IMG/VR virus record: IMGVR_UViG_3300025436_000002 | Span: 64,001-128,000 of that record | Length of the DNA stretch: 64,000 bases | Source of the DNA: a virus | Strand: one strand, 5' to 3' | In this document: piece after piece, positions 1 through 64,000 of the stretch | How the letters are laid out: each line of letters begins with the position of its first letter | Position numbering within the stretch: the first letter of the stretch is position 1 | Made by a program: the position numbers and the translations under genes | The notes under the pieces: model-generated | Database searches by the model: none | The model's input: only the letters and a program-made list of their open reading frames with translations | Told to the model about the DNA's origin: nothing

Positions 1-772
1 TGATATAAAAGCAAGCCATATAAAGAAAACAATACTAACCCCAAAACAGGAGATACAATTAGAAAAGGCAGTTAAGGATTGGAAATCTAATGCTAAGGGT
101 CAGATAACTGTTGTAGGTAGTGAAGATTTAGAGGAATGCACTCCTGCATACCTAGAGGCATTTATCCAAAAAAAGAAAGAGGAGATGGGTGGAGAACTAG
201 ATCTAGTGGTTATCGATTATATAAATCTCTTTAAGAACAGAATTCCTCCTTCATTAAAACTAGATCAATACTCCGCACTTAACCATTACATTCAGTTTTT
301 TACAGATTTGAGTATTCGGATGAATTTTATCTTGTTAATGTTATGTCAGGTTAGCAGGGCGGGAACTGAATTGTTAGAGAAACAAGGTGAGCAGGATGGG
401 GGTAAAAAGTTAGCAAGTACTACCTATTTTGCAGAGGCTAACGAGATAGAAAGGTCTGCATCTGTAGCTTTGATACTGTATGCATCAAAAGCTCAGAAAA
501 ATGCAGGAAATGTTGACATATTTATAGTTAAAAATAGAGATGGAGACACTCCTGAGAATCCTATAAATACAATAGTACTACCTGAGTATTTCTCAGTAGG
601 TGTAGCCAAAAGCCAATTCCCAGAGATGGGAAATCCAGAAGCAATGGCAGAACTAATAACTAATCCAGCATCTTCTAAAACAACGGAAGAAATTATGGAA
701 GAAGAACAGGATGCTGAGAACGTAGATGAGGAATACGATATGGATTTCGGCAGTATGGATTTTGAAGACTAG
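1..772 (+). CDS. DnaB-like replicative helicase, C-terminal part (5'-truncated by window)
   Basis: LVVIDYI (Walker B), LCQVSR, EIERSASV and IVKNRDG are DnaB-family motifs; the reading frame appears open upstream of the tracked ATG. Confidence 0.85.
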   Translation, partial: DIKASHIKKTILTPKQEIQLEKAVKDWKSNAKGQITVVGSEDLEECTPAYLEAFIQKKKEEMGGELDLVVIDYINLFKNRIPPSLKLDQYSALNHYIQFFTDLSIRMNFILLMLCQVSRAGTELLEKQGEQDGGKKLASTTYFAEANEIERSASVALILYASKAQKNAGNVDIFIVKNRDGDTPENPINTIVLPEYFSVGVAKSQFPEMGNPEAMAELITNPASSKTTEEIMEEEQDAENVDEEYDMDFGSMDFED

Positions 773-1254
773 TGTGTAATAATGAAATAGGTAAATTAGA
801 TAAAAGACAGCTTAAAACTTTAATAGAAAGGCTGGTACCCTTTGAAGAGTTAACAGATGTTCATACGGGAAGACCTATAGATATTAAATTAGGTACTTGT
901 TTTTGCTTATTTCATGATAATAAAAATAGTCCCGCAGCTAAATGGTTCCATGATGAGGATGGAATAACTAGATTACAGTGTTGGAGTTGTAATAAACAAT
1001 TTACATCCTATGACTACATTACAAAAATACAAGGACAAGACCCTTTGAAAATCATAGGCATGCAATTCACCGAGAAAGAGTTAAAAGATATCCTAAAGAT
1101 ACTCAGAGATACTGGAAGTTTCGATAAACATATAGATGATTTTTCAAAAGAAATTCATAATAAGTGGGTAGATAGTGATGAAGACTTATCTACATTTTTA
1201 GATGATCTGTATTTTGGGTATACGGTCAAAGAGGTTAGAGAGGAGATTAAATAA
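772..1254 (+). CDS. Primase-type CHC2 zinc-finger protein
   Basis: CLFHDNKNSPA...CWSC matches the DnaG zinc-binding domain; lies between helicase and polymerase. Confidence 0.7.
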   Translation: MCNNEIGKLDKRQLKTLIERLVPFEELTDVHTGRPIDIKLGTCFCLFHDNKNSPAAKWFHDEDGITRLQCWSCNKQFTSYDYITKIQGQDPLKIIGMQFTEKELKDILKILRDTGSFDKHIDDFSKEIHNKWVDSDEDLSTFLDDLYFGYTVKEVREEIK

Positions 1255-4200
1255 TGGCATTAGATAATAAACTAGGGTATACTCACTTCTTTAGTGGACA
1301 AGTGCCTTTAGATTGGAATTGGGAGAGTAAGGCTAAGTTTAACCTCGTAACTAACGTACTCGAGTTACATCAGATACTCTCAGAAAATAAAGGTAAGACA
1401 ATGGCTGTGGATACCGAAACGACTGGATTGGATCTAGGCATGGACAAGGTAGTTGGATTTTCATTCTCTTTTGATGAATGGAAAGGTTACTATGTTCCTA
1501 TAAGACATGAAGAGGTTAGTCGGATAGAAACTGAAGTGCCTAAGATAGATAAAGAGGGTAACAAGGTTTTATACAAGAAAACGGGACTTCCTCAGATGAA
1601 GAAGATAACTCTTGAAGAGTACACTCCTTACAATTGCAATCTTGATCCTAAGGTAGCCTTAGATTTAATATATGAAACCATGCTCAACGCCAAGCTTGTT
1701 TTAATGCACAATGCTATTTTTGACAGCATGATGATAAAAAAAGAAGATTACGACATGTCAAAGATTAACTTATTTGATACTATGGTTTTGACCTATAATT
1801 CAGATACTAACGCCTCAGGTCAATTTGGTCTGAAACCTGCTTCTGAACTCTTCCTAGGCAGAAGAGCCCAGAAGTTCAAAGAGGTATTAGGAAAGTCTAA
1901 AACTTTTCAATATATAAACCCAACAGATTGCTTTGAGTATGCATGTTCGGATGCAATAAATACTTACGGACTGTTTAAAAAATTGTATCCTATGCTTAGA
2001 GCAGAAGGATGTGAAAGCATTCTTAAAATGGACAATGCTTTAGTTAAGTCTTTTATAAATTACTATACCTCAGTTCCTATTTATATCGATAAGAAGATAA
2101 TGAGAGAATATGAGGAAGAGATTTTAAGAAGAAAAAAAGATCTTGAGATGTCTATCTACAAGGCGGTAGGATACCCTTTTAACATAGCTTCAAAATCTAA
2201 CGAACTAGTAAAAGCGTTAGAAAGTATGGGGATAGATACAGGAGTAAAAACTGATGGAGGTAAGATGAGTACCTCCAAGGATTCCCTACTTGCAATATCA
2301 GATAAACATCCCATAGCAAAAGAACTTATAGAGTTAAGCGGTCTTGAGAAAGCTTTAAACACTTATATACATAAACTAGCCAATGCCAACTCAGTGTCCG
2401 ATGAGAATCCAGATGTAGGGATGTGTAGGGTAAACTATAAACTCTTCGGCACAGCCTCAGGAAGGCTTGCATCTGGAGGCGGAGCTAAGTCTAAGGTATT
2501 GGAGGATGATTACTTTATCAATTTGAATATTCAAAATCTGACCAAACCCAAACCAGCCATGTATAATGCTGTAAAAATATCTGATGATTTTAGAGAAGGT
2601 ATTTTAGGTTATAGATTTGATCTATTAGGAAAACCAGGAAGTAATGAAGTCAAAGAATTCATTACTAATAATAAAGATGCTTATATTATAGAAGGATTCT
2701 CCCCAGAGATCAATGTACGAAAAGCTATAAGAGTTAAAGATGATACTGAACTTATTGCCTCATTAGATTACAATGGGGAAGAGTTAAAGATCGCAGGGAT
2801 ATTATCAGGAGAGCCTAATTTTATAGAACCTTTCAGATTAGGTTTAGATGTTCACACAGAAATGGCTAAGAAGTTATTTGGAGAAGCTAACTATAATAAA
2901 GAGAAGAGAAAAGCAGCAAAAGTTTGTTTGGGGGATAACTCATTTGTTTTAACAAATAGAGGCTTGGTTAGACCTTACTCATTATTAAGCACGGATAAAA
3001 TAATAGATAGGTTTGAGAGAGAACAGGATTTTATTTATGCAGAGGATTTTTCGGATACTATTGAAGTGTTATATGATTCAGGCATAGTTGAGGAGTACAA
3101 GACAGATCACCCTGTCTTAACATGGGATGGAGATAAGACATCTTGGAAAAAAGTGGGAGATTTAACAGGTTTAGATCAAGTGTTAACTAGAACAAATATA
3201 CATAAAGGCAGTAGAACATCAAAAATAGTGAATCTTAAAGAGTACTATAAAAGAAAATTTAAGAACATGAAGGATACTTTAATAGATATGGCTACTCCAG
3301 AATTTGCATACATAGCTGGACTCTATTTAGGGGACGGGAGCATAGACTATAGTAACAAAGAAGATCATTATGTGGGAGTTACTTTAGGATGCTCGGATAA
3401 AGTATTAACTAGAGTATTACCTTACCTAAGTAGCTTGGGACTTGGAAAATTAACTCCCTACAAAGTTGGTAAGAACAAAGTACTAAATATATTAAAACTT
3501 AATAATAGACCTCTAGCAGAAGTGTTTGAAATTAATTTTGGCAGGAAGGAATCTAAAAAGATACCTGATTGGATATACACCCACTGGGATTCTGGATGTC
3601 TTACTAACTTTATTTCAGGTCTACTAGATTCAGATGGAACCCGAAAAGGGAATAGATTATTCTTTGGGAATAAGAACATGAATATCATAAATAACTTTGC
3701 ACTAACATGTTCTTTATTAGGAATAAAAACTAGGTATATAAAAGAAACACCTAAGTACAAAGGAATTCCGTTCGATTTTCACACTCTTGTATTATATGAA
3801 ATAGGAGACGTTAACCTAAATTTATCAAATGATTACAAGAATGTAACTAAGTCCAAGTACACTAATATAAGTTGGAATTGTACAAGTAAACTTGCTGATA
3901 TTTTACATAGTAAAGTATTTTCTATTCCTAAAACATCAAAGACTATTAGAGATAACATCTATAACATTAAGAAAAAGGGATGCGGGCTTACAAGAAATGT
4001 ACTAACTGAATTAGAATCGCTAGGGATAATCCTTGACATTAGTGGAGATTACCAACCCTCAAAAGTTATATCCAAAAAGATGGGTAATGGTAGAATACAC
4101 GCAATTCAGACTACACACAGGGAGTACGTAAGTTCTTGTATAGTTAGTCATAATTGTAACTTTGGGATGTTATACGGGGGAAGCCCGAATGTATTAAGGG

Positions 4201-4748
4201 CTGTAGCTGCTTCACAGGGGTTAATACTTTCAGAGAAAGAGTCTAAGGAATTATTTAATAAGTGGTGGAGAGCTAACTCAATCTTAAAATCATGGATACA
4301 GACTAACTTAGACTTAATCAAAGAAAATAACTTCACCGTTAAGGATATGTTTGGCCGACCAAGGAGAGTAAAATCATATCTTTGCTCAGAGGAGAAGGGA
4401 GTGTATAATTTTGGTTGTCGTAGTATCCCGTCGCATCAAATTCAAGGTTCTGGGTCTTCAATAATCCGTAGACTAACTATAAATTTGGAGAAAAAAGTAT
4501 TTAGCAACCCAGTTTATAAAGATAGAGCAAGGTTTATATCAGAAGTTCACGATGAAATGAATGTAGCTTTTAAGAAAGAAAATATAATAGATGATGTTAG
4601 GATGTTAGAAGATGAGATGATATATAAACCTAAAGGATCTCCAATTCCCATAGATTGTAGTATAGAGTTGGGTAACAATTTAGGAGAACTGTTTGGATTT
4701 GTGTGGGAAACATCTGAGAGATTGAAATTAATACCTAAGAGAGCTTGA
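1254..4748 (+). CDS. polA: Family A DNA polymerase with 3'-5' exonuclease, intein-containing
   Basis: DTETTG (ExoI), HNAIFD, YACSDA, GTASGRLAS, NIQN, SLDYNGEELKI (motif A), RKAAKV..NFGMLYG (motif B), EVHDE (motif C). Confidence 0.95.
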   Translation: MALDNKLGYTHFFSGQVPLDWNWESKAKFNLVTNVLELHQILSENKGKTMAVDTETTGLDLGMDKVVGFSFSFDEWKGYYVPIRHEEVSRIETEVPKIDKEGNKVLYKKTGLPQMKKITLEEYTPYNCNLDPKVALDLIYETMLNAKLVLMHNAIFDSMMIKKEDYDMSKINLFDTMVLTYNSDTNASGQFGLKPASELFLGRRAQKFKEVLGKSKTFQYINPTDCFEYACSDAINTYGLFKKLYPMLRAEGCESILKMDNALVKSFINYYTSVPIYIDKKIMREYEEEILRRKKDLEMSIYKAVGYPFNIASKSNELVKALESMGIDTGVKTDGGKMSTSKDSLLAISDKHPIAKELIELSGLEKALNTYIHKLANANSVSDENPDVGMCRVNYKLFGTASGRLASGGGAKSKVLEDDYFINLNIQNLTKPKPAMYNAVKISDDFREGILGYRFDLLGKPGSNEVKEFITNNKDAYIIEGFSPEINVRKAIRVKDDTELIASLDYNGEELKIAGILSGEPNFIEPFRLGLDVHTEMAKKLFGEANYNKEKRKAAKVCLGDNSFVLTNRGLVRPYSLLSTDKIIDRFEREQDFIYAEDFSDTIEVLYDSGIVEEYKTDHPVLTWDGDKTSWKKVGDLTGLDQVLTRTNIHKGSRTSKIVNLKEYYKRKFKNMKDTLIDMATPEFAYIAGLYLGDGSIDYSNKEDHYVGVTLGCSDKVLTRVLPYLSSLGLGKLTPYKVGKNKVLNILKLNNRPLAEVFEINFGRKESKKIPDWIYTHWDSGCLTNFISGLLDSDGTRKGNRLFFGNKNMNIINNFALTCSLLGIKTRYIKETPKYKGIPFDFHTLVLYEIGDVNLNLSNDYKNVTKSKYTNISWNCTSKLADILHSKVFSIPKTSKTIRDNIYNIKKKGCGLTRNVLTELESLGIILDISGDYQPSKVISKKMGNGRIHAIQTTHREYVSSCIVSHNCNFGMLYGGSPNVLRAVAASQGLILSEKESKELFNKWWRANSILKSWIQTNLDLIKENNFTVKDMFGRPRRVKSYLCSEEKGVYNFGCRSIPSHQIQGSGSSIIRRLTINLEKKVFSNPVYKDRARFISEVHDEMNVAFKKENIIDDVRMLEDEMIYKPKGSPIPIDCSIELGNNLGELFGFVWETSERLKLIPKRA
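2925..4154 (+). mobile_element. Intein (410 aa) with LAGLIDADG homing endonuclease, inserted in PolA motif B
   Basis: Starts CLGDNSFVLTNRGL and ends IVSHN followed by extein Cys; block B TDHP; YIAGLYLGDG and FISGLLDSDG; removal restores KRKAAKV-CNFGMLYG. Confidence 0.93.
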
Positions 4749-4763
4749 GTTTGTAACAAAATG

Positions 4764-4792
4764 TTGCAATGTGTAAAGATATATGTTATAAT
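4764..4792 (+). promoter_or_regulatory. Sigma70/sigmaA-type promoter
   Basis: TTGCAA-17 bp-TATAAT with extended TG. Confidence 0.65.
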
Positions 4793-4830
4793 AATAGCAA
4801 AGACTACTATTTATTAATAAAGGAGAGGGC

Positions 4831-6246
4831 ATGGGTAAGTCAGAGAATAAGAAACTAAAAATTAACGAAGAGATTAGCAACTTTCTACTTTGGAGAGAAA
4901 CGAATTGTCCAGAGTTAAACTTTAAAAAATGTTGGGATAAAATACGGAAGATGAGGGATCACTATTGTCAAGGATTGCATGCATTCGATGATAAATGTCC
5001 ATCTTGGGTCTTTGAATTTGGATACAGTTCTCTTTACAATGAGATGGTAGCTAGAGGGCTTACAGGTAAGGGTAAGAAATCAAAGGTAGTAGAACAGGAA
5101 TCTGAAATAGGTCAATACATGTCTGAGGGAAACTGCACACTTCATTCATGGGAAGAAGCAGATGCCGAGGTAATCCTTGCCAATACTATTCTCCAGAAGA
5201 GAGTACAGAAACTTCAGGATACCGAAAGAATAAAGAACAAAGGTTGGAGGGAAAATAATAGGTTAGACAATGCTCTGGGGGAAGCTAACAAAGAGTTGGT
5301 TAAATTATTAGAGACCGTTAACCTATCTGAGAAAACAGTTTTCCATAAGGTAGAGTCTAGTACTGAGAAGATGGGACTGATACAACTCTCAGATATTCAC
5401 TTCAATGAGCTTATAAACCTAAAGAATAACAAGTATGATTTTAATATAGCCTCTCAAAGACTATACTTACTAGCCGAGAAATCAATATCATATTTTAAAA
5501 TGCAGGGCATTACTCATGTTGTTGTAGCTAGTACGGGAGATCTACTTAACAAGGATGATATTCTCGATAAACTTTTAAGTAACGCAACTAACAGAATGAA
5601 TGCTTGCTTATTAGCTACAAGTATATTATCTCAATTCTTACTACATCTTAATGCACATTTCAAAAAAATAACCTTCTGTGGAGTTACTGGCAACGAAACA
5701 AGAATGAGTAAGGACATAGCTTGGTCAGACCAAGTAGTAAGTGACAACTATGACTTAATGCTATACAACATGTTACGAGCTAGGTTTATGGGTTCAGAGT
5801 CTGTAGTATTCCATGTAGATGATCCGTTAGAGCAAGTTATAGAAGTAGCAGGTAATAATGTATTACTAATGCATGGACATCAATTAGGTAGAGACTTAGC
5901 AAACGGTGTTAAGAAGGCGGTAGCTAAGTATTCATATGAGGGAATTCAAATAGACTACGTACTAAGTGGGCATTTACATGAAGCTTATATTTCAGATAAC
6001 TATTCTAGAAGCTCAGGCATGTGTGGTCAAAATTCTTACTCAGATAAGGGATTACAACTTTCAGGTAGGGCTAGTCAAAACATAGGTATATTCTATAAGA
6101 ATAAGAATAGAGACATTATCAAAGTTGACTTACAGCATGTGGAAGGAGTTGAGGGATATACAGTTACAAAAGAATTAGAATCTTATAATGCTAAGAGTCA
6201 TGATAAACTATGTAAGAATAAGACGATATTTAAAATAGTAATTTAG
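4831..6246 (+). CDS. Calcineurin-like metallophosphoesterase/exonuclease with N-terminal coiled coil
   Basis: SDIH, TGD, GNE, HGH and GHLH metal-binding motifs. Confidence 0.8.
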   Translation: MGKSENKKLKINEEISNFLLWRETNCPELNFKKCWDKIRKMRDHYCQGLHAFDDKCPSWVFEFGYSSLYNEMVARGLTGKGKKSKVVEQESEIGQYMSEGNCTLHSWEEADAEVILANTILQKRVQKLQDTERIKNKGWRENNRLDNALGEANKELVKLLETVNLSEKTVFHKVESSTEKMGLIQLSDIHFNELINLKNNKYDFNIASQRLYLLAEKSISYFKMQGITHVVVASTGDLLNKDDILDKLLSNATNRMNACLLATSILSQFLLHLNAHFKKITFCGVTGNETRMSKDIAWSDQVVSDNYDLMLYNMLRARFMGSESVVFHVDDPLEQVIEVAGNNVLLMHGHQLGRDLANGVKKAVAKYSYEGIQIDYVLSGHLHEAYISDNYSRSSGMCGQNSYSDKGLQLSGRASQNIGIFYKNKNRDIIKVDLQHVEGVEGYTVTKELESYNAKSHDKLCKNKTIFKIVI

Positions 6247-6265
6247 AGAAGGGGAAGATTAAGAC

Positions 6266-6505
6266 ATGGGTTTTCTAAACATTTTTAAAACATTAACGAC
6301 TAATATTAAAAAGGTTGTATCGAATTTTACATGTAATTCAGTAAGAATGGACCTCGAAAGAATACCTAAGGATACTAAACAGGCACTAGATAATCTAACA
6401 CCAGAAGCTACTGCATCCTTAATAGCCAGTAGGGACTCCTTGCTCACAGAGATCGAAAGAGTAGCAGACACTTCAGTTAAGAATACTTTGAATAAATTAG
6501 ATTAA
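6266..6505 (+). CDS. Hypothetical protein
   Basis: ORF with RBS, within operon. Confidence 0.55.
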   Translation: MGFLNIFKTLTTNIKKVVSNFTCNSVRMDLERIPKDTKQALDNLTPEATASLIASRDSLLTEIERVADTSVKNTLNKLD

Positions 6506-6520
6506 GAGGGGATTAAAAAC

Positions 6521-6838
6521 ATGTCAGAAGAATTTATACCTTTAGCAGACCGTATAATTTTAGAGATTCTTGATCAAGACTTGAAAGGTTTTGAAGAATC
6601 AGCAGGAGGTCTATTCATACCTAAGGAAGACAAGAAGGATATAACCATTAGAGCTAAAGTTTTAAGTGTTGGAGCAGGTGCCTTATTAGCTAACGGAACG
6701 AGGACAAAAACTGAAGTTAGTGTGGGAGATATAGTCATGTTAGACAATATGACAGGACTTACAACAAAGATGAATAGAAAAAAAATATTGATAGTAGCTG
6801 AGCGAAACATCATAGCCATCATAAGAGATGTAGAATAA
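6521..6838 (+). CDS. groES: Co-chaperonin GroES (Cpn10)
   Basis: PLADRII, SAGGLFIP, VLSVGAG, VSVGDIV, ERNIIAII. Confidence 0.9.
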   Translation: MSEEFIPLADRIILEILDQDLKGFEESAGGLFIPKEDKKDITIRAKVLSVGAGALLANGTRTKTEVSVGDIVMLDNMTGLTTKMNRKKILIVAERNIIAIIRDVE

Positions 6839-6930
6839 GTAACAATAACTTAATAAATTAGAAAGATAGACTTGTAATTGAGTCTATCTTTTGTTATACT
6901 AGTTATGTAAGATTAATTAAAAGGGGACTA
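6839..6930 (+). promoter_or_regulatory. Hairpin-embedded sigma70-type promoter
   Basis: TTGTAA(6872)-17-TATACT(6895); inverted repeat AAAGATAGACT/AGTCTATCTTT. Confidence 0.75.
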
Positions 6931-6934
6931 GATT

Positions 6935-7150
6935 ATGGCATATGATAAAGGTTATGAAATATGTGAGCATTATACTAAGTTACCTAAAAAAGAGTTGATT
7001 AGCTTATGTGTAGAGATTGCAGAAGAGACTGAGCTATTCTGTGATAAAGGGGATTACATAGTAGGACTTAAAAAACTAACAGTTAAGAAACTAGCAGTAA
7101 CTCTAAGAAGCCTCGAGTTTAGAAAAGAATTTATGAATAAAGATAAGTAG
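6935..7150 (+). CDS. Hypothetical protein
   Basis: ORF after promoter and RBS. Confidence 0.6.
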   Translation: MAYDKGYEICEHYTKLPKKELISLCVEIAEETELFCDKGDYIVGLKKLTVKKLAVTLRSLEFRKEFMNKDK

Positions 7151-7203
7151 GCTATTGACTTTATTTTCAGATATGCTATACTTAAATAAAGAGGAGATTT
7201 AAT

Positions 7204-7443
7204 ATGAGCATGTGTAACTATTGCCATTCACCTAGAATAGATAAAGACTCTTTGAAGTATGAGGATAATTACTATTGCTCCTTGGAATGCTTCTATAACG
7301 CTAGGTCTAAATATAAATGTGAGTCTACTAGGGAGGAGTTAGTAGATAAAATATCAGACTTAGAAAGTCAGATAGAATCTTTAGAGGAAGAGAACTCTGA
7401 GTTAGGTAATAAGGTAGACGAGTATGAAGAATACAAGGGGTAA
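7204..7443 (+). CDS. Small zinc-finger plus coiled-coil protein
   Basis: CNYC...YCSLEC, then a heptad coil; GGAG RBS. Confidence 0.6.
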   Translation: MSMCNYCHSPRIDKDSLKYEDNYYCSLECFYNARSKYKCESTREELVDKISDLESQIESLEEENSELGNKVDEYEEYKG

Positions 7444-7531
7444 GGTTAACAAAGCTAGTCTCCTTATAGATCAGTTAGATATTTCCCTAGATGACATCAC
7501 TGAGATACAAAAACTATTGGAGGATTAGTAT

Positions 7532-8125
7532 ATGGGAAATTTGTATATAGGAATAGAAACGACAGGTCTAAATGTTCATGAAGATGATATAATAAGGATA
7601 GCCATGCTTGTTGAAGAAGGTGGCAGGGTAAAAGAGAACTTTAAAATAAATCTTATTAAGCCTAGATCAGGAAGACTTCCATCCTCTATATCAAAAGAAT
7701 CTCTAGCCATAAATGGTATTAAGTTAGATGATTTAAGAAATGGAACAGATCCAGAGAGAGTAGCCTACTCAGTAATATCATTCTTAAAAGAGAATAGTAA
7801 CAATGGAAAAAGTAGGCTTAGATTGGTAACTTATAATTTAAAGTTTACTCTAGCTTTCCTAGCTAATTTTATAAAAACAAACACAGAGTATTCATTTACT
7901 AACTATTTAAGTAGTAGACCTTTAAGTATTAAAGAGGTAATACCTTTTGTAGAAATAAGTACTAGACATTACTTTAAGGATGCAAAATTTAGAACGATAT
8001 GCGGGGACTACGGTATTCAATTCACAGACGGGGATACTGAATCCAAGATTGAAGCCATGAGGTTACTTACAGATGGTATAACTAAGTCTATTAAAAGAGG
8101 AGAGATTATTCAATGCTCCAGCTAA
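7532..8125 (+). CDS. DEDD (DnaQ-like) 3'-5' exonuclease-fold protein, catalytic residues apparently degenerate
   Basis: IGIETTGL, SLAINGI and LVTYNLKFT resemble ExoI/ExoII with the Asp residues replaced. Confidence 0.65.
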   Translation: MGNLYIGIETTGLNVHEDDIIRIAMLVEEGGRVKENFKINLIKPRSGRLPSSISKESLAINGIKLDDLRNGTDPERVAYSVISFLKENSNNGKSRLRLVTYNLKFTLAFLANFIKTNTEYSFTNYLSSRPLSIKEVIPFVEISTRHYFKDAKFRTICGDYGIQFTDGDTESKIEAMRLLTDGITKSIKRGEIIQCSS

Positions 8126-8868
8126 ATAGTGTATATCTCGGAGATTGCCTAGAAGTTATGAAGGTTATAGATAATAAGTCCGTAGATATGATTCTAGGAG
8201 ACCTCCCTTACGCTGTTACAAACTCCTGTAAGTGGGACATATTAATACCCTTTGAACCTTTGTGGGAACAATATGAGAGAGTGATAAAAGATAACGGTTG
8301 TATCGCCTTGACAGCTTCGAATAAATTTCAATATAAACTTGTAGGAAGCAACTTAGATTTATTTAAATATGAATGGATTTGGGAAAAAACTAAGGCTACT
8401 GGATTTTTTAATTGTAAGAAACGTCCACTAGCTGCACATGAGTTTGTAAATATCTTCTATAAGAAACAACCCACATACAATGCTCAAAAAACACAAGGAC
8501 ATAAACCTGTCAATAGTTATACAAAGTACTTAGATGTAGCTAATAAGTCAGAAGTGTATGGAAAAAGTAACGTAGAGTTCTCAGGCGGAGGGAGTACTGA
8601 AAGATATCCTAGAAGTGTACTTAAATTCAAGTCAGATACTCAGACAAGTTCCTTCCATCAGACACAGAAACCTTTAGCTCTCATGGAGTATATGATTAAG
8701 ACTTACACCAACGAAGGGGACTTAGTTTTGGATAATTGTGCGGGTAGTGGAACAACATGTATAGCAGCAATAAATACTAACAGAAATTATATAGGTATAG
8801 AAAAAGATGAAAGCTACTTTGGTATAGCTAATAAACGTATTAAAGAACATAAGGAGAAATCTAATTGA
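8113..8868 (+). CDS. Site-specific DNA methyltransferase (N4-C/N6-A, beta class)
   Basis: GDCLEVM, DLPY, HQTQKP, VLDNCAGSGTT. Confidence 0.9.
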   Translation: MLQLNSVYLGDCLEVMKVIDNKSVDMILGDLPYAVTNSCKWDILIPFEPLWEQYERVIKDNGCIALTASNKFQYKLVGSNLDLFKYEWIWEKTKATGFFNCKKRPLAAHEFVNIFYKKQPTYNAQKTQGHKPVNSYTKYLDVANKSEVYGKSNVEFSGGGSTERYPRSVLKFKSDTQTSSFHQTQKPLALMEYMIKTYTNEGDLVLDNCAGSGTTCIAAINTNRNYIGIEKDESYFGIANKRIKEHKEKSN

Positions 8869-10121
8869 AAAAAAGTGACTTACTAGATAAAATAGAAGAG
8901 TTAGAACTTACACACTTAATACCTGAGAGGGCTACCAATAAAGACTTAGAGATGGTCATGGGAACAGATTACTTCAATAAGCATCCCGAAGTACAGACAT
9001 GGGGCATGAAGAGAAGACTATTTGATTTACAGAATCCCCAACTCTGTTTTAACTTTAAAGAATTAAAACCTCAAGAGCAAGAAGATATGCTCAAGAGTCC
9101 AGACTGGCTTGCTGAAACTAAGATTGATGGAATGAGATGTATAATAACATACCACCCAGACTACGGATTTGAATTCTTCTCAAGGGATATATCTGAATTA
9201 ACTTTCTTACCGAATAACTATACTGATAAAATAGTCATGATAAAGGATAACATTGTTAAGTATCCTAAGAGCTATAAAGGAGTATTTAAGCAATCTTTTA
9301 TACTAGACGGGGAAGTGTTAGTATCTAATAAGATGTTAGATACTACAGCCCATGGAGGAGGCTTCTCAATAACAGAATTAAATGCTACAGTCTCAATTCT
9401 TGGTTCTCTTCCAGAAAGAGCAAGAGAGATTCAACTAGATGGCAACCCTCTAAAATTCTGTGTGTTTGATTGCCTAGAGATAGGAGATACTGATATATCT
9501 AAGAAACCATATAGAGAGAGAAGAAAGTACCTACTCAAACTTTTAAGCATGGTTAAGGGAGTTACTCCTTTTGAACTACCTGAGAGTACTATTGAAAATA
9601 AACAAGAGTTCTTTGATAGGCTAGTTTCAGAGGGAAACGAAGGAGTGGTTCTTAAGAATATGAATGAACCTTACCATGCTACAACGTCTAGGAATAGAAG
9701 AGTTCAAGTTAAAATGAAGAGAACCATGTCGGGAGCTTTGAATCAAGATATCGACGTATTCATCTCTGGAAGTATACTTCCTAAGAAGAACTCAGCTCTA
9801 CATGTCTTAAATTTAATAGGGGGTATTAAAGTATCCTTATTTATAAAAGAACTTGATGGGACTGAGACGGAGCATTGGATTGGTACAGTCTCAGGGATTA
9901 CAGATTCATTACGGAAAAAAATGACTATCGAAGATGAGTTCGGAAATCCTACATTAAATCCAGAATACTACGGCAAGGTCATGGTGGTTGAAGGACAAGA
10001 TATAAGCTCTGTAAATCTCCGCCTTAGCCATGCCAGAGCCTTATCTTGGGCATTTAGATCGGATAAGAATTCATCAGATTGCTTAATGACTCGAGAAGAT
10101 CTTATGAGTCAAGTACTCTAG
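8865..10121 (+). CDS. ATP-dependent DNA ligase
   Basis: ETKIDGMR (KxDG), LDGEV, FCVFD, EGVVLK, VKMK. Confidence 0.9.
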   Translation: MKKSDLLDKIEELELTHLIPERATNKDLEMVMGTDYFNKHPEVQTWGMKRRLFDLQNPQLCFNFKELKPQEQEDMLKSPDWLAETKIDGMRCIITYHPDYGFEFFSRDISELTFLPNNYTDKIVMIKDNIVKYPKSYKGVFKQSFILDGEVLVSNKMLDTTAHGGGFSITELNATVSILGSLPERAREIQLDGNPLKFCVFDCLEIGDTDISKKPYRERRKYLLKLLSMVKGVTPFELPESTIENKQEFFDRLVSEGNEGVVLKNMNEPYHATTSRNRRVQVKMKRTMSGALNQDIDVFISGSILPKKNSALHVLNLIGGIKVSLFIKELDGTETEHWIGTVSGITDSLRKKMTIEDEFGNPTLNPEYYGKVMVVEGQDISSVNLRLSHARALSWAFRSDKNSSDCLMTREDLMSQVL

Positions 10122-10161
10122 AATTCATAGTTACATTAAATCTTGAAAGGTAGTCATAGTT

Positions 10162-10866
10162 ATGATGTATCAAGGGAGCAAAAGAATGTTGGCTAAAGAA
10201 CTGATACCTATTATTCTAAAGGATCGAGTAGGGGGTCAATACTATGTAGAACCTTTTGTGGGAGGAGCTAATTTAATACAATTTGTAGATGGAAATTGTA
10301 TTGGAGGGGACTCTAATAAATACGTAATAGCCCATTTGAATAAGATAAAAGAAGATACTTCATGGGTATATGAATCAGCTAAAGACTTTAAACGTGAGAA
10401 TTACTATGAGATAAGAGATAACTTAGATAACTATGAACCTTATCTTATAGGGCATGTAGCTTATAATCTTTCTTTCGGAGGCAAGTGGTTTGGGGGATGG
10501 CAGTCCAATAAGAGAGGAGATGACTTGGTAGCAGCTGGGTATATACATGTTCTTAGACAATCCGAGAAAATAAAGCACATCCATTTTACATGTTGTGAAT
10601 ACTCTGAACTACCCCTCCCATGTAACTCCATAATATACTGTGACCCCCCATATAAGGGAACGGAGAAGTACAAGAATATTCAATTTGATTACGATTTATT
10701 CTACCAATGGTGTATCCAGAAGAGGTCAGAGGGGCATCAAATATTCATCTCAGAGTATGAGATGCCTAGTTATTTTAAGTGTATTTGGGAAAAGCAAGTC
10801 CGTATGGGAATGGATTGTAAAACAAACGGACTTAGAAGAGTTGAGAGACTCTTCACGCTAAAGTAA
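10162..10866 (+). CDS. Dam-like (D12 class) N6-adenine DNA methyltransferase
   Basis: YQGSK, YVEPFVGGA, IYCDPPY, FISEY. Confidence 0.9.
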   Translation: MMYQGSKRMLAKELIPIILKDRVGGQYYVEPFVGGANLIQFVDGNCIGGDSNKYVIAHLNKIKEDTSWVYESAKDFKRENYYEIRDNLDNYEPYLIGHVAYNLSFGGKWFGGWQSNKRGDDLVAAGYIHVLRQSEKIKHIHFTCCEYSELPLPCNSIIYCDPPYKGTEKYKNIQFDYDLFYQWCIQKRSEGHQIFISEYEMPSYFKCIWEKQVRMGMDCKTNGLRRVERLFTLK

Positions 10867-10888
10867 TAAAACTTTACAAAACACCCAC

Positions 10889-10917
10889 TTGACTTCCATT
10901 AAATCATGTGTTATACT
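10889..10917 (+). promoter_or_regulatory. Sigma70-type promoter
   Basis: TTGACT-17-TATACT with extended TG. Confidence 0.7.
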
Positions 10918-10956
10918 AGTTAGGAACGCTTTTATACGAAAATAGAGAGGGCAATA

Positions 10957-11334
10957 ATGGAGAATTTAACAGCGTCTTCAATGCTTCAGGTACAACTTAA
11001 GGATGCTTCTATGGCTTTTGAAAGTTCACTAAGATCAGAACTTACAGATTATAATACAACTATTAAGGACTACGAGCTGAGGATAAACAACAGCCTTGAT
11101 CTTCAGTATCAGGCAACATACTTAGTTAGTATAACAACTAGAATGTTACATCTTAATAAGGAAAACATAAAAGGATCTGATGCTTTGAAGTACCGAAAAG
11201 AGAACGACAACTTACAGACATGGTTGGAATATTATAGAGGTCATGTGTACACTTTCTCATCTCGGGCAAAAGTTTTGAGTGACTTACTAAAGTCAAAATT
11301 ATTATCAAATCCTGATGTCAAGTTTCAACAATAG
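10957..11334 (+). CDS. Hypothetical helical protein in the recombination module
   Basis: ORF with RBS; context only. Confidence 0.5.
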   Translation: MENLTASSMLQVQLKDASMAFESSLRSELTDYNTTIKDYELRINNSLDLQYQATYLVSITTRMLHLNKENIKGSDALKYRKENDNLQTWLEYYRGHVYTFSSRAKVLSDLLKSKLLSNPDVKFQQ

Positions 11335-11348
11335 AGAGGATTTAGAAT

Positions 11349-11663
11349 ATGAGACCAACTCCCGAATATTATCGTAGAATCCAAGAAGAGTTAGCAAGTT
11401 TAGGTATCTATCTGGATAGTAGGGATATATTTGCTTTAGTTAAGATAGTTCTGGGAAGTTTATTCGATACTGTAAAAAGTACTGAGAGTAAGGTATACAT
11501 AGGAGGTAATAAAGATATAGTTGTAAGTCCCTATATACGAGGAATTAAAGTAATATTTAATAAGGGGTATAGGAATACAAAGAAGATTATTCGCATGACT
11601 GATGCTACAAGTATAAGAGTATTTGATCATATGTTTTCAGAAGTGTTTGATAAGTTTAAGTAG
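11349..11663 (+). CDS. Hypothetical protein (weak HU/IHF-like pattern)
   Basis: Helix-helix-beta pattern judged by eye; weak. Confidence 0.35.
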   Translation: MRPTPEYYRRIQEELASLGIYLDSRDIFALVKIVLGSLFDTVKSTESKVYIGGNKDIVVSPYIRGIKVIFNKGYRNTKKIIRMTDATSIRVFDHMFSEVFDKFK

Positions 11664-11687
11664 TAATAGTGAAGAGGAGATTTTAAC

Positions 11688-12479
11688 ATGGCATTTGGAA
11701 AAGATTTTAAATTCGGAGAAAAGACTACAGGAAACGGTGTTCCTAAGTTTAAGCTAGTTGACGGAGAGAATAAGTTTATCACGATACTGGATATAAATGA
11801 CACTATAGTATCTAGAACTCACTACATTCAACCCTTAGGATATTTCAACTGTTGGCAAACCATAGATGACGATGGAATTGTAAAACAAGGAAGTTGTTGT
11901 AAAGCAATAGGAAGCCTACCCGACGGTAATCCTAAATGTGGTGAGAAGTTAATCCTTCCAGTAGCAATATATACCCCAACGGGTAAGAATACATGTGCTC
12001 CTCCAGTACAATTTGCAAGACTTGAACTGACCTCTAAAGCATATGATCAACTTGTGAGAGCCTTGGAAGAGGAAGAAGTTACCATAGAGGAAGCAGTTAC
12101 TAAAGTAATAAAGGTAACTGGAGTCGCTTCGGGTACTGGAAAATTTGCCCACGTCGCTATGGAGTTTAGGGTTAAGGGAACAAGTCTTATTAAATCAGAT
12201 CCATCTCTTAAGGTACAAGCTCAAGAGTTCTTAGCTAAATACAATGAGACAATTAAAGATTCTTTAGGTAAAACTATAACCGAGGCTAAATTATTTGAGT
12301 TGATAGATGATTTGAATATAGTTGAAGGAGAGATAACTGAGAATGAACCAAACACAGCTCCTAAAACACAAAACCTTCCCGATGAAAAAATGAATTTTCC
12401 AGTTATCGAAGAGGACGAGTTTGACTATGACGGTATAGATTTGAACTCAGTACTTGATGATGAATTTATGAATGATTAG
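11688..12479 (+). CDS. Putative single-stranded DNA-binding protein
   Basis: Very acidic C-terminal tail, His/Cys cluster, adjacent to RuvC and RecA. Confidence 0.6.
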   Translation: MAFGKDFKFGEKTTGNGVPKFKLVDGENKFITILDINDTIVSRTHYIQPLGYFNCWQTIDDDGIVKQGSCCKAIGSLPDGNPKCGEKLILPVAIYTPTGKNTCAPPVQFARLELTSKAYDQLVRALEEEEVTIEEAVTKVIKVTGVASGTGKFAHVAMEFRVKGTSLIKSDPSLKVQAQEFLAKYNETIKDSLGKTITEAKLFELIDDLNIVEGEITENEPNTAPKTQNLPDEKMNFPVIEEDEFDYDGIDLNSVLDDEFMND

Positions 12480-12494
12480 TTGAAGTGTTAAGAG

Positions 12495-12519
12495 TGGGAA
12501 GATTTTAATCTTCCCACAC
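12495..12519 (+). terminator. Hairpin (possible terminator)
   Basis: GTGGGAAGAT-TTTA-ATCTTCCCAC. Confidence 0.5.
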
Positions 12520-12543
12520 ATTCCCCACCATTAAGGAGATTAG

Positions 12544-13059
12544 ATGGGTGTAATCAAAATGTACGGTGGAATTGATCCTGGATTTTCGGGGGCTATTGGA
12601 ATTATAGATGATAAGTGCAACTTAATAGATGTAATACCATGTCCACTCCTTATCATAAAGACAGGTAAGAAGAAGATTGTAAATCTTAAAAAAGTAGAAG
12701 AGACTAGAAAAAGAGTAGATGGAACTAAGTTAGCAGAGATACTAAGACCCTATACTAAAGTTAAATTTGTAATAGAACATTCGCAGAGTATGCCAGGTCA
12801 AGGTGGAGTATCCATATTCAATTATGGAGAGGGGTATGGAGTCTATCGAGGAGTGTTAGAAACATTAGGAATAGACTATATAGAAGTGAGTGCACCAGTC
12901 TGGAAAAGTAAAATGAAACTCAACAGTGATAAGTACCTTTCGATAGCTATGGCTCAAGAATTGATACCTAGCTGTAAGGATAAAGTTAAGTTAAGAAAAG
13001 ATGACGGGAAAGCAGAAGCATGCTTGCTAGCCCTGTACCTAAAAGAATTTGTAAAATAA
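12544..13059 (+). CDS. RuvC-like Holliday junction resolvase
   Basis: GIDPGFSGA, VIEH, FNYGEGYG, WKSKM, DGKAEA. Confidence 0.85.
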   Translation: MGVIKMYGGIDPGFSGAIGIIDDKCNLIDVIPCPLLIIKTGKKKIVNLKKVEETRKRVDGTKLAEILRPYTKVKFVIEHSQSMPGQGGVSIFNYGEGYGVYRGVLETLGIDYIEVSAPVWKSKMKLNSDKYLSIAMAQELIPSCKDKVKLRKDDGKAEACLLALYLKEFVK

Positions 13060-13073
13060 AGAGGAGACTAGGA

Positions 13074-14222
13074 ATGGCTAAAGCTAAAGCTAAAACTACA
13101 ACAAACAATTATAGAGCCGATATATCTATGAGTGATGAAGACTTTCTCAATGAGTATGTCTTTGGGGATGTCGATAAGAAACTTAAGGAAGTTGATATCC
13201 CTCCGATAGAGACAGGTCTAATTCCTTTAGATATAATACTTCATGGAGGAATTCGTCTCGGAGATATTATAATGTTCTACTCTGGAGAAGGAGTTGGTAA
13301 GTCTACAATATGTCTTCAGTTGTCAAGAAAAATGATAGAGAAACACAATAAGAAAGTATTGTATATAGATGTTGAATCTGGGGTAAGAAATCAAATAGAA
13401 GATTTTAAACTCAAGAAACATCTAGAGGATAGAAATTTTAACTACATTGATAGACTTAAATCTGTAGATGAGATTGAAAAACTATTTGATGGTATATTAG
13501 CTAAGAAGGAGTTGCCTTTTGATGTACTGATATTAGATTCTATATCTAACGTAATTCCCTCAACTCTATTAACTCGTTCTGTCGTAGACCCTATGATGGC
13601 AGGACAAGCTAAAGAGATAACATCATTACTTCAAAAGTATAGAGTACTCTTTAAAGAAAGAGGAATTATTTTCTTAATAATTAACCAAGAGAGAGCTAAC
13701 TTAAAAGCTCAAACAAAATATGATCCAGCTTTTAAAGTAGCAGGATGTAAGGCGATAGTTTACACACCCGATGTAACTATTAAGTTATCTAATGGGGAGC
13801 CTATCAAAGAGAATAGAAAGACAATAAATGGTATAGAGGAGATTGAGGTAGGTCGTTTCTTAAAAGCAGTTGCTATTAAGAATAGAAAAGGTAACGGCAA
13901 GATAACTGTACAATTCCCTATAAGATTCGGAGCAGGTATTTCAAATGTAATGTTCTTAGCTAAGATGTTGAAAGATAAAGGGTATGTTAAAACAGCAGGG
14001 GCGTATACTAAAACTTCATTACTTCCTAACCCTAAAGGAGGGGAGTGGAGTCTAAAAGGTAAGGCAGGTCTTGAGGAGTGGGTAGATCAAAACTATGACG
14101 CTATAAATGCTATACTAAAATCAGAGGGGGCATTTGAGTTAATGATATCAAAAGATGTATTAGATGTTACAGATGAAGAAGTGACTGTAGAAAATGATGA
14201 CGATTTCGTAGTTAACTTTTAG
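13074..14222 (+). CDS. recA: RecA/UvsX-like recombinase
   Basis: TGLIPLDIILHGGI, GEGVGKST, YIDVE, ILDSI, INQER, KNR. Confidence 0.9.
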   Translation: MAKAKAKTTTNNYRADISMSDEDFLNEYVFGDVDKKLKEVDIPPIETGLIPLDIILHGGIRLGDIIMFYSGEGVGKSTICLQLSRKMIEKHNKKVLYIDVESGVRNQIEDFKLKKHLEDRNFNYIDRLKSVDEIEKLFDGILAKKELPFDVLILDSISNVIPSTLLTRSVVDPMMAGQAKEITSLLQKYRVLFKERGIIFLIINQERANLKAQTKYDPAFKVAGCKAIVYTPDVTIKLSNGEPIKENRKTINGIEEIEVGRFLKAVAIKNRKGNGKITVQFPIRFGAGISNVMFLAKMLKDKGYVKTAGAYTKTSLLPNPKGGEWSLKGKAGLEEWVDQNYDAINAILKSEGAFELMISKDVLDVTDEEVTVENDDDFVVNF

Positions 14223-14252
14223 GAGTAGATAGTCGATAAAAAGAAGGAGAAT

Positions 14253-14510
14253 ATGAATATGACTTTGACTAAAGAAATGGTAAAGATTGAGAAGAAAGAA
14301 GGAACTACGGAAACTTATCTAATAGTTCTAGAAGGAGAGGAGCAACCTCGTGATGTGATAGCAGAGGTTCATAGTACTATGGATACATTAATGTTCACAT
14401 ACTTCATAGAGAAAGCCTTGACTGAGGATATCTTCGGAACAGATGAGTTCAAGAATTATATCATTGAGTCTAGTGCCAAGTTTCCATTTTTAACGATACC
14501 GACAGAATAG
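14253..14510 (+). CDS. Hypothetical protein
   Basis: ORF with GGAG RBS. Confidence 0.55.
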   Translation: MNMTLTKEMVKIEKKEGTTETYLIVLEGEEQPRDVIAEVHSTMDTLMFTYFIEKALTEDIFGTDEFKNYIIESSAKFPFLTIPTE

Positions 14511-14527
14511 GGGAAGGGGAAAATATA

Positions 14528-14818
14528 ATGAGACTGCATTTTGTATTATCCCTAATGTATGTAGTAGAAAGTATTCGTAGAAGATCTACAGAGATACAAG
14601 AGGCACTAACAATAGTAAGGGATGATCTAGTTTTGGGTATTGATCGAGGCAGTCATGTGGATACAAAAGAGAGGATGATACATATTTTCAAAAATCCTTC
14701 ATCAGTTCAAAGAATGCCGATAGATAAAAAAGAGATAGACGGAGCAGTAGCTTTGGTTGGTGAAGATTTAGAATCAAAATTTAAAGAGTACGAAGAATAC
14801 ATAGAATTCAAAGAGTGA
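14528..14818 (+). CDS. Hypothetical protein
   Basis: ORF within operon. Confidence 0.5.
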   Translation: MRLHFVLSLMYVVESIRRRSTEIQEALTIVRDDLVLGIDRGSHVDTKERMIHIFKNPSSVQRMPIDKKEIDGAVALVGEDLESKFKEYEEYIEFKE

Positions 14819-14993
14819 GGAAGGTGCAATGAAATTAGGTAGAATAAAATTAATATTATTAAAGAGATCATTGAAGGTGGTTAAAGTACTCATAACTAAT
14901 TTAAAGCATATAAGAAACTTACTAAAGAAACTCATTGACAAATTAGAAGGTACGGAATTTCCAGATTAGAATCTAAAGTTAAAATAAATAGAT

Positions 14994-15022
14994 AAAGTCT
15001 AGCTAAGGGGCTAGACTTTTTA
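14994..15022 (+). terminator. Intrinsic terminator
   Basis: AAAGTCTAGC-TAAGGG-GCTAGACTTT followed by T tract. Confidence 0.65.
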
Positions 15023-15060
15023 TTAGGAATGTGCTACAATGATTCTGAAGGAGAACTAGT

Positions 15061-16170
15061 TTGAAGATAAAAATATCAAATTTCCAAAGTATAAAAAGTG
15101 CCCGACTTTATTTTCCTCAAGGAGTCACCACCATAGTAGGACCTTCGAATTCGGGCAAGACCTCAATCATCAGGGCGTTGACGTGTGTACTTACAAATAG
15201 CTCCGACGCTAAATCGTTTATTAAGCATGGGGAGGATAAGACAGAAGTTACATTGAATGACGATAAACTTAATGTTACTTGGTCTAGGACGACTAAGGGG
15301 TCATTCTACGAGATAAAAGGAGAGTTACATCAGAAGGTAGGTAAGACAGACCTATTCGATCTCGTAGAGGATACAGGATTTCTTAGAGATGATGAAGGTA
15401 ACATAATAAACATACAAGACGAGTGGTCTATACTGTTCCCTTTTGATAGAAACCCAGCTCAGATGTATAAACTGTTTGAAAGTACTTTCTCTATAAATAA
15501 TTCATCAGAAGTATTAAAGTATATAAAGGATGATGAAACTTCTCGTAGAAGATTAATAACTGGACATAGTACGGAGTTAAAAAAGAACACTGATAAGTTA
15601 TCTAAGGTGACTCAATTCATAGAAGAGAATCCACTCCAATCATTACATAAGAAGAAGGAAGAACTAACTCAGATAGCTATCAAGTACACAAGTATGAATA
15701 ACGATATGAATATAGTAACAGAAGGTATTAAAACTTTAAATAAGTTGAAGACGCTAGAAAGAAAACAGTTTGATTTATCAGGCATGTCTAAGCTAGTTTC
15801 GTTAGATAAGGATATAAAATATATAGACGGCTACGAAAAGGTAGCAAACTTTAACGAAGAGATAGTTAGGTTTGATTTATCTGGAATCGATAAGCTAGGA
15901 GATATTGATAAGGACATCAAATACATAGAGTCAAATAGTAAGCTTATAGATTTAGATATACCTATTCAGAGATTTGATTTCTCAAAGATAAGTAACTTGA
16001 ATGAATTAAACCATGACCTAGAAGACTTAGCAAAGTTAATAGGCAGTCATCAGAAGTTAAAAGAGAATATAAGGATAGCTACGGATAAGAAGATTGAATT
16101 AGAAAAGAAACTGTCAAGTATTAAGGTATGTCCGTTATGTAGTCAAAGTATAAGTAAGGGGGTAGCATGA
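15061..16170 (+). CDS. SbcC/Rad50/gp46-like ATPase, N-terminal half
   Basis: ISNFQSI, Walker A GPSNSGKTS, coiled coil, terminal CPLC zinc hook. Confidence 0.85.
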   Translation: MKIKISNFQSIKSARLYFPQGVTTIVGPSNSGKTSIIRALTCVLTNSSDAKSFIKHGEDKTEVTLNDDKLNVTWSRTTKGSFYEIKGELHQKVGKTDLFDLVEDTGFLRDDEGNIINIQDEWSILFPFDRNPAQMYKLFESTFSINNSSEVLKYIKDDETSRRRLITGHSTELKKNTDKLSKVTQFIEENPLQSLHKKKEELTQIAIKYTSMNNDMNIVTEGIKTLNKLKTLERKQFDLSGMSKLVSLDKDIKYIDGYEKVANFNEEIVRFDLSGIDKLGDIDKDIKYIESNSKLIDLDIPIQRFDFSKISNLNELNHDLEDLAKLIGSHQKLKENIRIATDKKIELEKKLSSIKVCPLCSQSISKGVA

Positions 16171-16436
16171 ACATAGATGTAAAAGAGTTCGAAGCATTGA
16201 AGAAGGAATTAGAATCCACATATAATGATATAACAAGTATGGAAGCCACAGCTAAGGTAGTAGCTTCTAATGTTAAAGAGAAACTTATGAAGCATGGAGT
16301 TAAGACTCCGCAGGAGTTAAAGAAGTTAAGGGATGATTTAAGTGAGCATGTGTCCGAGGAGTTTAGAAAAGCTAAGGAATATCTTAAAGAAGTTCAGCCT
16401 AAGATAGCAGAAGTTAAGAATGATTTGATTTCATAA
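16167..16436 (+). CDS. Coiled-coil hypothetical protein
   Basis: ATGA-coupled to the SbcC N-half; helical. Confidence 0.6.
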   Translation: MNIDVKEFEALKKELESTYNDITSMEATAKVVASNVKEKLMKHGVKTPQELKKLRDDLSEHVSEEFRKAKEYLKEVQPKIAEVKNDLIS

Positions 16437-16442
16437 GGAGGT

Positions 16443-16997
16443 GTGTTGATAATGGTAATTAAAGGATGTTCCTACTGTAATCATAACCATGTTATTGGGT
16501 ATGGCTATCAGTACTGTTGCTGTAGAACATGTGTGTGTTATAGCAACTTTGACAGTGATGGTTATAAGTTTAGTTATGTACGATCCGATAGTCAACTTAA
16601 AGATAATCATGAGCTTACAAAACCAAGAACATTTAACATATCATCAGAGCATGTTGAAGTAGTGAAACAGGAACTCTCTAAAAAAGAAGTCTTGGAAAAA
16701 AGACTTAATGACCTATCTGAGATGATAGAGAGCGTACGACTACCTGAGGGATTTTCAGGAGTCAATCCATACATTGAGTACTTTGAAAGTGAAATTAACT
16801 CCCTAAAAAATAAGATATTAGACTACTCTCAACCTAGTTTATATGGCGATGATTTCTACATAGATGATGAAGAAGAGATTAAGAGGAGCGAGATCCAAAA
16901 AGTAGATCCTAGTAGAATAGTAGCTACAAGTATAATATTAAAAGACATGGGATTTTGGGGGAGTGCTTTAGCACGTTTGAAAGGATTCTATCGATGA
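16443..16997 (+). CDS. Cys-rich hypothetical protein
   Basis: N-terminal Cys cluster; ORF within operon. Confidence 0.5.
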   Translation: MLIMVIKGCSYCNHNHVIGYGYQYCCCRTCVCYSNFDSDGYKFSYVRSDSQLKDNHELTKPRTFNISSEHVEVVKQELSKKEVLEKRLNDLSEMIESVRLPEGFSGVNPYIEYFESEINSLKNKILDYSQPSLYGDDFYIDDEEEIKRSEIQKVDPSRIVATSIILKDMGFWGSALARLKGFYR

Positions 16998-17638
16998 ACA
17001 ACCAAGAAGTGATAGACACTTTATCATATACTATTAAGATGTATGAGGATTTCGAGAACTACTCTAAGAAGTTTCAATTTACTATTGAAACATTGGAGAC
17101 TACGATTAAAGTAGAGGAAGCTGAGTTAAAGATAGTGCAGGACTCAGCAGTGTACTATAAGAAATCCCAAGATATACTCTATGAAAAAAGTATAGGAGCT
17201 TTAAAAGAATTAATAAACTCTGCTCTAAGATTTGTATTTTATGATAAGAACTATGAGATAGACATAGACTTAGAAGACAAGCGGGGGACTAAGAATTTAT
17301 CTTTTAGCGTTATAGATTTAGATAATGGAGGCTTTAAGGTTAGTTTAAGGAATGGATGTGGCAACGGAGTTCGTTCCGTAGTCTCAGTAGTCCTCAACTT
17401 ATTTGTCCTTATAAACGCTGGGAGCACTAAACTAATACTCGATGAGAAGTATTCTAATTTAAGCGTCGATTACCTTCAAAACCTATTTACATTCATAGAC
17501 AAAATTTGTATTAGTAACCAGTTTAAGATTGTACTTATAACACATGATGAAAGGTTTTTAGAGTTCGCTAACAGATCGTATCGTGTGGTTGATGGGAAGG
17601 TTGAGTTAGTTATGGGAGAGGAGGTATCTATTGAATAA
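16994..17638 (+). CDS. SbcC/Rad50-like ATPase, C-terminal half
   Basis: Signature-like GCGNG, Walker B LILDE, H-loop VLITHD. Confidence 0.8.
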   Translation: MNNQEVIDTLSYTIKMYEDFENYSKKFQFTIETLETTIKVEEAELKIVQDSAVYYKKSQDILYEKSIGALKELINSALRFVFYDKNYEIDIDLEDKRGTKNLSFSVIDLDNGGFKVSLRNGCGNGVRSVVSVVLNLFVLINAGSTKLILDEKYSNLSVDYLQNLFTFIDKICISNQFKIVLITHDERFLEFANRSYRVVDGKVELVMGEEVSIE

Positions 17639-17870
17639 CGTAAGGGAAAAGATGATATTGATTAAGACAATACTAGTGTCATCTACGTATGAACCTTCTA
17701 TAAGCTACTTGATAGAAGTGGTAGATACTATACTATTTGATTTAGAGGATATAGACGGCATAAGACTTTTCTGCATTGACGTAAGCTCCCTGCTACTAGA
17801 TAACCATATTCCAAAAGAACTTAGAAGAGATTTAGGTTTAATATTAGAAATTCTAGGAGACATAGAATAA
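17631..17870 (+). CDS. Hypothetical protein
   Basis: Overlap-coupled ORF. Confidence 0.45.
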   Translation: MNNVREKMILIKTILVSSTYEPSISYLIEVVDTILFDLEDIDGIRLFCIDVSSLLLDNHIPKELRRDLGLILEILGDIE

Positions 17871-18071
17871 ATGGATGAGTTTGATAAAACAGTAGAGACT
17901 ATTAGGGAGGAGTTACGTTCCTCAAGCTCGATAACATTCTTCTGCAATGAATGCAAAATTAGATTTACTTTTGATTGGGATGAGGATCCTACAACTTCAT
18001 CAGGAGGTTGTATGGGCTGCGGGAGCTCTAATTGGGTAGTAAGAGATTGTTATGGAGACGTTGCATACTAG
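17871..18071 (+). CDS. Small zinc-ribbon protein
   Basis: CNEC...CMGC. Confidence 0.55.
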   Translation: MDEFDKTVETIREELRSSSSITFFCNECKIRFTFDWDEDPTTSSGGCMGCGSSNWVVRDCYGDVAY

Positions 18072-18082
18072 AAAGGAATACT

Positions 18083-18970
18083 ATGACTTTTGAATCGATA
18101 GTGGTAGTCGGAGATTTACATTTAAGAACAGACCCGCCCCGTTCCAGAATAGATAATTACTTTGACACCTGTATGCATAAGATAGATATGTTAATGGAAA
18201 GACATAAATATGTTATCATACTTGGCGACTTCTTTGATAAGTCGGGCATGCCTGTTGAAGGATTGAATGAGACGATAGATAGGTTATCAAGATACTCTGG
18301 GAGACTATATTCAATCCTAGGAAACCATGATGCACACTATAGAACATTAAATCTTAATAAGACATCGTTAGGACTACTCAACAAGATAGGGATAGTTCAA
18401 CTAAAACTAGATACTTTCTCAATAGAAGGTCTATCTTTCGATGTAGCTTCAGTAGTTCCTAAGCTGGAACTGCCCGAGAAGAAATCTGAAATACTATTAG
18501 GACACTTCTTCCTAGAGAATACTAGAACTCCTCAAGAGAGTTTGGATAGAAAGGAACTACTTGACTATAAATATGTTGTGCTAGGTCATGAACACTGTCC
18601 TCATGAACCCATCCAAGCAGGGGATACTACGATCTTTAGGAACGGGTCTCTCACTAGAAAAGATGCGGACGAAGATAACCTACAAAGAAACTCTATAGTT
18701 TACTTAGAGTTTAGTTACAATGGGGACGTTTCATTAAGAGACCTTAAAATAGCTGACCCCAATCTTGTATTTACTCCTGAGTCCTTTAGCAAGCCTAAGT
18801 CAAAAATAATATGTGATTTTAGTAACTTAGAATTATTAATGCAGAATATACAAGAAGGCAAGTCTAAGAGTAACATGTCTACTAGAGAAGTATTGATAAC
18901 CATGAAAGCCAGTGAATCATGCATTTGTTATTTAGCAAAAATCCATGAAGAACTTGGATTCTACTATTGA
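18083..18970 (+). CDS. SbcD/Mre11/gp47-like nuclease
   Basis: GDLH, LGDFFD, GNHD, LGHEH, GSLTR. Confidence 0.88.
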   Translation: MTFESIVVVGDLHLRTDPPRSRIDNYFDTCMHKIDMLMERHKYVIILGDFFDKSGMPVEGLNETIDRLSRYSGRLYSILGNHDAHYRTLNLNKTSLGLLNKIGIVQLKLDTFSIEGLSFDVASVVPKLELPEKKSEILLGHFFLENTRTPQESLDRKELLDYKYVVLGHEHCPHEPIQAGDTTIFRNGSLTRKDADEDNLQRNSIVYLEFSYNGDVSLRDLKIADPNLVFTPESFSKPKSKIICDFSNLELLMQNIQEGKSKSNMSTREVLITMKASESCICYLAKIHEELGFYY

Positions 18971-19030
18971 CATATTAAATAGAATATGTTATACTTATCA
19001 GAAGATGTTAGTATTTAAAGGAGAACTCCT

Positions 19031-19321
19031 GTGGAAAAGAAGACTATAGACTTAAAAAATAAAGCTAAGAGGATTCTAAAAAGTATTAAGACTAAAGGAA
19101 TCTCATACTGCATCACTAAGGAAGTCAACCTCCTAAATGATTGTCATTACGAAGAACATATTTTCTATGTTAAAGCTAAAGATTATTTCCTAGTTCAGAG
19201 GATTGATTGGGAAAAGTTTCCGTTAGGTGGAGTCAAGGGAAGTAACCAGTTTAGTAAAGAAACCGAAGAAGACTTATTAGACTTAATAGAGATGAAGTTA
19301 GAAGATGAATTAGTTAAATAG
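19031..19321 (+). CDS. Hypothetical protein
   Basis: Follows TTGACA-17-TATACT promoter (18967-18995). Confidence 0.55.
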   Translation: MEKKTIDLKNKAKRILKSIKTKGISYCITKEVNLLNDCHYEEHIFYVKAKDYFLVQRIDWEKFPLGGVKGSNQFSKETEEDLLDLIEMKLEDELVK

Positions 19322-19330
19322 GAGTCTTAC

Positions 19331-19702
19331 ATGTCAAACAAAGAGAGAAGGATGGATAAACTAAATCCTAAGAAGGTAGTAAAGAATAAGCCTAAAAATG
19401 AAGAGAAGGTTACAAACCACATAGTTAATTATGGAATTCAACAACATGAAGAATACGAGCTCTTCTTAGAGCTAGAGAAACGATATAAGAAAAAAGTAAC
19501 TAAGTTTGATTGGAATAGATTTAAGTTAGACGTTAAAACTTTCTTTCTAATGTGTCTCCCCTTAGGTTTATATATTTGGGTATTAAAGAATAAGACAACT
19601 ACAAGATTGACTAACTATGCGGGGATATTGGGTACAGCACCTGTGGCTTATCCAGTACATAATGGCGTAATTCTTGTTGACCTCAACAGAATGTCTGTGT
19701 AA
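19331..19702 (+). CDS. Hypothetical protein, possible single membrane segment
   Basis: FFLMCLPLGLYIWVL. Confidence 0.5.
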   Translation: MSNKERRMDKLNPKKVVKNKPKNEEKVTNHIVNYGIQQHEEYELFLELEKRYKKKVTKFDWNRFKLDVKTFFLMCLPLGLYIWVLKNKTTTRLTNYAGILGTAPVAYPVHNGVILVDLNRMSV

Positions 19703-19730
19703 TAGCCTAGTAGACTAAGGAGTCTAAGAT

Positions 19731-19976
19731 ATGAGATTAGAATTTGAAGAATTTTTTAACAAAGATATCCTAGTATTCTCCGATAAAGATAGATGTAGAT
19801 ATTGTCTGCATAGTGATAAGTGTCCATTAATCCACGCACTGGATAATTATTACATAGTTAGTACTGATGGAAAAGATATACCTACTCGAGACTTTTGTGA
19901 ACTGTACGAGCCTAATGACCTAGTAATGAAGTTGGAGAAGGATTTAACTAAAGGAAAGAAAACAAGAGAGAGATAG
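19731..19976 (+). CDS. Cys-containing hypothetical protein
   Basis: ORF with GGAG RBS. Confidence 0.5.
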   Translation: MRLEFEEFFNKDILVFSDKDRCRYCLHSDKCPLIHALDNYYIVSTDGKDIPTRDFCELYEPNDLVMKLEKDLTKGKKTRER

Positions 19977-20654
19977 ATGTTAAAAAAAGTAGGACTAGTA
20001 CAAACATATACTGGAAGCGGAAAAGGAAAGTCTACATCAGCATTTGGTCTTACGTTTAGAGCAGTGGGGCATGGATGGAACATACTTGTAATCCAGTTCA
20101 TGAAAGGTGAGGACTCAGATGATAAGATGTATGGAGAACTACAAGCGTGTACCCAGTTCAAAAGAAATATAACTGTGTTACAATCTCATGAGGGGATTCC
20201 GTATAAGATTGTATTAGAAAATAATAAGTCTGGAGAAGACAGACTCCTACTTGAAAAAACTTGGGATGCTATGGAAATGGAACTAGCTAACGGTAAGGAA
20301 GTCAATGTATTTACAGGAGAGACTGAACCTTACAACATGTTAGTACTCGATGAGATATTAGGATCTTTGAACTTAGGATTGATAAGACAGAGGGTATTCT
20401 TTGACTTCATAAAGAGGATTCGTACAGAGAGACCAGACCTTGAGATAGTGATGACAGGACGTATCTGGAGTGATACTCTTTACGATAAAGTAAAAGACAT
20501 ATCCGATTTAATGTCAGATTTGAGATGTGTTAAACACTACTTTGAAAAGACATGTCCTAAGTGTAAGAGAAGCTTCGAGTTCAGGTCAAACTTCTGTCCT
20601 AACTGCGGGGGAACACTCTCCACAATTTCCTCGAGAAAGGGTGTGGAAAATTGA
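19977..20654 (+). CDS. Cob(I)alamin adenosyltransferase (CobA/BtuR/CobO family) with C-terminal zinc ribbon
   Basis: GLVQTYTGSGKGKSTSAFG, IQFMKG, LVLDEI, MTGR, KHYF...RKGVE; extra CPKC..CPNC. Confidence 0.88.
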   Translation: MLKKVGLVQTYTGSGKGKSTSAFGLTFRAVGHGWNILVIQFMKGEDSDDKMYGELQACTQFKRNITVLQSHEGIPYKIVLENNKSGEDRLLLEKTWDAMEMELANGKEVNVFTGETEPYNMLVLDEILGSLNLGLIRQRVFFDFIKRIRTERPDLEIVMTGRIWSDTLYDKVKDISDLMSDLRCVKHYFEKTCPKCKRSFEFRSNFCPNCGGTLSTISSRKGVEN

Positions 20655-20743
20655 CTAATCTTTTATATTTTAAGTAGCGAGATTTTGAGAACATACAATT
20701 ATTATTTGAGTAGTGGGATAGAACTAGTGGGAGGATATTCAAT

Positions 20744-21349
20744 ATGACAGTAGTAGTGGCATACGTAGATGAATCTAACAAGAAGATAATCATGGGTGCA
20801 GATACTTGCATAGTTTACGGTTCTATGGAATTTGAAAAAGTCTCGGATAAAATAAAAGTATTCAAGGTTACAACTTCTTCATCAGAAGGTAAGAAGAAAA
20901 GAAAACTCAAAGCCGTTAAAGAGGTTGCAGAAAAAGTAACAACTGAAGAGATGGTTTTAGGTTTCGCAGGAACGTGGGCAGTTATCCAACAGATTATGTA
21001 TAACTTAGAAGTACCTGAGTATGTAGGTCAAGATTTAGTAGGATACATGGTTAGGGATGTAGCCCCTGCTATTAAAGACTTAGCAGACTTAGGAGAGACT
21101 GAACCTCTAAGTGTTATGGTAGGGTTTAAAGGTAGACTTTTTGAAATAGATGAACAGTTTAGTGTAACTGAGAACTTTAAAAATTACTCTGCAATAGGTA
21201 GTGGAGCTAATCATGCTAAAGCATCTCTCTACGCTCAAAGAGATTCTAGCCTATCCCCAACTGAAAAAGTAACAGAGGCTCTCGAATGTGCAGCCAACTT
21301 TATAATAAATGTTAAAGCTCCTTTCACATACCATACGATATATTCATAA
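20744..21349 (+). CDS. Ntn-hydrolase, HslV/proteasome-beta-like peptidase
   Basis: N-terminal M-T nucleophile, MGADT, GFAG, AIGSGA. Confidence 0.75.
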   Translation: MTVVVAYVDESNKKIIMGADTCIVYGSMEFEKVSDKIKVFKVTTSSSEGKKKRKLKAVKEVAEKVTTEEMVLGFAGTWAVIQQIMYNLEVPEYVGQDLVGYMVRDVAPAIKDLADLGETEPLSVMVGFKGRLFEIDEQFSVTENFKNYSAIGSGANHAKASLYAQRDSSLSPTEKVTEALECAANFIINVKAPFTYHTIYS

Positions 21350-21396
21350 TACTCTCAGCCACTACAAATATAATTAAACTAGGAGGTATAAGTACC

Positions 21397-21700
21397 ATGT
21401 ACCAAAATTTAGGCGGAACCCTTAATTCAGTTTTTAGTTTAGGTAGAGATACCAACTCTGCTTCTTTTCGTGTTAAGGATGGTGTGCTTGAATGGAGTGA
21501 TTACACTACTGACGGCTACCTTCCCATGTCGAATATAGATGATACAACTACTGATTTGATAACTACATGGTCTAGTACTAAGGTAGAGAGTAGCTACGGT
21601 TATATTTAATATCCAGCAGAAGTTGAGTGCTAATAAGTTATCTATCGCAAGTGCAACTACTTTAGAAGAATTAGCTTTAATAGATATTGAGTTTAATTAA
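21397..21700 (+). pseudogene. Truncated tail-fibre-like gene fused out of frame to a chaperone-like C-terminus
   Basis: N-terminus resembles that of 21720; another frame ends IASATTLEELALIDIEFN*. Confidence 0.5.
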
Positions 21701-21719
21701 AAAATACTAAGGGGATGAT

Positions 21720-22709
21720 GTGTTCAATAATAATAGTGGTACTACTAAGAATGAATTTAGTATAGGTACAGAGGTTAATAAAATATCTTTTAGGACTAAC
21801 AATGGGATCCCTGAATATAAAGGGTACAGTGATGTGGATTATATTTCATTTTCGAGTAAGTTACCGTTAGCAGGCGGTACCATGACAGGTGCTTTAACTA
21901 ACAATAATGTTAATAATATGTTCTCAAGATCAAAACAATTAGATGTACTAAATCAAATATCTACAGCTGTAGGAGGGTCATCTTATATTAAAAGAGCATT
22001 ATTTTTTGATGAAACTGGAGCAACTACAACTTTAAAAGATAGATCAGCTAATTTAGCTAATGCTACTTTATCTGCAAATGCCTCAACATTAAGTCCAAGT
22101 ATTTCAGGTGATTGTAGGTTCTTAAACATGGGAGCAACAAATACATTTGATTTTGCAGATGCTAATGATCTAAGTTTTGGTAATGGTACAACAGATAGTC
22201 CATTTAGTATAGTATCATTAATTAATCCAAATTCTGTAAGTGGTAATTTAGCAATACTTTGTAAAGAGGATGCTACTTCAGGTAGTATCCAAAGAGGGTA
22301 TCAATTTTATTTTTCAGGTGGAAGTCTTGCACTTCTATTAACATCTCAAAACATTACTGCTAACTATCTCATGAGATACCATAATGCTACTTTATCAGCA
22401 GATATTGGTACGAATCATGTATATAGTGCATTATATGGTGGTACTTCTGTTATTACAGATATGGAAATACATAGAGATGGTGTAAGAATTGATGATAGTT
22501 CTGCTACGTCTGGAACGTATGTAGCAATGTCAAATACAACTTCTAAATTAGGAAATTATGTATTAAATAGCTCAGGTGTAAAAGTAAGTCAAGGGAACTA
22601 TAAAGGCGGGGCGATATTTTTATTTAATATTAAACTATCAGCAGCACAATCAAAAGCAATCTCAAATATTTTATTATGTTATACAGGTCAGGATAACGCA
22701 TTTTTATAA
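21720..22709 (+). CDS. Putative tail fibre/virion protein with LamG/concanavalin-A-like domain
   Basis: KLPLAGGTMTG fibre motif; DLSFGNGTTDSPFSI, YQFYF, IHRDG; S/T/G/N-rich. Confidence 0.65.
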   Translation: MFNNNSGTTKNEFSIGTEVNKISFRTNNGIPEYKGYSDVDYISFSSKLPLAGGTMTGALTNNNVNNMFSRSKQLDVLNQISTAVGGSSYIKRALFFDETGATTTLKDRSANLANATLSANASTLSPSISGDCRFLNMGATNTFDFADANDLSFGNGTTDSPFSIVSLINPNSVSGNLAILCKEDATSGSIQRGYQFYFSGGSLALLLTSQNITANYLMRYHNATLSADIGTNHVYSALYGGTSVITDMEIHRDGVRIDDSSATSGTYVAMSNTTSKLGNYVLNSSGVKVSQGNYKGGAIFLFNIKLSAAQSKAISNILLCYTGQDNAFL

Positions 22710-22719
22710 GGAGAAAAAT

Positions 22720-22989
22720 ATGTCTTTAAAATTAGATTATACAACCCAATCAGGAATATCCCTAACACAAGCATACCTAAAAATAAATAGTATAAGATGG
22801 GAAGATAATACAGAACTTGAAGTTAGATTTGATTTCGGCATATTCATGGACAAAGAACATATGACACCCGTTGAGTCAAATTCTTATAGTTTTATTTATG
22901 ATTTAGTATCTACTGACAATGTTTTAACTCAATGTTATAGCTATCTAAAGACATTAGAAAGATTTACAAACATATCAGATTGTATTTAG
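22720..22989 (+). CDS. Small tail-fibre-associated protein
   Basis: Follows the fibre gene; AYLKI...QCYSYLKTL. Confidence 0.5.
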   Translation: MSLKLDYTTQSGISLTQAYLKINSIRWEDNTELEVRFDFGIFMDKEHMTPVESNSYSFIYDLVSTDNVLTQCYSYLKTLERFTNISDCI

Positions 22990-23014
22990 TTTTGTAAAGA
23001 TAAGACTTCAACAC

Positions 23015-23043
23015 TTGACTTATTAATTAGAGTATGCTATAAT
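23015..23043 (+). promoter_or_regulatory. Sigma70-type promoter of the tRNA cluster
   Basis: TTGACT-17-TATAAT with extended TG. Confidence 0.75.
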
Positions 23044-23080
23044 AGAAATATACACGTAGCAATGTGTATCCTTTCTCTAT

Positions 23081-23153
23081 TCACTGGTAGCTCAACAAGA
23101 AGAGTAACCCTCAATGGTGAGGGAAGATGTGAGTTCAAATCTTGCCCAGTGTC
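23081..23153 (+). tRNA. Atypical/pseudo tRNA (6-nt anticodon loop AATGGT, possibly Pro-derived)
   Basis: CACTGG/CCAGTG acceptor, GCTC/GAGT D arm, CCCTC/GAGGG stem, TTCAAAT T loop. Confidence 0.5.
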
Positions 23154-23158
23154 TTCTT

Positions 23159-23231
23159 GCCCCTTTAGCTCAGTTGGTAGAGCAACCGCCTTGTAAGCGG
23201 TATGTCGTCAGTTCGAATCTGACAGGGGGCT
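23159..23231 (+). tRNA. tRNA-Thr(TGT)
   Basis: Canonical cloverleaf; ACCGC-CTTGTAA-GCGGT. Confidence 0.93.
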
Positions 23232-23277
23232 TTTTAAAACAAGCAGTTAGTTTATATTATAAGAACGGAGGAGAGGT

Positions 23278-23350
23278 ATATAGATAGTTTAACAGGATAG
23301 AATGTTCTCCATTAGCGGGAACGGTGTGGATTCGACTTCCACTCTATATA
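23278..23350 (+). tRNA. tRNA-like element with TTA anticodon (ochre-suppressor-like or pseudo)
   Basis: ATATAGA/TCTATAT acceptor; TTCTC-CATTAGC-GGGAA; GTGGA-TTCGACT-TCCAC; A at position 33 is non-canonical. Confidence 0.55.
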
Positions 23351-23367
23351 TCTTTCTTCTAATACAA

Positions 23368-23438
23368 TGCGAGATAGAGTAACGGTAACTTATGAGGTTC
23401 ATACCCTTATGCTGGCAGTTCGATTCTGCCTCTCGCAA
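23368..23438 (+). tRNA. tRNA with CAT anticodon (Met/fMet-like)
   Basis: TGAGG-TTCATAC-CCTTA; TTCGATT T loop. Confidence 0.85.
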
Positions 23439-23465
23439 ATACTAACATAAAATGGGGACATTATT

Positions 23466-23539
23466 GTGGCTATGGTGTAATGGTAGCACCTCAGTTTGTG
23501 GTACTGATAGTACGAGTTCAAATCTCGTTAGCCACCCCA
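23466..23539 (+). tRNA. tRNA-His(GTG)
   Basis: TCAGT-TTGTGGT-ACTGA; encoded CCA. Confidence 0.9.
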
Positions 23540-23551
23540 TTTAACTAACCT

Positions 23552-23623
23552 AGGGAAGTAGCCAAGTGGTTAAGGCGGAGGACTGCAAATTCTCCATCGT
23601 GAGTTCGAGTCTCACCTTCCCTT
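23552..23623 (+). tRNA. tRNA-Cys(GCA)
   Basis: GAGGA-CTGCAAA-TTCTC. Confidence 0.9.
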
Positions 23624-23633
23624 AATACTTTAT

Positions 23634-23704
23634 GCGTCAGAAGTGTTACGGGAGCACAAGAGCCTCCAAAGCTTTTGGACAGAGTTCAATTCTCTGCTGG
23701 CGTG
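23634..23704 (+). tRNA. tRNA-Trp(CCA)
   Basis: AGAGC-CTCCAAA-GCTTT. Confidence 0.85.
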
Positions 23705-23714
23705 GTTATTACAT

Positions 23715-23795
23715 ATGTGATTGATGGAATGGTAGACATGCTAGTTTTAGATGCTAGTGGGGAAACCCGTAAGAGTTCAAGTCTCTTATCACATA
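23715..23795 (+). tRNA. tRNA-Leu(TAG)
   Basis: CTAGT-TTTAGAT-GCTAG; long variable arm GGGAAACCC. Confidence 0.88.
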
Positions 23796-23805
23796 TTATT
23801 TTCAT

Positions 23806-23877
23806 AGAGGTGTAGCCAAGCGGTAAGGCAACAGGTTTTGAACCTGTGTAACGGAGGTTCGATCCCTCCCACCTCTA
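23806..23877 (+). tRNA. tRNA-Gln(TTG)
   Basis: ACAGG-TTTTGAA-CCTGT. Confidence 0.88.
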
Positions 23878-23916
23878 ATTTTTACCAGTATGTATATAAC
23901 TCAATGTACGTACTTC

Positions 23917-24011
23917 GCCCCATTAGTTTAATCAGAACAACTGTTTGATCAACAGAAGGTGGAGACAAGAGTACTCGTGTTGTACTTGGTAGTGAGATTC
24001 TCCATGGGGTG
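23917..24011 (+). tRNA. tRNA-Ile(GAT)-like element with an insertion in the T arm
   Basis: GCCCCAT/ATGGGGT acceptor; ACTGT-TTGATCA-ACAGA; GGAGA...TCTCC encloses about 33 nt instead of 7. Confidence 0.5.
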
Positions 24012-24025
24012 GCGTTTAATAAAGT

Positions 24026-24093
24026 ATGCTTGTAGTTCAACGGTAGAACGGTCTTGTCTGAGGCTGTTGAGAGTTCAAGTCTCTCCAAGCATA
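24026..24093 (+). tRNA. Pseudo/atypical tRNA with shortened anticodon loop
   Basis: ATGCTTG/CAAGCAT acceptor, canonical D and T arms, GTCTT-GTCT-GAGGC anticodon arm. Confidence 0.5.
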
Positions 24094-24275
24094 CTTTACT
24101 ATCTAAGAGGGGAGGGTAACATGTGGGAATCTTTTATTAGAATAATAATTATTACAATGATACTTATGACGTTATCCATAGCTGTATTAAAAATTAGTAT
24201 TCTTTATTGGAATGTATCATATGAAACTCCTACAGCAGGCTCATTAATTCAAGTTACTAAAGGGGAAGGTAAAAC

Positions 24276-24560
24276 ATGGCAAGAGTAACAGGTAAGTATT
24301 ATAGAATTGAACATTCAGTTTATTTTGGGGATGGGAGTACTGAAACTGTTGACATAGTAGACTCATATTCCATAAGAGATTTCTTAATAGATACATATCT
24401 GAAGAGACCTACATTCGAACCAGACTATTATGAAGACGTTACACTTGAGAGTTTAATATTCATGGTAGAGTCTATAGACAAATTTGAAGGCATGGAAGTG
24501 GATATTAATGTAAGAGAGCATACTATAATAACAGAAGGGGAATTGTTAGATGATAATTAA
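24276..24560 (+). CDS. Acidic hypothetical protein
   Basis: ORF with RBS. Confidence 0.55.
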   Translation: MARVTGKYYRIEHSVYFGDGSTETVDIVDSYSIRDFLIDTYLKRPTFEPDYYEDVTLESLIFMVESIDKFEGMEVDINVREHTIITEGELLDDN

Positions 24561-24880
24561 ACCTGAGATACTTTGGTTCTGTACTTTATTCTATCCTATG
24601 ATAGGAGCTTTAATGATGGTAGTATGTTATATATTTCAACCAGATTCTAAAAAAGAAGACAAGGTTGTAGAGAATGAGGAGTATGTATACCCAAGAGATA
24701 GGATATATTAAATATATACTGCTCTGATTCAAAAAACATTGGGGATAAGAAAGTTGCTAAAGGATATATAATCATGTTAAACATATCACAAGAATTATTA
24801 TTATCCATGTATGGAGTCTTATACTTAATAATATTTGGACTCTACAATTCCCTTAAAAGTTTATTTAAGTAGGAGATATT

Positions 24881-25327
24881 TTGGTATTAGAGTGGAACAA
24901 CTACTTTTTAGAGATGGCTAAGACTGCTTCATTGAGATCTAATTGTATTAGGGCTCAAGTAGGGGCTATTATAGTTAACGAGGGTAAGTTCATAGTTGCA
25001 ACAGGATATAACGGAACTCCTTCGGGAGTAACAAGCTGTGTAGATAAGAAGTATTGTTATCGCATAGAGAATAGTATTCCATCGGGAACTAGATATGAGG
25101 ATTGCCAAAGTTTACATGCAGAAATGAATGCTATAATACAAGCGGGAATTCCTAAATGTAAAGGTTCAACCATGTACATATACGGACATAGTTTTGTATG
25201 CGTACTCTGTAAGAGATTTATAGTTCAGTCTGGAATAACTGGAGTCTATTTGAGAAAGGATGAACTATCTGAAATAAGATACATCCCTATTTCAACTATA
25301 AAAAAAGAACTAGAGGATTCCTTATGA
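24881..25327 (+). CDS. dCMP deaminase
   Basis: RSNC, VGAII, TGYNG, HAEMNAI, CVLC. Confidence 0.9.
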   Translation: MVLEWNNYFLEMAKTASLRSNCIRAQVGAIIVNEGKFIVATGYNGTPSGVTSCVDKKYCYRIENSIPSGTRYEDCQSLHAEMNAIIQAGIPKCKGSTMYIYGHSFVCVLCKRFIVQSGITGVYLRKDELSEIRYIPISTIKKELEDSL

Positions 25328-25408
25328 CAGATATTCAGACAATGATTTTAATTCTTTGTACTATGTTCATGTGGATAACTTTTTACCCAGAATATTAGGA
25401 GAATCGCT

Positions 25409-25648
25409 ATGAAAAATATACTAGTCACATTCTGTGAGAATGATTTTATATATTCTGTATATCTACAAGATGGGACAGGTATCCCACTTACAGACTACTG
25501 CCATAGGATACTATCACATATAGCCAGCCAAGGAGTTGAAACTATATTTAATACTCTAACTGAATTACTACAAAGATATCCTGATGCTGAGATAATAGAT
25601 CCAATAGAAGTTTCTAAAATTCTAATGACCGAAGAATTATTAAAATAG
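25409..25648 (+). CDS. KYLMxxELLK-tag family protein
   Basis: Ends EVSKILMTEELLK. Confidence 0.8.
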   Translation: MKNILVTFCENDFIYSVYLQDGTGIPLTDYCHRILSHIASQGVETIFNTLTELLQRYPDAEIIDPIEVSKILMTEELLK

Positions 25649-25711
25649 ATTGTAAAGTTTCATTTCAATAACCTTACTGAGAGTCTTGACGACTCTCTTT
25701 TTTTATGCTAT
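25622..25711 (+). repeat. 90-bp repeat copy 1 (tag end plus hairpin promoter)
   Basis: 89/90 identical to 56297-56386. Confidence 0.9.
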
Positions 25712-25740
25712 TCTATTCGTGTAAGGTTAGATAAAAGGAA
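25651..25740 (+). promoter_or_regulatory. Hairpin-embedded promoter/terminator
   Basis: GAGAGTC-TTGAC-GACTCTC-T7; TTGACG(25686)-17-TATTCT. Confidence 0.75.
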
Positions 25741-26340
25741 ATGTTTATGGAAACTAAACGAGTAAGGCTAACAGGAAGACTTCAAAGACAGGGTAGAATA
25801 AAACATCCAGACTTTAAAAAGTATGGCGTAAGAGAAATCCTAGATAATTTGACTGAAGCATGTAGTAAAGATAAAATAAACTTCGATGGAACTTTAGTAG
25901 GCTTGTCTAAATCCAAGTACAGAGTATTTGAAAAGAGTCATGTATGTGCTAAGTGTGGATTAGAAGCTCAGTACTTTATACTGGAGAAGCATGGTATGTG
26001 GATGGGTAAAGGGAATGTATATAACATATCAAATGAATATAGATTTCATCTTATGGCTGTAAGAGGAGATGGAAGTGAAGTAGAATTCACACAAGATCAC
26101 ATACTTCCTAAAACTTTAGGTGGAATTAATAATCTTATTAATTACCAAACTATGTGTATGGATTGTAATTCTAGGAAGGGTCATAAGGTTGAAGAGAGAG
26201 ATCTTAAAGTAATGAGTAATATCCTAAAGGAACTTGAAATTAAACACATACCTCATGAGGTTAGAACACCTTTTCACATTAAACTAATAAAGATAGTTAA
26301 CAAGGAAAGACGGGAGAGTTTATGTCAGTTTATGAAATAA
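25741..26340 (+). CDS. HNH endonuclease
   Basis: CAKC, DHILPKTLGG, NYQTMCMDCNSRKG. Confidence 0.85.
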   Translation: MFMETKRVRLTGRLQRQGRIKHPDFKKYGVREILDNLTEACSKDKINFDGTLVGLSKSKYRVFEKSHVCAKCGLEAQYFILEKHGMWMGKGNVYNISNEYRFHLMAVRGDGSEVEFTQDHILPKTLGGINNLINYQTMCMDCNSRKGHKVEERDLKVMSNILKELEIKHIPHEVRTPFHIKLIKIVNKERRESLCQFMK

Positions 26341-26600
26341 CAAAGTCAGCTTCTAGGGAAGGAAACGAGATAGTCTTCAGAACTCTTGATAGGCAGAAAG
26401 CTATAGACAAGATTAAAGAATTGGCGGGAGATACTAACCCTGATAAGTGGGAAGGTCAAGTGTGGAACAACGGAAACTCTATGGTAAGAAAATGGATTAA
26501 CAATAAGATAGATGAACCTCTAAACTGGGGCTATGCTTACTCAGCCATGTACGGTGGCAACATCCCTAGCTATTATCTTAAACAACACAAGTTAGATTAA
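26322..26600 (+). CDS. Hypothetical protein
   Basis: GGAG RBS; overlaps the HNH gene end. Confidence 0.55.
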   Translation: MSVYEITKSASREGNEIVFRTLDRQKAIDKIKELAGDTNPDKWEGQVWNNGNSMVRKWINNKIDEPLNWGYAYSAMYGGNIPSYYLKQHKLD

Positions 26601-26699
26601 TGTAACAAAGTATTAACCTTACATCATTGAGAGCCTTGACGGCTCTCTTTTTTTATGCTATTATGTATAAGTGAAGTTATTTAATTAAAGGAGACTGTC
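26601..26699 (+). promoter_or_regulatory. Hairpin-embedded promoter/terminator
   Basis: GAGAGCC-TTGAC-GGCTCTC-T7; TTGACG(26636)-17-TATTAT. Confidence 0.75.
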
Positions 26700-26975
26700 A
26701 TGTCACAGCAAGCACCTACTGAGAATGTAACTAACCCAAGATACCAAGCTTTCCTAGACTATCATTACGGAAATCATATGTTACATCACTACTCTCAGTT
26801 TATTAACAATATGGTTATTAATTTCCAAAAAGAACACCCTGAGAAAAATATAGGAAAACATGTTGTAGATCACGATGCTTTCACTAGCTATATAATTGAA
26901 AGTGTAGCCAAAGCAAATTCTCTACAGGAGATGGGATATGGGGATCATGCTCAATTTATCTGGGGAGACATGTAA
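26700..26975 (+). CDS. Hypothetical protein
   Basis: First gene after promoter. Confidence 0.6.
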   Translation: MSQQAPTENVTNPRYQAFLDYHYGNHMLHHYSQFINNMVINFQKEHPEKNIGKHVVDHDAFTSYIIESVAKANSLQEMGYGDHAQFIWGDM

Positions 26976-27244
26976 TGAATGAACTATTCGGAGATGATGT
27001 TCAAGGACTCTTCGTAGCTCACAGTCTGGAGGATTCCCTTGACTTCAAATTCTTCATATACGAGGGATTAAACTATCAAACTAGAATTAAATATAGAAAC
27101 TATGATTGGTCGAGAACGAGGATATGGGCAAACTCAACTCCAGAACAAGCATTGGAAACATTTAAGAATGATCCAAAGTATGTAGTATATGAAGATATAG
27201 CTGGATTTAAGAAGTATCTGATGACAAGAGAACTTATTAAGTAG
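26975..27244 (+). CDS. KYLMxxELLK-tag family protein
   Basis: Ends FKKYLMTRELIK. Confidence 0.8.
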   Translation: MNELFGDDVQGLFVAHSLEDSLDFKFFIYEGLNYQTRIKYRNYDWSRTRIWANSTPEQALETFKNDPKYVVYEDIAGFKKYLMTRELIK

Positions 27245-27254
27245 GAGAACTATA

Positions 27255-27959
27255 ATGAATGATAATATCATAGAGTTGTTTAGAGACATCAAAGGTTATG
27301 AAGGAAGATACTTGGTCTCGAATCTAGGTAATGTCAAAAGTCTAAACTATGCACGTACTGGGAGAGAGCAACTACTAAAGTTAAGGTTAGATGGTAAGGG
27401 TTATCCCTTTGTGACGTTACCTACAAAAAATCAACAGAGAGTGCACAGGCTTGTTGCTATCGCATTCATCCCTAATGATGAGGATAAACCTTACATAAAT
27501 CACATAGATGGTAATACATCCAATAACTCTATTGAGAATATTGAATGGTGTACTCCCGAAGAGAACATGAGACATAGATCTGATACTCTAGGATATAAAC
27601 ATTCTCAGGAAACGAGGGATAAGATAGGGTTAAAAGCTAAAGGTAGGACTATACATATAAATACCAAGAGATCTAGGCATAGACCAGTTAGGTGTATTGA
27701 GACAGGCATTGTCTATAGCTCACAAGTTGAAGCGGAATCTAAAACTGGCGTACTCGACAAATATATTTCAAATTGTTGTGCGGGTAGAGTAAAGACAGCA
27801 GGACATTTACATTGGGAGTTTGTTTTAGAATGTAGGGAATTTCAGAGTATTGTAGAATCTAGTTCAGTGTGTCAAGAGAAGATTGATGGGGTATTTAAAG
27901 AGAGTGGTAAAGGTACTGGTATCAGTGTATTAGTAACTAAGTTTGTTAAGGGATTATAA
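27255..27959 (+). CDS. NUMOD4-HNH homing endonuclease with C-terminal NUMOD DNA-binding motifs
   Basis: FRDIKGYEGRYLVSNLGNVKS, VHRLVAIAFIPN, INHIDG, NIEWCT..EN, HSQETRDKI. Confidence 0.9.
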   Translation: MNDNIIELFRDIKGYEGRYLVSNLGNVKSLNYARTGREQLLKLRLDGKGYPFVTLPTKNQQRVHRLVAIAFIPNDEDKPYINHIDGNTSNNSIENIEWCTPEENMRHRSDTLGYKHSQETRDKIGLKAKGRTIHINTKRSRHRPVRCIETGIVYSSQVEAESKTGVLDKYISNCCAGRVKTAGHLHWEFVLECREFQSIVESSSVCQEKIDGVFKESGKGTGISVLVTKFVKGL

Positions 27960-27961
27960 AT

Positions 27962-28282
27962 GTGACAAAGATTACGCTTGAGAATACTAATACACTACGT
28001 ATGAGAACTATTCCAGACGGGTTATCTCTCTTTAATCCTAGGGACGGACAACCTGAAATAGCTTATATGTTCTATGTGCTAGGTAGTAAACTTTGTGTAA
28101 TATCTTCAACTCACTATAATAACTTTAGAGATCCTACCTGTTGGATTGTTAGTTCTAGTAAAGAAAAATTAGAAACCCTAGGGAAGCTTACTGAAGCGTA
28201 TGCAACTTATAGGAACTTTTCTTTTACAACAGATACTAAAGAGATCAAAAGGCATATGATGATGAGGGAATTACTACAATGA
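27962..28282 (+). CDS. KYLMxxELLK-tag family protein
   Basis: Ends EIKRHMMMRELLQ. Confidence 0.75.
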   Translation: MTKITLENTNTLRMRTIPDGLSLFNPRDGQPEIAYMFYVLGSKLCVISSTHYNNFRDPTCWIVSSSKEKLETLGKLTEAYATYRNFSFTTDTKEIKRHMMMRELLQ

Positions 28283-28599
28283 GTAAAGTAACTCTAGGGG
28301 AGGTAATGATACTTGAAGGGATGTCTCCGATAGCTATATCTATATTCAGATATGGATATGATCGAATGATAGAGGAAATATCTTACAGGTTCTATATTAT
28401 GCAAGATAAACTTTTCTATATAGCTGATAAAGAAAACAGCCAGTTATTAGAAAAACCTCTGTGGGGAAGAGACACTAGATTTTCGGGAGATCTTTTAGAT
28501 AAGTTAGCTGAGGAATACTCAGGTGTGGGTAACTATTACCTCATAAGAGGGTATAAGGAAGTTAATAAATACATGATGGCAAGGGAGCTATTAAAATGA
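28279..28599 (+). CDS. KYLMxxELLK-tag family protein
   Basis: Ends EVNKYMMARELLK. Confidence 0.8.
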   Translation: MSKVTLGEVMILEGMSPIAISIFRYGYDRMIEEISYRFYIMQDKLFYIADKENSQLLEKPLWGRDTRFSGDLLDKLAEEYSGVGNYYLIRGYKEVNKYMMARELLK

Positions 28600-28844
28600 A
28601 TACTAAGTACTTTGCAGAGTATTATGATTTCTATAGGAGATACACTAAGAAGTTCTTTTTAAACAAAGACACTAATACTATTTTGTATGATATGGAAAGA
28701 GGAATGCATTCATCCCTCATAAATCTTTTTTATTTTGGAGGATTCAAGTGTCTATTGGAGGAGTTTGGAGGCAACCCTGATTTCTATATATACGATAATA
28801 AGCTATTCGATAAGTATTTAATGATAGAAGAATTAGAAAAATAA
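28596..28844 (+). CDS. KYLMxxELLK-tag family protein
   Basis: Ends LFDKYLMIEELEK. Confidence 0.8.
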   Translation: MNTKYFAEYYDFYRRYTKKFFLNKDTNTILYDMERGMHSSLINLFYFGGFKCLLEEFGGNPDFYIYDNKLFDKYLMIEELEK

Positions 28845-28861
28845 GGGGGGGGGAAAATAAA

Positions 28862-29047
28862 GTGGCTAAACCTATAACTACAACCTCAGAAAAGATTCAA
28901 GCCTATAGACTCAAGTATGGATGTGGAATCATGGATGCAAAGGAAGCAGTACTCTCACAAGAAAGAGAAGATAGGATACTCAGCTTAGAAGCTAGAATAG
29001 AAAAACTCGAGAGATTAGTTAGGAAGTTAGTTAGGGATAGTAAATGA
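28862..29047 (+). CDS. Small protein with EF-Ts-N/L7-L12-like helical motif and coiled coil
   Basis: IQAYRLKYGCGIMDAKEAV. Confidence 0.45.
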   Translation: MAKPITTTSEKIQAYRLKYGCGIMDAKEAVLSQEREDRILSLEARIEKLERLVRKLVRDSK

Positions 29048-29283
29048 AAAAGATAGCTATATACCAAGAACCTAACGGAATATTCTCAAGAGTATATTGG
29101 ATGACGGATACTCTATCAATTTTAATGGAGTACTCTTCTGTTACGAGCTCACTCCCTATTACAGAGTACTTAGGAGATATTTGTGATCTATTACGCCAAT
29201 ATGTACAGACGAGACAAGATTTTAAAATACTGGATCAAAAACTATTTGATAAATATCTTATGGTGGAAGAGTTACTAAAGTAA
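29044..29283 (+). CDS. KYLMxxELLK-tag family protein
   Basis: Ends LFDKYLMVEELLK. Confidence 0.8.
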   Translation: MKKIAIYQEPNGIFSRVYWMTDTLSILMEYSSVTSSLPITEYLGDICDLLRQYVQTRQDFKILDQKLFDKYLMVEELLK

Positions 29284-29375
29284 CAATAATTTAATAATAG
29301 AGAAAGAGAGTATTGACAATGAGTTAATACTCTGCTACTATATTTAGATACTGTTAACTAAAAGGAGATAAAGCT
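29281..29375 (+). promoter_or_regulatory. Hairpin-embedded promoter
   Basis: TTGACA(29313)-17-TACTAT; AGAGTATTGAC/GTTAATACTCT. Confidence 0.7.
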
Positions 29376-29723
29376 ATGAGTAAACCAGAAGAAATAACTA
29401 AGGCTATCTTTAATCAAATAGGTGGGAGAACTTTAATGCTTATGCTCGGAATTACTGTAGCTAACTGTATGCAAATAGATAATAAAGTACAGGGTAATGG
29501 TTTGATGATAGGTAAGATTAAATCTGCTAAAGTTAATACTATCGACATTATCTTAAACGGAAAAGATTTATATGACGTAACTTTTTATATGAAGAAGATA
29601 ACAAAAGGATATGATGTAAAGATAACTAAAAGAATAGAGTTCAAGGATATATATTGTGACGGATTGATGGACTTGATAGGAGCTCAGACAGGTCTTTACT
29701 TAACATTAAATGCAAGAGGATAA
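29376..29723 (+). CDS. Hypothetical phage protein
   Basis: IFNQIGG...DLYDVTF...IYCDGL...TGLY; first gene after promoter. Confidence 0.6.
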   Translation: MSKPEEITKAIFNQIGGRTLMLMLGITVANCMQIDNKVQGNGLMIGKIKSAKVNTIDIILNGKDLYDVTFYMKKITKGYDVKITKRIEFKDIYCDGLMDLIGAQTGLYLTLNARG

Positions 29724-29726
29724 CAG

Positions 29727-29987
29727 ATGAGGAGACCTTCAATATTAACTCTAGTAGCTATAGCTAAGTCTGTTAATAATGAATCAAACTTAGCCTACTA
29801 CCGTGATGAACTGGGTGAGATATATTGGAGTTCTATATTTTCAAAGACCTTAGGAATGCAGGACATATGCTTAGATCGTAATTGGTCTATAAAAAAGTTA
29901 GCATGGATGGTAGCCAACCCTAAATACTTCATAACAGACTCTAAGGAACTGGACAAGTATTTAATGACTAGGGAGCTACTGAAATGA
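29727..29987 (+). CDS. KYLMxxELLK-tag family protein
   Basis: Ends ELDKYLMTRELLK. Confidence 0.8.
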   Translation: MRRPSILTLVAIAKSVNNESNLAYYRDELGEIYWSSIFSKTLGMQDICLDRNWSIKKLAWMVANPKYFITDSKELDKYLMTRELLK

Positions 29988-30337
29988 AGATTTACAAAGC
30001 TTCTGATGATAGTAGTATATTCTATATTAATCTAAATAAACCTAAGAATAGTAAAGACCTACGAGATTTTAAACTTACGTACACGGCTTTAAGTTTTAAG
30101 ACTATTCTAAATATTAACTTCTCCATAAGGGATACTATAGTAGTACTCTATGATACTGAAATACTTTCATTTTTTATTACAAATATTATGAGGAAACGTC
30201 AAAGTATTAACAGTAATCTAATTCTTTCGAGTATTGAATGTTACTATCAACTAAATTTGGAAGACTACGCTAAAAAGCTTCCTATAAAAGATAAAGACTT
30301 TAAGAAAGCTTTAATGATAAAGGAGTTGTTGAGATGA
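29984..30337 (+). CDS. KYLMxxELLK-tag family protein
   Basis: Ends DFKKALMIKELLR. Confidence 0.75.
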   Translation: MKIYKASDDSSIFYINLNKPKNSKDLRDFKLTYTALSFKTILNINFSIRDTIVVLYDTEILSFFITNIMRKRQSINSNLILSSIECYYQLNLEDYAKKLPIKDKDFKKALMIKELLR

Positions 30338-30639
30338 ATACATGGGTTCGGACACCAGTTATCCCTTGTGAAATAGTAGCTATCCAACGTCTAGAAGAAC
30401 TTAGTGGACGGTGGTTATGTGCTTATTGGATTAGAAGAATTCCTATAGAAGGTGTAGTCTTTCATGATCCTAAAGCTATCCAAGCACATTCTTATATAAA
30501 CTATGACTGGAACAATATCTGTGAAGATATGAGAAGTTCTTTAGAAGAACTAATTAAGATAAACCCAGTTGCTATCGAATTGATAATAGATAGAAAAGAG
30601 ATCAATAAGATATTAATGATCATGGAGTTACGGAGATGA
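30334..30639 (+). CDS. KYLMxxELLK-tag family protein
   Basis: Ends EINKILMIMELRR. Confidence 0.8.
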   Translation: MNTWVRTPVIPCEIVAIQRLEELSGRWLCAYWIRRIPIEGVVFHDPKAIQAHSYINYDWNNICEDMRSSLEELIKINPVAIELIIDRKEINKILMIMELRR

Positions 30640-31004
30640 AACCTATACTAACAACAACAATGAATATAGATTTAAGTAAGCACGGCTCTCCTTGTGAACT
30701 AGTAGCTATTGAAGAACTAGCATACCCCCGCTTCTGTGGAGGGATGGGGGAGATAGAGATTACAACTCTCTACTGGATGAGAAAGATAGCTCCAGAAGGA
30801 ATTATAGATAATGATTTTAATAGAGAGTACTATTCAAAACTGATATGTTACTCTTCATTAGATTATATGTGGAACATAGCTGAAAGACAGTATGAACGCA
30901 AATCACTTAAAGAATTACTAGATTCAACCTCATCCCTTAATAATCTAATAACAGATCCTAAAGAAATTAATAAGATATTAATGACAAAGGAGTTACTAAA
31001 GTAA
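30636..31004 (+). CDS. KYLMxxELLK-tag family protein (close paralog of 31291)
   Basis: Ends TDPKEINKILMTKELLK. Confidence 0.8.
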   Translation: MKPILTTTMNIDLSKHGSPCELVAIEELAYPRFCGGMGEIEITTLYWMRKIAPEGIIDNDFNREYYSKLICYSSLDYMWNIAERQYERKSLKELLDSTSSLNNLITDPKEINKILMTKELLK

Positions 31005-31294
31005 TGGAAGACAATTTAAAATTAGTAGCTATAGTTAAATATAGGCAGGGAGGTGCTCTAGTCTATGCTTTCTATGAGAGGCTGGGTTCTATGTGGGGAA
31101 GTCGTAAGACAGTATTAAAGACTATACCTTATTATGACTTTAAAATACATCGTAGTAGTATAGGAATATTCTACAATGGGTACACTAATATAAAATGTAT
31201 AGTAAGAGACTATGAAGATGATTACAGTAAAGAAGTTATAACAGACGAGAAAGAGATCAATAGGTACTTGATGACTAGGGAGTTATTAAAATGA
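31004..31294 (+). CDS. KYLMxxELLK-tag family protein
   Basis: Ends TDEKEINRYLMTRELLK. Confidence 0.8.
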   Translation: MEDNLKLVAIVKYRQGGALVYAFYERLGSMWGSRKTVLKTIPYYDFKIHRSSIGIFYNGYTNIKCIVRDYEDDYSKEVITDEKEINRYLMTRELLK

Positions 31295-31668
31295 AATATC
31301 TCGGAATTAAATACGCAACTATCAACATAGAGACTAGCCATCCAGAAATTGAACTGGTAGCTATCGAGGTATTACCTTATAGTCTACTAGCATGGAGCGG
31401 TAGTTTTGGTGATGAGGATGTTAGCCTTCTGTATTGGATGAGACGGGTACTTCCATCTGGAGTTATAATGAACGAGATCAATCTGAAATACTATCGAGAA
31501 GTAATATGCTACTACACTCCATCAGAACATGTATGGGATAGTGGACGATGTCGTGCTGAATGTACTTCACTCCAGATACTCCTAGATTGTATTCCAGAGA
31601 GTCATAAACTTATTACAGATCCTAAAGAAATAAATAAGATACTAATGACACAGGAGTTATTAAAATAA
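31291..31668 (+). CDS. KYLMxxELLK-tag family protein
   Basis: Ends TDPKEINKILMTQELLK. Confidence 0.8.
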   Translation: MKYLGIKYATINIETSHPEIELVAIEVLPYSLLAWSGSFGDEDVSLLYWMRRVLPSGVIMNEINLKYYREVICYYTPSEHVWDSGRCRAECTSLQILLDCIPESHKLITDPKEINKILMTQELLK

Positions 31669-31928
31669 TGAGAAAATTCATACTCTTAATTATAGATGAT
31701 AACATGACTTTTATCAAACTAACAAAGGAAACAAGTAGGAGAGAAGGAAACTACGGAACATACTATGTTACTACAGACGGGTACGGTACTGGAACAAGAC
31801 TTCCTTCATTCTTTAACCATAAAGACAAAGGAGATATGAGAAGACTACTCTCAGGAAATACTAACAGGAGATTAGCTACCCCCGAGGAGACAGTAAAGTA
31901 TTTAATGCTTGAGGAGTTATTGAAATGA
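31668..31928 (+). CDS. KYLMxxELLK-tag family protein
   Basis: Ends ETVKYLMLEELLK. Confidence 0.8.
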   Translation: MRKFILLIIDDNMTFIKLTKETSRREGNYGTYYVTTDGYGTGTRLPSFFNHKDKGDMRRLLSGNTNRRLATPEETVKYLMLEELLK

Positions 31929-32239
31929 GAACAAGAGTAGCTGAAAGAGTAGCCTTGGTTATATGCCCAGGAGAGTCTAGGTTTATAGAAGGTGTTTACA
32001 TGGACGAAGAGGGAATCCTTTTTGGATTATACTGTAGGACTTGTAAAGAGTTATACTATTATCAAGACGTAAATCCTTATGATAATATTGATAGAATACA
32101 TTACAGATCTGCGGAAGAACTTAGAGATAGACTATCCTCAGATAGTAGCAGGTTTTGTAATTATAATAGTAGCTTCAAAGTAATAACAGATGAGAAAGAG
32201 ATCAATAAGTATCTTATGGTGAGGGAGTTATTAAAATGA
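31925..32239 (+). CDS. KYLMxxELLK-tag family protein
   Basis: Ends TDEKEINKYLMVRELLK. Confidence 0.8.
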   Translation: MRTRVAERVALVICPGESRFIEGVYMDEEGILFGLYCRTCKELYYYQDVNPYDNIDRIHYRSAEELRDRLSSDSSRFCNYNSSFKVITDEKEINKYLMVRELLK

Positions 32240-32418
32240 GAGAACAGATAAACTTGACTTTGGATGATTTATGTGCTATACTGGATTGGGTAGAAGAAAA
32301 CTTATTTGATTGTGACATGAGAGTTGAAGATGAAAATGATAAGGGAGTAGGCAAAGCATATAAAAGAATACGTAAGGAGATAAAAATACATGAACAAAGA
32401 AGAATACCAGAGGATTAA
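32236..32418 (+). CDS. Hypothetical protein
   Basis: ATGA-coupled to the upstream tag gene. Confidence 0.55.
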   Translation: MREQINLTLDDLCAILDWVEENLFDCDMRVEDENDKGVGKAYKRIRKEIKIHEQRRIPED

Positions 32419-32575
32419 AAGTGAATCTACTAAATCCATGGATAGTCGTCTAGGAGTAGATAGGGGCAAGTATATTAAAGATGATTCAGAATTTGATGAT
32501 TCAGAAATTATAGCATTCATTGTAGCATCTATACTTGTAATTGTCTTTAGCATGTTGTTCAGGGGGATTATCTAG
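32390..32575 (+). CDS. Small membrane protein
   Basis: C-terminal hydrophobic segment. Confidence 0.5.
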   Translation: MNKEEYQRIKSESTKSMDSRLGVDRGKYIKDDSEFDDSEIIAFIVASILVIVFSMLFRGII

Positions 32576-32746
32576 ATGAATGAGAAACAATGTAAGGAAT
32601 GTTTAGGTACTGGGAATATAAAGCATACGTATTCAAGAGGATTGTTAATAGGTAACTACTTGGGAACATGTGACTATTGTGGAGGTACTGGAAGCAGACT
32701 AGTTAAAAGTAAAACTAAACTGGATAGAAACAATAACAAACAATAA
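32576..32746 (+). CDS. Small DnaJ-type zinc-finger protein (not in ORF track)
   Basis: CKECLGTG...CDYCGGTG, 56 aa. Confidence 0.55.
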   Translation: MNEKQCKECLGTGNIKHTYSRGLLIGNYLGTCDYCGGTGSRLVKSKTKLDRNNNKQ

Positions 32747-32791
32747 CTAAAATGATACTGTGATTCAAAGGCAGTCTAGGGATTAGCTACA

Positions 32792-33085
32792 ATGTATTAC
32801 TATAAAAAAGTACAGATATCTTGCCTCTCTCTTGATATAGGTATTGGGAAATATGGAGATGATTTGAAAGACTTATTACTAAAGTGGCTACTTAGAGGCT
32901 ATATCCTTAAAATATACAGAAAAGGTGAAGAGATCTTCGACGGCACAGAAAGCCTAGGTCATTTAGAGCATGACGTAAAGCATTACCAACTGAGCCAACT
33001 TCGAGGAGATACCATGGAGTTATTAGATTTAGATGGGAATCCTACAGGTCTACATGGATCTATAAGAGAAAGAAGGTATTGGTAG
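32792..33085 (+). CDS. Hypothetical protein
   Basis: ORF. Confidence 0.45.
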   Translation: MYYYKKVQISCLSLDIGIGKYGDDLKDLLLKWLLRGYILKIYRKGEEIFDGTESLGHLEHDVKHYQLSQLRGDTMELLDLDGNPTGLHGSIRERRYW

Positions 33086-33086
33086 C

Positions 33087-33413
33087 ATGAAAGAAGGTAC
33101 TGGTAAAATGTTTAACGATGCTAAAGTAATGAAACAAGAGTATATAGCAATATCCATGAGCTCCGAGATGGATAGGCATACTTATACTTACTTTATATCT
33201 TCGGGTGTCCTCTTCTTTCAAGCTATAAAAGAAGAGGGTAGGCTAGGGAAGATCCGTAAACACTACCTAAGTAATAAGTACCCCTCTAGGGAAGACTGTC
33301 TTAAAGAACTAATTAAATTTAGTAAGGATGCATTAAATGGATATGAATTAGTAGCTGTAAGTTCACAACAAGAGATTGATAGATATATGATGACAAGGGA
33401 GCTATTAAAATGA
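33087..33413 (+). CDS. KYLMxxELLK-tag family protein
   Basis: EYIAIS...; ends EIDRYMMTRELLK. Confidence 0.8.
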   Translation: MKEGTGKMFNDAKVMKQEYIAISMSSEMDRHTYTYFISSGVLFFQAIKEEGRLGKIRKHYLSNKYPSREDCLKELIKFSKDALNGYELVAVSSQQEIDRYMMTRELLK

Positions 33414-33682
33414 ACGTAGTTAAAAATTTAGTAGCTGTGGCAATTCCTCCGTTACAGAGACTTGATACAAAGTTTTTCCACCTTGATGAGTATGGGATGT
33501 ATGTAGAGGAGTGTGTTTATCTTGGAGAAGATTACCTTGACCGTTCTACCCTACATACTCTTAGGGAAGTAGATCATGATCTTAGAAGGAGATTAGCTAT
33601 CTTTGAATGTACAAGTTTTAGTATCGTACAGGAGGAGAAAGAACTTAGGAAGTATTCTATGATTATGGAGTTGATGAGATGA
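33410..33682 (+). CDS. KYLMxxELLK-tag family protein
   Basis: Ends ELRKYSMIMELMR. Confidence 0.75.
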   Translation: MNVVKNLVAVAIPPLQRLDTKFFHLDEYGMYVEECVYLGEDYLDRSTLHTLREVDHDLRRRLAIFECTSFSIVQEEKELRKYSMIMELMR

Positions 33683-33690
33683 ATTACAAC

Positions 33691-33746
33691 TTTCTCGTCC
33701 CTAGGGCATTCTAATCCATTTGTTACTGGTTTTAGTTAAAAATAAA
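33691..33746 (+). repeat. 56-bp intergenic repeat copy 1 (CCCTAGGG palindrome)
   Basis: 49/56 identical to 37729-37784. Confidence 0.8.
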
Positions 33747-33761
33747 TAGGATGTTGTTAAA

Positions 33762-34073
33762 ATGAAAGAAGAGCAGTGGAAAGTTTTTCGTCAAGATAAT
33801 GAATACTGTATCTCAAGTCATGGTAGATTTATAAGAAGAGATACTGGAGTCTGTTTAAATATAGTAAAAAACTACACTCGTAAGGGCAATTTAACTAGCT
33901 CCAGTGTAGGCATCAGGACTAATGGCAAACGATATTCCTATACTATTCCCATACTAGTTCTTAGTTATTTTAAAGAACCCTCTCCTTATAAAGGATGTAT
34001 TACTTTCCATATTAATGGAGATCCTATGGATAATACAATAGATAATCTAATATGGAAGGGGGTGTTGAAATGA
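33762..34073 (+). CDS. Short NUMOD4/HNH-like protein (degenerate homing endonuclease)
   Basis: EQWK, YCISSHGR, HINGDPMDNTIDNLIW. Confidence 0.7.
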   Translation: MKEEQWKVFRQDNEYCISSHGRFIRRDTGVCLNIVKNYTRKGNLTSSSVGIRTNGKRYSYTIPILVLSYFKEPSPYKGCITFHINGDPMDNTIDNLIWKGVLK

Positions 34074-34387
34074 ATAAAGATTTTACATTGGAGATATTAG
34101 TAATATTAGACACCTTGCCCTCCGTTGCGTTTTATAGTTCGCAAGGTAAGTATTATATAAGTACCTGCCCATGGCAATTCACTGAGGAGATATTATTTAA
34201 AGATAGGTTTAAACATGTATTAGTTAAGACTTCACATAGCCGTGAAGAAGCTATCAAGAGATTTGAAGATTATACAGATAGGGAAGTACTGACTGATAGG
34301 GAAGCTATACGGAGGGCAATGGGGGAATATCATCAAAAAATAAAGGACTTGCACCCTAGGATAGCTACTGGTAAAATGTTAAAGTAA
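34070..34387 (+). CDS. Hypothetical protein (family-like body, divergent tail)
   Basis: ATGA-coupled; LTDREAIRRAM but no ELLK end. Confidence 0.5.
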   Translation: MNKDFTLEILVILDTLPSVAFYSSQGKYYISTCPWQFTEEILFKDRFKHVLVKTSHSREEAIKRFEDYTDREVLTDREAIRRAMGEYHQKIKDLHPRIATGKMLK

Positions 34388-34473
34388 TGTAACGAACTTA
34401 GAAAGGTAGGCTTGTAACTGAGTCTACCTTATGCTATACTAACTATGTAAGGTTGATTAAAGGAGACTGTATT
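34388..34473 (+). promoter_or_regulatory. Hairpin-embedded promoter
   Basis: TTGTAA(34412)-17-TATACT; AAGGTAGGCT/AGTCTACCTT. Confidence 0.75.
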
Positions 34474-35004
34474 ATGATTATTAAAGAAGCTAAAACTTTA
34501 GAAGATATAATTAAGGTCTACACCCAAGCTGAAAAGAAATATGGAGTAGTTGATGGTATAAGAAATTATAGGGTAGAAACACATGAAGACAGGGATATAT
34601 CCGTAGCCGTAATATACCTTACTGATTATAAAGGTAACGAGTATGAGGTTATAAGAAATAGATGTCCTAGGGGACAGAACTTTAAAGCTTTCATTGAAGG
34701 AAAATTATATTCTATAGTATTTGCATGGAATATAGGGAATACTGTGGGTGTTAGATTATCAAGTCATGATCTAATATCTAAACCACAGTTACTTTTTAGG
34801 ATTACACACGCAAAGAGCAAAGGTAAAACGGTAGCTCCTAAAGTCTCTTTTACTATAATTAAAGTGCTAAGGGTACAATGCTCTTGTGGTAAAGAATACA
34901 CTGAGCATGAGAACGAAGAAAATAGCTGGTATAACTTAGCGGGAGTTATAAAGGGAGAAGCTTCCCTAGTTTGCGAGAGTTGTGGACTAACCCTTAAAGT
35001 TTAG
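34474..35004 (+). CDS. Hypothetical protein with C-terminal zinc ribbon
   Basis: CSCG...CESCG. Confidence 0.55.
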   Translation: MIIKEAKTLEDIIKVYTQAEKKYGVVDGIRNYRVETHEDRDISVAVIYLTDYKGNEYEVIRNRCPRGQNFKAFIEGKLYSIVFAWNIGNTVGVRLSSHDLISKPQLLFRITHAKSKGKTVAPKVSFTIIKVLRVQCSCGKEYTEHENEENSWYNLAGVIKGEASLVCESCGLTLKV

Positions 35005-35030
35005 GTAGGTTAATTAAAGGAGTTAATGAA

Positions 35031-35303
35031 ATGATTAATAAGATCAGGGAGTTAATAACTAAAGCCAGAAATGATAAAAAGAGTTTAGAGAGAGCATACC
35101 TAGAGTATATGAGGGATGCTTACGTTGATATTTATTTGAGTAGTGCCTTGGATAGTATCGATAAAGATAATAACAGAGATTGGGACAGTGGCTTCTCGGA
35201 TGAGGAAGCCCTTCTATGGGCTGAGGATAGGGGGCTTGATTTCGAAGACTACATGGGAAGAGTTGAGGAGAACGACGGTGAACCTGTGGAGTATTTTGGT
35301 TAA
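35031..35303 (+). CDS. Acidic hypothetical protein
   Basis: GGAG RBS. Confidence 0.55.
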   Translation: MINKIRELITKARNDKKSLERAYLEYMRDAYVDIYLSSALDSIDKDNNRDWDSGFSDEEALLWAEDRGLDFEDYMGRVEENDGEPVEYFG

Positions 35304-35371
35304 TTAAGGAGTTATTGAAATAATCGGTATACTAAGAAGAAGTACGACTGTAAAGATTATAGGTGGCAGGC

Positions 35372-35606
35372 ATGAGTAAAAAAATATGTAGCGTTAACCC
35401 TAGACAAGGGCAAAATAAAGTACAAATACTTTATGGTAGGCAATGAATTACACATAGAGTTTTATAATGGAACTACTAACTACGCATCTGAGCAGAGTCT
35501 TGAGGAGAATTTTAAGTATGATAAAAGTACTTTAACTGACCCTTTTTTAGTGGAAGGAGTTCAAGAAGCTAATAAGTTCTTAATGGCGGGGGAGTTATTG
35601 AAATGA
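35372..35606 (+). pseudogene. Tag-family gene frameshifted in an A7 run
   Basis: Removing one A at 35378-35384 gives MSKKYVALTLDKGKIKYKYF...EANKFLMAGELLK. Confidence 0.75.
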
Positions 35607-35917
35607 ATAGGAAATATGTAGCATTGTCAACCTTCATAGACAGTAGGGATATAATAGAATATGTTCTGTATAGTACTCATGTCTTTAAAGGAGATGGTAA
35701 GACTTATCTCGAATGTATCACAGAAAGCATGATTGAACATAAAGATTGTCCTTATTATGCTAAAGATGTATGGGATTCCAATCTTCATACAGAAGGTATT
35801 AATATTAGAAAGTCTTTGAGTCAACACCTTAGCTATGACAGATCTCAAGGGTATAAAACAACTAGGGATGTAAAGGTTATAAACAATTTCTTAATGATGA
35901 AGGAGTTATTAAAATAA
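35603..35917 (+). CDS. KYLMxxELLK-tag family protein
   Basis: MNRKYVALS...INNFLMMKELLK. Confidence 0.8.
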   Translation: MNRKYVALSTFIDSRDIIEYVLYSTHVFKGDGKTYLECITESMIEHKDCPYYAKDVWDSNLHTEGINIRKSLSQHLSYDRSQGYKTTRDVKVINNFLMMKELLK

Positions 35918-35933
35918 CATAAGGAGAAGAATA

Positions 35934-36194
35934 ATGACAAACCGAGAAGATGCAAAATTCATATTCGTTAGTATTATAGCAGAAGACTGTGTATATATTA
36001 GTGACGAAGCATTAGAAGACGGGCAAGATGAGGTTAAAAAGAGTCCGTCATTTAGTTGGTTTCCAACGGAGGACGAACGAAAACAACACTTAAATCATAT
36101 AAGCCTATACCATAGGAACATACATGAACTTCCAATACTGGATAGATTTGGAAAGACCCTCGACTTTAAAACAGTTGGAGAATACTTAGCATAA
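35934..36194 (+). CDS. Hypothetical protein
   Basis: GGAG RBS. Confidence 0.55.
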   Translation: MTNREDAKFIFVSIIAEDCVYISDEALEDGQDEVKKSPSFSWFPTEDERKQHLNHISLYHRNIHELPILDRFGKTLDFKTVGEYLA

Positions 36195-36199
36195 CATAA

Positions 36200-36284
36200 T
36201 GTAACGAACCATGCCCGAAGAGATTGACCTATCTTCGGGCATGTGCTATTATAATATGGTAAGATTGATTGAAAGGAGTGTTAC
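36200..36284 (+). promoter_or_regulatory. Hairpin-embedded promoter
   Basis: CATGCCCGAAGA/TCTTCGGGCATG around TTGACC(36224)-17-TATTAT. Confidence 0.75.
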
Positions 36285-36430
36285 ATGATTAGACCCAAGT
36301 TAACTTATATAACATCTGTCCTCAATCTTACTACCATGTTTCAACTTTACGTATGGATAAGTGTAGAACAGTATCAACCAAGACTAGTATTATCAGTAAA
36401 TATTTAATGACTTTGGAGTTATTAAAATGA
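36285..36430 (+). pseudogene. Degenerate tag-family remnant
   Basis: ATG frame stops early; another frame ends IISKYLMTLELLK*. Confidence 0.6.
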
Positions 36431-36711
36431 AACCAAAACTATATCCTACACAAAAGATAGAAAATGATGAAGGTATAGAATACATAGCTCTCTCGTACTC
36501 AGGTTCAAGAATATTATACGGGTACTCCTATAATAAGGATGGAAAGCTTGTAGCTCATGATATTAGTAGTAACGGAGTTCACACCTTTATGCCCAGCGGA
36601 AAACTAGATACCGAGCTACAACGAGATAGAATCTTATTTACAAATGTTAAAACTACTAAGTCTAAGAAGAAGATAAAAAAGTTACTAATGATTCGGGAGC
36701 TACTAAGATGA
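36427..36711 (+). CDS. KYLMxxELLK-tag family protein
   Basis: EYIALS; ends IKKLLMIRELLR. Confidence 0.8.
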   Translation: MKPKLYPTQKIENDEGIEYIALSYSGSRILYGYSYNKDGKLVAHDISSNGVHTFMPSGKLDTELQRDRILFTNVKTTKSKKKIKKLLMIRELLR

Positions 36712-36965
36712 TAATAATAAAAGATGAGGAGATAATATTAGCTGTAATAAAGCCCATGGACAAGACAGAAGAGCCTTATATATTCTTATACTTCTGGGAT
36801 GGTGGCAGACTTTGTTATTGGGATAACAAAGGGAGGTGGAATCGAAGTTGCCACTCTGAGCTTGATGAGTTGTATGAAGACCTTTCATCATTGAAGATCT
36901 ATGAAATAACAACGGATGAATCTGTAATAAAGAAATATATCATGGCTATGGAGTTACTAAAATGA
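36708..36965 (+). CDS. KYLMxxELLK-tag family protein (paralog of 38790)
   Basis: Ends IKKYIMAMELLK. Confidence 0.8.
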   Translation: MIIIKDEEIILAVIKPMDKTEEPYIFLYFWDGGRLCYWDNKGRWNRSCHSELDELYEDLSSLKIYEITTDESVIKKYIMAMELLK

Positions 36966-37252
36966 ATCCTAATGATCCTATACTAGATTTTAGTCATATA
37001 GAGCTTACTTTGATCTGCTGGGTAGCTATAAAGAATCAAAGTATGGAGCCTCTATATTTCTATGTGGATAAGGACACGGATTTATACTTCTATAACCCAT
37101 GGTATTACACTAAGTTAAGTTTAAATATTTCCCTAGACTTAGCTTATCCGCATGAGTTAAAAGATTATCTGGATGATGGTAACTATATATGGAAATCCGA
37201 TCAGTTAGGGATTGCCAAAAAGTATAGTGTACTACAGGAGTTAATGAAATGA
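36962..37252 (+). CDS. KYLMxxELLK-tag family protein
   Basis: Ends AKKYSVLQELMK. Confidence 0.75.
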   Translation: MNPNDPILDFSHIELTLICWVAIKNQSMEPLYFYVDKDTDLYFYNPWYYTKLSLNISLDLAYPHELKDYLDDGNYIWKSDQLGIAKKYSVLQELMK

Positions 37253-37483
37253 CTAGAGAATACATAGCTCTATCCACAAGAGAAGAAGACGGAAAGTATT
37301 GGTTATACTGGATGAAAGGATCTAAATTAATGTTCTCGGATAGGTGTGACGGTGGAGCACAGTTCAGCCAACTACTAGATTTAAAACAGAATCTTAATAG
37401 TGATAAGGTTAGTGCTATATACTTCGACTAAAGATCCAAAAAAGATAGCAAAGTTTTTAATGATAAGAGAGTTATTAAAATGA
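37249..37483 (+). pseudogene. Frameshifted tag-family gene
   Basis: MTREYIALS... stops at 37431; shifted frame continues TKDPKKIAKFLMIRELLK*. Confidence 0.75.
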
Positions 37484-37725
37484 ATAAGGAATACGTAGTC
37501 ATAACTTTGAAAAAGAATGGGGATGTAAAATATAGATATTATTATATATCTGGAGAATTGTATTATGATTCCTATGGTAACTATGGTAACTATAACGTTC
37601 TCGGATCTCTTGCTCCGATAAATGATCTTGCAGCAAATCTCGATGATGATACATGCTGGGGTCATGAGACCTTGGTGGGTAATGAGGCTATAAAGTATCT
37701 AATGGTACAAGAGTTAAAAAAATAA
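37480..37725 (+). CDS. KYLMxxELLK-tag family protein
   Basis: MNKEYVVI...EAIKYLMVQELKK. Confidence 0.8.
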   Translation: MNKEYVVITLKKNGDVKYRYYYISGELYYDSYGNYGNYNVLGSLAPINDLAANLDDDTCWGHETLVGNEAIKYLMVQELKK

Positions 37726-37728
37726 TCA

Positions 37729-37784
37729 TTTCCCGTCCCTAGGGCGTTTGGATCTATTTGTTACTGGTATTAGTTAAAAATAAA
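37729..37784 (+). repeat. 56-bp intergenic repeat copy 2
   Basis: Matches 33691-33746. Confidence 0.8.
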
Positions 37785-37797
37785 AGGAGATTAGAGT

Positions 37798-38346
37798 ATG
37801 ACATGTATCGTGGGAATCAAAACAACTGACAATGTTTACATAGGCGGAGATACATTTGGATCAAATGGACATACTGGAGAAAGCTACCTAAGACCTAAGG
37901 TATTTAAAAAAGGTAACATGATTATAGGAGTCTGTGGTAGTTATAGATTAATGCAAATACTGGAGTTCTGTTTAGAGCTACCTAAGAAATACGAAGGCAT
38001 CAGCACAGAGAAGTATTTATATATAGATTTCATTAATGCTGTAAGAACTACTTTAAAAGCAAACGGACTCCTTGCTGTTGATAAGGGTGTTGAATCCATG
38101 GATGGAGGAATATTCTTGATGGGATATGAAGGAGAGTTATACAAAGTACAGCAAGATTTATCAATACTCATGCCTGCTTCTGGATACGCTTCTGTAGGCT
38201 CTGGATGTGACCATGCTAAGGCTAGTCTATTCTCTACGGAGGGACTACTATTGGATCCTAAAGAGAGGATAGTTAAAGCAATAGAATGTGCCAACAACTT
38301 TGTAGTAAGTGTTAACGGTGAGAATAATATAATAAGTTTAATTTAA
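37798..38346 (+). CDS. Second HslV/proteasome-beta-like Ntn peptidase
   Basis: MTCIVG..IGGDT, RPKVF, GVCGS, SVGSG; paralog of 20744 (HAKASL, ECAxNF). Confidence 0.78.
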   Translation: MTCIVGIKTTDNVYIGGDTFGSNGHTGESYLRPKVFKKGNMIIGVCGSYRLMQILEFCLELPKKYEGISTEKYLYIDFINAVRTTLKANGLLAVDKGVESMDGGIFLMGYEGELYKVQQDLSILMPASGYASVGSGCDHAKASLFSTEGLLLDPKERIVKAIECANNFVVSVNGENNIISLI

Positions 38347-38349
38347 AGT

Positions 38350-38438
38350 AATGTAACAAAGATATTAAGACAGACTTGAAATATAGTCTGTCTTATGTTA
38401 TTCTAAGTAAGTAAGGTTAATTACTAAGGAGTTACATC
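38350..38438 (+). promoter_or_regulatory. Hairpin-embedded promoter
   Basis: TTGAAA(38376)-17-TATTCT; TAAGACAGACT/AGTCTGTCTTA. Confidence 0.75.
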
Positions 38439-38612
38439 ATGAGTTTTGAAATAAGTATTGAACCTAGGTGTGGAGTCTATGGAGTCGCTCATGTATTTGA
38501 TAAGACTCGTAACTTAGAGAGAGCTATCGAAAGTTGTGTCCTTAACAATAGAAATGAACTTACAACTATAAAGAAGAAGTACAACTGTAAAGATCATAAG
38601 TGGCAGGCATGA
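38439..38612 (+). CDS. Small hypothetical protein (57 aa, not in ORF track)
   Basis: MSFEISIEPRC...KKKYNCKDHKWQA*; RBS after promoter. Confidence 0.55.
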   Translation: MSFEISIEPRCGVYGVAHVFDKTRNLERAIESCVLNNRNELTTIKKKYNCKDHKWQA

Positions 38613-38692
38613 ATAAAGAGTATATAGCACTAACCTTAGACAAGGGCAAAGTAAGGTACAAATTCTTAATGTCTCAGGAGTTATTAAAATGA
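38609..38692 (+). CDS. 27-aa 'empty' tag-family mini-gene
   Basis: MNKEYIALTLDKGKVRYKFLMSQELLK*, ATGA-coupled on both sides. Confidence 0.65.
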   Translation: MNKEYIALTLDKGKVRYKFLMSQELLK

Positions 38693-38789
38693 TATCATAC
38701 GTTAATCCTTATACACCTATTGATGAAGATACTGAATACAAAGGTATATCCTATTCTGGAACAAAGATACCTAAGAGTAGGTATTCTGT

Positions 38790-39020
38790 ATGATTATAAA
38801 AGGGGAAGAGATAATAGCTGCACTCATCAACCCTGAGAGTACAACATGGGCATTCTTATACTTCTGGTCTCATGATAAGTTGTGTTATTGGGATAGTACT
38901 ATGTCATTTAATACTAGCCGATTCAGGACTCTCGAGGGGTTATCTATGGATAACCCTCACTATACATCAGACATGCAAAAGATTAGTAAGTTTTTAATGA
39001 CAAAGGAGTTATTAAAGTGA
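38790..39020 (+). CDS. KYLMxxELLK-tag family protein
   Basis: Ends ISKFLMTKELLK. Confidence 0.8.
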   Translation: MIIKGEEIIAALINPESTTWAFLYFWSHDKLCYWDSTMSFNTSRFRTLEGLSMDNPHYTSDMQKISKFLMTKELLK

Positions 39021-39319
39021 ATAAAACATATGTAGCCATCTTAGATAAATCATATTATGATTGTATTTATGTATTCTATTTCTATTCTAAGAAAGAAGTA
39101 TTAGTACCTTCAGGCGTTCTTATGTATGATTCATATAATAGACATACTAATAGATGTATTGATGGGAATATTTGGAGAGGGTTAGTATTAAAGTTAACTA
39201 GAGAAGCGTGGCTAAGGCAACTAAAACATGACTACAATGCTGACGACAGTACTCTTACTGATATTGACACACAGAATGATGTAGATAAATTTCTTATGGT
39301 AATAGAGTTACTAAAGTAA
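39017..39319 (+). CDS. KYLMxxELLK-tag family protein
   Basis: MNKTYVAI...DVDKFLMVIELLK. Confidence 0.8.
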   Translation: MNKTYVAILDKSYYDCIYVFYFYSKKEVLVPSGVLMYDSYNRHTNRCIDGNIWRGLVLKLTREAWLRQLKHDYNADDSTLTDIDTQNDVDKFLMVIELLK

Positions 39320-39438
39320 TGTAACAAACATGCCTGCAAAGGATTGAACTCTCTTCTGACATGTGCTAGTATAATTATATAAGATTGAATGTAAGGAGAT
39401 ATTGAAATGGTAGAGAAGAAATTACTAACAAGTTAGGT

Positions 39439-40050
39439 GTGGAATTAAATTTCATATCTTATTTTTTCGTAGGGGATTGTTCCTTGTGGGGAGTGGCCTA
39501 CATATACTTCGATGGCAAAGACATACGAGCCTATAGCCCGAAAAGGGGTACTGCCATGTATGGATCAGACTGTATACTCAGTGCCTATCCTGAGGAATGG
39601 GATTATAGAGAAATAAAGTACATAACATCTTATGGCGTTTCTAAAAAAGAAGTGGAAGATTTTATATCCAATTCTTCCGAAGACCTCGACGAAACTAAAG
39701 AATTCCTAGTAAAGCATGGGATAGTATGTTCGGATACAATAAGAGCTGATCTAGCTAGTCGAATAGGTATAGGTAGAAAATATGTACCTCTCACCATTGA
39801 TGAACTTGTAGATAAGTTATACAGTATCTTAGAGTCAAAGAATGTAGAATTATCTCGAGAAACTGAACTATCCCAAGTATATAATAAAACTGATAAGAGT
39901 CGTCTGGTAGACAGTACTATTGGGAATATACTGTACGAGGATGATTATAACGGATTTAAGAAACTTAGTAACGACTTAGGATGGTTACTAGATTCAGACT
40001 ATGGAAATACATCAGTATGTCTATATACTGATACAAATCTAAACGTATAG
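39439..40050 (+). CDS. Hypothetical protein (start uncertain)
   Basis: Long ORF after promoter 39344-39372. Confidence 0.55.
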   Translation: MELNFISYFFVGDCSLWGVAYIYFDGKDIRAYSPKRGTAMYGSDCILSAYPEEWDYREIKYITSYGVSKKEVEDFISNSSEDLDETKEFLVKHGIVCSDTIRADLASRIGIGRKYVPLTIDELVDKLYSILESKNVELSRETELSQVYNKTDKSRLVDSTIGNILYEDDYNGFKKLSNDLGWLLDSDYGNTSVCLYTDTNLNV

Positions 40051-40122
40051 GAAGATAAGGGTTGACCTATCTTTGGGCGTGTGTTAGTATAATTATAGAT
40101 TAGATATAAGAAAGAGGTTGCA

Positions 40123-40560
40123 ATGTTTAAAAATTTTAAGAAGCTGTTGAACTGTCAGAGGGAGATACCTAAATCCGAAGTAATACCAATAATGAGTTCT
40201 GAGGAAGAAAAAACTCAGGAGATTTGTGAAGAGCTTGTGAAATTAATGTACCGTATTCTAGAAAGTAACTTCCTTACAGATGAAATGAATAGAGAATACT
40301 TAGCCTTGTGGACTCCCATCACCCCAGATTCGAAATTTTCTAATTCTGAAGAGTACTACATCTTCTACCACTACCGTAAAAATTTAGGATACGATAGGTA
40401 TTCCAAAGGAGTTAAAGTGTCTACTGATAATAAATGGAAGACAGTTAAGGGGAATTGTTTAGATTATTTAAGGGATTACCTTGGGGAGGATAATATTACT
40501 CCCATAGAATCTCTTAAGGATGTCGATAAGTACCTAATGACGTGGGAGTTATTAAGGTGA
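40123..40560 (+). CDS. KYLMxxELLK-tag family protein with N-terminal extension
   Basis: Internal MNREYLAL; ends DVDKYLMTWELLR. Confidence 0.8.
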   Translation: MFKNFKKLLNCQREIPKSEVIPIMSSEEEKTQEICEELVKLMYRILESNFLTDEMNREYLALWTPITPDSKFSNSEEYYIFYHYRKNLGYDRYSKGVKVSTDNKWKTVKGNCLDYLRDYLGEDNITPIESLKDVDKYLMTWELLR

Positions 40561-40814
40561 ATGAATGTGTTGCTGTATCCTATAATGAAGATTGTGTTAT
40601 AAAATACTACTACCTACAACTATGTGGTAGAATGGAACTTGTCTATGATGTTATTCAGAGGGATTCATCCTCACCTAAAAGCCATGTTACCTCAAGAAGA
40701 TGTCATACTACTTTAACTGAGGAACTTGATAGAGATAAATTTTGCGAGTATACTATAGTAACGGACAAGAAGGGGATACTCTTGAAACTTATGGAATTGG
40801 AGTTAATGAGATGA
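40557..40814 (+). CDS. KYLMxxELLK-tag family protein (divergent tag)
   Basis: Ends TDKKGILLKLMELELMR. Confidence 0.7.
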   Translation: MNECVAVSYNEDCVIKYYYLQLCGRMELVYDVIQRDSSSPKSHVTSRRCHTTLTEELDRDKFCEYTIVTDKKGILLKLMELELMR

Positions 40815-41080
40815 GTAGATACAAAACTATTGAGGTGTCTGACATAGTAGCCTTATCTTACAAAGCTACTTCAATGTTTATCTATGGATATTCTAAAGAG
40901 AGTAGTAGACTTCTTGTTCAGCATAGATCCTACGAAGATGGTGGAAGATCTTTAGCTATAGTGGAAATCAGTTTATCATTAGCCCACAACTTAACTCTGG
41001 ATATATCACAGGGTTACTCGACTACTAAAGACCCAAAGGAGATCGCTAAGATATTAATGACGTGGGAGTTACTAAAATGA
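40811..41080 (+). CDS. KYLMxxELLK-tag family protein
   Basis: Ends KDPKEIAKILMTWELLK. Confidence 0.8.
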   Translation: MSRYKTIEVSDIVALSYKATSMFIYGYSKESSRLLVQHRSYEDGGRSLAIVEISLSLAHNLTLDISQGYSTTKDPKEIAKILMTWELLK

Positions 41081-41364
41081 ATAGAAAGTACATATGCCTA
41101 TATAAACAATCTCATGGATATTATGTTCTATACCGATATCCAGATTCTGAAACAGTCTATTTTGATTGTTATGATAATGACTTTAAAATTGAAGTTAAGA
41201 AGATACCCAGCAGTGCTAGGATAACTCTAGGTACTCATGGAGAAGAATATGTCCAACTCAATAGATCAAACTTAGAATCTTATGATGATCCAGATTTATT
41301 AATTCCTATTAGAAGTAAATCAGATTTGGATAAGTATTTTATGGTAGAGGAGTTGCTAAGGTAA
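41077..41364 (+). CDS. KYLMxxELLK-tag family protein
   Basis: MNRKYICL...DLDKYFMVEELLR. Confidence 0.8.
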   Translation: MNRKYICLYKQSHGYYVLYRYPDSETVYFDCYDNDFKIEVKKIPSSARITLGTHGEEYVQLNRSNLESYDDPDLLIPIRSKSDLDKYFMVEELLR

Positions 41365-41417
41365 CGGAGATTAAATTTATATTATAAGCACATAGAGGAT
41401 TACGTAGGAAGGTAGCA

Positions 41418-41774
41418 ATGATAAAAAATATAAGACAGCTAGTGGAAGATGCTACAAACAAGCTAGATGCCAAGAGAGTGGCTAAGATGAGTTCATCTGA
41501 GAGAGAAAATTATTTCCATGATGAGGATAGAGTATATGATGACCTACCTCAGATGCTTGATGATGTTTTTGTAAATGATAAATTTGGATTTGTTCGAGTA
41601 TTCGACAATGGAGTTATGCGGGCATGTGGAGTCTTTGATCTTACCACTTCTGCAATCCAAGTAACGCCTAAATTAGTTTTAAATAAACTCCTCATTAAAT
41701 ATCCTAAGGCTACATTTGTGTACACGGATTATCCTTCCAATAATTTTAGGACACTTGATCTGATAGAAGTATAA
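41418..41774 (+). CDS. Hypothetical protein preceded by TTTATATTATAA motif
   Basis: ORF with RBS. Confidence 0.55.
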   Translation: MIKNIRQLVEDATNKLDAKRVAKMSSSERENYFHDEDRVYDDLPQMLDDVFVNDKFGFVRVFDNGVMRACGVFDLTTSAIQVTPKLVLNKLLIKYPKATFVYTDYPSNNFRTLDLIEV

Positions 41775-41864
41775 CAATAACTTAATAAATATTAAAAGCA
41801 GACTTGTAATATAGTCTGCTTTGTGCTATACTATAATTAATATTATATTTAAAGGGTGAGATAA
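41772..41864 (+). promoter_or_regulatory. Hairpin-embedded promoter
   Basis: TTGTAA(41804)-17-TATACT; AAAGCAGACT/AGTCTGCTTT. Confidence 0.75.
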
Positions 41865-42176
41865 ATGTTACTACTCGAGACAGGTATGATGAAATACAAT
41901 ATGACAGAAGTAGTCGCTATTCTAGCAGTAGAAGGAGATACCTCTTATATTGAATACTTCTGGACAGGATCTATTTTGAGTAGCAGGGTAAATATACCTC
42001 CCAGATATATAGGGATACCTACTAGATCTACCAATACTACATACACATGCGAGGTTAATACTTTAGAAGAGTTAGAGCATCGGGAGATGGTAACATCAAA
42101 GAACAAATATAAAGTATTTATCAAAGGAGTTCACTCAGTCAATAAGTATCTTATGATGAAGGAATTACTCAAATGA
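41865..42176 (+). CDS. KYLMxxELLK-tag family protein
   Basis: Ends SVNKYLMMKELLK. Confidence 0.8.
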   Translation: MLLLETGMMKYNMTEVVAILAVEGDTSYIEYFWTGSILSSRVNIPPRYIGIPTRSTNTTYTCEVNTLEELEHREMVTSKNKYKVFIKGVHSVNKYLMMKELLK

Positions 42177-42481
42177 ATAAAAGTGTCTCAAAGATTTATA
42201 CACATTGTTACGGTGATGACAAACTAATAGCCATAGCTGAATTTACAACGAGGTCAATTGGCAGTAATATTCTTTATAGGTATTGGTACATGAGTAGTAA
42301 CTTACTTAGTAATAATACTCTTAACACTTCATACCTTGAGAGAAGCGAGTATGGTCATTTATTGGATATTCAATCAGACTTTGAACAAGTTAGAAGCGAA
42401 GTAGCTAGATACTCAGGGAGGTTGATAACTGATCAGAAAGCTCTAGATAAACATATGATGATGAGAGAGTTATTAAAATGA
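42173..42481 (+). CDS. KYLMxxELLK-tag family protein
   Basis: Ends ALDKHMMMRELLK. Confidence 0.8.
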   Translation: MNKSVSKIYTHCYGDDKLIAIAEFTTRSIGSNILYRYWYMSSNLLSNNTLNTSYLERSEYGHLLDIQSDFEQVRSEVARYSGRLITDQKALDKHMMMRELLK

Positions 42482-42819
42482 AAATAAAAGAGTTATTACT
42501 AGATTTTATAATACTACTTAATGTATTAGTACTGCCTACCCTGCTTCCAGAGATGTGTTGGATGAAAGTATGCTTTGAAGAATTCAATTATAGTCATCCC
42601 TTAATATCATGGCTAACCATGATAATTCCAGTTGTCGTATATTTCAAGGTTGCCTCATTCCTACTCCCTAAATTTATACTGTACGTATTTCCGAAAAGAT
42701 TTTTAGACTCTAATTTAGAAGCTAGATATGGAACTCTGACAGATGAACAAGCTACAGTATTTATAGTTTTACTTATAGGTATTGGACTCATATTTGCTTT
42801 AATTAATTTATATATTTAA
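42478..42819 (+). CDS. Multi-pass membrane protein
   Basis: Three hydrophobic segments. Confidence 0.6.
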   Translation: MKIKELLLDFIILLNVLVLPTLLPEMCWMKVCFEEFNYSHPLISWLTMIIPVVVYFKVASFLLPKFILYVFPKRFLDSNLEARYGTLTDEQATVFIVLLIGIGLIFALINLYI

Positions 42820-42831
42820 GGAGTTACTAAT

Positions 42832-43071
42832 ATGAAATGTAAAATTATCGCAATAGTTTTGATTAAGGAAAGTCGTAGAGTTACTAGACTATATTTTATG
42901 GATGAAAATTCCACACTATGCTATGTACATCCATGGCTACCAACTCGATTTATAAGTGCATGTAGGGATTTAAAATCATTATCTAAGATCTTTCATAGTC
43001 CAGACACGGAGTTAATTATAGATAAAAATAAAATTAACAAGTATATTATGGCACAGGGGTTATTGAAATGA
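42832..43071 (+). CDS. KYLMxxELLK-tag family protein
   Basis: Ends INKYIMAQGLLK. Confidence 0.8.
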   Translation: MKCKIIAIVLIKESRRVTRLYFMDENSTLCYVHPWLPTRFISACRDLKSLSKIFHSPDTELIIDKNKINKYIMAQGLLK

Positions 43072-43301
43072 TGGAATATGTAGCCCTAGTTCTTATAAAT
43101 AATGTACTAGAATTAGGGTATTTTTATCAGGAAGATAGGCTTTGTTATAGTTACTTTAATGGTTGCGGTTTCTATTATATCAGTCGTCACATCACATTAG
43201 AGACGTGTCTAAAAAATAGTTCTAAATTTTTAGGGTACTCAGTAGTAACGGATATAAAATGCATGAATAAACATCTTATGGCACAGGAGTTATTGAAATG
43301 A
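43068..43301 (+). CDS. KYLMxxELLK-tag family protein
   Basis: MMEYVAL...MNKHLMAQELLK. Confidence 0.8.
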   Translation: MMEYVALVLINNVLELGYFYQEDRLCYSYFNGCGFYYISRHITLETCLKNSSKFLGYSVVTDIKCMNKHLMAQELLK

Positions 43302-43552
43302 TGGAATATGTAGCTCTTGAGATAACTAAATATGCATGGATTAAAAATTTGATAAGTTACTATGCATTAGACGTGAGTGGAGTATTGCATTTTAAACCTG
43401 ATGACTGGAATCTCTACAGACCGAGTAATCTAACTTTAGAAGAGTTATTAGAACTACATAAACCCGAGGGTATCAGATCAGAGTATTCTTACCTAATAAC
43501 TGATAAAAAAGAGATAGCTAAATACTTAATGACGAGAGAGTTATTGAAATGA
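43298..43552 (+). CDS. KYLMxxELLK-tag family protein
   Basis: MMEYVAL...EIAKYLMTRELLK. Confidence 0.8.
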   Translation: MMEYVALEITKYAWIKNLISYYALDVSGVLHFKPDDWNLYRPSNLTLEELLELHKPEGIRSEYSYLITDKKEIAKYLMTRELLK

Positions 43553-43971
43553 TGATTAGTTTTATAATAGGTTCCCTATGGCTTATATTTATATGGAAGA
43601 TTTGGACTCTGTTCCGAGATCAACCTGTTGAAGAGTCCGTTAGATTCCCTAAGGAAATTTGGAATTGGCAAGGGGGCTTTAGATCAGATTGTGGAGATAC
43701 TCCTTTCTGTATTGGATACCTAGATAAAGGTATTCTAGCTAATGGGGAGTGGAGTACTGCTGTGTTCTTTAAACTATGGTTCGAAGAAGGGACTAAAACG
43801 TATTGGGGCTCTTTCTTGCACATGGGACATCACATGATAGTTAGATCATTAACTGATGACTATAACGAAATACTCTTGGATGCTCGGAGTAAAGTGGGTT
43901 CTGATTTAAAGTTTGTTGAAGGTACCCGAGAAGTAGGTAGATTCTTAATGACACAGGAGTTACTTAGATGA
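43549..43971 (+). CDS. KYLMxxELLK-tag family protein with N-terminal membrane anchor
   Basis: ISFIIGSLWLIFIW; ends EVGRFLMTQELLR. Confidence 0.78.
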   Translation: MMISFIIGSLWLIFIWKIWTLFRDQPVEESVRFPKEIWNWQGGFRSDCGDTPFCIGYLDKGILANGEWSTAVFFKLWFEEGTKTYWGSFLHMGHHMIVRSLTDDYNEILLDARSKVGSDLKFVEGTREVGRFLMTQELLR

Positions 43972-44213
43972 ATAGAGAATATATAGCTCTAAGCTATTCA
44001 GAAGATTCTAATCCATTCTTGATTAAATATTACTGGGATGGGGATACTCTTATGTTTGAATTAGGAAGAGATGACTCTATAAAAGAAATCTGGAAATCTA
44101 GGAGTAATAAACTAGATATTGAATTGTCTAGGGATACTGTGTCAGGTTATAAAACTATATGGAATCCTACAGAAGTGGCTAAGTACTTAATGACTCTGGA
44201 GTTACTAAAATGA
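43968..44213 (+). CDS. KYLMxxELLK-tag family protein
   Basis: MNREYIALS...EVAKYLMTLELLK. Confidence 0.8.
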   Translation: MNREYIALSYSEDSNPFLIKYYWDGDTLMFELGRDDSIKEIWKSRSNKLDIELSRDTVSGYKTIWNPTEVAKYLMTLELLK

Positions 44214-44512
44214 ATAAAAGATATGTAGCCCTTCGGGATACTGGTGCATCTCTTCACGAATATATTCGTGATGGAGTAGTCATTAGGACTTTCTATTACC
44301 AAGTCTCTCAAAAGCATATACTTCTTACTGATATCTACTACGGGGGAATACTTAAAACTGATGGGGAGATATTTACTGAATTGACAAAGGCACCTAAAAG
44401 TTGGTATGTATACCTTACAGATAAATACTATTGGGATGTTGAGACTATTATAAAAGTGTCCAGTAGCTTAGAAATTAATAAGTATCTAATGGTTAAGGAA
44501 TTATTACGATAA
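44210..44512 (+). CDS. KYLMxxELLK-tag family protein
   Basis: MNKRYVAL...EINKYLMVKELLR. Confidence 0.8.
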   Translation: MNKRYVALRDTGASLHEYIRDGVVIRTFYYQVSQKHILLTDIYYGGILKTDGEIFTELTKAPKSWYVYLTDKYYWDVETIIKVSSSLEINKYLMVKELLR

Positions 44513-44518
44513 TTTAAC

Positions 44519-44587
44519 GCATCTATTGACTTTATATTTATAAGATGCTATTATTAATATGTAAGGTTAATTAAAGGAGATACAACT
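44519..44587 (+). promoter_or_regulatory. Sigma70-type promoter with short inverted repeat
   Basis: TTGACT(44526)-17-TATTAT; GCATCT/AGATGC; GTAAGGTTAATTAAAGGAG leader. Confidence 0.7.
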
Positions 44588-45064
44588 ATGTTAAGATTTA
44601 GATTAGACGGGGATATACTTATAACTACTGAATCTTCTGGAGGATTCTTTTATAGTGAACCTCGTAATTTTTATTGTGATATTAAAGAGTGGGTACGTTT
44701 TGAAGTCAACAGTAAAGATGGTAAACGATTTGCTATCCAAAAAGTTCGTGAGGATGATAAACCTAGATACTTAGCCAATGTTGAGAGAGCACATATTCAA
44801 GCTCGTGAGGATGCTGAGAGTGCAAGAATAGCTGAGATACGTACTAAAGAATTTGAAGCTCACGAAAGACTCTATAAGAATGTTAACAGGGAGCTTGAGA
44901 GTTATAAAGACAGTGTAGAACACTTAGACAATTATGGTGATCTAATTAATAAGAAGAACATAGAAGTTAATTGTAAATATGAAGTATACGGTTATAAATA
45001 TGTTGATGGAAGACCTTTTCATAATACCGAAAGAGGCATGAGTAACATAGCTAAATATTTTTAA
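44588..45064 (+). CDS. Hypothetical protein (paralog of 58577)
   Basis: Shared FRLDG..TTE, YCD..W, CKYE.YGY...PFHNT..G..NI. Confidence 0.65.
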   Translation: MLRFRLDGDILITTESSGGFFYSEPRNFYCDIKEWVRFEVNSKDGKRFAIQKVREDDKPRYLANVERAHIQAREDAESARIAEIRTKEFEAHERLYKNVNRELESYKDSVEHLDNYGDLINKKNIEVNCKYEVYGYKYVDGRPFHNTERGMSNIAKYF

Positions 45065-45076
45065 GGAGACGAAAAC

Positions 45077-45310
45077 ATGAACGCTTATAGTAAATATTGT
45101 ACTAACTGTTCTTATAAGAAAACTACGCCAGGTTTCGGAGACCCTCATGAATGTGCTACATGTCAAGTGAACATGCAGTACCCTAAAACAATTTTATGTG
45201 ATGAGTGTGGGAAAGCCATAACAAAGAATAATAAGAAGAATCTAACTGAATCCACCTGTGATGCTTGTATACCTGAGAAGTATCTAAAATTTTTAAAAAA
45301 AGTAGATTAA
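45077..45310 (+). CDS. Multi-CxxC zinc-binding small protein
   Basis: Four CxxC pairs. Confidence 0.6.
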   Translation: MNAYSKYCTNCSYKKTTPGFGDPHECATCQVNMQYPKTILCDECGKAITKNNKKNLTESTCDACIPEKYLKFLKKVD

Positions 45311-45333
45311 TAAAATTATAAGGAGACAAAACA

Positions 45334-45546
45334 ATGGAAAGAATTCCTCAATCAGAAGTTGATAAGTTCCAGAGAGCTGGGAAGAAGTACCAAGTTGTAG
45401 TAAAGACTGAAAATGGTGTAGAGTCCCCAATAGAGAAACCATATCCAGATATGGATGGAGCTAGAGCATGTATAACCTTCATAGAGGATTACGCCAGAGA
45501 AAATAATCCTGATCGTGTATTATCATTTTATATTAAGGAGGTATAA
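45334..45546 (+). CDS. Hypothetical protein
   Basis: GGAG RBS. Confidence 0.55.
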   Translation: MERIPQSEVDKFQRAGKKYQVVVKTENGVESPIEKPYPDMDGARACITFIEDYARENNPDRVLSFYIKEV

Positions 45547-45550
45547 TTAT

Positions 45551-45739
45551 ATGAATACATTAGTACACATATCCCTAATAGCATTAGCTATGATTTCTAT
45601 GACAGGACTTGGGGGTCTCATAAGCTTTCAATTAGGATACAATTATAGAAAACTCGGAATTCCTTTAACTTTCTTACTTTTTGGGGTAGATTTGTTTCTA
45701 CTTCTCACATCTTTACATTACATTGAAAGTTTAATTTAA
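45551..45739 (+). CDS. Small two-pass membrane protein
   Basis: Two hydrophobic segments; GGAGG RBS. Confidence 0.5.
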   Translation: MNTLVHISLIALAMISMTGLGGLISFQLGYNYRKLGIPLTFLLFGVDLFLLLTSLHYIESLI

Positions 45740-45750
45740 AGGAGACTTAT

Positions 45751-47094
45751 ATGAGTACAGATATTAAACCCTTAAACAGTGTTACTTATTTTACAAAAGA
45801 GTCTGAGGATAGAGCTTTGAAGACTCATTACGGAGTTTCCCTTATGGGTTACATCCTAAAACTATTAGGAAGAAATGCAAAGTATGTAAAGGCTAGGGCA
45901 TCTGAATTAGAACTTGATACTGGAATAAAATATGAACTAGAAATAGAAGATTATGCTAAGATAAAAAGCGTAAAACCTATGGGAACTTCCCTAGCTCCAT
46001 ACAAAGCATGCTTACCTGAACTTAGAACATCGTTACTATACGACGCTATCTGGAAGGTCCAGAATGACAGTATTCGAGATAAACTTCTTGAAGATATAAG
46101 GGAAGACCTTTACGGAGAATCTAAGTATGTAGGAGAAACTATTCCAGTTAAAGTTAATAAGGAGACAGAAGTGAACTATCAAGAAAAAGAAGACATACTT
46201 AATAAGTACCTAAGGGAAGTTATAAATAATCAAGATTCTGAGGTTTCTACACTAAAAGTTAAGGAGAATATTTACCTAAGTAGTAAGCCGACCCTTGAGC
46301 ATATCCAAGCTAAAATAATCTCTCAACTAAGTCTAGGGGGAGTACTGGCAGGAGTACTTCAAAGAAGTGTATGCGACAGAGCAGGATGCTCTAAAACAAG
46401 ATACTACATGGCGTTAAATGGCTTAGGCTCTCTGATAGTTAAGAAACTGAGCAAGTCTGGGAGTGTTAATGTAGTACTTATGAGAATGCCTTCCGTAGAA
46501 ACTTCGGGTAATGAGGAGAAAACAATGATTAAAGATATGGTAGAGGAACGTATTGAACGAGAGATACTAGAACAACTTAAACAAGGTGAGATGCTTTCTA
46601 GTACTTTAAGAGAGAAGGTAACTAAGAAATTAGATGTATCAGATCCTAGATTTTATGCATCTTTGAAAAATCTAGGCTTACTTGTCAGTGTGAGGCAAGA
46701 GGGGTCTAAAAAGTATAGATGTCTGTCCAGTGGTATTGAAGAGAAGGCTACGGAGCAACCTGTTATCTTTAAAATTGAAGAAGTTGTGAAACCTACGATC
46801 ATTAAGAGTTCTACAGTAAATCCTAACGAATATGGAGTAGAAGTCAGTATCATAGGATCAGACGTAGTCATTCAAAAATCTCCTACTGGGAGGGAACTTA
46901 CATCAGTAGAGGTAGCTCCTTCTCAAGCCCAAGTTACCACATATAAAGTAAAACAAGGAGACTTCCAAGCGTTTGCTCATGATAACTTAGAAGTGGCAAA
47001 AGGGTATGGAATGTGTTTAAGAGACCGAGGTTGGTCAGCAGTTCAGATATTCAAGGAAGTAGTTATCAAGACATCAGAAGTAGTAGAATTTTAG
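45751..47094 (+). CDS. Hypothetical protein with two related winged-helix-like segments
   Basis: IISQLSLGGVLAGVLQRSV..RYYMALNGLG / ILEQLKQGEMLSSTLREKV..RFYASLKNLG. Confidence 0.5.
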   Translation: MSTDIKPLNSVTYFTKESEDRALKTHYGVSLMGYILKLLGRNAKYVKARASELELDTGIKYELEIEDYAKIKSVKPMGTSLAPYKACLPELRTSLLYDAIWKVQNDSIRDKLLEDIREDLYGESKYVGETIPVKVNKETEVNYQEKEDILNKYLREVINNQDSEVSTLKVKENIYLSSKPTLEHIQAKIISQLSLGGVLAGVLQRSVCDRAGCSKTRYYMALNGLGSLIVKKLSKSGSVNVVLMRMPSVETSGNEEKTMIKDMVEERIEREILEQLKQGEMLSSTLREKVTKKLDVSDPRFYASLKNLGLLVSVRQEGSKKYRCLSSGIEEKATEQPVIFKIEEVVKPTIIKSSTVNPNEYGVEVSIIGSDVVIQKSPTGRELTSVEVAPSQAQVTTYKVKQGDFQAFAHDNLEVAKGYGMCLRDRGWSAVQIFKEVVIKTSEVVEF

Positions 47095-47336
47095 AAAGGA
47101 CAGTAAGCATGAACGACAAAATATTAGAAATGATAAAAATATTATCAGGGTATGTAACTCCCCCCATATGACTGTGTTGCAACGTCTTTTATACACCTAG
47201 AAGTAGACGGAGTTAGTGTACTCTTATCCGAAATGGATGTGACGTATTCTAAGGGGATACATATAACATTAAAGGGGCTGACTCCTAAGATTAGTAAGAA
47301 GAGTACAACTGTATTTATTGACAATGATTAAAGACT

Positions 47337-47424
47337 TGTAACAATGCCTTAACACATGACTTGACTTAGCTTGAGTCATGTGTTACCATATACATGTAAG
47401 GTTAATTTATAAGGAGCTGTTGGC
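47337..47424 (+). promoter_or_regulatory. Hairpin-embedded promoter
   Basis: TAACACATGACT/AGTCATGTGTTA; TTGACT(47361)-17-TACCAT. Confidence 0.72.
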
Positions 47425-47740
47425 ATGTGTAGATACAATTACAAAAGTGAGTTAACCACTGTAAAGTACTCTGGAGCTAAGAGTAGATCATATGGTGGGG
47501 AGAGAATCTTAATAAAAACTGAGTCATCTGAGAAAATAAACACGACTGGTATTAAGCTACCTTCGTTGAGTAAGCCTAAAGGAGTTTTATAATGTTTGAT
47601 ACAGAACTGGCTTGTCATTATTTAATGACTATGGGAATGGCAAGAGAGTGCCTAATGAATCTATCTGACCCAGACAATGTAACATTTATAAATGATAAAT
47701 TCTTTAATATTTATGTAGGGATGTTGGGGAGTGACTGTAT

Positions 47741-48010
47741 TTGAAGGATAAAGAATACTTATTTAAACAATACTTTCCTGCCCCCAAGTATACTACTTAC
47801 TATTTTGTATTAGGGGGTAAGCTTATGGCGGAGAGAAGATATGCTAGTAGACGAAGCCCTGAGACCTACGAGTGTGGTCTTAAGTTAAGCCAGTTATATT
47901 TTTGTGAGGGAGATACTAATTTATATTTTTGTGTGGGAGATATTAATTCCGAGATATTAAATGAATCTTTATTAAATAGATACCTAATGCTAGAGGAGTT
48001 GAGTAAGTGA
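47741..48010 (+). CDS. KYLMxxELLK-tag family protein
   Basis: Ends LLNRYLMLEELSK. Confidence 0.78.
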   Translation: MKDKEYLFKQYFPAPKYTTYYFVLGGKLMAERRYASRRSPETYECGLKLSQLYFCEGDTNLYFCVGDINSEILNESLLNRYLMLEELSK

Positions 48011-48291
48011 ATCTTAAGTGTAATAACTTTTTAAAATATTTCGGAACTATCAAAAATTCAAGAATAGGTGACATTACTATACTCGGTTATGCGAGGAATC
48101 TTGGATGTCTCCATGGAAGTTTTTCCGAAATGTATCTGAGGAGATATGGGGATACTCTCCTTGATAGTAAGGAAGCACTTCCTGTATCTTTTAATGATGT
48201 AGAGGTACGTTCTTTCATGGGGGTCAGTTGTAATGATTTCGATATTCAAGAGGTTATGAAGTATTCAATTATGTTGGAGCTATTGAGATGA
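48007..48291 (+). CDS. KYLMxxELLK-tag family protein
   Basis: Ends EVMKYSIMLELLR. Confidence 0.72.
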   Translation: MNLKCNNFLKYFGTIKNSRIGDITILGYARNLGCLHGSFSEMYLRRYGDTLLDSKEALPVSFNDVEVRSFMGVSCNDFDIQEVMKYSIMLELLR

Positions 48292-48396
48292 TTAAGAAGC
48301 ACCTATCCATGCAGACTGGGCAAGCTCCTAAGGATTCAAAGTTTACTTGGATAATTTATATAGCTCAACCTTTCATTCATGGAGAATATTTAATGG

Positions 48397-48618
48397 ATGT
48401 TTACGAAGAAAAGGTACTCAGGTATCTTAATTAACAAACTTGATGATTCCGACTTTGTGTACTGTATTTTCCATGGGGAGAGATTGTGCTACTATATAGG
48501 TAGCCATCTCTATAAGTCGGAAAGTACTCTTAAGAAGATGTTGAGTATTGGGGATTATAAGATACTAGAGGGTATGGAATTAGATAAGTACTTAATGACG
48601 GAGGAACTGTTGAAATGA
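48397..48618 (+). CDS. KYLMxxELLK-tag family protein (paralog of 48900)
   Basis: Ends ELDKYLMTEELLK. Confidence 0.8.
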   Translation: MFTKKRYSGILINKLDDSDFVYCIFHGERLCYYIGSHLYKSESTLKKMLSIGDYKILEGMELDKYLMTEELLK

Positions 48619-48851
48619 GTTCTATAAAATATTTAGGCCTAGTGACCCATTTCCCTACAAATACTACTCTACTGTACTACAAACAAGACAGAATTAACTT
48701 AGTTAGAACTACTCAAGGAGAGCCATGGCCATCTGGCTACACTGAAACAGAGTTAGCTAGGGACATGGCGAAATATAATAAAGACTTTCTGTATGTTACG
48801 GACAGATTGGAGATATTAAAAACAATCATGACATGGGAGTTATTGAAATGA
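48615..48851 (+). CDS. KYLMxxELLK-tag family protein
   Basis: Ends EILKTIMTWELLK. Confidence 0.75.
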   Translation: MSSIKYLGLVTHFPTNTTLLYYKQDRINLVRTTQGEPWPSGYTETELARDMAKYNKDFLYVTDRLEILKTIMTWELLK

Positions 48852-48903
48852 AGAAAAGAGGATACTTAATAAATATCTAATGTGCGGAGAGTTATTAAAA
48901 TGA
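48848..48903 (+). pseudogene. Collapsed tag-family cassette (56 bp)
   Basis: ATG then out-of-frame LNKYLMCGELLK* between two ATGA junctions. Confidence 0.65.
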
Positions 48904-49121
48904 GTAGACTCACGAAAGGATATTCAGGACTCCTTATTAATAGGTTCGATGAGACTGATTATATCTACTGTATCCATGGCAATAGCCTTTGGTATTACAG
49001 AGATGGAAGTTTAATAAAATCATGTCTTAGTGTAACTGATAAAATGAATAGGGGCGGGTACAAAATATTAAAAGGAAAAGAACTTAATAAGTACCTAATG
49101 ATATCGGAGTTATTAAAATGA
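48900..49121 (+). CDS. KYLMxxELLK-tag family protein
   Basis: Ends ELNKYLMISELLK. Confidence 0.8.
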   Translation: MSRLTKGYSGLLINRFDETDYIYCIHGNSLWYYRDGSLIKSCLSVTDKMNRGGYKILKGKELNKYLMISELLK

Positions 49122-49414
49122 CGTATAAAGAATACAGTATCCCTATACACTATTTTAGGGAGGATAGCCCCAAGGATTATTTAAACAAAGTTATTCTAAT
49201 TATAGATAACGGAACGTATACTGTTAGATACTATTATTTGGACCATGTTCTAAAATATTATACTATGTATAAATGCGGTTCTAAATCATGGGGCAGAGTT
49301 GCTATAATACAAAACTTAGATGATATTAGATCTACTAGCCTCTCTCTAGGACATAAGGTACTCGAAGGTTTAGAGCTTGGTAAGTTTCTTATGATGGAGG
49401 AGTTACTAAAATGA
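49118..49414 (+). CDS. KYLMxxELLK-tag family protein
   Basis: Ends ELGKFLMMEELLK. Confidence 0.8.
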   Translation: MTYKEYSIPIHYFREDSPKDYLNKVILIIDNGTYTVRYYYLDHVLKYYTMYKCGSKSWGRVAIIQNLDDIRSTSLSLGHKVLEGLELGKFLMMEELLK

Positions 49415-49713
49415 AATTAAGGGTAACTAAGGAAGGAGTGTCTCTGGATTCTCTTACAACTGTACTAGCTATTATTATATCTAACTACAACGGTAATATA
49501 GTATATAACTTCTATTATAAGATAACAAATTTTAATACTATACGTTTAAGTCCTGATCTGGCATTCGATGTCCAGTACGTTCTCAGATCCGATTTTAAGA
49601 GTGTAGAGGATATTGTAGCTAAATTTAAGACCTCTCCTGTAAAGATTGTTACGGGAGCCGACTTAGTCGGAGAGATTAATAAATATTTAATGATACATGA
49701 GTTGATGAAATGA
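49411..49713 (+). CDS. KYLMxxELLK-tag family protein
   Basis: Ends EINKYLMIHELMK. Confidence 0.8.
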   Translation: MKLRVTKEGVSLDSLTTVLAIIISNYNGNIVYNFYYKITNFNTIRLSPDLAFDVQYVLRSDFKSVEDIVAKFKTSPVKIVTGADLVGEINKYLMIHELMK

Positions 49714-49958
49714 GTAGAGAATACGTAGCTATATCTATTAAGAATTACTCCGACAGGGATAGGTGCACTATAAAATATTACTGGGAGAGTTATAGCCTCT
49801 GCTACATAATCTCTGATGAATTTGGAACTGTTGAGGAGTATGCCGATACAAGTATATTAATGGAGGAATTAAATAAGGATAAGGAGTCTGGGTTTGAAGT
49901 TATATCTGGTAGGCTTGAGGTTGCAAAATACCTAATGATGCAGGAATTATTGAATTAA
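49710..49958 (+). CDS. KYLMxxELLK-tag family protein
   Basis: MSREYVAIS...EVAKYLMMQELLN. Confidence 0.8.
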   Translation: MSREYVAISIKNYSDRDRCTIKYYWESYSLCYIISDEFGTVEEYADTSILMEELNKDKESGFEVISGRLEVAKYLMMQELLN

Positions 49959-50008
49959 CACTGGTTAGTTTATATTATAAGAAGTATTCGTATAAAATTA
50001 TAGGAGGG

Positions 50009-51748
50009 ATGGACATGACATTAAAAATTGAAAATTTAGGGGATATTATTGAAGTTGTATCAGGACTTGGAAACTTTAAGATAGGTGCTCTACTTACGGT
50101 AGATGCTCCTTCAGGATATAGTGAAGATATTATACTCAATGCTATATCAACACATCCAAACTTAGTACTTATCGGAGGCACTATTCTAAATACATACACA
50201 TATGATATTAATAAGAATAACATAGTAGACCTAGTAGATGGTATGGATGGATTATCCGCAACCCTAGATGACTTATCTACAACTGTTGACGGCTTATCTA
50301 CAACTACGGATGGATTATCTACAACTGTTGATGGATTATCTACAACTGTTGACGGCTTATCTACAACTGTTGACGGCTTATCTACAACTGTTGACGGCTT
50401 AGTTAGTTTCAGTATACCTGGAACTGATAGGTATTATATTGATGGTAATCTAGGAGATGACTCCACCCCAGATGGAAGTTTATCAAAGCCTTATAAAACC
50501 ATTCAAGCATGTTTAGACATGATAGGGCAACCCGTTAACCACATTGATGCTATGAGAACTATCCATATATACGTATCAGGTAAAACTTCAGCTGTGGAAT
50601 CAATATCTGGGGGTCAAACTTTTAGTGGATGTTACTCTGAAAATTTAACAGTTCCGTCGAGAAGGATTACCATATTTGGCTATGGTGTTAAACTAGGTGA
50701 TAATGGAGCTGGCTCTGGCGGTGGAAATATATTAAAAGAGTATTCAACAGGTAGGAGATTTGGTGCAACATCCTCAGAGTTGAGACCGTGTCTTACTTTA
50801 GTCGGATTGGCAGAGGTTAGGGATAATCATCAAAGATTACGTAACGGTTTCCACGTCGGTGGAACTTGTAGAACATCGATTTTAACAAGGAGTTTTGACT
50901 CGATACAAGGTGATGGTAGCAATAAAATAACAGTACATGTAGCAGCAGGTCAATATGCATACCCAATAACTGTATCAAATTATCCAACTACCCCCTACAT
51001 AAGAATATCAGTCCAAAATTCATTGTACTATAGTGGTACTTATGATATAACTGAAAAAATAGATGACACAACTTTTGTTGCCACTAAAGTAAGTGGGACA
51101 AACTTACACACCGAAATTGAAACATCTGGTAGATTTTTTGAGTCAGATAGTGCTGGTGCTTCTGGTTTATCTCATGATTCTTGTTTTTTAAATACTTATA
51201 TGCAAGGTGCTTACACCTGTGATGATGGGACTGTTAACGGTGCAGCTCCAACAGCAGGGACGGAAGTTCTTTATAGTGAAGGTAGTAGATTTTATACAGG
51301 GGTTGAAGGTAGGAGTATTTTATTACAAAGATGGATTAACACTACTTTAGCTGGAGCAAGTATCATTAACTCGTCAGAAGGTATGAACAATTGTTCAATT
51401 AGCGGAACTTTAACCTTATCCACATTTACATATGCAACTGATGACATGGGCTTCATAGCAAATAGATTTAATAGTGCAGTTCCGATAACGGTAAGTAGTG
51501 CGGGTCAAACCGTAAGAATGGATGCAATAACTTACAAATCTTTCAGAGATGCTGGCTGTACATGGGTAACAAATACCCCTACAATAGATTTACTTGGTAG
51601 ATCATGGGATTCGGGAGTTTGGGCTTCTAGACCGACTACATGTTTACAAACTGGTCAAATGTATCTGGATACTGGATTGAAAAAACCTTATTGGTATAAC
51701 TCTGGGGATTCCAGTTGGTACGATGCTACGGGAGTAGTCCACATATAA
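50009..51748 (+). CDS. Putative tail spike/fibre-like virion protein
   Basis: Heptad-repeat stalk; YYIDGNLGDD...DGSLSKPYKTIQAC (beta-helix N-cap-like); C-terminal RPT...GQMYLDTGLKKPYWY..W.DATG. Confidence 0.65.
   Translation: MDMTLKIENLGDIIEVVSGLGNFKIGALLTVDAPSGYSEDIILNAISTHPNLVLIGGTILNTYTYDINKNNIVDLVDGMDGLSATLDDLSTTVDGLSTTTDGLSTTVDGLSTTVDGLSTTVDGLSTTVDGLVSFSIPGTDRYYIDGNLGDDSTPDGSLSKPYKTIQACLDMIGQPVNHIDAMRTIHIYVSGKTSAVESISGGQTFSGCYSENLTVPSRRITIFGYGVKLGDNGAGSGGGNILKEYSTGRRFGATSSELRPCLTLVGLAEVRDNHQRLRNGFHVGGTCRTSILTRSFDSIQGDGSNKITVHVAAGQYAYPITVSNYPTTPYIRISVQNSLYYSGTYDITEKIDDTTFVATKVSGTNLHTEIETSGRFFESDSAGASGLSHDSCFLNTYMQGAYTCDDGTVNGAAPTAGTEVLYSEGSRFYTGVEGRSILLQRWINTTLAGASIINSSEGMNNCSISGTLTLSTFTYATDDMGFIANRFNSAVPITVSSAGQTVRMDAITYKSFRDAGCTWVTNTPTIDLLGRSWDSGVWASRPTTCLQTGQMYLDTGLKKPYWYNSGDSSWYDATGVVHI
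50246..50401 (+). repeat. 21-bp tandem repeat (DGLSTTV, about 7.5 copies)
   Basis: GAYGGMTTATCTACAACTGTT units, in frame. Confidence 0.9.
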
Positions 51749-51834
51749 CTGTTAACTAGTACACGTTACAAACGTCGTTTATATTATAACTAGGTATTCA
51801 GTGTAGAATACCACAATTTAGAAAGAGGTTAACC

Positions 51835-52422
51835 TTGGTATTACAAATCAAAAACACGAGTCTTTCAGAAGTTATTGTATCAGGTCTTAGTATTTCCATT
51901 GATGCAAGTGCTACAGTATCCGCTCCATTCTATGCACCTTATGTTAGAAAAACAGTTCAAGATGCCATAGTCGGCTATCCAACATTGTCTATGGTTGCAC
52001 TAGCAGCAGGTTCTCCGACTCAAATTAAAAACCATGACTTAGTACATGCGGTGACTGTTGTTGAACTTAACAATCTTGTTATAACTGCGGATACTACTGT
52101 TGTTGTTCCTTTGAGTGAGGTTGAACTTACTGAGTCTCAAATTGTAGCTGCTATCAGACCTTTCCCAGAGTTGGAACTATTAGGTAGCACTATGTTGACA
52201 GTTGAAATTCCAACACAAGCTTTTGACATCACTAACCCTGTTATCCTTGGCGACATGTTTGAGGATGTCAATACAATCTTAGAAACTATCGAAGCTAACG
52301 ATGCTGCTGCCACGGTAGCAATAGCAGATTGCCTAGTTAAAAATGGTTTCAATGATACATTCGTTACCGCTGGTGGAAAAACAGTTACAGTTGTTGATGG
52401 TCAAATAATCAGTATAATCTAA
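51835..52422 (+). CDS. Putative virion/fibre-associated protein
   Basis: V/T/A-rich; internal repeat QIKN..V.V; ends GKTVTVVDGQII. Confidence 0.55.
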   Translation: MVLQIKNTSLSEVIVSGLSISIDASATVSAPFYAPYVRKTVQDAIVGYPTLSMVALAAGSPTQIKNHDLVHAVTVVELNNLVITADTTVVVPLSEVELTESQIVAAIRPFPELELLGSTMLTVEIPTQAFDITNPVILGDMFEDVNTILETIEANDAAATVAIADCLVKNGFNDTFVTAGGKTVTVVDGQIISII

Positions 52423-52425
52423 TCC

Positions 52426-52523
52426 GTAACAATAACTTAATAAACATTATAAAGGGGACTTGTAAAAGAGTCCTCTTTATGTTATACTAAATTTGTAAAG
52501 TTATTTAAAAGAAGGGCTAAAAT
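52426..52523 (+). promoter_or_regulatory. Hairpin-embedded promoter
   Basis: TTGTAA(52460)-17-TATACT; ATAAAGGGGACT/AGTCCTCTTTAT. Confidence 0.75.
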
Positions 52524-52865
52524 ATGTTAGTAAAAGTAAAAGCACGTTTAAAAAAGAATCCTAAGTATAGAGTTGACGAACCTATATCATACTACGGATA
52601 TCCTCAGTACATCCAGATACTGTCCGATAGTGTTATAGATTCTGAGGAAACTACCAATATATTCAAAGCTGTTGATGACTTTATAAGTAGGGATGTGGCA
52701 CACGACCGAATATTGAACTACCTCAATCAAGAGGGGACTGATAACATATCTCGTTCAGTACTCTTAACTCTTGAAGTGTTTTACGTATATACTTCGGGTA
52801 CTCAGTATTACAAACCTCATGGAAGTATTGACGTAGTTAATATAAAAGATATTAAGTTAATTTAA
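52524..52865 (+). CDS. Hypothetical protein
   Basis: First gene after promoter. Confidence 0.55.
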   Translation: MLVKVKARLKKNPKYRVDEPISYYGYPQYIQILSDSVIDSEETTNIFKAVDDFISRDVAHDRILNYLNQEGTDNISRSVLLTLEVFYVYTSGTQYYKPHGSIDVVNIKDIKLI

Positions 52866-53056
52866 GAAAGGTTTCTGAGATGGATTATGATTTAAAGAAA
52901 GCTAACGAACGGATAGTTGAACTCGAGAGTTTTATACGGGATTTAAAAAGGGCTATGTCTAATAGTTATTCAACATCTTATACAACTTGTAGTAAGTGTA
53001 GCAAACCTACCGAGAGGAGATATATTTGCTGTAACTACGGTTATGGGGGAGAATAG

Positions 53057-53305
53057 GTGTACATAATAGGTAAGGCTACAGTACTGAAGATAGCGATATG
53101 TAAAGATACAAAGGTAGCTTACATGATTAGAGGGTGGGGATGTCTATGTCAGTCTAATATAGATTATGATTGTGTAGAAACTACTACTGGGAGTGTAAGG
53201 CGTATTACTGAAAAAACTGCCTTCAATATAGACCTTGACAACTACGATGTTCTTGAAGGGACTGGTATGAATAAATATTTAATGGCATTGGAGTTAAGTA
53301 AGTGA
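53057..53305 (+). CDS. KYLMxxELLK-tag family protein
   Basis: Ends GMNKYLMALELSK. Confidence 0.78.
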   Translation: MYIIGKATVLKIAICKDTKVAYMIRGWGCLCQSNIDYDCVETTTGSVRRITEKTAFNIDLDNYDVLEGTGMNKYLMALELSK

Positions 53306-53490
53306 GAATAGAAATTGGAAATAGGGTTAGACTTCTCTATCAATCTGGGTATTATGAAGTCCTAGGATACACAGTTGAAGGTTGTATTAGATGTAAGAAA
53401 ATAGCTAACGACGAGGGTCTTTGGGTAGCTCCAGAAATTGAGATAGTTAATCCTAGTCATCTAGGTAATGTGTTAGACATGTTAGGGTAG
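53302..53490 (+). CDS. Small SH3/KOW-like hypothetical protein
   Basis: IEIGNRVRL..YEVLG..IRCK. Confidence 0.4.
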   Translation: MRIEIGNRVRLLYQSGYYEVLGYTVEGCIRCKKIANDEGLWVAPEIEIVNPSHLGNVLDMLG

Positions 53491-53507
53491 GGGGAGGTGA
53501 AAGTCTC

Positions 53508-53649
53508 ATGAGTTATGTAGAAGATGTCTTAGAGTTAGTAAGATTTACGGAGTTAGTTAACGATAATTCCATGGGGGGGTGGGTTGGATATTGAAATACT
53601 CTTGAAGGAATATAGGAAATATCTTATGATGAAGGAACTATTAAAATGA
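53508..53649 (+). pseudogene. Tag-family gene frameshifted in a G7 run
   Basis: Removing one G at 53573-53579 gives MSYVED...EYRKYLMMKELLK. Confidence 0.6.
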
Positions 53650-53882
53650 AGATGGTAGCTGTAATGACAGATGTTCAGAATCCTGAGATAATTTGTTATT
53701 ATTTTGAAAAAGAAGGATACAAGTATCTATTACTTGAGGATAATGGGGAAAACTGGGTGCAGTACACGGGGCATACTCTAGAAACATTACTAGACACGGG
53801 AAGGTTGTCTAATAATTTTAATGTCACAACTGATTCCTTAGAAATTAACAAACATTCCATGCTGAGAGAGCTGTCGAAGTAG
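53646..53882 (+). CDS. KYLMxxELLK-tag family protein
   Basis: Ends EINKHSMLRELSK. Confidence 0.75.
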   Translation: MKMVAVMTDVQNPEIICYYFEKEGYKYLLLEDNGENWVQYTGHTLETLLDTGRLSNNFNVTTDSLEINKHSMLRELSK

Positions 53883-54046
53883 AATTAAAAGAATACGGGA
53901 GGTAACCTTTGAACCAGTCCATGTTGTTTAAAATAAATATTATTTACATATCTCTGTACCTACTGATAGGTCCGTCCATGTTCACTATGCTAATTAGTTT
54001 GTACATTAGCATGTTGTTTATAGTATGCTATAAGGATTCAAAATAG

Positions 54047-54433
54047 ATGAAAAAAATTATAATATCTTTAGCATTGATGCTACTGACATGCATGCCCGTG
54101 TTAGCTCAGGATTGGCAAGAGGCAGGGTTCCAACAGTATACTAAGATAATAAAATATCATTTTCCGATAGTCGAATACTGGATGATGTCCTTCCCATTCG
54201 AACCTGAATTTATAGGGGATGTGCAGGTAGGCTCAAGGCTCATGTACACTAAGACAAATTGTGACGAAAGGAGTTTAGCAGTACTTAGATATATTATATA
54301 TGACTTAGATAGAAATATCATAGCTAACTATGAGGTATCCTCAGAGGAGAAACTAAATCCAAGTTATCAAGATCTTGTTGAAGGTTCTATCGGAGAGCAG
54401 GCATGGAAATCTGTTTGTGATGGAGAAGACTAG
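54047..54433 (+). CDS. Secreted/periplasmic protein with Sec signal peptide
   Basis: MKKIIISLALMLLTCMPVLA/QDW; C...C pair. Confidence 0.65.
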   Translation: MKKIIISLALMLLTCMPVLAQDWQEAGFQQYTKIIKYHFPIVEYWMMSFPFEPEFIGDVQVGSRLMYTKTNCDERSLAVLRYIIYDLDRNIIANYEVSSEEKLNPSYQDLVEGSIGEQAWKSVCDGED

Positions 54434-54526
54434 TTGTAAAGTTTTATTTAGAATACTTGTAGTTAAGGTGTACAATTTTTAGTTAATATGATATGATGTT
54501 TGAGTAGATTATAAGGAGACAAGAAT

Positions 54527-55054
54527 ATGTTAAAGATTACCACAGTAGGTGAAGCACTTAAAGCAGTAGAGCATTGTTGTTTTGCTTTAGAATTTGTAGA
54601 GGACTCGTTGCAAACGTATGAGATGTGTTTATCCGCAGTCGATAGTGATGGATATAATATACAATGAGTAAAGGAAGAATTTAAAACGCATGAAATGTAC
54701 GTAACGGCTTTAAAGTCTCAAGGAGGAGCTATAGAATGTATAGATGATAAATTTATAACTGAGGAATTTTGTATCTTAGCGGTTCAGTATTGTGATCATG
54801 CTCTAAATCTTATAAGTAAGAAGAACCAAACTGAGAAAGTTTATATGGCAGCAGTTACGGAATATGGAGATTCCCTCGAATATGTAAAAAAGCAAACCTT
54901 AGAAATCTGTATTGAGGCAGTAAAACAAGATGAAGATGCTTTTGAGTATGTTGAAGCTAAATTCAAAAAGCCAGTGTCCAAGTTCCTAGAAACTTATGTT
55001 AGAAATAATAAACCTATTACTTATAGGCAATGTAAAGATATTTACATCTACTAG
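54527..55054 (+). pseudogene. DUF4116-like helical-repeat protein interrupted by an in-frame TGA
   Basis: Repeats QT.E.C..AV....ALE.V on both sides of TGA at 54665; RBS at the 54527 start. Confidence 0.65.
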
Positions 55055-55087
55055 TAACAGTGTGCAGAATATAAGGAGACAACTAAT

Positions 55088-55357
55088 ATGAATGTTTTTG
55101 ATTTAATAGGCGGAGTCCCCCAAGATCCAAAACCTCCAGTTACCCACTTATCCATGTATACTGAAGAAACTGAGTCTATATTAACTTCAAGTACTGAAAC
55201 GTGGTATAAGCTTAAAGCAGGTAGCATGACGCTGTTCGAATCTCAGGATTTGAAAGAGGCCGAGGAATACGCTGAGTTCAATAAGAACGTACTCTTTATA
55301 GATAACGTAAAGCTGTATAAGAAAGTAACTACTAAGGAACTAATAAAAGAATACTAA
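55088..55357 (+). CDS. Hypothetical protein
   Basis: GGAG RBS. Confidence 0.55.
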   Translation: MNVFDLIGGVPQDPKPPVTHLSMYTEETESILTSSTETWYKLKAGSMTLFESQDLKEAEEYAEFNKNVLFIDNVKLYKKVTTKELIKEY

Positions 55358-55468
55358 ATACTAGGAAGATTCAGTGTATTTTATATTAAGAATATTAGGA
55401 ATAGCTATTATTAATAAAGATGATAATCTTGAGATAGGTACTAAGACTAAGAAAGGTTTTTGGTAAGC

Positions 55469-55822
55469 ATGGCTAAAAAACTAGAAATAAGTATAGGGGA
55501 TATAATTACTATTGCTAGAGCTACTGGATATTTTAGATACGTAGCTAGTTTACCTAGAATAGGTTATCACGATGTAAAAGTATTTGTCAAAGAACTTGGA
55601 TCTGGAGGGAAAATTGACTCTTCTGATTATAAAGTGGAGAGGATCGGCTTTGTGGGGATAGCTAAAGTATCCAAAGAGTCTCTTGATGAGATGTATAATA
55701 AAGAATTAAAGAGTATTGAAGGACGTAAGATTAGACTCGAAGCTAAGAAAAAAATATTATCAAAATTGACTAAACCCTCTGAGATAGCTAAATTCTTAAT
55801 GACAAGGGAACTATTGAAATGA
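55469..55822 (+). CDS. KYLMxxELLK-tag family protein (atypical body)
   Basis: Ends SEIAKFLMTRELLK. Confidence 0.78.
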   Translation: MAKKLEISIGDIITIARATGYFRYVASLPRIGYHDVKVFVKELGSGGKIDSSDYKVERIGFVGIAKVSKESLDEMYNKELKSIEGRKIRLEAKKKILSKLTKPSEIAKFLMTRELLK

Positions 55823-56085
55823 AACACGAAGATTATCTTACGGATGATAAAGGACTTATATACTTAGACTCTCTCAAAGCTGAGGGTCTAACCTTTAAAT
55901 ATGTTCCTAAATGGACATCTAAATATAATAGTTATGTGGTATATGACTATGAACCTTTCTGTGCTGATGGATTCTATGTTTCAGTCGATCTTGAAGGGGA
56001 TGAATCCATGGTTAATTATGTAGTATATCTGTGTGATAAAAGAAAAGAAGGTATCGAGAATATCAAGAGGTGCTTTAATGAGTAA
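55819..56085 (+). CDS. Hypothetical protein
   Basis: ATGA-coupled. Confidence 0.55.
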   Translation: MKHEDYLTDDKGLIYLDSLKAEGLTFKYVPKWTSKYNSYVVYDYEPFCADGFYVSVDLEGDESMVNYVVYLCDKRKEGIENIKRCFNE

Positions 56086-56323
56086 AGAGTACGTAATTAT
56101 CGCCAAATTTTTTGATGACGGGCCAACACTGGAGTATTTTAGATATCCAGATAATTCTAATGATATTTACTATATGTTTTCAAATTGTACTAATCTAGAA
56201 AGTAGACATCCTTATAGTGTTGATCGTATAGTATGTGATCTTAGTCAAAGGAATACTGTAATGTTGTTAACAAATAAAAAAGATATAGATAAATACCTAA
56301 TGACCAAAGAATTATTAAAATAG
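56078..56323 (+). CDS. KYLMxxELLK-tag family protein
   Basis: MSKEYVII...DIDKYLMTKELLK. Confidence 0.8.
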   Translation: MSKEYVIIAKFFDDGPTLEYFRYPDNSNDIYYMFSNCTNLESRHPYSVDRIVCDLSQRNTVMLLTNKKDIDKYLMTKELLK

Positions 56324-56386
56324 ATTGTAAAGTTTCATTTCAATAACCTTACTGAGAGTCTTGACGACTCTCTTTTTTTATGCTAT
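56297..56386 (+). repeat. 90-bp repeat copy 2 (tag end plus hairpin promoter TTGACG-17-TATCAT)
   Basis: 89/90 identical to 25622-25711. Confidence 0.9.
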
Positions 56387-56419
56387 CATGTTCTTGTAAG
56401 GTTAAATAAGGAGTTAGTC

Positions 56420-56722
56420 ATGAAAGAATATACGGTAGAATTTATAGTCCTAGTAGGGGAAGGTGCAGGTCATGAACACAAGACTATAAGTATTAAAATA
56501 AATGCTGAGGATACGGAGTCTGCATTAGTGATAGCTAAAAGCATGCTATCCATAGAAATTCAATTCAAAGGGGAGTGTGGGTATTTAGCTCCCAATGCTG
56601 AAAAGCTCCATAAATATGAAATAGATTATGACGATTCAAACCCATGTAATGATTGTGAGTTATCTTCTTGTGTAGGCTGTGCTCATTCTGAAACTAATGA
56701 TGATTGGGAAGACTATGACTAA
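56420..56722 (+). CDS. Hypothetical protein with Cys cluster
   Basis: CNDC...CVGC. Confidence 0.55.
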   Translation: MKEYTVEFIVLVGEGAGHEHKTISIKINAEDTESALVIAKSMLSIEIQFKGECGYLAPNAEKLHKYEIDYDDSNPCNDCELSSCVGCAHSETNDDWEDYD

Positions 56723-56756
56723 GAACTTTGATACATGTGTAAAAGGAGTTAACTGA

Positions 56757-57011
56757 GTGAGGGAATACATACTTTTTGAAAGGTATTGGAACTACGAACA
56801 TAAATACTACTACGTCGAAGATGAAGTTACCTATTGGGTATATTCTGGAGGAGGTCCTCCTGCTATTTCAGCATGGCAAGGCGAGGCGGATGTTAAAAGG
56901 TTAGTCCGTATTACTAAACTTGATAGTCTTGAAAAGGTACAACCTTATATATTAACTATTGGACATCGTGAAGTGGCTAAGTTATTAATGGAGATAGAAT
57001 TGCTAAAATGA
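56757..57011 (+). CDS. KYLMxxELLK-tag family protein
   Basis: Ends EVAKLLMEIELLK. Confidence 0.78.
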   Translation: MREYILFERYWNYEHKYYYVEDEVTYWVYSGGGPPAISAWQGEADVKRLVRITKLDSLEKVQPYILTIGHREVAKLLMEIELLK

Positions 57012-57241
57012 AAAAAGTCTTAGCTCTTATACTTGATATGGAGTCTAATGAGATAATTTGTAGGATAGCTTGTGATACCTATGGAAATACGTTCACTTCG
57101 TTAGGCGGTGTTAATTGGAGATATGCTCAAAAACCTATGTCCTACTACATAAGTTCTGTTAACTTAGGAGAGGGTTATTACGCTGTAACATCTCCAGAGG
57201 GTGTTGATGAGTTACTTATGGTTGAGGAGCTATTAAAATGA
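57008..57241 (+). CDS. KYLMxxELLK-tag family protein
   Basis: Ends GVDELLMVEELLK. Confidence 0.75.
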   Translation: MKKVLALILDMESNEIICRIACDTYGNTFTSLGGVNWRYAQKPMSYYISSVNLGEGYYAVTSPEGVDELLMVEELLK

Positions 57242-57507
57242 AAAGAAGGTTTATTTATTTAGGGCATTCCAATACCTACTACCCAGGTGGATCAGGTAAT
57301 ACATGTTACAATAGATATTATTACTTTAGAGACGAAGAGTATACAGTATATCTCTCGGATATTTGTTATCCTACTAAACATAGTCTATCCCGAATATCAT
57401 CAGATCGTCTGAAATGTAGGCTACACGGGGCAGGAGGACATGTCATGTGTAAACGGAGTAAAAAGAGTATATCTAAATTTTTAATGACTAAGGAGTTATC
57501 TAAATGA
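57238..57507 (+). CDS. KYLMxxELLK-tag family protein
   Basis: Ends ISKFLMTKELSK. Confidence 0.78.
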   Translation: MKRRFIYLGHSNTYYPGGSGNTCYNRYYYFRDEEYTVYLSDICYPTKHSLSRISSDRLKCRLHGAGGHVMCKRSKKSISKFLMTKELSK

Positions 57508-57800
57508 CTAAAAAGTATATAGGACTTATTCTAGGGAGGTACAGTAGGTGCGGAGATTTTAATTTCTATTCACCTTCCATGAAGATATACTATGTTGAAA
57601 ATAGAATTTGTTATCAAAGTGTTGTATTTGACGAGATTCCCGTCATGCCAAACCTTTATAATAAAACATTTACTATGGATACAAGTTATGCTAGAGTAGC
57701 ATTTGACTTAATTATAGCTAAAAGACATAGTTGTCTAACAGTCATTACAAACCATGCTGAGATTATAAAATATTTAATGACGGAGGAACTATTAAAGTGA
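57504..57800 (+). CDS. KYLMxxELLK-tag family protein
   Basis: Ends EIIKYLMTEELLK. Confidence 0.8.
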   Translation: MTKKYIGLILGRYSRCGDFNFYSPSMKIYYVENRICYQSVVFDEIPVMPNLYNKTFTMDTSYARVAFDLIIAKRHSCLTVITNHAEIIKYLMTEELLK

Positions 57801-57841
57801 AGATTAATAAATTCTTAATGTTAAAGGAGTTATCTAAATGA
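57797..57841 (+). CDS. 14-aa tag-only mini-ORF
   Basis: GTG-KINKFLMLKELSK*, coupled by GTGA/ATGA overlaps. Confidence 0.55.
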   Translation: MKINKFLMLKELSK

Positions 57842-58026
57842 GGGATATAAATAGAATACCTAGAATACTTAAAAAATTAGAGGAGGTTTGGACAGCTTCT
57901 CCAGATTTGAGATTATTTCAACTACTGACATGGGTTGTTCGAGACTACAGAGGTGACTTATTCTACCTTGAAGACGACGTTGTAGAGGACAACCTTAATG
58001 AAGAGAAGATACGGAGGCAAGTATGA
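57838..58026 (+). CDS. DUF1040/YihD-like small protein
   Basis: MRDINRI..IL..L..VW...PDLRL.QLL...DLFYLEDD. Confidence 0.6.
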   Translation: MRDINRIPRILKKLEEVWTASPDLRLFQLLTWVVRDYRGDLFYLEDDVVEDNLNEEKIRRQV

Positions 58027-58289
58027 GTTTATCTAAAGAATTCTTCATACAACTTAAAATTAACTTCGACGAAGTCTTTGGAGGTACTAGTCTCCTAGAC
58101 ATGGAACATATGATACATAGTGCGGGTACTATGGGTTTTGACAGGGCTCTTCTAAAGACTTGTAAAGAATTCAATGTGATGTCAACTTACCAAGAGTTTG
58201 AAGGTATGGATTGGTATGAGTATGATGTATCATGTTCTCTTCTAGTCGATGAAGTGGCTAATGCTTTGGAGAGAATACATGAAAGCTAA
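58023..58289 (+). CDS. Hypothetical protein
   Basis: ATGA-coupled. Confidence 0.55.
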   Translation: MSLSKEFFIQLKINFDEVFGGTSLLDMEHMIHSAGTMGFDRALLKTCKEFNVMSTYQEFEGMDWYEYDVSCSLLVDEVANALERIHES

Positions 58290-58566
58290 AAGAGGAAATA
58301 GTGTTTATTTTAATGTTCAAGATATTAACTTTATTCTTATGGAGGAGGGACGTATACTATATGAGTATGTATGGAAAAACAATAATCTCTATGTTAGACA
58401 TAGGGATATGGAAGTTCACCTCATAGGTAACAAGTTGGGTTCTTCTTTAAGAGAGGTGGTAGCTTACTTTAAAGGAAAACATGCGGAGATATATCCGAAT
58501 CTCTTATTTTCAGATGATAAGATTCATATAGATAAATTGTTGGTGATAGAAGAGTTATTAAAATAG
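58279..58566 (+). CDS. KYLMxxELLK-tag family protein
   Basis: Ends HIDKLLVIEELLK. Confidence 0.75.
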   Translation: MKAKRGNSVYFNVQDINFILMEEGRILYEYVWKNNNLYVRHRDMEVHLIGNKLGSSLREVVAYFKGKHAEIYPNLLFSDDKIHIDKLLVIEELLK

Positions 58567-58576
58567 AGGAGGTCGT

Positions 58577-59065
58577 TTGGGTAAACTAAGTTATAGGTTA
58601 GAAGGAACCGTGTTAGTAACTACAGAAACTTTCGGATTCTCGACCAGAAGTGAATATTGTGATCTGGCTACATGGGAGACGTTTGAGATTGATAAGATGG
58701 GAGCTAGATTTTTGGTAACATCTTTAAAGTTTGAAGACAGGGGAGGTTACTTAGATAAGGTAGTCCAAGCTAGGGATCAGCTTGCCAAAGAACTCATGTA
58801 CGGAGAAGTTGTTTGGAAGAGTGCTAAAGAACAAGAAGCTCACCACTCTAAATGTGATAGAAGAAACAAGGAGCTTGAATACTTTAAAGAGGACTTAGCC
58901 CATGATGCGGGAGTCCCTTCTGAGGAAGAAAAAATTGATGCCGTTAACCGAAAGGCTGTAGAATTAGATTGTAAATATGAAATTTATGGGTATAGGTTTG
59001 TACTCGGAAAACCTTTTCACAACACTAAAAAAGGTAGAGACAACATAAATAGATTATTTAATTAG
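58577..59065 (+). CDS. Hypothetical protein (paralog of 44588)
   Basis: Motifs shared with 44588. Confidence 0.65.
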   Translation: MGKLSYRLEGTVLVTTETFGFSTRSEYCDLATWETFEIDKMGARFLVTSLKFEDRGGYLDKVVQARDQLAKELMYGEVVWKSAKEQEAHHSKCDRRNKELEYFKEDLAHDAGVPSEEEKIDAVNRKAVELDCKYEIYGYRFVLGKPFHNTKKGRDNINRLFN

Positions 59066-59433
59066 GAGGTACGGTATATGGTCACACTACTGCTTATTAT
59101 AGCATTTAGCTCTCTAACTTTTAAAGGTCTAACCTTATCTATTTTATTTACATGGTTAAACCTACATCCATTTGTTACCTTATTTCTTATAGGAGAAATC
59201 ACTAGGGATGTGATTAAACTCGGGAGTAATAAGATTGGATAAGATCAACCTAAGGGTACTATTGGATGAGTGGGCTATGGAGCTTAAAGGAGACAGGGAT
59301 TAATAAAGCTCCAAGAGCTCGAGCAAAGATAGTAAGATACATACGAGTTGAGGAAAGTAACTCGCAATAATAAAGTTTATATTATATACAGATTGCCTCT
59401 CATGGGGGGGTAACATTGTACGGAGAATATATA

Positions 59434-59921
59434 ATGTCAGATTAAAATTTAGTTCCAGTAATGACAAGTAGTACGGCTCCTAGTGGAGTAGCTAGTGCAA
59501 GTAGCGTGTATAGTTCTTCTTTTGCTGCATGGTATTCCTTTGATAACAATGTTAATACTTATTGGAGAAGTCTTTCTACCGTAAATAATAAATGGCTTCA
59601 ATATCAATTGACTAGCCAGAAGACGTTAACGGGTTATGCCATAACTGGGTACAATTCCTCCCACAATCCAGCATCATGGACTTTAAAAGGAAGTAATGAT
59701 GGTATAGGCTGGATAACATTGGATACTCAAACAGGTCAGAATACAGATAGAGGAGAGAGTATAGTATTTCTGGGATTAACAACTATACGTACGTCAAACT
59801 TGATAATTTAGTAGCTACTAATGGAGATATAGTATGGATACGTGAATTTGAAATTCTAGGTACTGACTATATAGCCCCTCCCTCAATAATACCTCGAGTG
59901 GTAAACTATTGGTCAATTTAA
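59434..59921 (+). pseudogene. Discoidin/F5-8 type C (galactose-binding-like) domain gene, disrupted
   Basis: LVPVMTS..APSG.ASASS, AW.SFD, WLQYQL, P.SWTLKGSNDG..W..LD; in-frame TAA at 59443 and frameshift near 59750 (other frame YVKL..WIREFEILG). Confidence 0.7.
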
Positions 59922-59941
59922 CATCCTAAGGAACCAAGATT

Positions 59942-59969
59942 AAAAGAGAGTTGTAAGACTCTCTTTTTG
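59942..59969 (+). terminator. Intrinsic terminator
   Basis: AAAAGAGAGT-TGTAAG-ACTCTCTTTTT. Confidence 0.65.
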
Positions 59970-60173
59970 TATTTAAAATGGAATTACTCATCCTACTGTA
60001 AAGAAAACTTAACATTTTAAAGTCTAAGGCTTGACAAATTAAAGAGGATAGTTTATACTAAATACATAAAGACAAGTATTTTATAACGAATGTAGGTTGT
60101 ATCATGAAAGGAAGGAAACGTATGTAGCTTAGGCTATACTAAATAGCATCTAGTGGACTATATTATATTTAAG

Positions 60174-60209
60174 AATGGTGCTACTCCTTCGTGGGTGGTG
60201 CCATTTTTG
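60174..60209 (+). terminator. Hairpin with T tract (terminator of a possible small RNA)
   Basis: AATGGTGCTACTC...GGGTGGTGCCATT-TTTG. Confidence 0.5.
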
Positions 60210-60227
60210 TTAACTTAGGGGTTGCAC

Positions 60228-60527
60228 ATGGAAAAAGATTATTTAGTTTTAATACTTATAGGGAATAACTATTTTTGTTACTATTATGACAAATCTAACT
60301 TTGAAGATAAGATATATCAAGACAGCAATTTTACTAGAATTTCTAATAGAAGTCAAGATTTCTTCATGAGGACTGATGATAGGATTTTAGCTCTGTCGGT
60401 TATATTCACCCACCATCAATTAGATATGATAGGTAAACGAGACTTCCCTAAAAAAGAAAAAGTTACCATTGTAACAGACCGTAATGAATTCGATAAGTAT
60501 TTAATGATATTTGAGTTACTTAAATAA
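60228..60527 (+). CDS. KYLMxxELLK-tag family protein
   Basis: Ends EFDKYLMIFELLK. Confidence 0.8.
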   Translation: MEKDYLVLILIGNNYFCYYYDKSNFEDKIYQDSNFTRISNRSQDFFMRTDDRILALSVIFTHHQLDMIGKRDFPKKEKVTIVTDRNEFDKYLMIFELLK

Positions 60528-60591
60528 AACTTAACATTACTCTTGACAAACCACTCAGGTTCTGGTATTCTTATTAAATAATGAGGTATCT

Positions 60592-60837
60592 ATGAAAGAA
60601 TATATAGCTGAATATTCAACAAATAGGCATATAAGAAGATACTATGTTCGAGAAGGGGAGTTATTCTACAATTTATATAGTCCTTTCTCAGACGGTAGCG
60701 AAGAGAAAAAAGACGTATACAATAACAGTGTTCATGCTCTATCCATTGGGATGTATTTTGTAAACGCATCTAAACTAGTAATACTAAATCAAGGTCTTGT
60801 TGATAAGTATCTTATGCTGGAGGAACTAATGCGGTGA
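60592..60837 (+). CDS. KYLMxxELLK-tag family protein
   Basis: MKEYIA...LVDKYLMLEELMR; promoter TTGACA-17-TATTCT at 60543. Confidence 0.8.
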   Translation: MKEYIAEYSTNRHIRRYYVREGELFYNLYSPFSDGSEEKKDVYNNSVHALSIGMYFVNASKLVILNQGLVDKYLMLEELMR

Positions 60838-61160
60838 GAGAGTACCCTGAAAAGAAAGAGACTGGCTTTGTCGAACAACACGTTTTTATGTGTCTCCATA
60901 ACCCAAATAGACTCCCTGAATATTATCATAAACCAGTAGAGTCCAAGTTTTATATATCTGAAGGACAGAGTTATTACTATTTATTTCAAAATCAATCTTT
61001 GAAGTTTTATACCTCCAATTCAGGCCTCTTAATAAAAGTTCACCACGGCAACCCCCAGAAATCCTTAAACCATTTTAAATATAATAGACTAAACTACGAT
61101 ATAATTACTAATAAAAAAGAAATAAGAAAACACTTAATGATGAAGGAGTTATTGAAATGA
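60834..61160 (+). CDS. KYLMxxELLK-tag family protein
   Basis: Ends EIRKHLMMKELLK. Confidence 0.8.
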   Translation: MREYPEKKETGFVEQHVFMCLHNPNRLPEYYHKPVESKFYISEGQSYYYLFQNQSLKFYTSNSGLLIKVHHGNPQKSLNHFKYNRLNYDIITNKKEIRKHLMMKELLK

Positions 61161-61879
61161 AAAGATGGACTAAAGAAGAAACAGGATTGCTTAAACAAAA
61201 CATGGATGCTACACTGTTAAATTTAAAACAACTACTACCTGACAGAACCGAAGACATGATTATTGAGAAAATTAAAGTGCTCTATCGTCAAGTTGCCTTT
61301 GATAGATGGAACGAAGACGAGTTAAACATCATTAGAGCCAATCCTAATAGATCAGTATTTGAACTACTCAAGCTATTGCCTAATAGAACTTTTAGTGCTA
61401 TTGTGTCAAAGAGGGCTGAGATACGTGGAACTATGGGAGTATCCCGAGATAACAGAGTTGCATGGAGTACTGAAGATATATCTCAATTAAAATATCTCAA
61501 ATCAGAAGGTTACACGAATTACGAGATAGCCTTAACTTTAGGTAGACCTTTAAATTCAGTCATTGGAAGATTATCTACTGAGAGTCTGATGACTCGAAAA
61601 TCAAGGGGACATGCTTGGACACCTAAAGAACTTGAACTTGTACGGGAGAAGGTGGCTGGGAAAGTATCTATCGAAGCTATAGGTAGAGAGTTAAATTTAC
61701 CAACTAATAAAGTCTTCCAGAAAGCAATACACCTAGGATTTAGATCAGCTGAGATAGTAACAGCTAGTAGTCATACTCGTAAAGAGGCTTCAGTCCTTAG
61801 AGAACAGATAAAAGAACTAACCCGTAGAATAAAGATACAGGATAAGACTATAATTAAATTATCTAAAAAACAGGTTTAG
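61157..61879 (+). CDS. Myb/SANT-like tandem HTH-repeat DNA-binding protein
   Basis: Four repeats: RWTKEE, RWNEDE, AWSTED, AWTPKE...L.R. Confidence 0.7.
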   Translation: MKRWTKEETGLLKQNMDATLLNLKQLLPDRTEDMIIEKIKVLYRQVAFDRWNEDELNIIRANPNRSVFELLKLLPNRTFSAIVSKRAEIRGTMGVSRDNRVAWSTEDISQLKYLKSEGYTNYEIALTLGRPLNSVIGRLSTESLMTRKSRGHAWTPKELELVREKVAGKVSIEAIGRELNLPTNKVFQKAIHLGFRSAEIVTASSHTRKEASVLREQIKELTRRIKIQDKTIIKLSKKQV

Positions 61880-61945
61880 GTATTGACATTTAAGATAACA
61901 TCCTTTATACCGTGAGTATGTAGTAGACGATTAAGGAGATAAACC

Positions 61946-62326
61946 ATGAAATGTGAATTTTGTCATATACCTTTAGCTAACGAACCAACCCTTCAAGAGT
62001 ATTTCTACCAAAAGAAGAGAGAGTTCGTTCCAACTCTTCCGACTCTATTTGATGAGTGCCAAATAGAGATAGAACAAAAGTGTATTTGTCCTAAGTGTTT
62101 TATGGCAGGTAGAATCCAACCTGAAGATATATTTATTCAGACTTTTGGATTTGCCCAAAGTGACGTTACCTATGAGTCTATAAAAGAAAAAGTACTTACA
62201 GAAGTTAAGGATAGAATTAAATCAATGGGAGAAACTCAAAAACTTTTAAAGAGAGAGATTGACATATATAAAAAATATCTAATTCCTAAGAAAGAGAAGA
62301 AGACTAAGAAGGTAAAAGGTGTTTAA
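61946..62326 (+). CDS. Zinc-binding hypothetical protein
   Basis: CEFC...CPKC; promoter at 61883. Confidence 0.55.
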   Translation: MKCEFCHIPLANEPTLQEYFYQKKREFVPTLPTLFDECQIEIEQKCICPKCFMAGRIQPEDIFIQTFGFAQSDVTYESIKEKVLTEVKDRIKSMGETQKLLKREIDIYKKYLIPKKEKKTKKVKGV

Positions 62327-62558
62327 TGTGGAAGATTTCACAGCTAGGCAGGTATACGAAATAGCTTATAAACTACGAAGGCTTCCAGAGTGTACTGAGA
62401 AAATGCTTGATAGAAAAATAAAACCTTCAAAGCTTAACTCATGTAAGTGTGTAGTTTGTGATGTTATATTTATGTATACATCTGATCGAAAAAAGACTTG
62501 CTCAGTTAAACGTGGGGACGTATATACTGAAAGATTAGAGTCTGGGTTTTATGGATAG
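62319..62558 (+). CDS. Hypothetical protein with Cys motif
   Basis: CVVC...TCS. Confidence 0.45.
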   Translation: MFNVEDFTARQVYEIAYKLRRLPECTEKMLDRKIKPSKLNSCKCVVCDVIFMYTSDRKKTCSVKRGDVYTERLESGFYG

Positions 62559-62784
62559 AGAGTACGTTGCTCTATCCGTAGGAAAGGAATATGGAACTAT
62601 ATCTTTGAAGTTCTTCTTTAAGGATGGAAGGCTTTATCATGAGACTAGGGCAGGCTCTACTCAGATGAGTCATCTTAGAACTTTAAGAGGTTTGCGTAAC
62701 GCATATAAAGGTGCATTGTATGTAGAAATAGTGACTGGCAAAGAAGTTGCTAAGTACTTGATGTTAGAGGAACTTAAGAAATGA
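62551..62784 (+). CDS. KYLMxxELLK-tag family protein
   Basis: MDREYVALS...EVAKYLMLEELKK. Confidence 0.8.
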   Translation: MDREYVALSVGKEYGTISLKFFFKDGRLYHETRAGSTQMSHLRTLRGLRNAYKGALYVEIVTGKEVAKYLMLEELKK

Positions 62785-63017
62785 TAAAAGAGTATGTAGC
62801 ACTTTCCGTAGACAAAACTTGTAATTTTATCAATCTAAAATATTTTTTTAAGGACGGAGTTCTCTATTGCGAAACATATAAAAAGTACAGCATGATGATT
62901 AGTCAACATAAATCTTTGGAAGAACTTATTGAGGGGTTTACACACTCTAAATCAAATAAACTCATAGTGGGTAGGGAAATGGGTAAGTATCTTATGATAC
63001 TAGAGTTAATGAAATAA
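62781..63017 (+). CDS. KYLMxxELLK-tag family protein (paralog of 62551)
   Basis: MIKEYVALS...EMGKYLMILELMK. Confidence 0.8.
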   Translation: MIKEYVALSVDKTCNFINLKYFFKDGVLYCETYKKYSMMISQHKSLEELIEGFTHSKSNKLIVGREMGKYLMILELMK

Positions 63018-63027
63018 GGAGATAAAC

Positions 63028-64000
63028 ATGGGAACTGAAATTAAAAGATCATTGGCAAGTATACAAGAGATACTAGACATTCAACCTATATACGGTGCTG
63101 ACATGATAGAAGTAGCAACAGTACTCGGCTGGAATGTTGTAGTAAAGAAAGGAGAGTTTAAAGTCTCTGACAAAGTTGCATACTTTGAAATAGACTCATG
63201 GATTCCAAATAGGGTTGCTCCCTTCCTTACAAAAGAGGGTAAAGAACCCAGTGTATACGAAAATACTAGAGGAGAGAGACTCAGGACTATTAAACTACGC
63301 AAACAGATAAGTCAAGGCTTGATACTCCCATTAGCAAATGTAGGAATGTTTGAACCTATAATAGGTGAGAAGTTACAAGTAGGTTTAGATATAACAGATA
63401 AACTTGGAATTAAACTCTATGAGAAAGAAGTAAAGACTTTCGTAGGAGGAGTCGCTGTAAGCACGGGTAAGTCGTTCCCTTCATTCATACCTAAGACCGA
63501 TCAAGCTCGTGTACAAAACATTTATAATAAATACTCAGAATCCTATGCTGAAGAGACCTTTGAAGAGAGCTTAAAAATGGATGGAAGTTCATGCACAATC
63601 TACTATAAAAGTGGAGTATTCGGAGTTTGTAGCAGAAATGTAGACTTAGAAGATCCAGATAGAGTTATCCCCGTAAGTAAGTTTAAAATATTTCTTAATA
63701 AAATACTTCCTTTCATCTTTAAAAAACCAGTTCAATTTAAAGTAGCTCCTAATAATTTCTGGAAAATAGCTAAGGAAGAAAGACTTCATGAAATACTTCC
63801 TCAAATTTGTAATATGGCTGGAGAAGACTATGCTATCCAAGGGGAACTTGTCGGAGACGGTATAAATGGGAATAGAGATAAGTTTAAAGGTCACTTCCTG
63901 TATGTCTTTGATATCTTTAATATAACTACTGGAAAGTACATGCTCCCAGCTGAACGAAGATCTCTTATAAATAATCTAAATATCACTTTTGGATGTACTC
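63028..64000 (+). CDS. RNA ligase, DRB0094/Rnl2-like family (3'-truncated by window, not in ORF track)
   Basis: RSLASIQ..IQPIYGADMIE, GWNVVVKKGEF, YFEIDS, KLRKQISQGL, IPKTDQ.RVQN, KMDGSS, CSRN, IQGELVG, YVFDI. Confidence 0.88.
   Translation, partial: MGTEIKRSLASIQEILDIQPIYGADMIEVATVLGWNVVVKKGEFKVSDKVAYFEIDSWIPNRVAPFLTKEGKEPSVYENTRGERLRTIKLRKQISQGLILPLANVGMFEPIIGEKLQVGLDITDKLGIKLYEKEVKTFVGGVAVSTGKSFPSFIPKTDQARVQNIYNKYSESYAEETFEESLKMDGSSCTIYYKSGVFGVCSRNVDLEDPDRVIPVSKFKIFLNKILPFIFKKPVQFKVAPNNFWKIAKEERLHEILPQICNMAGEDYAIQGELVGDGINGNRDKFKGHFLYVFDIFNITTGKYMLPAERRSLINNLNITFGCT

Follow-up and report, generated by a model that had tools for sequence, protein, structure and literature searches.

A tag-sharing family of small, predicted single-domain proteins encoded by an uncultured freshwater phage of 170 kb

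Large multigene families of eukaryotic viruses include the MGF families of ASFV and the poxvirus ankyrin proteins with a C-terminal PRANC/F-box, an element with an established role in docking to a host ligase. Among T4-family phages, many small proteins share one short end peptide, the C-terminal sliding-clamp-binding tail, which is short and unstructured and is carried on unrelated bodies. The WGR domain (PF05406), found in PARP-1, PARP-2, and PARP-3 and in many bacterial and phage proteins, is built from a small antiparallel sheet, then a helix, then a G-Y strand. T4-type phages carry PeSL promoter/stem-loop cassettes, short repeats that border small early genes in hyperplastic regions, and recombination between these repeats shuffles, adds, and deletes gene modules (PMC2839356, PMC4122927).

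The family described here is carried by an uncultured contractile-tailed phage of freshwater lakes (contig of 170,200 bp). It resembles the ASFV and poxvirus families in its tandem lineage-specific expansion, its fast evolution, its location in a variable region, and its conserved terminal element, whereas the host domain and the fold differ and, as modeled, the terminal helix appears to be part of the fold, unlike the PRANC/F-box. The clamp-binding tails are likewise shared by many small proteins, but the tag described here forms a helix of 14 residues on a domain that the members share, and it is unlike the clamp-binding motifs. As with PeSL elements, indel endpoints between close relatives fall in a repeated element, and the phage has stem-loop-plus-promoter cassettes of its own; however, the recombining repeat is coding (the last helix plus a ribosome-binding site) rather than intergenic and is maintained by protein-level selection. 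In the predicted fold, the order of sheet, helix, and G-Y strand may be shared with the WGR domain, but the members add a conserved helix at the C terminus, occur as stand-alone proteins, and number about 64. We know of no described phage family with a comparable expansion.

Scale and organization of the array

All members end in the sequence K-[YF]-L-M-x-x-E-L-L-K followed by a stop codon (the tag), and every copy lies on the + strand. In the window (the whole 64-kb stretch of DNA analyzed), a loose regular expression for the tag, applied to the C termini of stop-to-stop open reading frames (ORFs), gave 61 matches on the + strand and none on the - strand; for the whole 170,200-bp contig, the corresponding numbers were 67 and 0. 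Subsequent curation added three intact genes that had escaped the expression (30334, 40542, and 48615). Between 25409 and 63017, the curated set comprises 57 intact members together with 8 copies that are broken or mini (Table 1), which bears out the count made in a sequence-only reading of this DNA (57 intact and about 8 mini, broken, or orphan copies), and 6 further genes lie downstream. The proteins are predicted to be single-domain and are about 75 to 145 aa long, typically about 80 residues. The approximately 64 intact paralogues account for roughly a tenth of the DNA and about a fifth of the genes of the phage. The degenerate copies (n = 8) are at 35372, 36293, 37249/37385, 38609, 48288, 48847, 53508/53557, and 57797. 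A gene for an HslV-family peptidase (37798-38346) also lies within the array.

Table 1. Family genes and putative regulatory elements in the array, in window coordinates
Position	Strand	Feature
25409..25648	+	One family gene of 79 aa with an uncoupled TAG end
25679..25714	+	Stem-loop whose loop contains TTGACG, T run, and TG-extended -10; repeated promoter/terminator cassette
26975..27244	+	One family gene of 89 aa with an uncoupled end
27962..28844	+	Three family genes (27962, 28279, 28596) linked via ATGA overlaps
29044..29283	+	Single family gene, uncoupled end (TAA)
29727..32239	+	Coupled run of eight family genes
33087..33682	+	Two family genes
35372..35917	+	Member 35372-35606, its frame shifted by +1 in an A7 run at the 5' end; intact member 35603-35917 follows
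36293..37725	+	Tag remnant 36293-36430; members 36427, 36708, 36962; frameshifted copy 37249-37483; member 37480
38609..39319	+	Mini gene 38609-38692 and members 38790, 39017
40123..41364	+	Four family genes (40123, 40542, 40811, 41077)
41865..42481	+	Two family genes
42832..44512	+	Six family genes, including modeled protein P0001 (43968-44213)
44526..44554	+	Example of a sigma-70-type extended -10 promoter-like site
47741..49958	+	Eight family genes, N-terminal remnant 48288-48434, and tag remnant 48847-48903
53057..53882	+	Members 53057 and 53646 on either side of copy 53508-53649, which is broken in a G7 run
55469..56323	+	Members 55469 and 56078 with one non-family gene between them
56757..57841	+	Four family genes, then tag-only ORF 57797-57841
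58279..58566	+	Single family gene, uncoupled end
60228..61160	+	Members 60228, 60592, 60834
62551..63017	+	Two family genes; RNA ligase gene downstream

Searches of Pfam and PHROGs with 10 members, and then with all 102 sequences, gave no consistent match, and nothing among 50,697 phage records matched the array region or one member in megablast and tblastn searches. A profile search of PDB sequences returned only two designed proteins, which were taken as spurious. The earlier failure to recognize a described family is therefore upheld across Pfam, PHROG, and PDB sequences, and literature searches turned up no described family and no small WGR-like phage proteins of relevance. Searches with the DNA polymerase and RNA ligase of this phage recovered distant relatives only.

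Predicted fold of the members

The bodies preceding the tag had been described from the sequence as mostly unalignable. This holds for pairwise BLAST, which left 36 of 58 members as singletons, but not for profiles or for the predicted fold. When tag-less bodies were scored against a profile built from 33 foreign, nonorthologous members with their tags removed, 34 of 58 exceeded the 99th percentile of shuffles, and 42 of 58 exceeded the 95th. The profile, a split-half test, and the model indicate that most bodies are one diverged domain rather than unrelated modules. About 16 of the 58 were missed by the profile, so some members may carry a different body. The alignment of members has no conserved stretch of 7 to 10 columns.

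AlphaFold2 supplied with the 58 own sequences alone gave a pLDDT of 63.5, whereas the addition of foreign members yielded a confident model of P0001 (pLDDT 93.3, pTM 0.83); the ESM Atlas model of the same protein was unusable (pLDDT 0.43). For this one member, the prediction is a compact domain of four strands, a helix, a strand, and a helix, with the tag last. The N-terminal E-Y-V-A-L strand and a Tyr-rich hairpin contribute to a four-stranded antiparallel sheet, which is followed by a helix, a short G-Y strand, and the C-terminal tag helix (residues 67-80), opened by a T/S-D-x-x-E capping box. The tag is thus predicted to be the domain's own last helix.

The modeled domain bears a moderate likeness to the WGR fold, and no WGR sequence match accompanies this likeness. 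Foldseek found no PDB match at E<=0.001. The best solved structural match was 2ra8_A (Z 6.7, 70 residues, rmsd 3.2), which aligns with model residues 5-79, tag helix included; the WGR domain of PARP-3 (2eoc, Z 4.6) and PARP-1 structures (4dqy, Z 4.2; 2cr9, Z 3.7) also matched, with all of these scores being moderate and Z values below 8 possibly reflecting merely a common arrangement. Of the nine nearest ESM Atlas clusters, five carry PF05406 (TM 0.58-0.68), and two of these are mostly viral. An hmmscan of the 102 members with PF05406 at E<=1 gave no match, and a six-frame search of the genome at E<=10 gave one subthreshold match outside the array and none in it. The W-G-R motif is absent from the column statistics, in which positions 21-26 form an aromatic run and a D/G-G turn. 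If the fold is indeed WGR-like, it would allow a nucleic acid ligand.

The shared C terminus as protein and as ribosome-binding site

The sequence-only reading had claimed that the tag is selected as protein, and codon-level comparisons indicate that it is. Synonymous codon choice at Lys-14, Glu-13, Tyr-9, and Leu-8 follows genome usage (chi-square p 0.34-0.94), and the mean third-position identity across codons -16 to -6 is only 0.42. The tag persists at all eight uncoupled gene ends originally named. An automatic rule that scored TAATG overlaps as coupled left 14 genes without an overlapping start (the gene ending at 39319 was scored as coupled solely via TAATG, and its ATG directly precedes a stop); Glu-4 is retained in all 14, in six of them as GAA. 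The Glu-Leu pair is invariant in 102 of 102 sequences, including those of L003, a distant metagenomic array in which the tag is present and its terminal residues differ. Among orthologues, pN/pS is 0.27 for the tag and 0.50 for the body, values that rest on few differences (21 and 65, respectively) and point to purifying selection on both parts. The tag helix has two hydrophobic stripes, I-12/Y-9/L-8/L-2 and M-7/L-3, together with conserved polar residues at Lys-10 (84%) and Glu-4 (100%), features that would not obviously be required of a helix with a structural role alone. The Met-7 ATG was considered as an internal start and dropped, having no usable Shine-Dalgarno sequence at the right distance.

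Codon choice shows that the last five codons of the tag are also dual coded, as a GGAG Shine-Dalgarno sequence, an AT-rich spacer, and an overlapping ATGA or GTGA start for the gene that follows. GGAG is formed by the third base of codon -5 together with the Glu codon GAG, the spacer comes from the codons for the two Leu residues and Lys, and TGA with the last base of the Lys/Arg codon before it supplies the ATG or GTG of the following cistron. The third position of codon -5 is G in 39 of 44 coupled genes compared with 4 of 14 uncoupled genes (p 4e-5), and Glu is encoded by GAG in 35 of 43 coupled genes compared with 39% genome-wide (p 2e-8). In promoter-proximal genes of this phage, AAGGAG is used at a comparable spacing. 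With such overlaps, the genes would be translated as coupled chains, and the ribosome-binding site would explain part of the conservation of the tag.

Cassette turnover, expression, and possible function

A degenerate tag pattern matched 0 loci in a viral contig set and 16 loci in a metagenome contig set. True relatives were found at L011, L012, L014-L016, L020, L024, and L025. Five loci (L017, L019, L021, L022, and L026) each have one isolated tag-like ORF that looks like a chance match, with foreign G+C content at L019 and L026 and a non-phage-like contig for L021/L022; L013, L018, and L023 contain no tag-like ORF. The related contigs differ through whole-gene indels with breakpoints in tags. 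L015 lacks 29985-30981 (three genes of the eight-gene run), with joints in tags, and homology ends exactly at 42481 for L014 and at 42431, the start of a tag, for L025. Of the 10 homology endpoints that could be scored, 8 are located in a tag or junction, with tags making up about 9% of the region, a comparison in which the mutual likeness of the tags could itself pull endpoints into them. Orthologue pS is 0.28 in the tag versus 0.13 in the body (21 and 65 differences), which would be the expected outcome of crossovers inside tags. About 50 nt of tag DNA repeated some 65 times would permit in-frame gain, loss, and swapping of cassettes by unequal homologous recombination, and such recombination within tags may drive a birth-and-death expansion. 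The array would then show how an accessory-gene region of a phage grows through unequal crossing-over, with one 50-nt stretch constrained in three overlapping ways, as a helix in the protein, as a ribosome-binding site, and as a substrate for recombination.

The extended -10 pattern has 45 occurrences on the + strand and 5 on the - strand genome-wide, compared with 5 to 10 times in shuffles. Between 25 and 63 kb, 14 of 16 sigma-70-type extended -10 sites are intergenic and head operons, and two extended -10 sites (61187 and 61376) lie inside the non-family gene 61157-61879. The promoter/terminator cassette has further copies at 26629 and 56354 and related copies at 34379, 38343, 39311, and 52427. 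A late-like motif is found in the array region upstream of non-family genes only. The "host-type promoters" previously proposed were thus recovered as sigma-70-type extended -10 sites heading family operons, and because the coupled operons lie behind such sites, the family is probably expressed early.

The reading that we consider rather probable is one lineage-specific, single-domain family with a dual-coded last helix, expressed from early coupled operons, turned over by recombination in the tags, and diversified as binders. If the conservation of the tag were instead mainly nucleotide level, the tag would be a translational-coupling and recombination junction with incidental amino acid meaning; the strong skew of the last five codons to GGAG-N8-ATGA, the retention of body-less orphan tags exactly where they supply the next gene's ribosome-binding site, and the breakpoints in tags are all consistent with this. 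It is nevertheless very unlikely, given the synonymous sites upstream of codon -5 that vary freely at genome frequencies, the 0 motif copies on the other strand (all end a + strand reading frame), the residues kept in uncoupled genes, often with GAA for Glu, and the low tag pN/pS, and it is largely refuted for codons -16 to -6. The proposal of variable bodies with a constant docking helix, which would connect about 60 different bodies to one phage or host hub as an adaptor/effector library, stands as regards selection on the tag. In every member, no other part is as conserved as the tag, which has surface-type polar Lys-10 and Glu-4 and a near-invariant Met and is kept in uncoupled genes and in tag-only or nearly tag-only mini ORFs (57797-57841 and 38609-38692), and about 16 bodies have no detectable kinship to the rest. 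The library of unrelated bodies does not stand as proposed, since most bodies are the same domain; the tag is an integral helix of a compact predicted domain (pTM 0.83) with a counterpart in the best structural match, and its conservation is partly accounted for by the ribosome-binding site, leaving the docking explanation rather unlikely.

Exposed C-terminal motifs are typical protease handles, and with an HslV-family peptidase gene inside the array, the tag could be a handle for regulated proteolysis or unfolding that times the removal of early proteins, read by the HslV-like peptidase or by a host AAA+ protease. This is very unlikely, since the tag has no similarity to known degrons and is predicted to be a folded helix, and sharing a variable region of 38 kb carries little weight as evidence. 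A capsid-loading or ejection signal, also suggested earlier, has as its sole support an analogy with T4 capsid-targeting sequences and is highly improbable because the tagged genes lie behind sigma-70-type rather than late-type motifs, the latter preceding only non-family genes there.

For the preferred single-domain family, the best guess at function is a diversified set of early binders acting in host takeover or counter-defense. Such binders would vary mainly in the strand 1-strand 2 loop and the strand 3-strand 4 region on a constant scaffold, and if they bind host defenses or nucleic acids, they would constitute a natural library on a tiny, well-predicted scaffold. A further, unlikely reading makes the tag one portable module in three roles: as protein, a helix that docks to one hub; as RNA, the ribosome-binding site and start for the following cistron; and as DNA, a crossover site for assembling, reshuffling, and enlarging a library of about 65 early effectors. 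If true, the result would be an effector-cassette system that expands itself with no integrase, fusions to new bodies included. In the 27-aa mini gene, strands 1 and 2 are fused in frame to the tag, and the tag-only ORF (14 aa) is coupled at both ends. The perfect motif is kept in six of six orphan tags, a pattern that fits recent decay and also fits a stand-alone function of the tag.

The tagged gene family and its shared domain

The region from 25409 to 63017 contains 57 intact genes and 8 degenerate copies of a family of small proteins ending in a shared C-terminal tag (K-[YF]-L-M-x-x-E-L-L-K), as established by pattern search and curation, and the counts and coordinates previously read from the sequence alone were correct. 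A loose tag pattern at ORF ends matched 61 times on the plus strand of the window and 67 times on that of the whole contig, with no match on the minus strand of either. The homopolymer shifts in two of the degenerate copies (see the table) may reflect genuine decay, phase variation or an error of assembly. The observation holds, and the family is undescribed: the sequence-only reading had recognised no described family, and searches of Pfam, PHROG and PDB likewise gave no sequence match. A family-profile search of 1.84 billion representative proteins returned 79 at E<=0.001, of which 38 came from the genome itself and 41 were foreign. All 79 are 72 to 145 aa long, without any fused form, and each of the 19 foreign matches looked up is metagenomic, with no cultured source among them. 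Related contigs share arrays of small genes with 4-nt overlaps.

Pairwise BLAST of the bodies (the proteins minus the tag) linked few members and left 36 of 58 as singletons, consistent with their earlier description as mostly unalignable. However, a profile that used foreign sequences only, the tag-less bodies of 33 non-orthologous members, gave 34 of the genome's own 58 bodies scores beyond the 99th percentile of composition-matched shuffles and 42 scores beyond the 95th, and split-half tests agreed. About 16 members were not assigned by this profile, 43549, 55469, 48007 and 28596 among them; in some of the members it missed, including 43549, which has an N-terminal membrane helix, the pattern is still visible by eye. 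Conserved core columns span the whole length: Tyr/Val/Ala/Leu mark strand 1, a Tyr kept at 81% and the aromatics after it mark strand 2, and there is a D/G-G turn; strand 3 has Leu-x-Tyr, helix 1 has Leu-x-x-x-Leu, a G-Y strand is conserved as well, and helix 2 opens with a T-D-x-x-E capping box. Indels and peak entropy are found in two places, the stretch that follows strand 1 and the one that separates strand 3 from helix 1.

The AlphaFold2 model of the 43968-44213 product, made from a 102-sequence alignment (pLDDT 93.3, pTM 0.83), has strands at residues 5-10, 17-24, 27-34, 37-43 and 62-64 and helices at 49-58 and 67-80; in the model the tag forms the C-terminal helix of a compact domain, an arrangement that most members would share. 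Among solved structures the N-terminal domain of 2ra8 comes closest (Z 6.7 over 70 residues); small inhibitor-like proteins such as IraM (Z 5.1) and the WGR domains of PARP-3 and PARP-1 (Z 3.7 to 4.6) also match, and 5 of the 9 nearest ESM Atlas clusters carry a WGR annotation (TM 0.58 to 0.68). By these moderate scores the modelled fold looks WGR-like, but the WGR Pfam model does not match the family sequences and the W-G-R motif is absent, so that the likeness would be one of fold rather than of membership in the WGR family.

Constraints on the conserved last helix

Codon choice at each tag position was compared with usage in the genome's long ORFs. Upstream of codon -5, counted back from the C terminus, synonymous choice was indistinguishable from genome usage (Lys-14, p 0.92; Glu-13, p 0.34; Tyr-9, p 0.94; Leu-8, p 0.44) and pairwise third-position identity was only 0.42; selection thus maintains this stretch of the tag as protein, which bears out the earlier claim of selection on the protein. 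Lys-10 is the exception: AAG encodes it in 30 of 50 genes versus 37% genome-wide (p 8e-4), and no other tag position beyond those that hold the ribosome-binding site shows a synonymous skew.

Of 44 coupled genes, those whose stop overlaps the start of the following gene, 39 have G as the third base of codon -5, versus 4 of 14 uncoupled genes (p 4e-5), and GAG encodes Glu-4 in 35 of 43 coupled genes versus 39% genome-wide (p 2e-8). The tag's two Leu codons prefer TTA, TTG or CTA and the last codon prefers AAA. Jointly, the last codons give xG-GAG-TTA-YTN-AAA-TGA, in which GGAG is followed by eight A/T-rich bases and then ATG, and promoter-proximal genes of the same genome have the same Shine-Dalgarno sequence and spacing. 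As had also been noted, the tag persists without a coupled downstream gene: uncoupled genes keep Glu in 14 of 14 cases (six as GAA) and keep Leu and Lys, and the protein thus needs these residues too. In a distant relative, L003 (a 4.9-kb contig with 12 arrayed genes), the proteins end in M-x-E-L-[VI]-x(1-2), and only the invariant Glu-Leu core is common to these ends and the family tags.

When related metagenomic contigs were aligned to the genome, 8 of 10 scorable homology endpoints fell in a tag or junction; tags make up about 9% of the region. Homology to contig L014 ends precisely on the final base of gene 42173 (42481), that to L025 ends at the first base of the same gene's tag (42431), and that to L012 and L024 is interrupted within the orphan tag at 48887; in L015 the orthologue of 29727 is joined directly to that of 31004, without three genes (29985-30981) and with the joints in tags. 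Orthologue pairs, in which few differences could be counted, gave pS of 0.28 in the tag versus 0.13 in the body and pN/pS of 0.27 versus 0.50, as would be expected if crossing-over takes place within tags and purifying selection acts as well. Mini gene 38609 appears to have arisen by deletion between K-Y-K-F in strand 2 and K-F-L-M in the tag. L012, a close relative, also carries a helicase-like gene in place of an unrelated one, one more replacement in the same variable region.

This is probably a multigene family that evolves by birth and death and is built on one small WGR-like domain. Three things would conserve the domain's last helix: its place in the fold, the ribosome-binding site and start that it provides for the gene behind it and, because it is repeated, its use as a crossover site. 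The sequence-only reading had instead proposed a constant docking helix on variable bodies. A near-invariant Met, the invariant Glu-Leu, the conserved Lys-10 and the existence of a tag-only ORF speak for a shared docking role, but the sharing of one profile by 34 to 42 of the 58 bodies, together with the modelled position of the tag as an integral last helix, makes such a role unlikely.

Promoters and genomic setting

The pattern TTGnnn-N(11-14)-TGyTAnnnT occurs 45 times on the plus strand of the contig and 5 times on the minus strand, versus 5 to 10 in shuffles. Sixteen copies lie between 25 and 63 kb, of which 14 are intergenic and head operons with family genes and two are inside a non-family gene. 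The late-like motif TTTATATTNTA (also written TTTATATT[ATC]TA), a candidate late promoter, occurs 34 times on the plus strand of the contig and once on the minus strand, and within the array region precedes non-family genes only. Since extended -10 sites head the family operons and the late-like motif does not, early expression by host polymerase is plausible; of the earlier proposal, the host-type promoters stood, and the early timing is plausible from these motifs. We infer that the family supplies a varied repertoire of early binders.

An element of about 64 to 81 nt recurs as a cassette: its G+C-rich stem-loop, whose loop contains TTGAC, is accompanied by a T run, a TG-extended -10 and a conserved GTAAGGTTAATTA leader. 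Several of the promoter-like copies belong to this cassette, their -35 hexamer lying in its loop. The cassette has the appearance of a terminator joined to an early promoter and recalls the PeSL elements of T4-type phages (PMC2839356, PMC4122927).

The contig, an IMG/VR virus record of 170,200 bp and 34.4% G+C with a completeness of about 90% (CheckV), carries all ORFs of at least 300 codons on the plus strand; the window spans its bases 64001-128000. Its roughly 300 proteins include tail sheath, baseplate wedge protein, portal, head-maturation protease and tail fibres, as well as DNA polymerase, a UvsX-like recombinase, ligases, an HslV-like peptidase and many homing endonucleases. No close relative was found among 50,697 phage records, and identical or near-identical pieces came from metagenomes only (ENA, JGI, Logan), several of which have sample names that point to freshwater lakes. 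One gene of the tRNA-like cluster was called as a suppressor (see the table), but 55 of 112 long ORFs end in TAA, more than in any other stop, so there is no genome-wide recoding.

Degenerate family copies and other features, in window positions
Feature	Position	Detail
Frame-shifted family copy	35372	A7 run at 35372-35395; one-base shift
Frame-shifted family copy	53508	G7 run at 53570-53585; one-base shift
Frame-shifted family copy	37249	
In-frame mini gene	38609	27 aa
Tag-only ORF	57797	14 aa; coupled at both ends
Family remnants	36293, 48288, 48847	
tRNA-like cluster	23159-24094	nine genes
ARAGORN suppressor call	23277-23352	anticodon UUA; may be dubious
Stem-loop cassette	25671-25734, 26621-26684, 56346-56409	
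Related cassette copies	34379, 38343, 39311, 52427, 36219, 40057	
Late-like motif	41376, 49969, 51778, 59376	plus 30 further sites; mostly structural-gene half
447-aa gene	45751-47094	unrelated 806-aa helicase-like gene in L012 (602-3022)
HslV-family peptidase gene	37798-38346	phrog_1040, E 1e-22; mid tagged-gene region
Tandem 21-nt repeat	50246-50422	7-aa D-G-L-S-T-T-V, in 579-aa tail-fibre-like protein; late-type motif upstream of gene
56-nt element	33691-33746, 37729-37784	88% identical; contain CGTCCCTAGGGC; directly upstream of non-family genes 33762 and HslV-like gene
Paralogous pair	44588-45064, 58577-59065	about 160 aa each; each directly 3' of a family operon's end

What the first reader, a model, noticed from the sequence alone, without database searches (positions are those of the whole stretch)
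27962..63017. Tag DNA doubles as RBS and shared junction: an integrase-free gene-cassette array
Seen: the junction consensus AARTAYYTAATGAYNNRGGAGTTATTAAAATGAATA(A/G)AGARTAYRTAGC recurs dozens of times. 'xxELLK*' places GGAG about 8 nt before the next ATG, which overlaps the stop (ATGA/GTGA). This produces coupled trains such as 29727-32418, 36427-37725, 40123-41364, 42832-44512, 48397-49958 and 56757-58026. Inference: a 30-50 bp near-identical junction lets homologous recombination (the phage encodes RecA, SbcCD and RuvC) insert, delete or reorder whole genes without breaking frame or translation. This would be functionally like an integron array, but without attC sites or an integrase in this window.
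Basis: partly seen in the sequence, partly recalled or inferred. Interest (0 to 1): 0.8.

Follow-up and report, generated by a model that had tools for sequence, protein, structure and literature searches.

The report
Phage gene array with dual-use junctions
An uncultured 170-kb phage carries about 69 small genes in head-to-tail trains, and the last ten codons of each gene both build a conserved protein helix and form the ribosome-binding site of the next gene. Related phages differ by whole genes cut exactly at these junctions.

Summary
Sixty-nine + strand ORFs (window 25409-63017 and beyond) end in ..KYLMxxELLK*. In 53 of them the stop overlaps the next start (ATGA, GTGA or TAATG).

The "tag doubles as RBS" claim is supported by codon statistics. 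GGAG occurs in 37/53 coupled tags against 2/16 uncoupled ones. Further upstream the tag is conserved only as peptide.

The tag is probably a structural C-terminal helix of one diverging paralogue family (AlphaFold pLDDT 93.5). It is not a label on unrelated genes, although only about 40-65% of the gene bodies show detectable homology.

The junctions are not near-identical. Mean pairwise identity is 63% and the median exact run is 7 nt.

Even so, all four informative variants or relatives differ from the window by whole-cassette loss, gain, reordering or tag swapping, with 7 of 9 breakpoints inside junctions. One relative fuses a purA fragment in frame to the tag.

No integrase, resolvase or attC-like hairpin was found; a RecA-family recombinase is present.

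Best reading: a tandem multigene family evolving by unequal homologous or microhomology recombination at its junctions. This resembles PeSL shuffling in T4-type phages and is not an integron. The evidence is metagenomic only. The scan did not find this on other DNA.

The parts
25409..63017 (+). Array of tagged small genes. 63 of the 69 tag hits lie in this window, including 6 tag-only remnants. The array continues to genome position 148.6 kb, past the window end.
   Evidence: Peptide scan of the whole genome: 69 hits on the + strand, 0 on the - strand.
29727..32418 (+). Nine-gene translationally coupled train with ATGA or TAATG overlaps. This is the region rearranged in relative L069.
   Evidence: ORF coordinates. 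L069 has the order A-D-B'-E against A-X-B-C-D-E here.
36353..37725 (+). Coupled train. It includes cassette 36708-36965, which is absent in relative L164/L165 and carries a 24-bp in-frame deletion in strains L001/L002/L009/L099.
40123..41364 (+). Coupled train of four tagged genes with GTGA and ATGA overlaps.
42832..44512 (+). Six-gene coupled train.
43046..43084 (+). Left copy of the junction pair that recombined in variant L004. It shares a 26-nt exact run, GTTATTGAAATGATGGAATATGTAGC, with 43276-43314.
   Evidence: L004 lacks exactly 230 bp, which is cassette 43068-43301. The crossover lies inside the shared run. This is the longest exact run among 217 junction pairs <=2 kb apart.
43276..43314 (+). 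Right copy of the same junction pair.
42425..42481 (+). Junction at which relative L068 switches to four different family genes. L068 is 100% identical to the window up to 42464 and diverges 17 nt before the stop.
48397..49958 (+). Coupled train that includes a collapsed cassette at 48848-48903.
56757..58026 (+). Coupled train that includes the 14-codon tag-only ORF 57797-57841.
36353..36430 (+). Tag-only remnant ORF (25 codons) that still ends in GGAG-N8-ATGA.
37400..37483 (+). C-terminal remnant of a frameshifted family member. Its N-terminal half is ORF 37249-37431, which the body-only profile recognises.
38600..38692 (+). Mini-ORF made of the N-terminal strand plus the tag, with the body deleted.
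53584..53649 (+). Tag-only remnant ORF, still ATGA-coupled to the next gene.
57797..57841 (+). Fourteen-codon ORF consisting of a start codon plus the tag, coupled on both sides.
13020..14222 (+). RecA/UvsX-family recombinase, the phage's own homologous-recombination enzyme.
   Evidence: PF00154, 48.7 bits against a cut-off of 27; phrog_97 at 1.2e-35.
4831..6246 (+). SbcD/Mre11-like nuclease.
   Evidence: phrog_284 exonuclease at 2.6e-52; Metallophos_2.
15061..16170 (+). SbcC/Rad50-like ATPase (N-terminal part).
   Evidence: AAA_23 and SMC_N; phrog_16465.
56354..56389 (+). Example of the stem-loop/promoter module that separates trains. The -35 TTGACG lies in the hairpin loop, followed by a T-run and a TG-extended -10. 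Similar copies start at 25679, 26629, 34400, 38366, 52456 and 59942.
   Evidence: Repeat families D10-D12; pattern scans.

Best explanation
The region is a tandemly expanded, fast-diverging family of small (about 75-125 aa) proteins, probably expressed early, in an uncultured 170-kb tailed phage.

The shared 'tag' is the last alpha-helix of the protein fold, (K)EIxKYLMxxELLK. Its amino-acid sequence is kept by purifying selection on the protein.

The genes are packed with overlapping stop and start codons, so the last four codons of that helix also serve as the translation-initiation region of the next gene. The codon before Glu is forced to end in G and Glu is forced to GAG, giving GGAG. Then come 8 A/T-rich bases (Leu-Leu-Lys) and ATGA. 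This dual use is shown at the sequence level.

The helix plus RBS plus start is the only stretch that neighbouring and distant cassettes share. Homologous, microhomology-mediated and gene-conversion events therefore concentrate there. The phage's RecA-family recombinase may catalyse them, but that is inferred. Because the junction carries both the end of one gene and the RBS and start of the next, products of such events stay in frame and stay translated.

The result is birth-and-death evolution by whole cassettes: deletion, insertion, reordering, tag swapping and the occasional fusion of foreign sequence. The recombination role is inferred from natural variants and was not observed directly. 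It appears to be a by-product of the conserved junction, not a selected function.
For: Tag is a structural helix of a shared fold:
- AlphaFold2 on the 51 in-window paralogues gives pLDDT 93.5 and pTM 0.82, with topology b-b-b-b-a-b-a. The tag is helix 67-79.
- A body-only iterative profile (last 14 aa removed) recruits 26/63 own bodies plus 43 external ones before any reversed decoy appears. The only 'decoy' hits are truncated family remnants.
- The remaining bodies, taken as a set, score above decoys (Mann-Whitney 1.5e-9).

Dual coding:
- GGAG is present in 37/53 coupled tags against 2/16 uncoupled ones (Fisher 8e-5).
- The third base of the variable codon -5 is G in 46/53 coupled tags against 4/16 uncoupled ones, across many different amino acids. 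The genome-wide third-position G frequency is 15%.
- GAG:GAA is 43:9 in coupled tags against a body usage of 41:59.
- Junction 70-mers are less structured than gene bodies: -6.95 against -11.25 kcal/mol, with z about 0.
- Six tag-only mini-ORFs keep the ATGA relay.

The upstream tag is conserved only as peptide: synonymous pairwise identity at K, E, I, K and Y is 0.34-0.54 against 0.43-0.55 expected.

Recombination footprints at junctions:
- L004 has a clean 230-bp one-cassette deletion inside a 26-nt exact repeat. That repeat is the best of 217 nearby junction pairs.
- L164/L165 lack cassette 36708-36965, with a 17-nt overlap at the junction.
- L069 lacks three cassettes and has another in a new position. 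Its B' cassette has a body like window cassette B, but its last 41 nt are identical to E's tag.
- L068 is 100% identical to the window up to 17 nt before the stop and then carries unrelated family genes.
- In two independent assemblies, an adenylosuccinate-synthetase fragment (PF00709, 55.5 bits) is fused in frame to KFLMVQELLK*.
- Seven of 9 breakpoints fall in junction windows that cover 10% of the array.

Other support:
- RecA-family recombinase is present.
- No integrase or resolvase was found.
- Relatives carry their own repertoires in the same 4-nt-overlap trains.
Against: - All comparative evidence comes from short metagenome contigs. Assemblers can mis-join at repeats, and the L004 deletion is seen in one contig only. 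Other samples show the undeleted form.
- Breakpoints at gene boundaries are also what selection for intact genes would leave after random illegitimate recombination. The binomial figure therefore overstates the enrichment, and the events are few and not independent.
- Most junction pairs share only 5-10 nt exact runs, which is too short for efficient RecA-type exchange.
- About half of the bodies are not individually recognisable as homologues. A profile-profile comparison of recruited against non-recruited bodies is not significant.
- The second AlphaFold model, of a divergent member, is poor at pLDDT 62. Some bodies could therefore be unrelated.
- Translation coupling and the function of the proteins are untested.
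Confidence: 0.6

Rival explanations
1. Ordinary operon packing. The family diverged vertically in place. The conserved helix happens to contain the RBS, as in many coupled phage genes. The differences between relatives arise from random illegitimate recombination filtered by selection for intact genes, with no special role for junction homology.
For: - Mean junction identity is only 63% with a median exact run of 7 nt.
- Synonymous sites upstream of the SD are at equilibrium, so there is no concerted evolution.
- Non-junction changes also occur: a 24-bp in-frame deletion inside 36708-36965, and in L069 a breakpoint at 29016 and an insertion at a non-family RBS.
Against: - Breakpoints show overlapping identity: 26 nt in L004, 22 nt at A-to-D in L069, 17 nt in L164.
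- The one clean deletion among near-identical strains used the best nearby repeat.
- A 41-nt stretch identical to another cassette's tag sits on a body that is only 74% identical to its counterpart.
Confidence: 0.2
2. The junction is a selected, integron-like adapter that lets the phage capture, excise and reorder unrelated genes without an integrase.
For: - Cassette-level variation sits at junctions.
- A foreign purA fragment is joined in frame to the tag in a relative.
- About half of the bodies are not demonstrably homologous.
- No integrase is present.
Against: - There is no DNA-level homogenisation of the junction beyond peptide plus SD.
- There is no hairpin-forming site.
- The captured purA piece is a truncated fragment (profile positions 69-124 of 416), so it is more likely an accident than a working cassette.
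- A large part of the cassettes are paralogues of one fold.
- No circles or excision products could be examined.
Confidence: 0.12
3. The apparent rearrangements are assembly artefacts. De Bruijn assemblers jump between cassettes, or between co-occurring related phages, at the repeated tag.
For: - L068 and the window-like L163 come from the same sample and start at the same base, 42345, as expected at a graph branch.
- L004 is a single 2.4-kb contig.
- Several related phages co-occur in these samples.
Against: - L164 and L165 are 100% identical over 790 nt yet come from two samples and two assemblers, including the purA-tag join and the missing cassette.
- A separate contig encodes the L068-type HMMMKELLK variant with further upstream differences (P0092).
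- Flanks in L069 are 74-93% identical to the window, so it is a distinct lineage and not a mix of window reads.
- The exact repeats (17-41 nt) are far shorter than the k = 141 of the MEGAHIT contigs.
Confidence: 0.08

Closest known systems
PeSL (promoter-early stem-loop) cassettes of T4-type phages (Arbiol et al. 2010, PMC2839356; Comeau et al. 2014, PMC4122927)
   Same: Short repeated motifs flank small non-essential ORFs in hyperplastic regions of a large lytic phage. Recombination between them, without any site-specific recombinase, deletes, inserts and replaces whole genes between close relatives (abstract read).
   Different: PeSLs are non-coding promoter/terminator modules. Here the repeat is coding (a protein helix) and supplies the RBS and start of the next gene, so exchange keeps both the frame and the translational relay. 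Mini-circles, which were shown for PeSLs, are untested here. This phage also has PeSL-like stem-loop/promoter modules between trains.
Tandem multigene families evolving by unequal crossing-over and gene conversion (birth-and-death evolution; 'genomic accordions' in poxviruses, named from general knowledge)
   Same: Many paralogues lie head to tail. Copy number and content differ between relatives. Crossovers fall in the most conserved segment. Pseudogenes and remnants are present.
   Different: The size is unusual: 69 members, roughly 12% of a 170-kb phage genome. The only strongly conserved segment is about 10 codons. That segment also carries the neighbour's RBS.
Integron gene-cassette arrays
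   Same: An array of small, promoterless, same-strand ORFs whose content varies by whole units.
   Different: No IntI-type recombinase, no attC-like folded sites, and no attI/Pc structure. The cassettes are mostly paralogues, and exchange depends on homology and is not site-specific.
Translational coupling by overlapping stop/start (ATGA) with an SD inside the upstream gene (general bacterial and phage feature, from general knowledge)
   Same: GGAG lies 8 nt upstream of an ATG that overlaps the upstream stop codon.
   Different: The same SD-bearing codons are reused about 50 times because they belong to a conserved protein helix. Synonymous and neighbouring-codon choice is visibly bent to keep GGAG only where a downstream gene follows.
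WGR-like small beta-sheet-plus-helix domains (PARP WGR; stand-alone phage WGR proteins)
   Same: The model of member 43968-44213 aligns to 2ra8_A residues 1-77 (Z 6.7, rmsd 2.9 A, 69 residues) and to the PARP-3 WGR domain 2eoc (Z 4.6). The best BFVD hits are phage 'WGR domain-containing' proteins (E 7e-3, TM 0.57).
   Different: No Pfam WGR hit in any of 51 members. The Z values lie in the range that the tool describes as common for unrelated folds. No function can be drawn from this.

Membership tests
Integron | IntI tyrosine recombinase adjacent to the array | tested here: not met
   PF00589 has no match in the 170,200-bp record (CheckV about 90% complete), while controls are positive in 14/14 genomes. 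PF00239 is also absent.
Integron | attC sites: imperfect inverted repeats that fold into hairpins at each cassette boundary | tested here: not met
   The 69 junction 70-mers have mean MFE -6.95 kcal/mol and mean z -0.09 against shuffles. Only 1 of 69 has z < -2, and they are less structured than gene bodies.
Integron | Cassettes of unrelated origin captured from outside | tested here: inconclusive
   At least 40% of bodies are homologous and the rest score above decoys as a set. Profile-profile comparison of the two groups is not significant. One foreign purA fragment carries the tag in a relative.
PeSL-type homology-driven modular shuffling | Short repeats flanking small ORFs, with indels and replacements between close relatives bounded by the repeats | tested here: met
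   L004, L068, L069 and L164/165: 7 of 9 breakpoints lie inside junction windows.
PeSL-type homology-driven modular shuffling | The repeat is a sigma-70-like early promoter plus a stem-loop terminator | tested here: not met
   The junction is coding sequence plus RBS and has no hairpin. Separate stem-loop/promoter modules do lie between trains.
PeSL-type homology-driven modular shuffling | Excised mini-circles | not testable with these tools
   This needs reads or outward PCR.
Tandem paralogue family with unequal crossing-over | Members are homologous over their whole length | tested here: inconclusive
   In favour: AF2 pLDDT 93.5 from the paralogue alignment; the body-only profile recruits 26/63 own bodies; residual signal in the rest. 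Against: hhalign is not significant, and the second model has pLDDT 62.
Tandem paralogue family with unequal crossing-over | Copy-number differences between relatives with crossover in shared sequence | tested here: met
   L004 crossed over in a 26-nt exact run. L164 has a 17-nt overlap. L069 has a 22-nt overlap.
Translationally coupled operon | Overlapping stop/start with an SD at functional spacing inside the upstream gene | tested here: met
   53/69 tags have ATGA, GTGA or TAATG. GGAG ends 8 nt before the ATG and is enriched only where a start follows. Actual coupling was not measured.
WGR domain (PF05406) | Match to the family profile | tested here: not met
   No WGR hit at E <= 1 in any of 51 members.
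WGR domain (PF05406) | WGR fold | tested here: inconclusive
   2ra8_A Z 6.7; 2eoc Z 4.6; 4dqy_C Z 4.2; BFVD WGR proteins E 7e-3.

The most novel reading that the evidence does not exclude
The helix-plus-RBS junction may be a selected recombination adapter. Any sequence that recombines into it, even by microhomology as with the purA fragment, would be delivered in frame, given the family's C-terminal helix, and plugged into the translational relay. The phage lineage could then build and reshuffle a combinatorial arsenal of small early proteins, and occasionally capture foreign coding sequence, without any site-specific recombinase.
Probability: 0.15. Interest if true: 0.85.

Novelty: new variant of a known kind. 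Interest (0 to 1): 0.62.

Why it matters
Phage hyperplastic regions full of small ORFans are where much anti-host and anti-defence innovation is thought to arise, yet how they turn over is known in detail for few systems, PeSLs in T4-type phages being the main one.

Here the repeated linker is itself protein-coding and translational. One 30-nt stretch is constrained in three ways: as a fold element, as an SD with its spacer, and as the place where cassettes break and rejoin.

This gives a concrete, testable example of how overlapping constraints can channel recombination so that products stay expressed.

It also flags a 69-member protein family, about 12% of the genome, with no Pfam or PHROG match. 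Its conserved helix and variable sheet suggest a common partner and diversified targets.

Tried and rejected
- Near and protein-level searches of 50,697 phage records found no close relative. The DNA polymerase reaches only about 25% identity.
- IMG/VR scans found no related locus. 
- The metagenome pattern scan gave mostly single chance hits. Only L061, L068, L069, L099 and L132 were family arrays.
- The 97-kb JGI contig that carries variant P0019 could not be fetched. Several ENA contigs of relatives have gene tables but no DNA.
- Pfam and PHROGs gave nothing for ten members and nothing consistent for 51. Pfam also gave nothing useful for ten non-family ORFs inside the array.
- Foldseek against the PDB gave nothing at E <= 1e-3. 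The ESM Atlas model of the protein is poor and its neighbours are uninformative.
- The literature search for a described family with this tag found nothing relevant.
- The near-identical strains L001-L015 and L161-L163 are 99-100% identical. They show only one 24-bp indel, one homopolymer change and the L004 deletion within the array, so they cannot test gene order.
- I rejected the idea that the whole 50-nt consensus is a DNA-level element, because of the codon analysis.

Full report
**What the window is**

The window is bases 64001-128000 of a single 170,200-bp virus record. CheckV rates it about 90% complete and no terminal repeats were found. It encodes:
- a family-A-like DNA polymerase;
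- an SbcD-like nuclease and an SbcC-like ATPase;
- an ATP-dependent ligase;
- a RecA/UvsX-family recombinase (PF00154, 48.7 bits);
- DNA methylases;
- an RNA ligase.

Nothing close exists among 50,697 deposited phage genomes. The polymerase reaches only about 25% identity.

**Checking the observation**

The core 19-mer GGAGTTATTAAAATGAATA occurs 29 times at up to 3 mismatches, against 0.2 expected. A peptide-level scan of the whole genome finds 69 ORFs ending in [LIMVFS][MLIV]xx[EG]L[LMSKER][KRQN]*. All are on the + strand and none on the - strand. They lie between window 25409 and about 84.6 kb in window numbering, which is genome 148.6 kb.

Column statistics put GGAG at -15 to -12 from the last base of the stop, and the next ATG or GTG at -3 to -1. 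That is an 8-nt spacer. Fifty tags end in ATGA or GTGA and three in TAATG.

Two details are overstated:
- The part of the consensus after the start codon (MNKEYVA) is a feature of one subfamily, roughly 15-19 genes.
- The junctions are not near-identical. Mean pairwise identity is 63% over the 40-nt tag, the median longest exact in-register run is 7 nt, and only 6 of 2346 pairs share 21 nt or more.

**Is the tag DNA really an RBS?**

Conservation upstream of the SD follows codon structure. At the conserved Lys, Glu, Ile, Lys and Tyr positions, the pairwise identity of synonymous codons (0.34-0.54) matches what the family's own codon usage predicts (0.43-0.55). That part is therefore kept as peptide, not as DNA.

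The SD region behaves differently:
- The codon before the conserved Glu encodes many different amino acids (R, K, E, Q, L, M, W, S, G). It ends in G in 46 of 53 tags followed by an overlapping start, against 4 of 16 tags that are not. The genome-wide third-position G frequency is 15%.
- Glu is GAG in 43 of 52 coupled tags, although GAA is the preferred codon (59%).
- Full GGAG occurs in 37/53 coupled against 2/16 uncoupled tags (Fisher 8e-5).
- Junction 70-mers are unstructured and less stable than gene bodies: -6.95 against -11.25 kcal/mol, with mean z of -0.09.
- Six tag-only mini-ORFs (for example 57797-57841, which is 14 codons, and 36353-36430) have lost the protein body but keep the ATGA relay on both sides.

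The 'doubles as RBS' claim is well supported at the sequence level. Actual coupling was not measured.

**What the tagged genes are**

BLASTP of bodies with the tag removed links only a few small clusters. No Pfam or PHROG family matches.

An alignment of 51 members shows a common pattern: an N-terminal xYxAx strand, an aromatic YY/YF pair, an LxxL helix, then TDxKEIxKYLMxxELLK. AlphaFold2 with only these paralogues as alignment gives a very confident model: pLDDT 93.5, pTM 0.82, topology b-b-b-b-a-b-a. The tag is the last helix, residues 67-79.

Tests of body homology with the last 14 residues removed gave these results:
- Cross-validated body-only profiles recognise about a third of held-out members. 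No reversed sequences score, and the only 'decoys' are truncated family remnants.
- Iteration recruits 26 of 63 own bodies and 43 external bodies before reversed sequences appear.
- The remaining 32 bodies score above 108 decoy ORFs as a set (Mann-Whitney 1.5e-9). Ten exceed the best decoy.
- A profile-profile comparison of the two groups is not significant.
- A second model, of a divergent member (48007-48291), is poor at pLDDT 62. It does show four strands and a confident C-terminal helix.

My reading is that this is one diverging family in which the tag is a core structural helix. Homology is shown for roughly 40-65% of members and unproven for the rest.

Structural neighbours hint at a WGR-like fold: 2ra8_A 1-77 at Z 6.7, the PARP-3 WGR domain at Z 4.6, and phage WGR proteins in BFVD at E 7e-3. 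These scores are in the range seen for unrelated folds, so I draw no function from them.

**Relatives**

An exhaustive profile search of 1.84 billion representative proteins finds 97 hits. Of the proteins returned by all searches so far, 58 are not encoded by this genome, and most of them carry a clearly recognisable form of the tag. Their contigs, where gene tables or DNA are available, show the same trains with 4-nt overlaps. The architecture is therefore a property of a phage group, not of one genome.

**Does gene order vary, and where are the breakpoints?**

Near-identical strains (99-100% identity, 18 contigs) are almost invariant in the array. The one exception is informative.

*L004.* It lacks exactly 230 bp, which is cassette 43068-43301. 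The crossover lies inside a 26-nt run shared by the two flanking junctions. That run is the longest among all 217 junction pairs within 2 kb of each other.

*L164/L165.* These are identical over 790 nt yet come from two samples and two assemblers. They are 71-78% identical to the window.
- They lack cassette 36708-36965, with a 17-nt overlap at the junction.
- At the head of the train they carry an adenylosuccinate-synthetase fragment (PF00709 positions 69-124, 55.5 bits) fused in frame, right after its KKIG, to KFLMVQELLK* and the next start.
- The window genome has no purA.

*L069.* It is 74-98% identical to the window. Its order is A(29727)-D(31004)-B'(30334-like, with a nonsense codon)-E(31291), against A-X-B-C-D-E in the window.
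- The joins lie at the junctions.
- B' follows B through its body, but its last 41 nt are identical to E's tag.

*L068.* It is 100% identical to the window for 120 nt, diverges 17 nt before the stop of 42173-42481, and continues with four family genes absent from the window. An independent contig encodes the same variant ending (P0092).

In all, 7 of 9 array breakpoints fall in junction windows that make up 10% of the array. The non-junction events are a breakpoint at 29016, an insertion flanked by a duplicated 19-nt RBS of a non-family gene, and a 24-bp in-frame deletion.

Conserved gene order is therefore refuted, and breakpoints are enriched at the junction.

**Caveats**

- The events are few and not independent.
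- Selection for intact genes alone would bias surviving breakpoints toward gene boundaries.
- Short-read assemblers can mis-join at repeats.

Three observations argue that at least some events are real and guided by homology or microhomology: the overlapping identity at the joins, the choice of the best nearby repeat, and the reproduction of L164 in a second assembly.

**Comparison with known systems**

The record has no Phage_integrase, Resolvase or RuvC match, and the junction has no hairpin. It is therefore not an integron and not site-specific.

The closest described mechanism is PeSL-mediated modular shuffling in T4-type phages (PMC2839356). There, recombination between repeated promoter/stem-loop modules deletes, inserts and replaces small ORFs. 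Here the repeat is a coding helix plus RBS.

The phage also has stem-loop/promoter modules of the PeSL kind between its trains, with the -35 TTGAC in the loop.

The other obvious frame is unequal crossing-over in a tandem multigene family. I therefore classify the finding as a new variant of a known kind.

There is no evidence that the homology is selected for recombination, because synonymous sites sit at equilibrium. The integron-like 'system' reading remains a minority possibility.

**Verdict**

Shown:
- the recurrent junction;
- the codon-level tuning for an SD;
- the absence of integrases;
- cassette-level variation with junction breakpoints in metagenomic relatives.

Inferred:
- translational coupling;
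- involvement of the phage recombinase;
- one common fold for all members.

Unknown: the function of the family and the host.

Noticed in passing
L164:1-191 and L165:2-132: In a relative phage, an adenylosuccinate-synthetase (purA) fragment (PF00709 positions 69-124 of 416) runs in frame into the family tag KFLMVQELLK*. The join comes right after PurA's KKIG, which resembles the KKIA of some tags. The sequence is identical in two samples and two assemblers. The window genome has no purA.
   Followed up: partly
window 25679-25714, 26629-26664, 34400-34440, 38366-38405, 52456-52488, 56354-56389, 59942-59967: Repeated composite modules lie between trains. Each is a GC-rich stem-loop with the -35 TTGAC(G/T) in its loop, then a T-run and a TG-extended -10 (TATGCTATxCT). 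They resemble the PeSL promoter/terminator cassettes of T4-type phages.
   Followed up: partly
window 25593-25734 and 56268-56409: A 142-nt direct repeat at 87% identity, 30.7 kb apart. It covers a tag, the stop and the stem-loop/promoter module, and is the second-longest junction-containing repeat in the array.
   Followed up: no
window 50246-50422: About eight tandem 21-nt repeats (D-G-L-S-T-T-V heptads) inside the 579-aa ORF 50009-51748, which has weak tail and virion-protein PHROG hits.
   Followed up: no
window 22661-23118: A strain-variable stretch upstream of the array. Contig L010 differs at 150 alignment columns (14 of them gaps) here but is almost identical everywhere else over 15.7 kb.
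   Followed up: no
window 28845-28853: A poly-G tract directly after a tagged gene's stop varies by 3 nt between strains (L010).
   Followed up: no
window 25741-26340 and 27255-27959: Two HNH homing-endonuclease-like genes (HNH_5; NUMOD4 + HNH_3, from precomputed Pfam hits on identical contigs) sit immediately upstream of the first long train. Double-strand breaks made by such enzymes could stimulate local recombination.
   Followed up: no
L069 (reverse strand) 451-705: A 255-bp insertion relative to the window carries two tiny CxxC-type ORFs. It is flanked by a duplicated 19-nt RBS and start region of the non-family gene 29376-29723.
   Followed up: partly
window 37249-37483: A family member split by a frameshift into an N-terminal ORF (37249-37431) and a tag-bearing remnant (37400-37483). 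The same split is present in strain contigs.
   Followed up: partly
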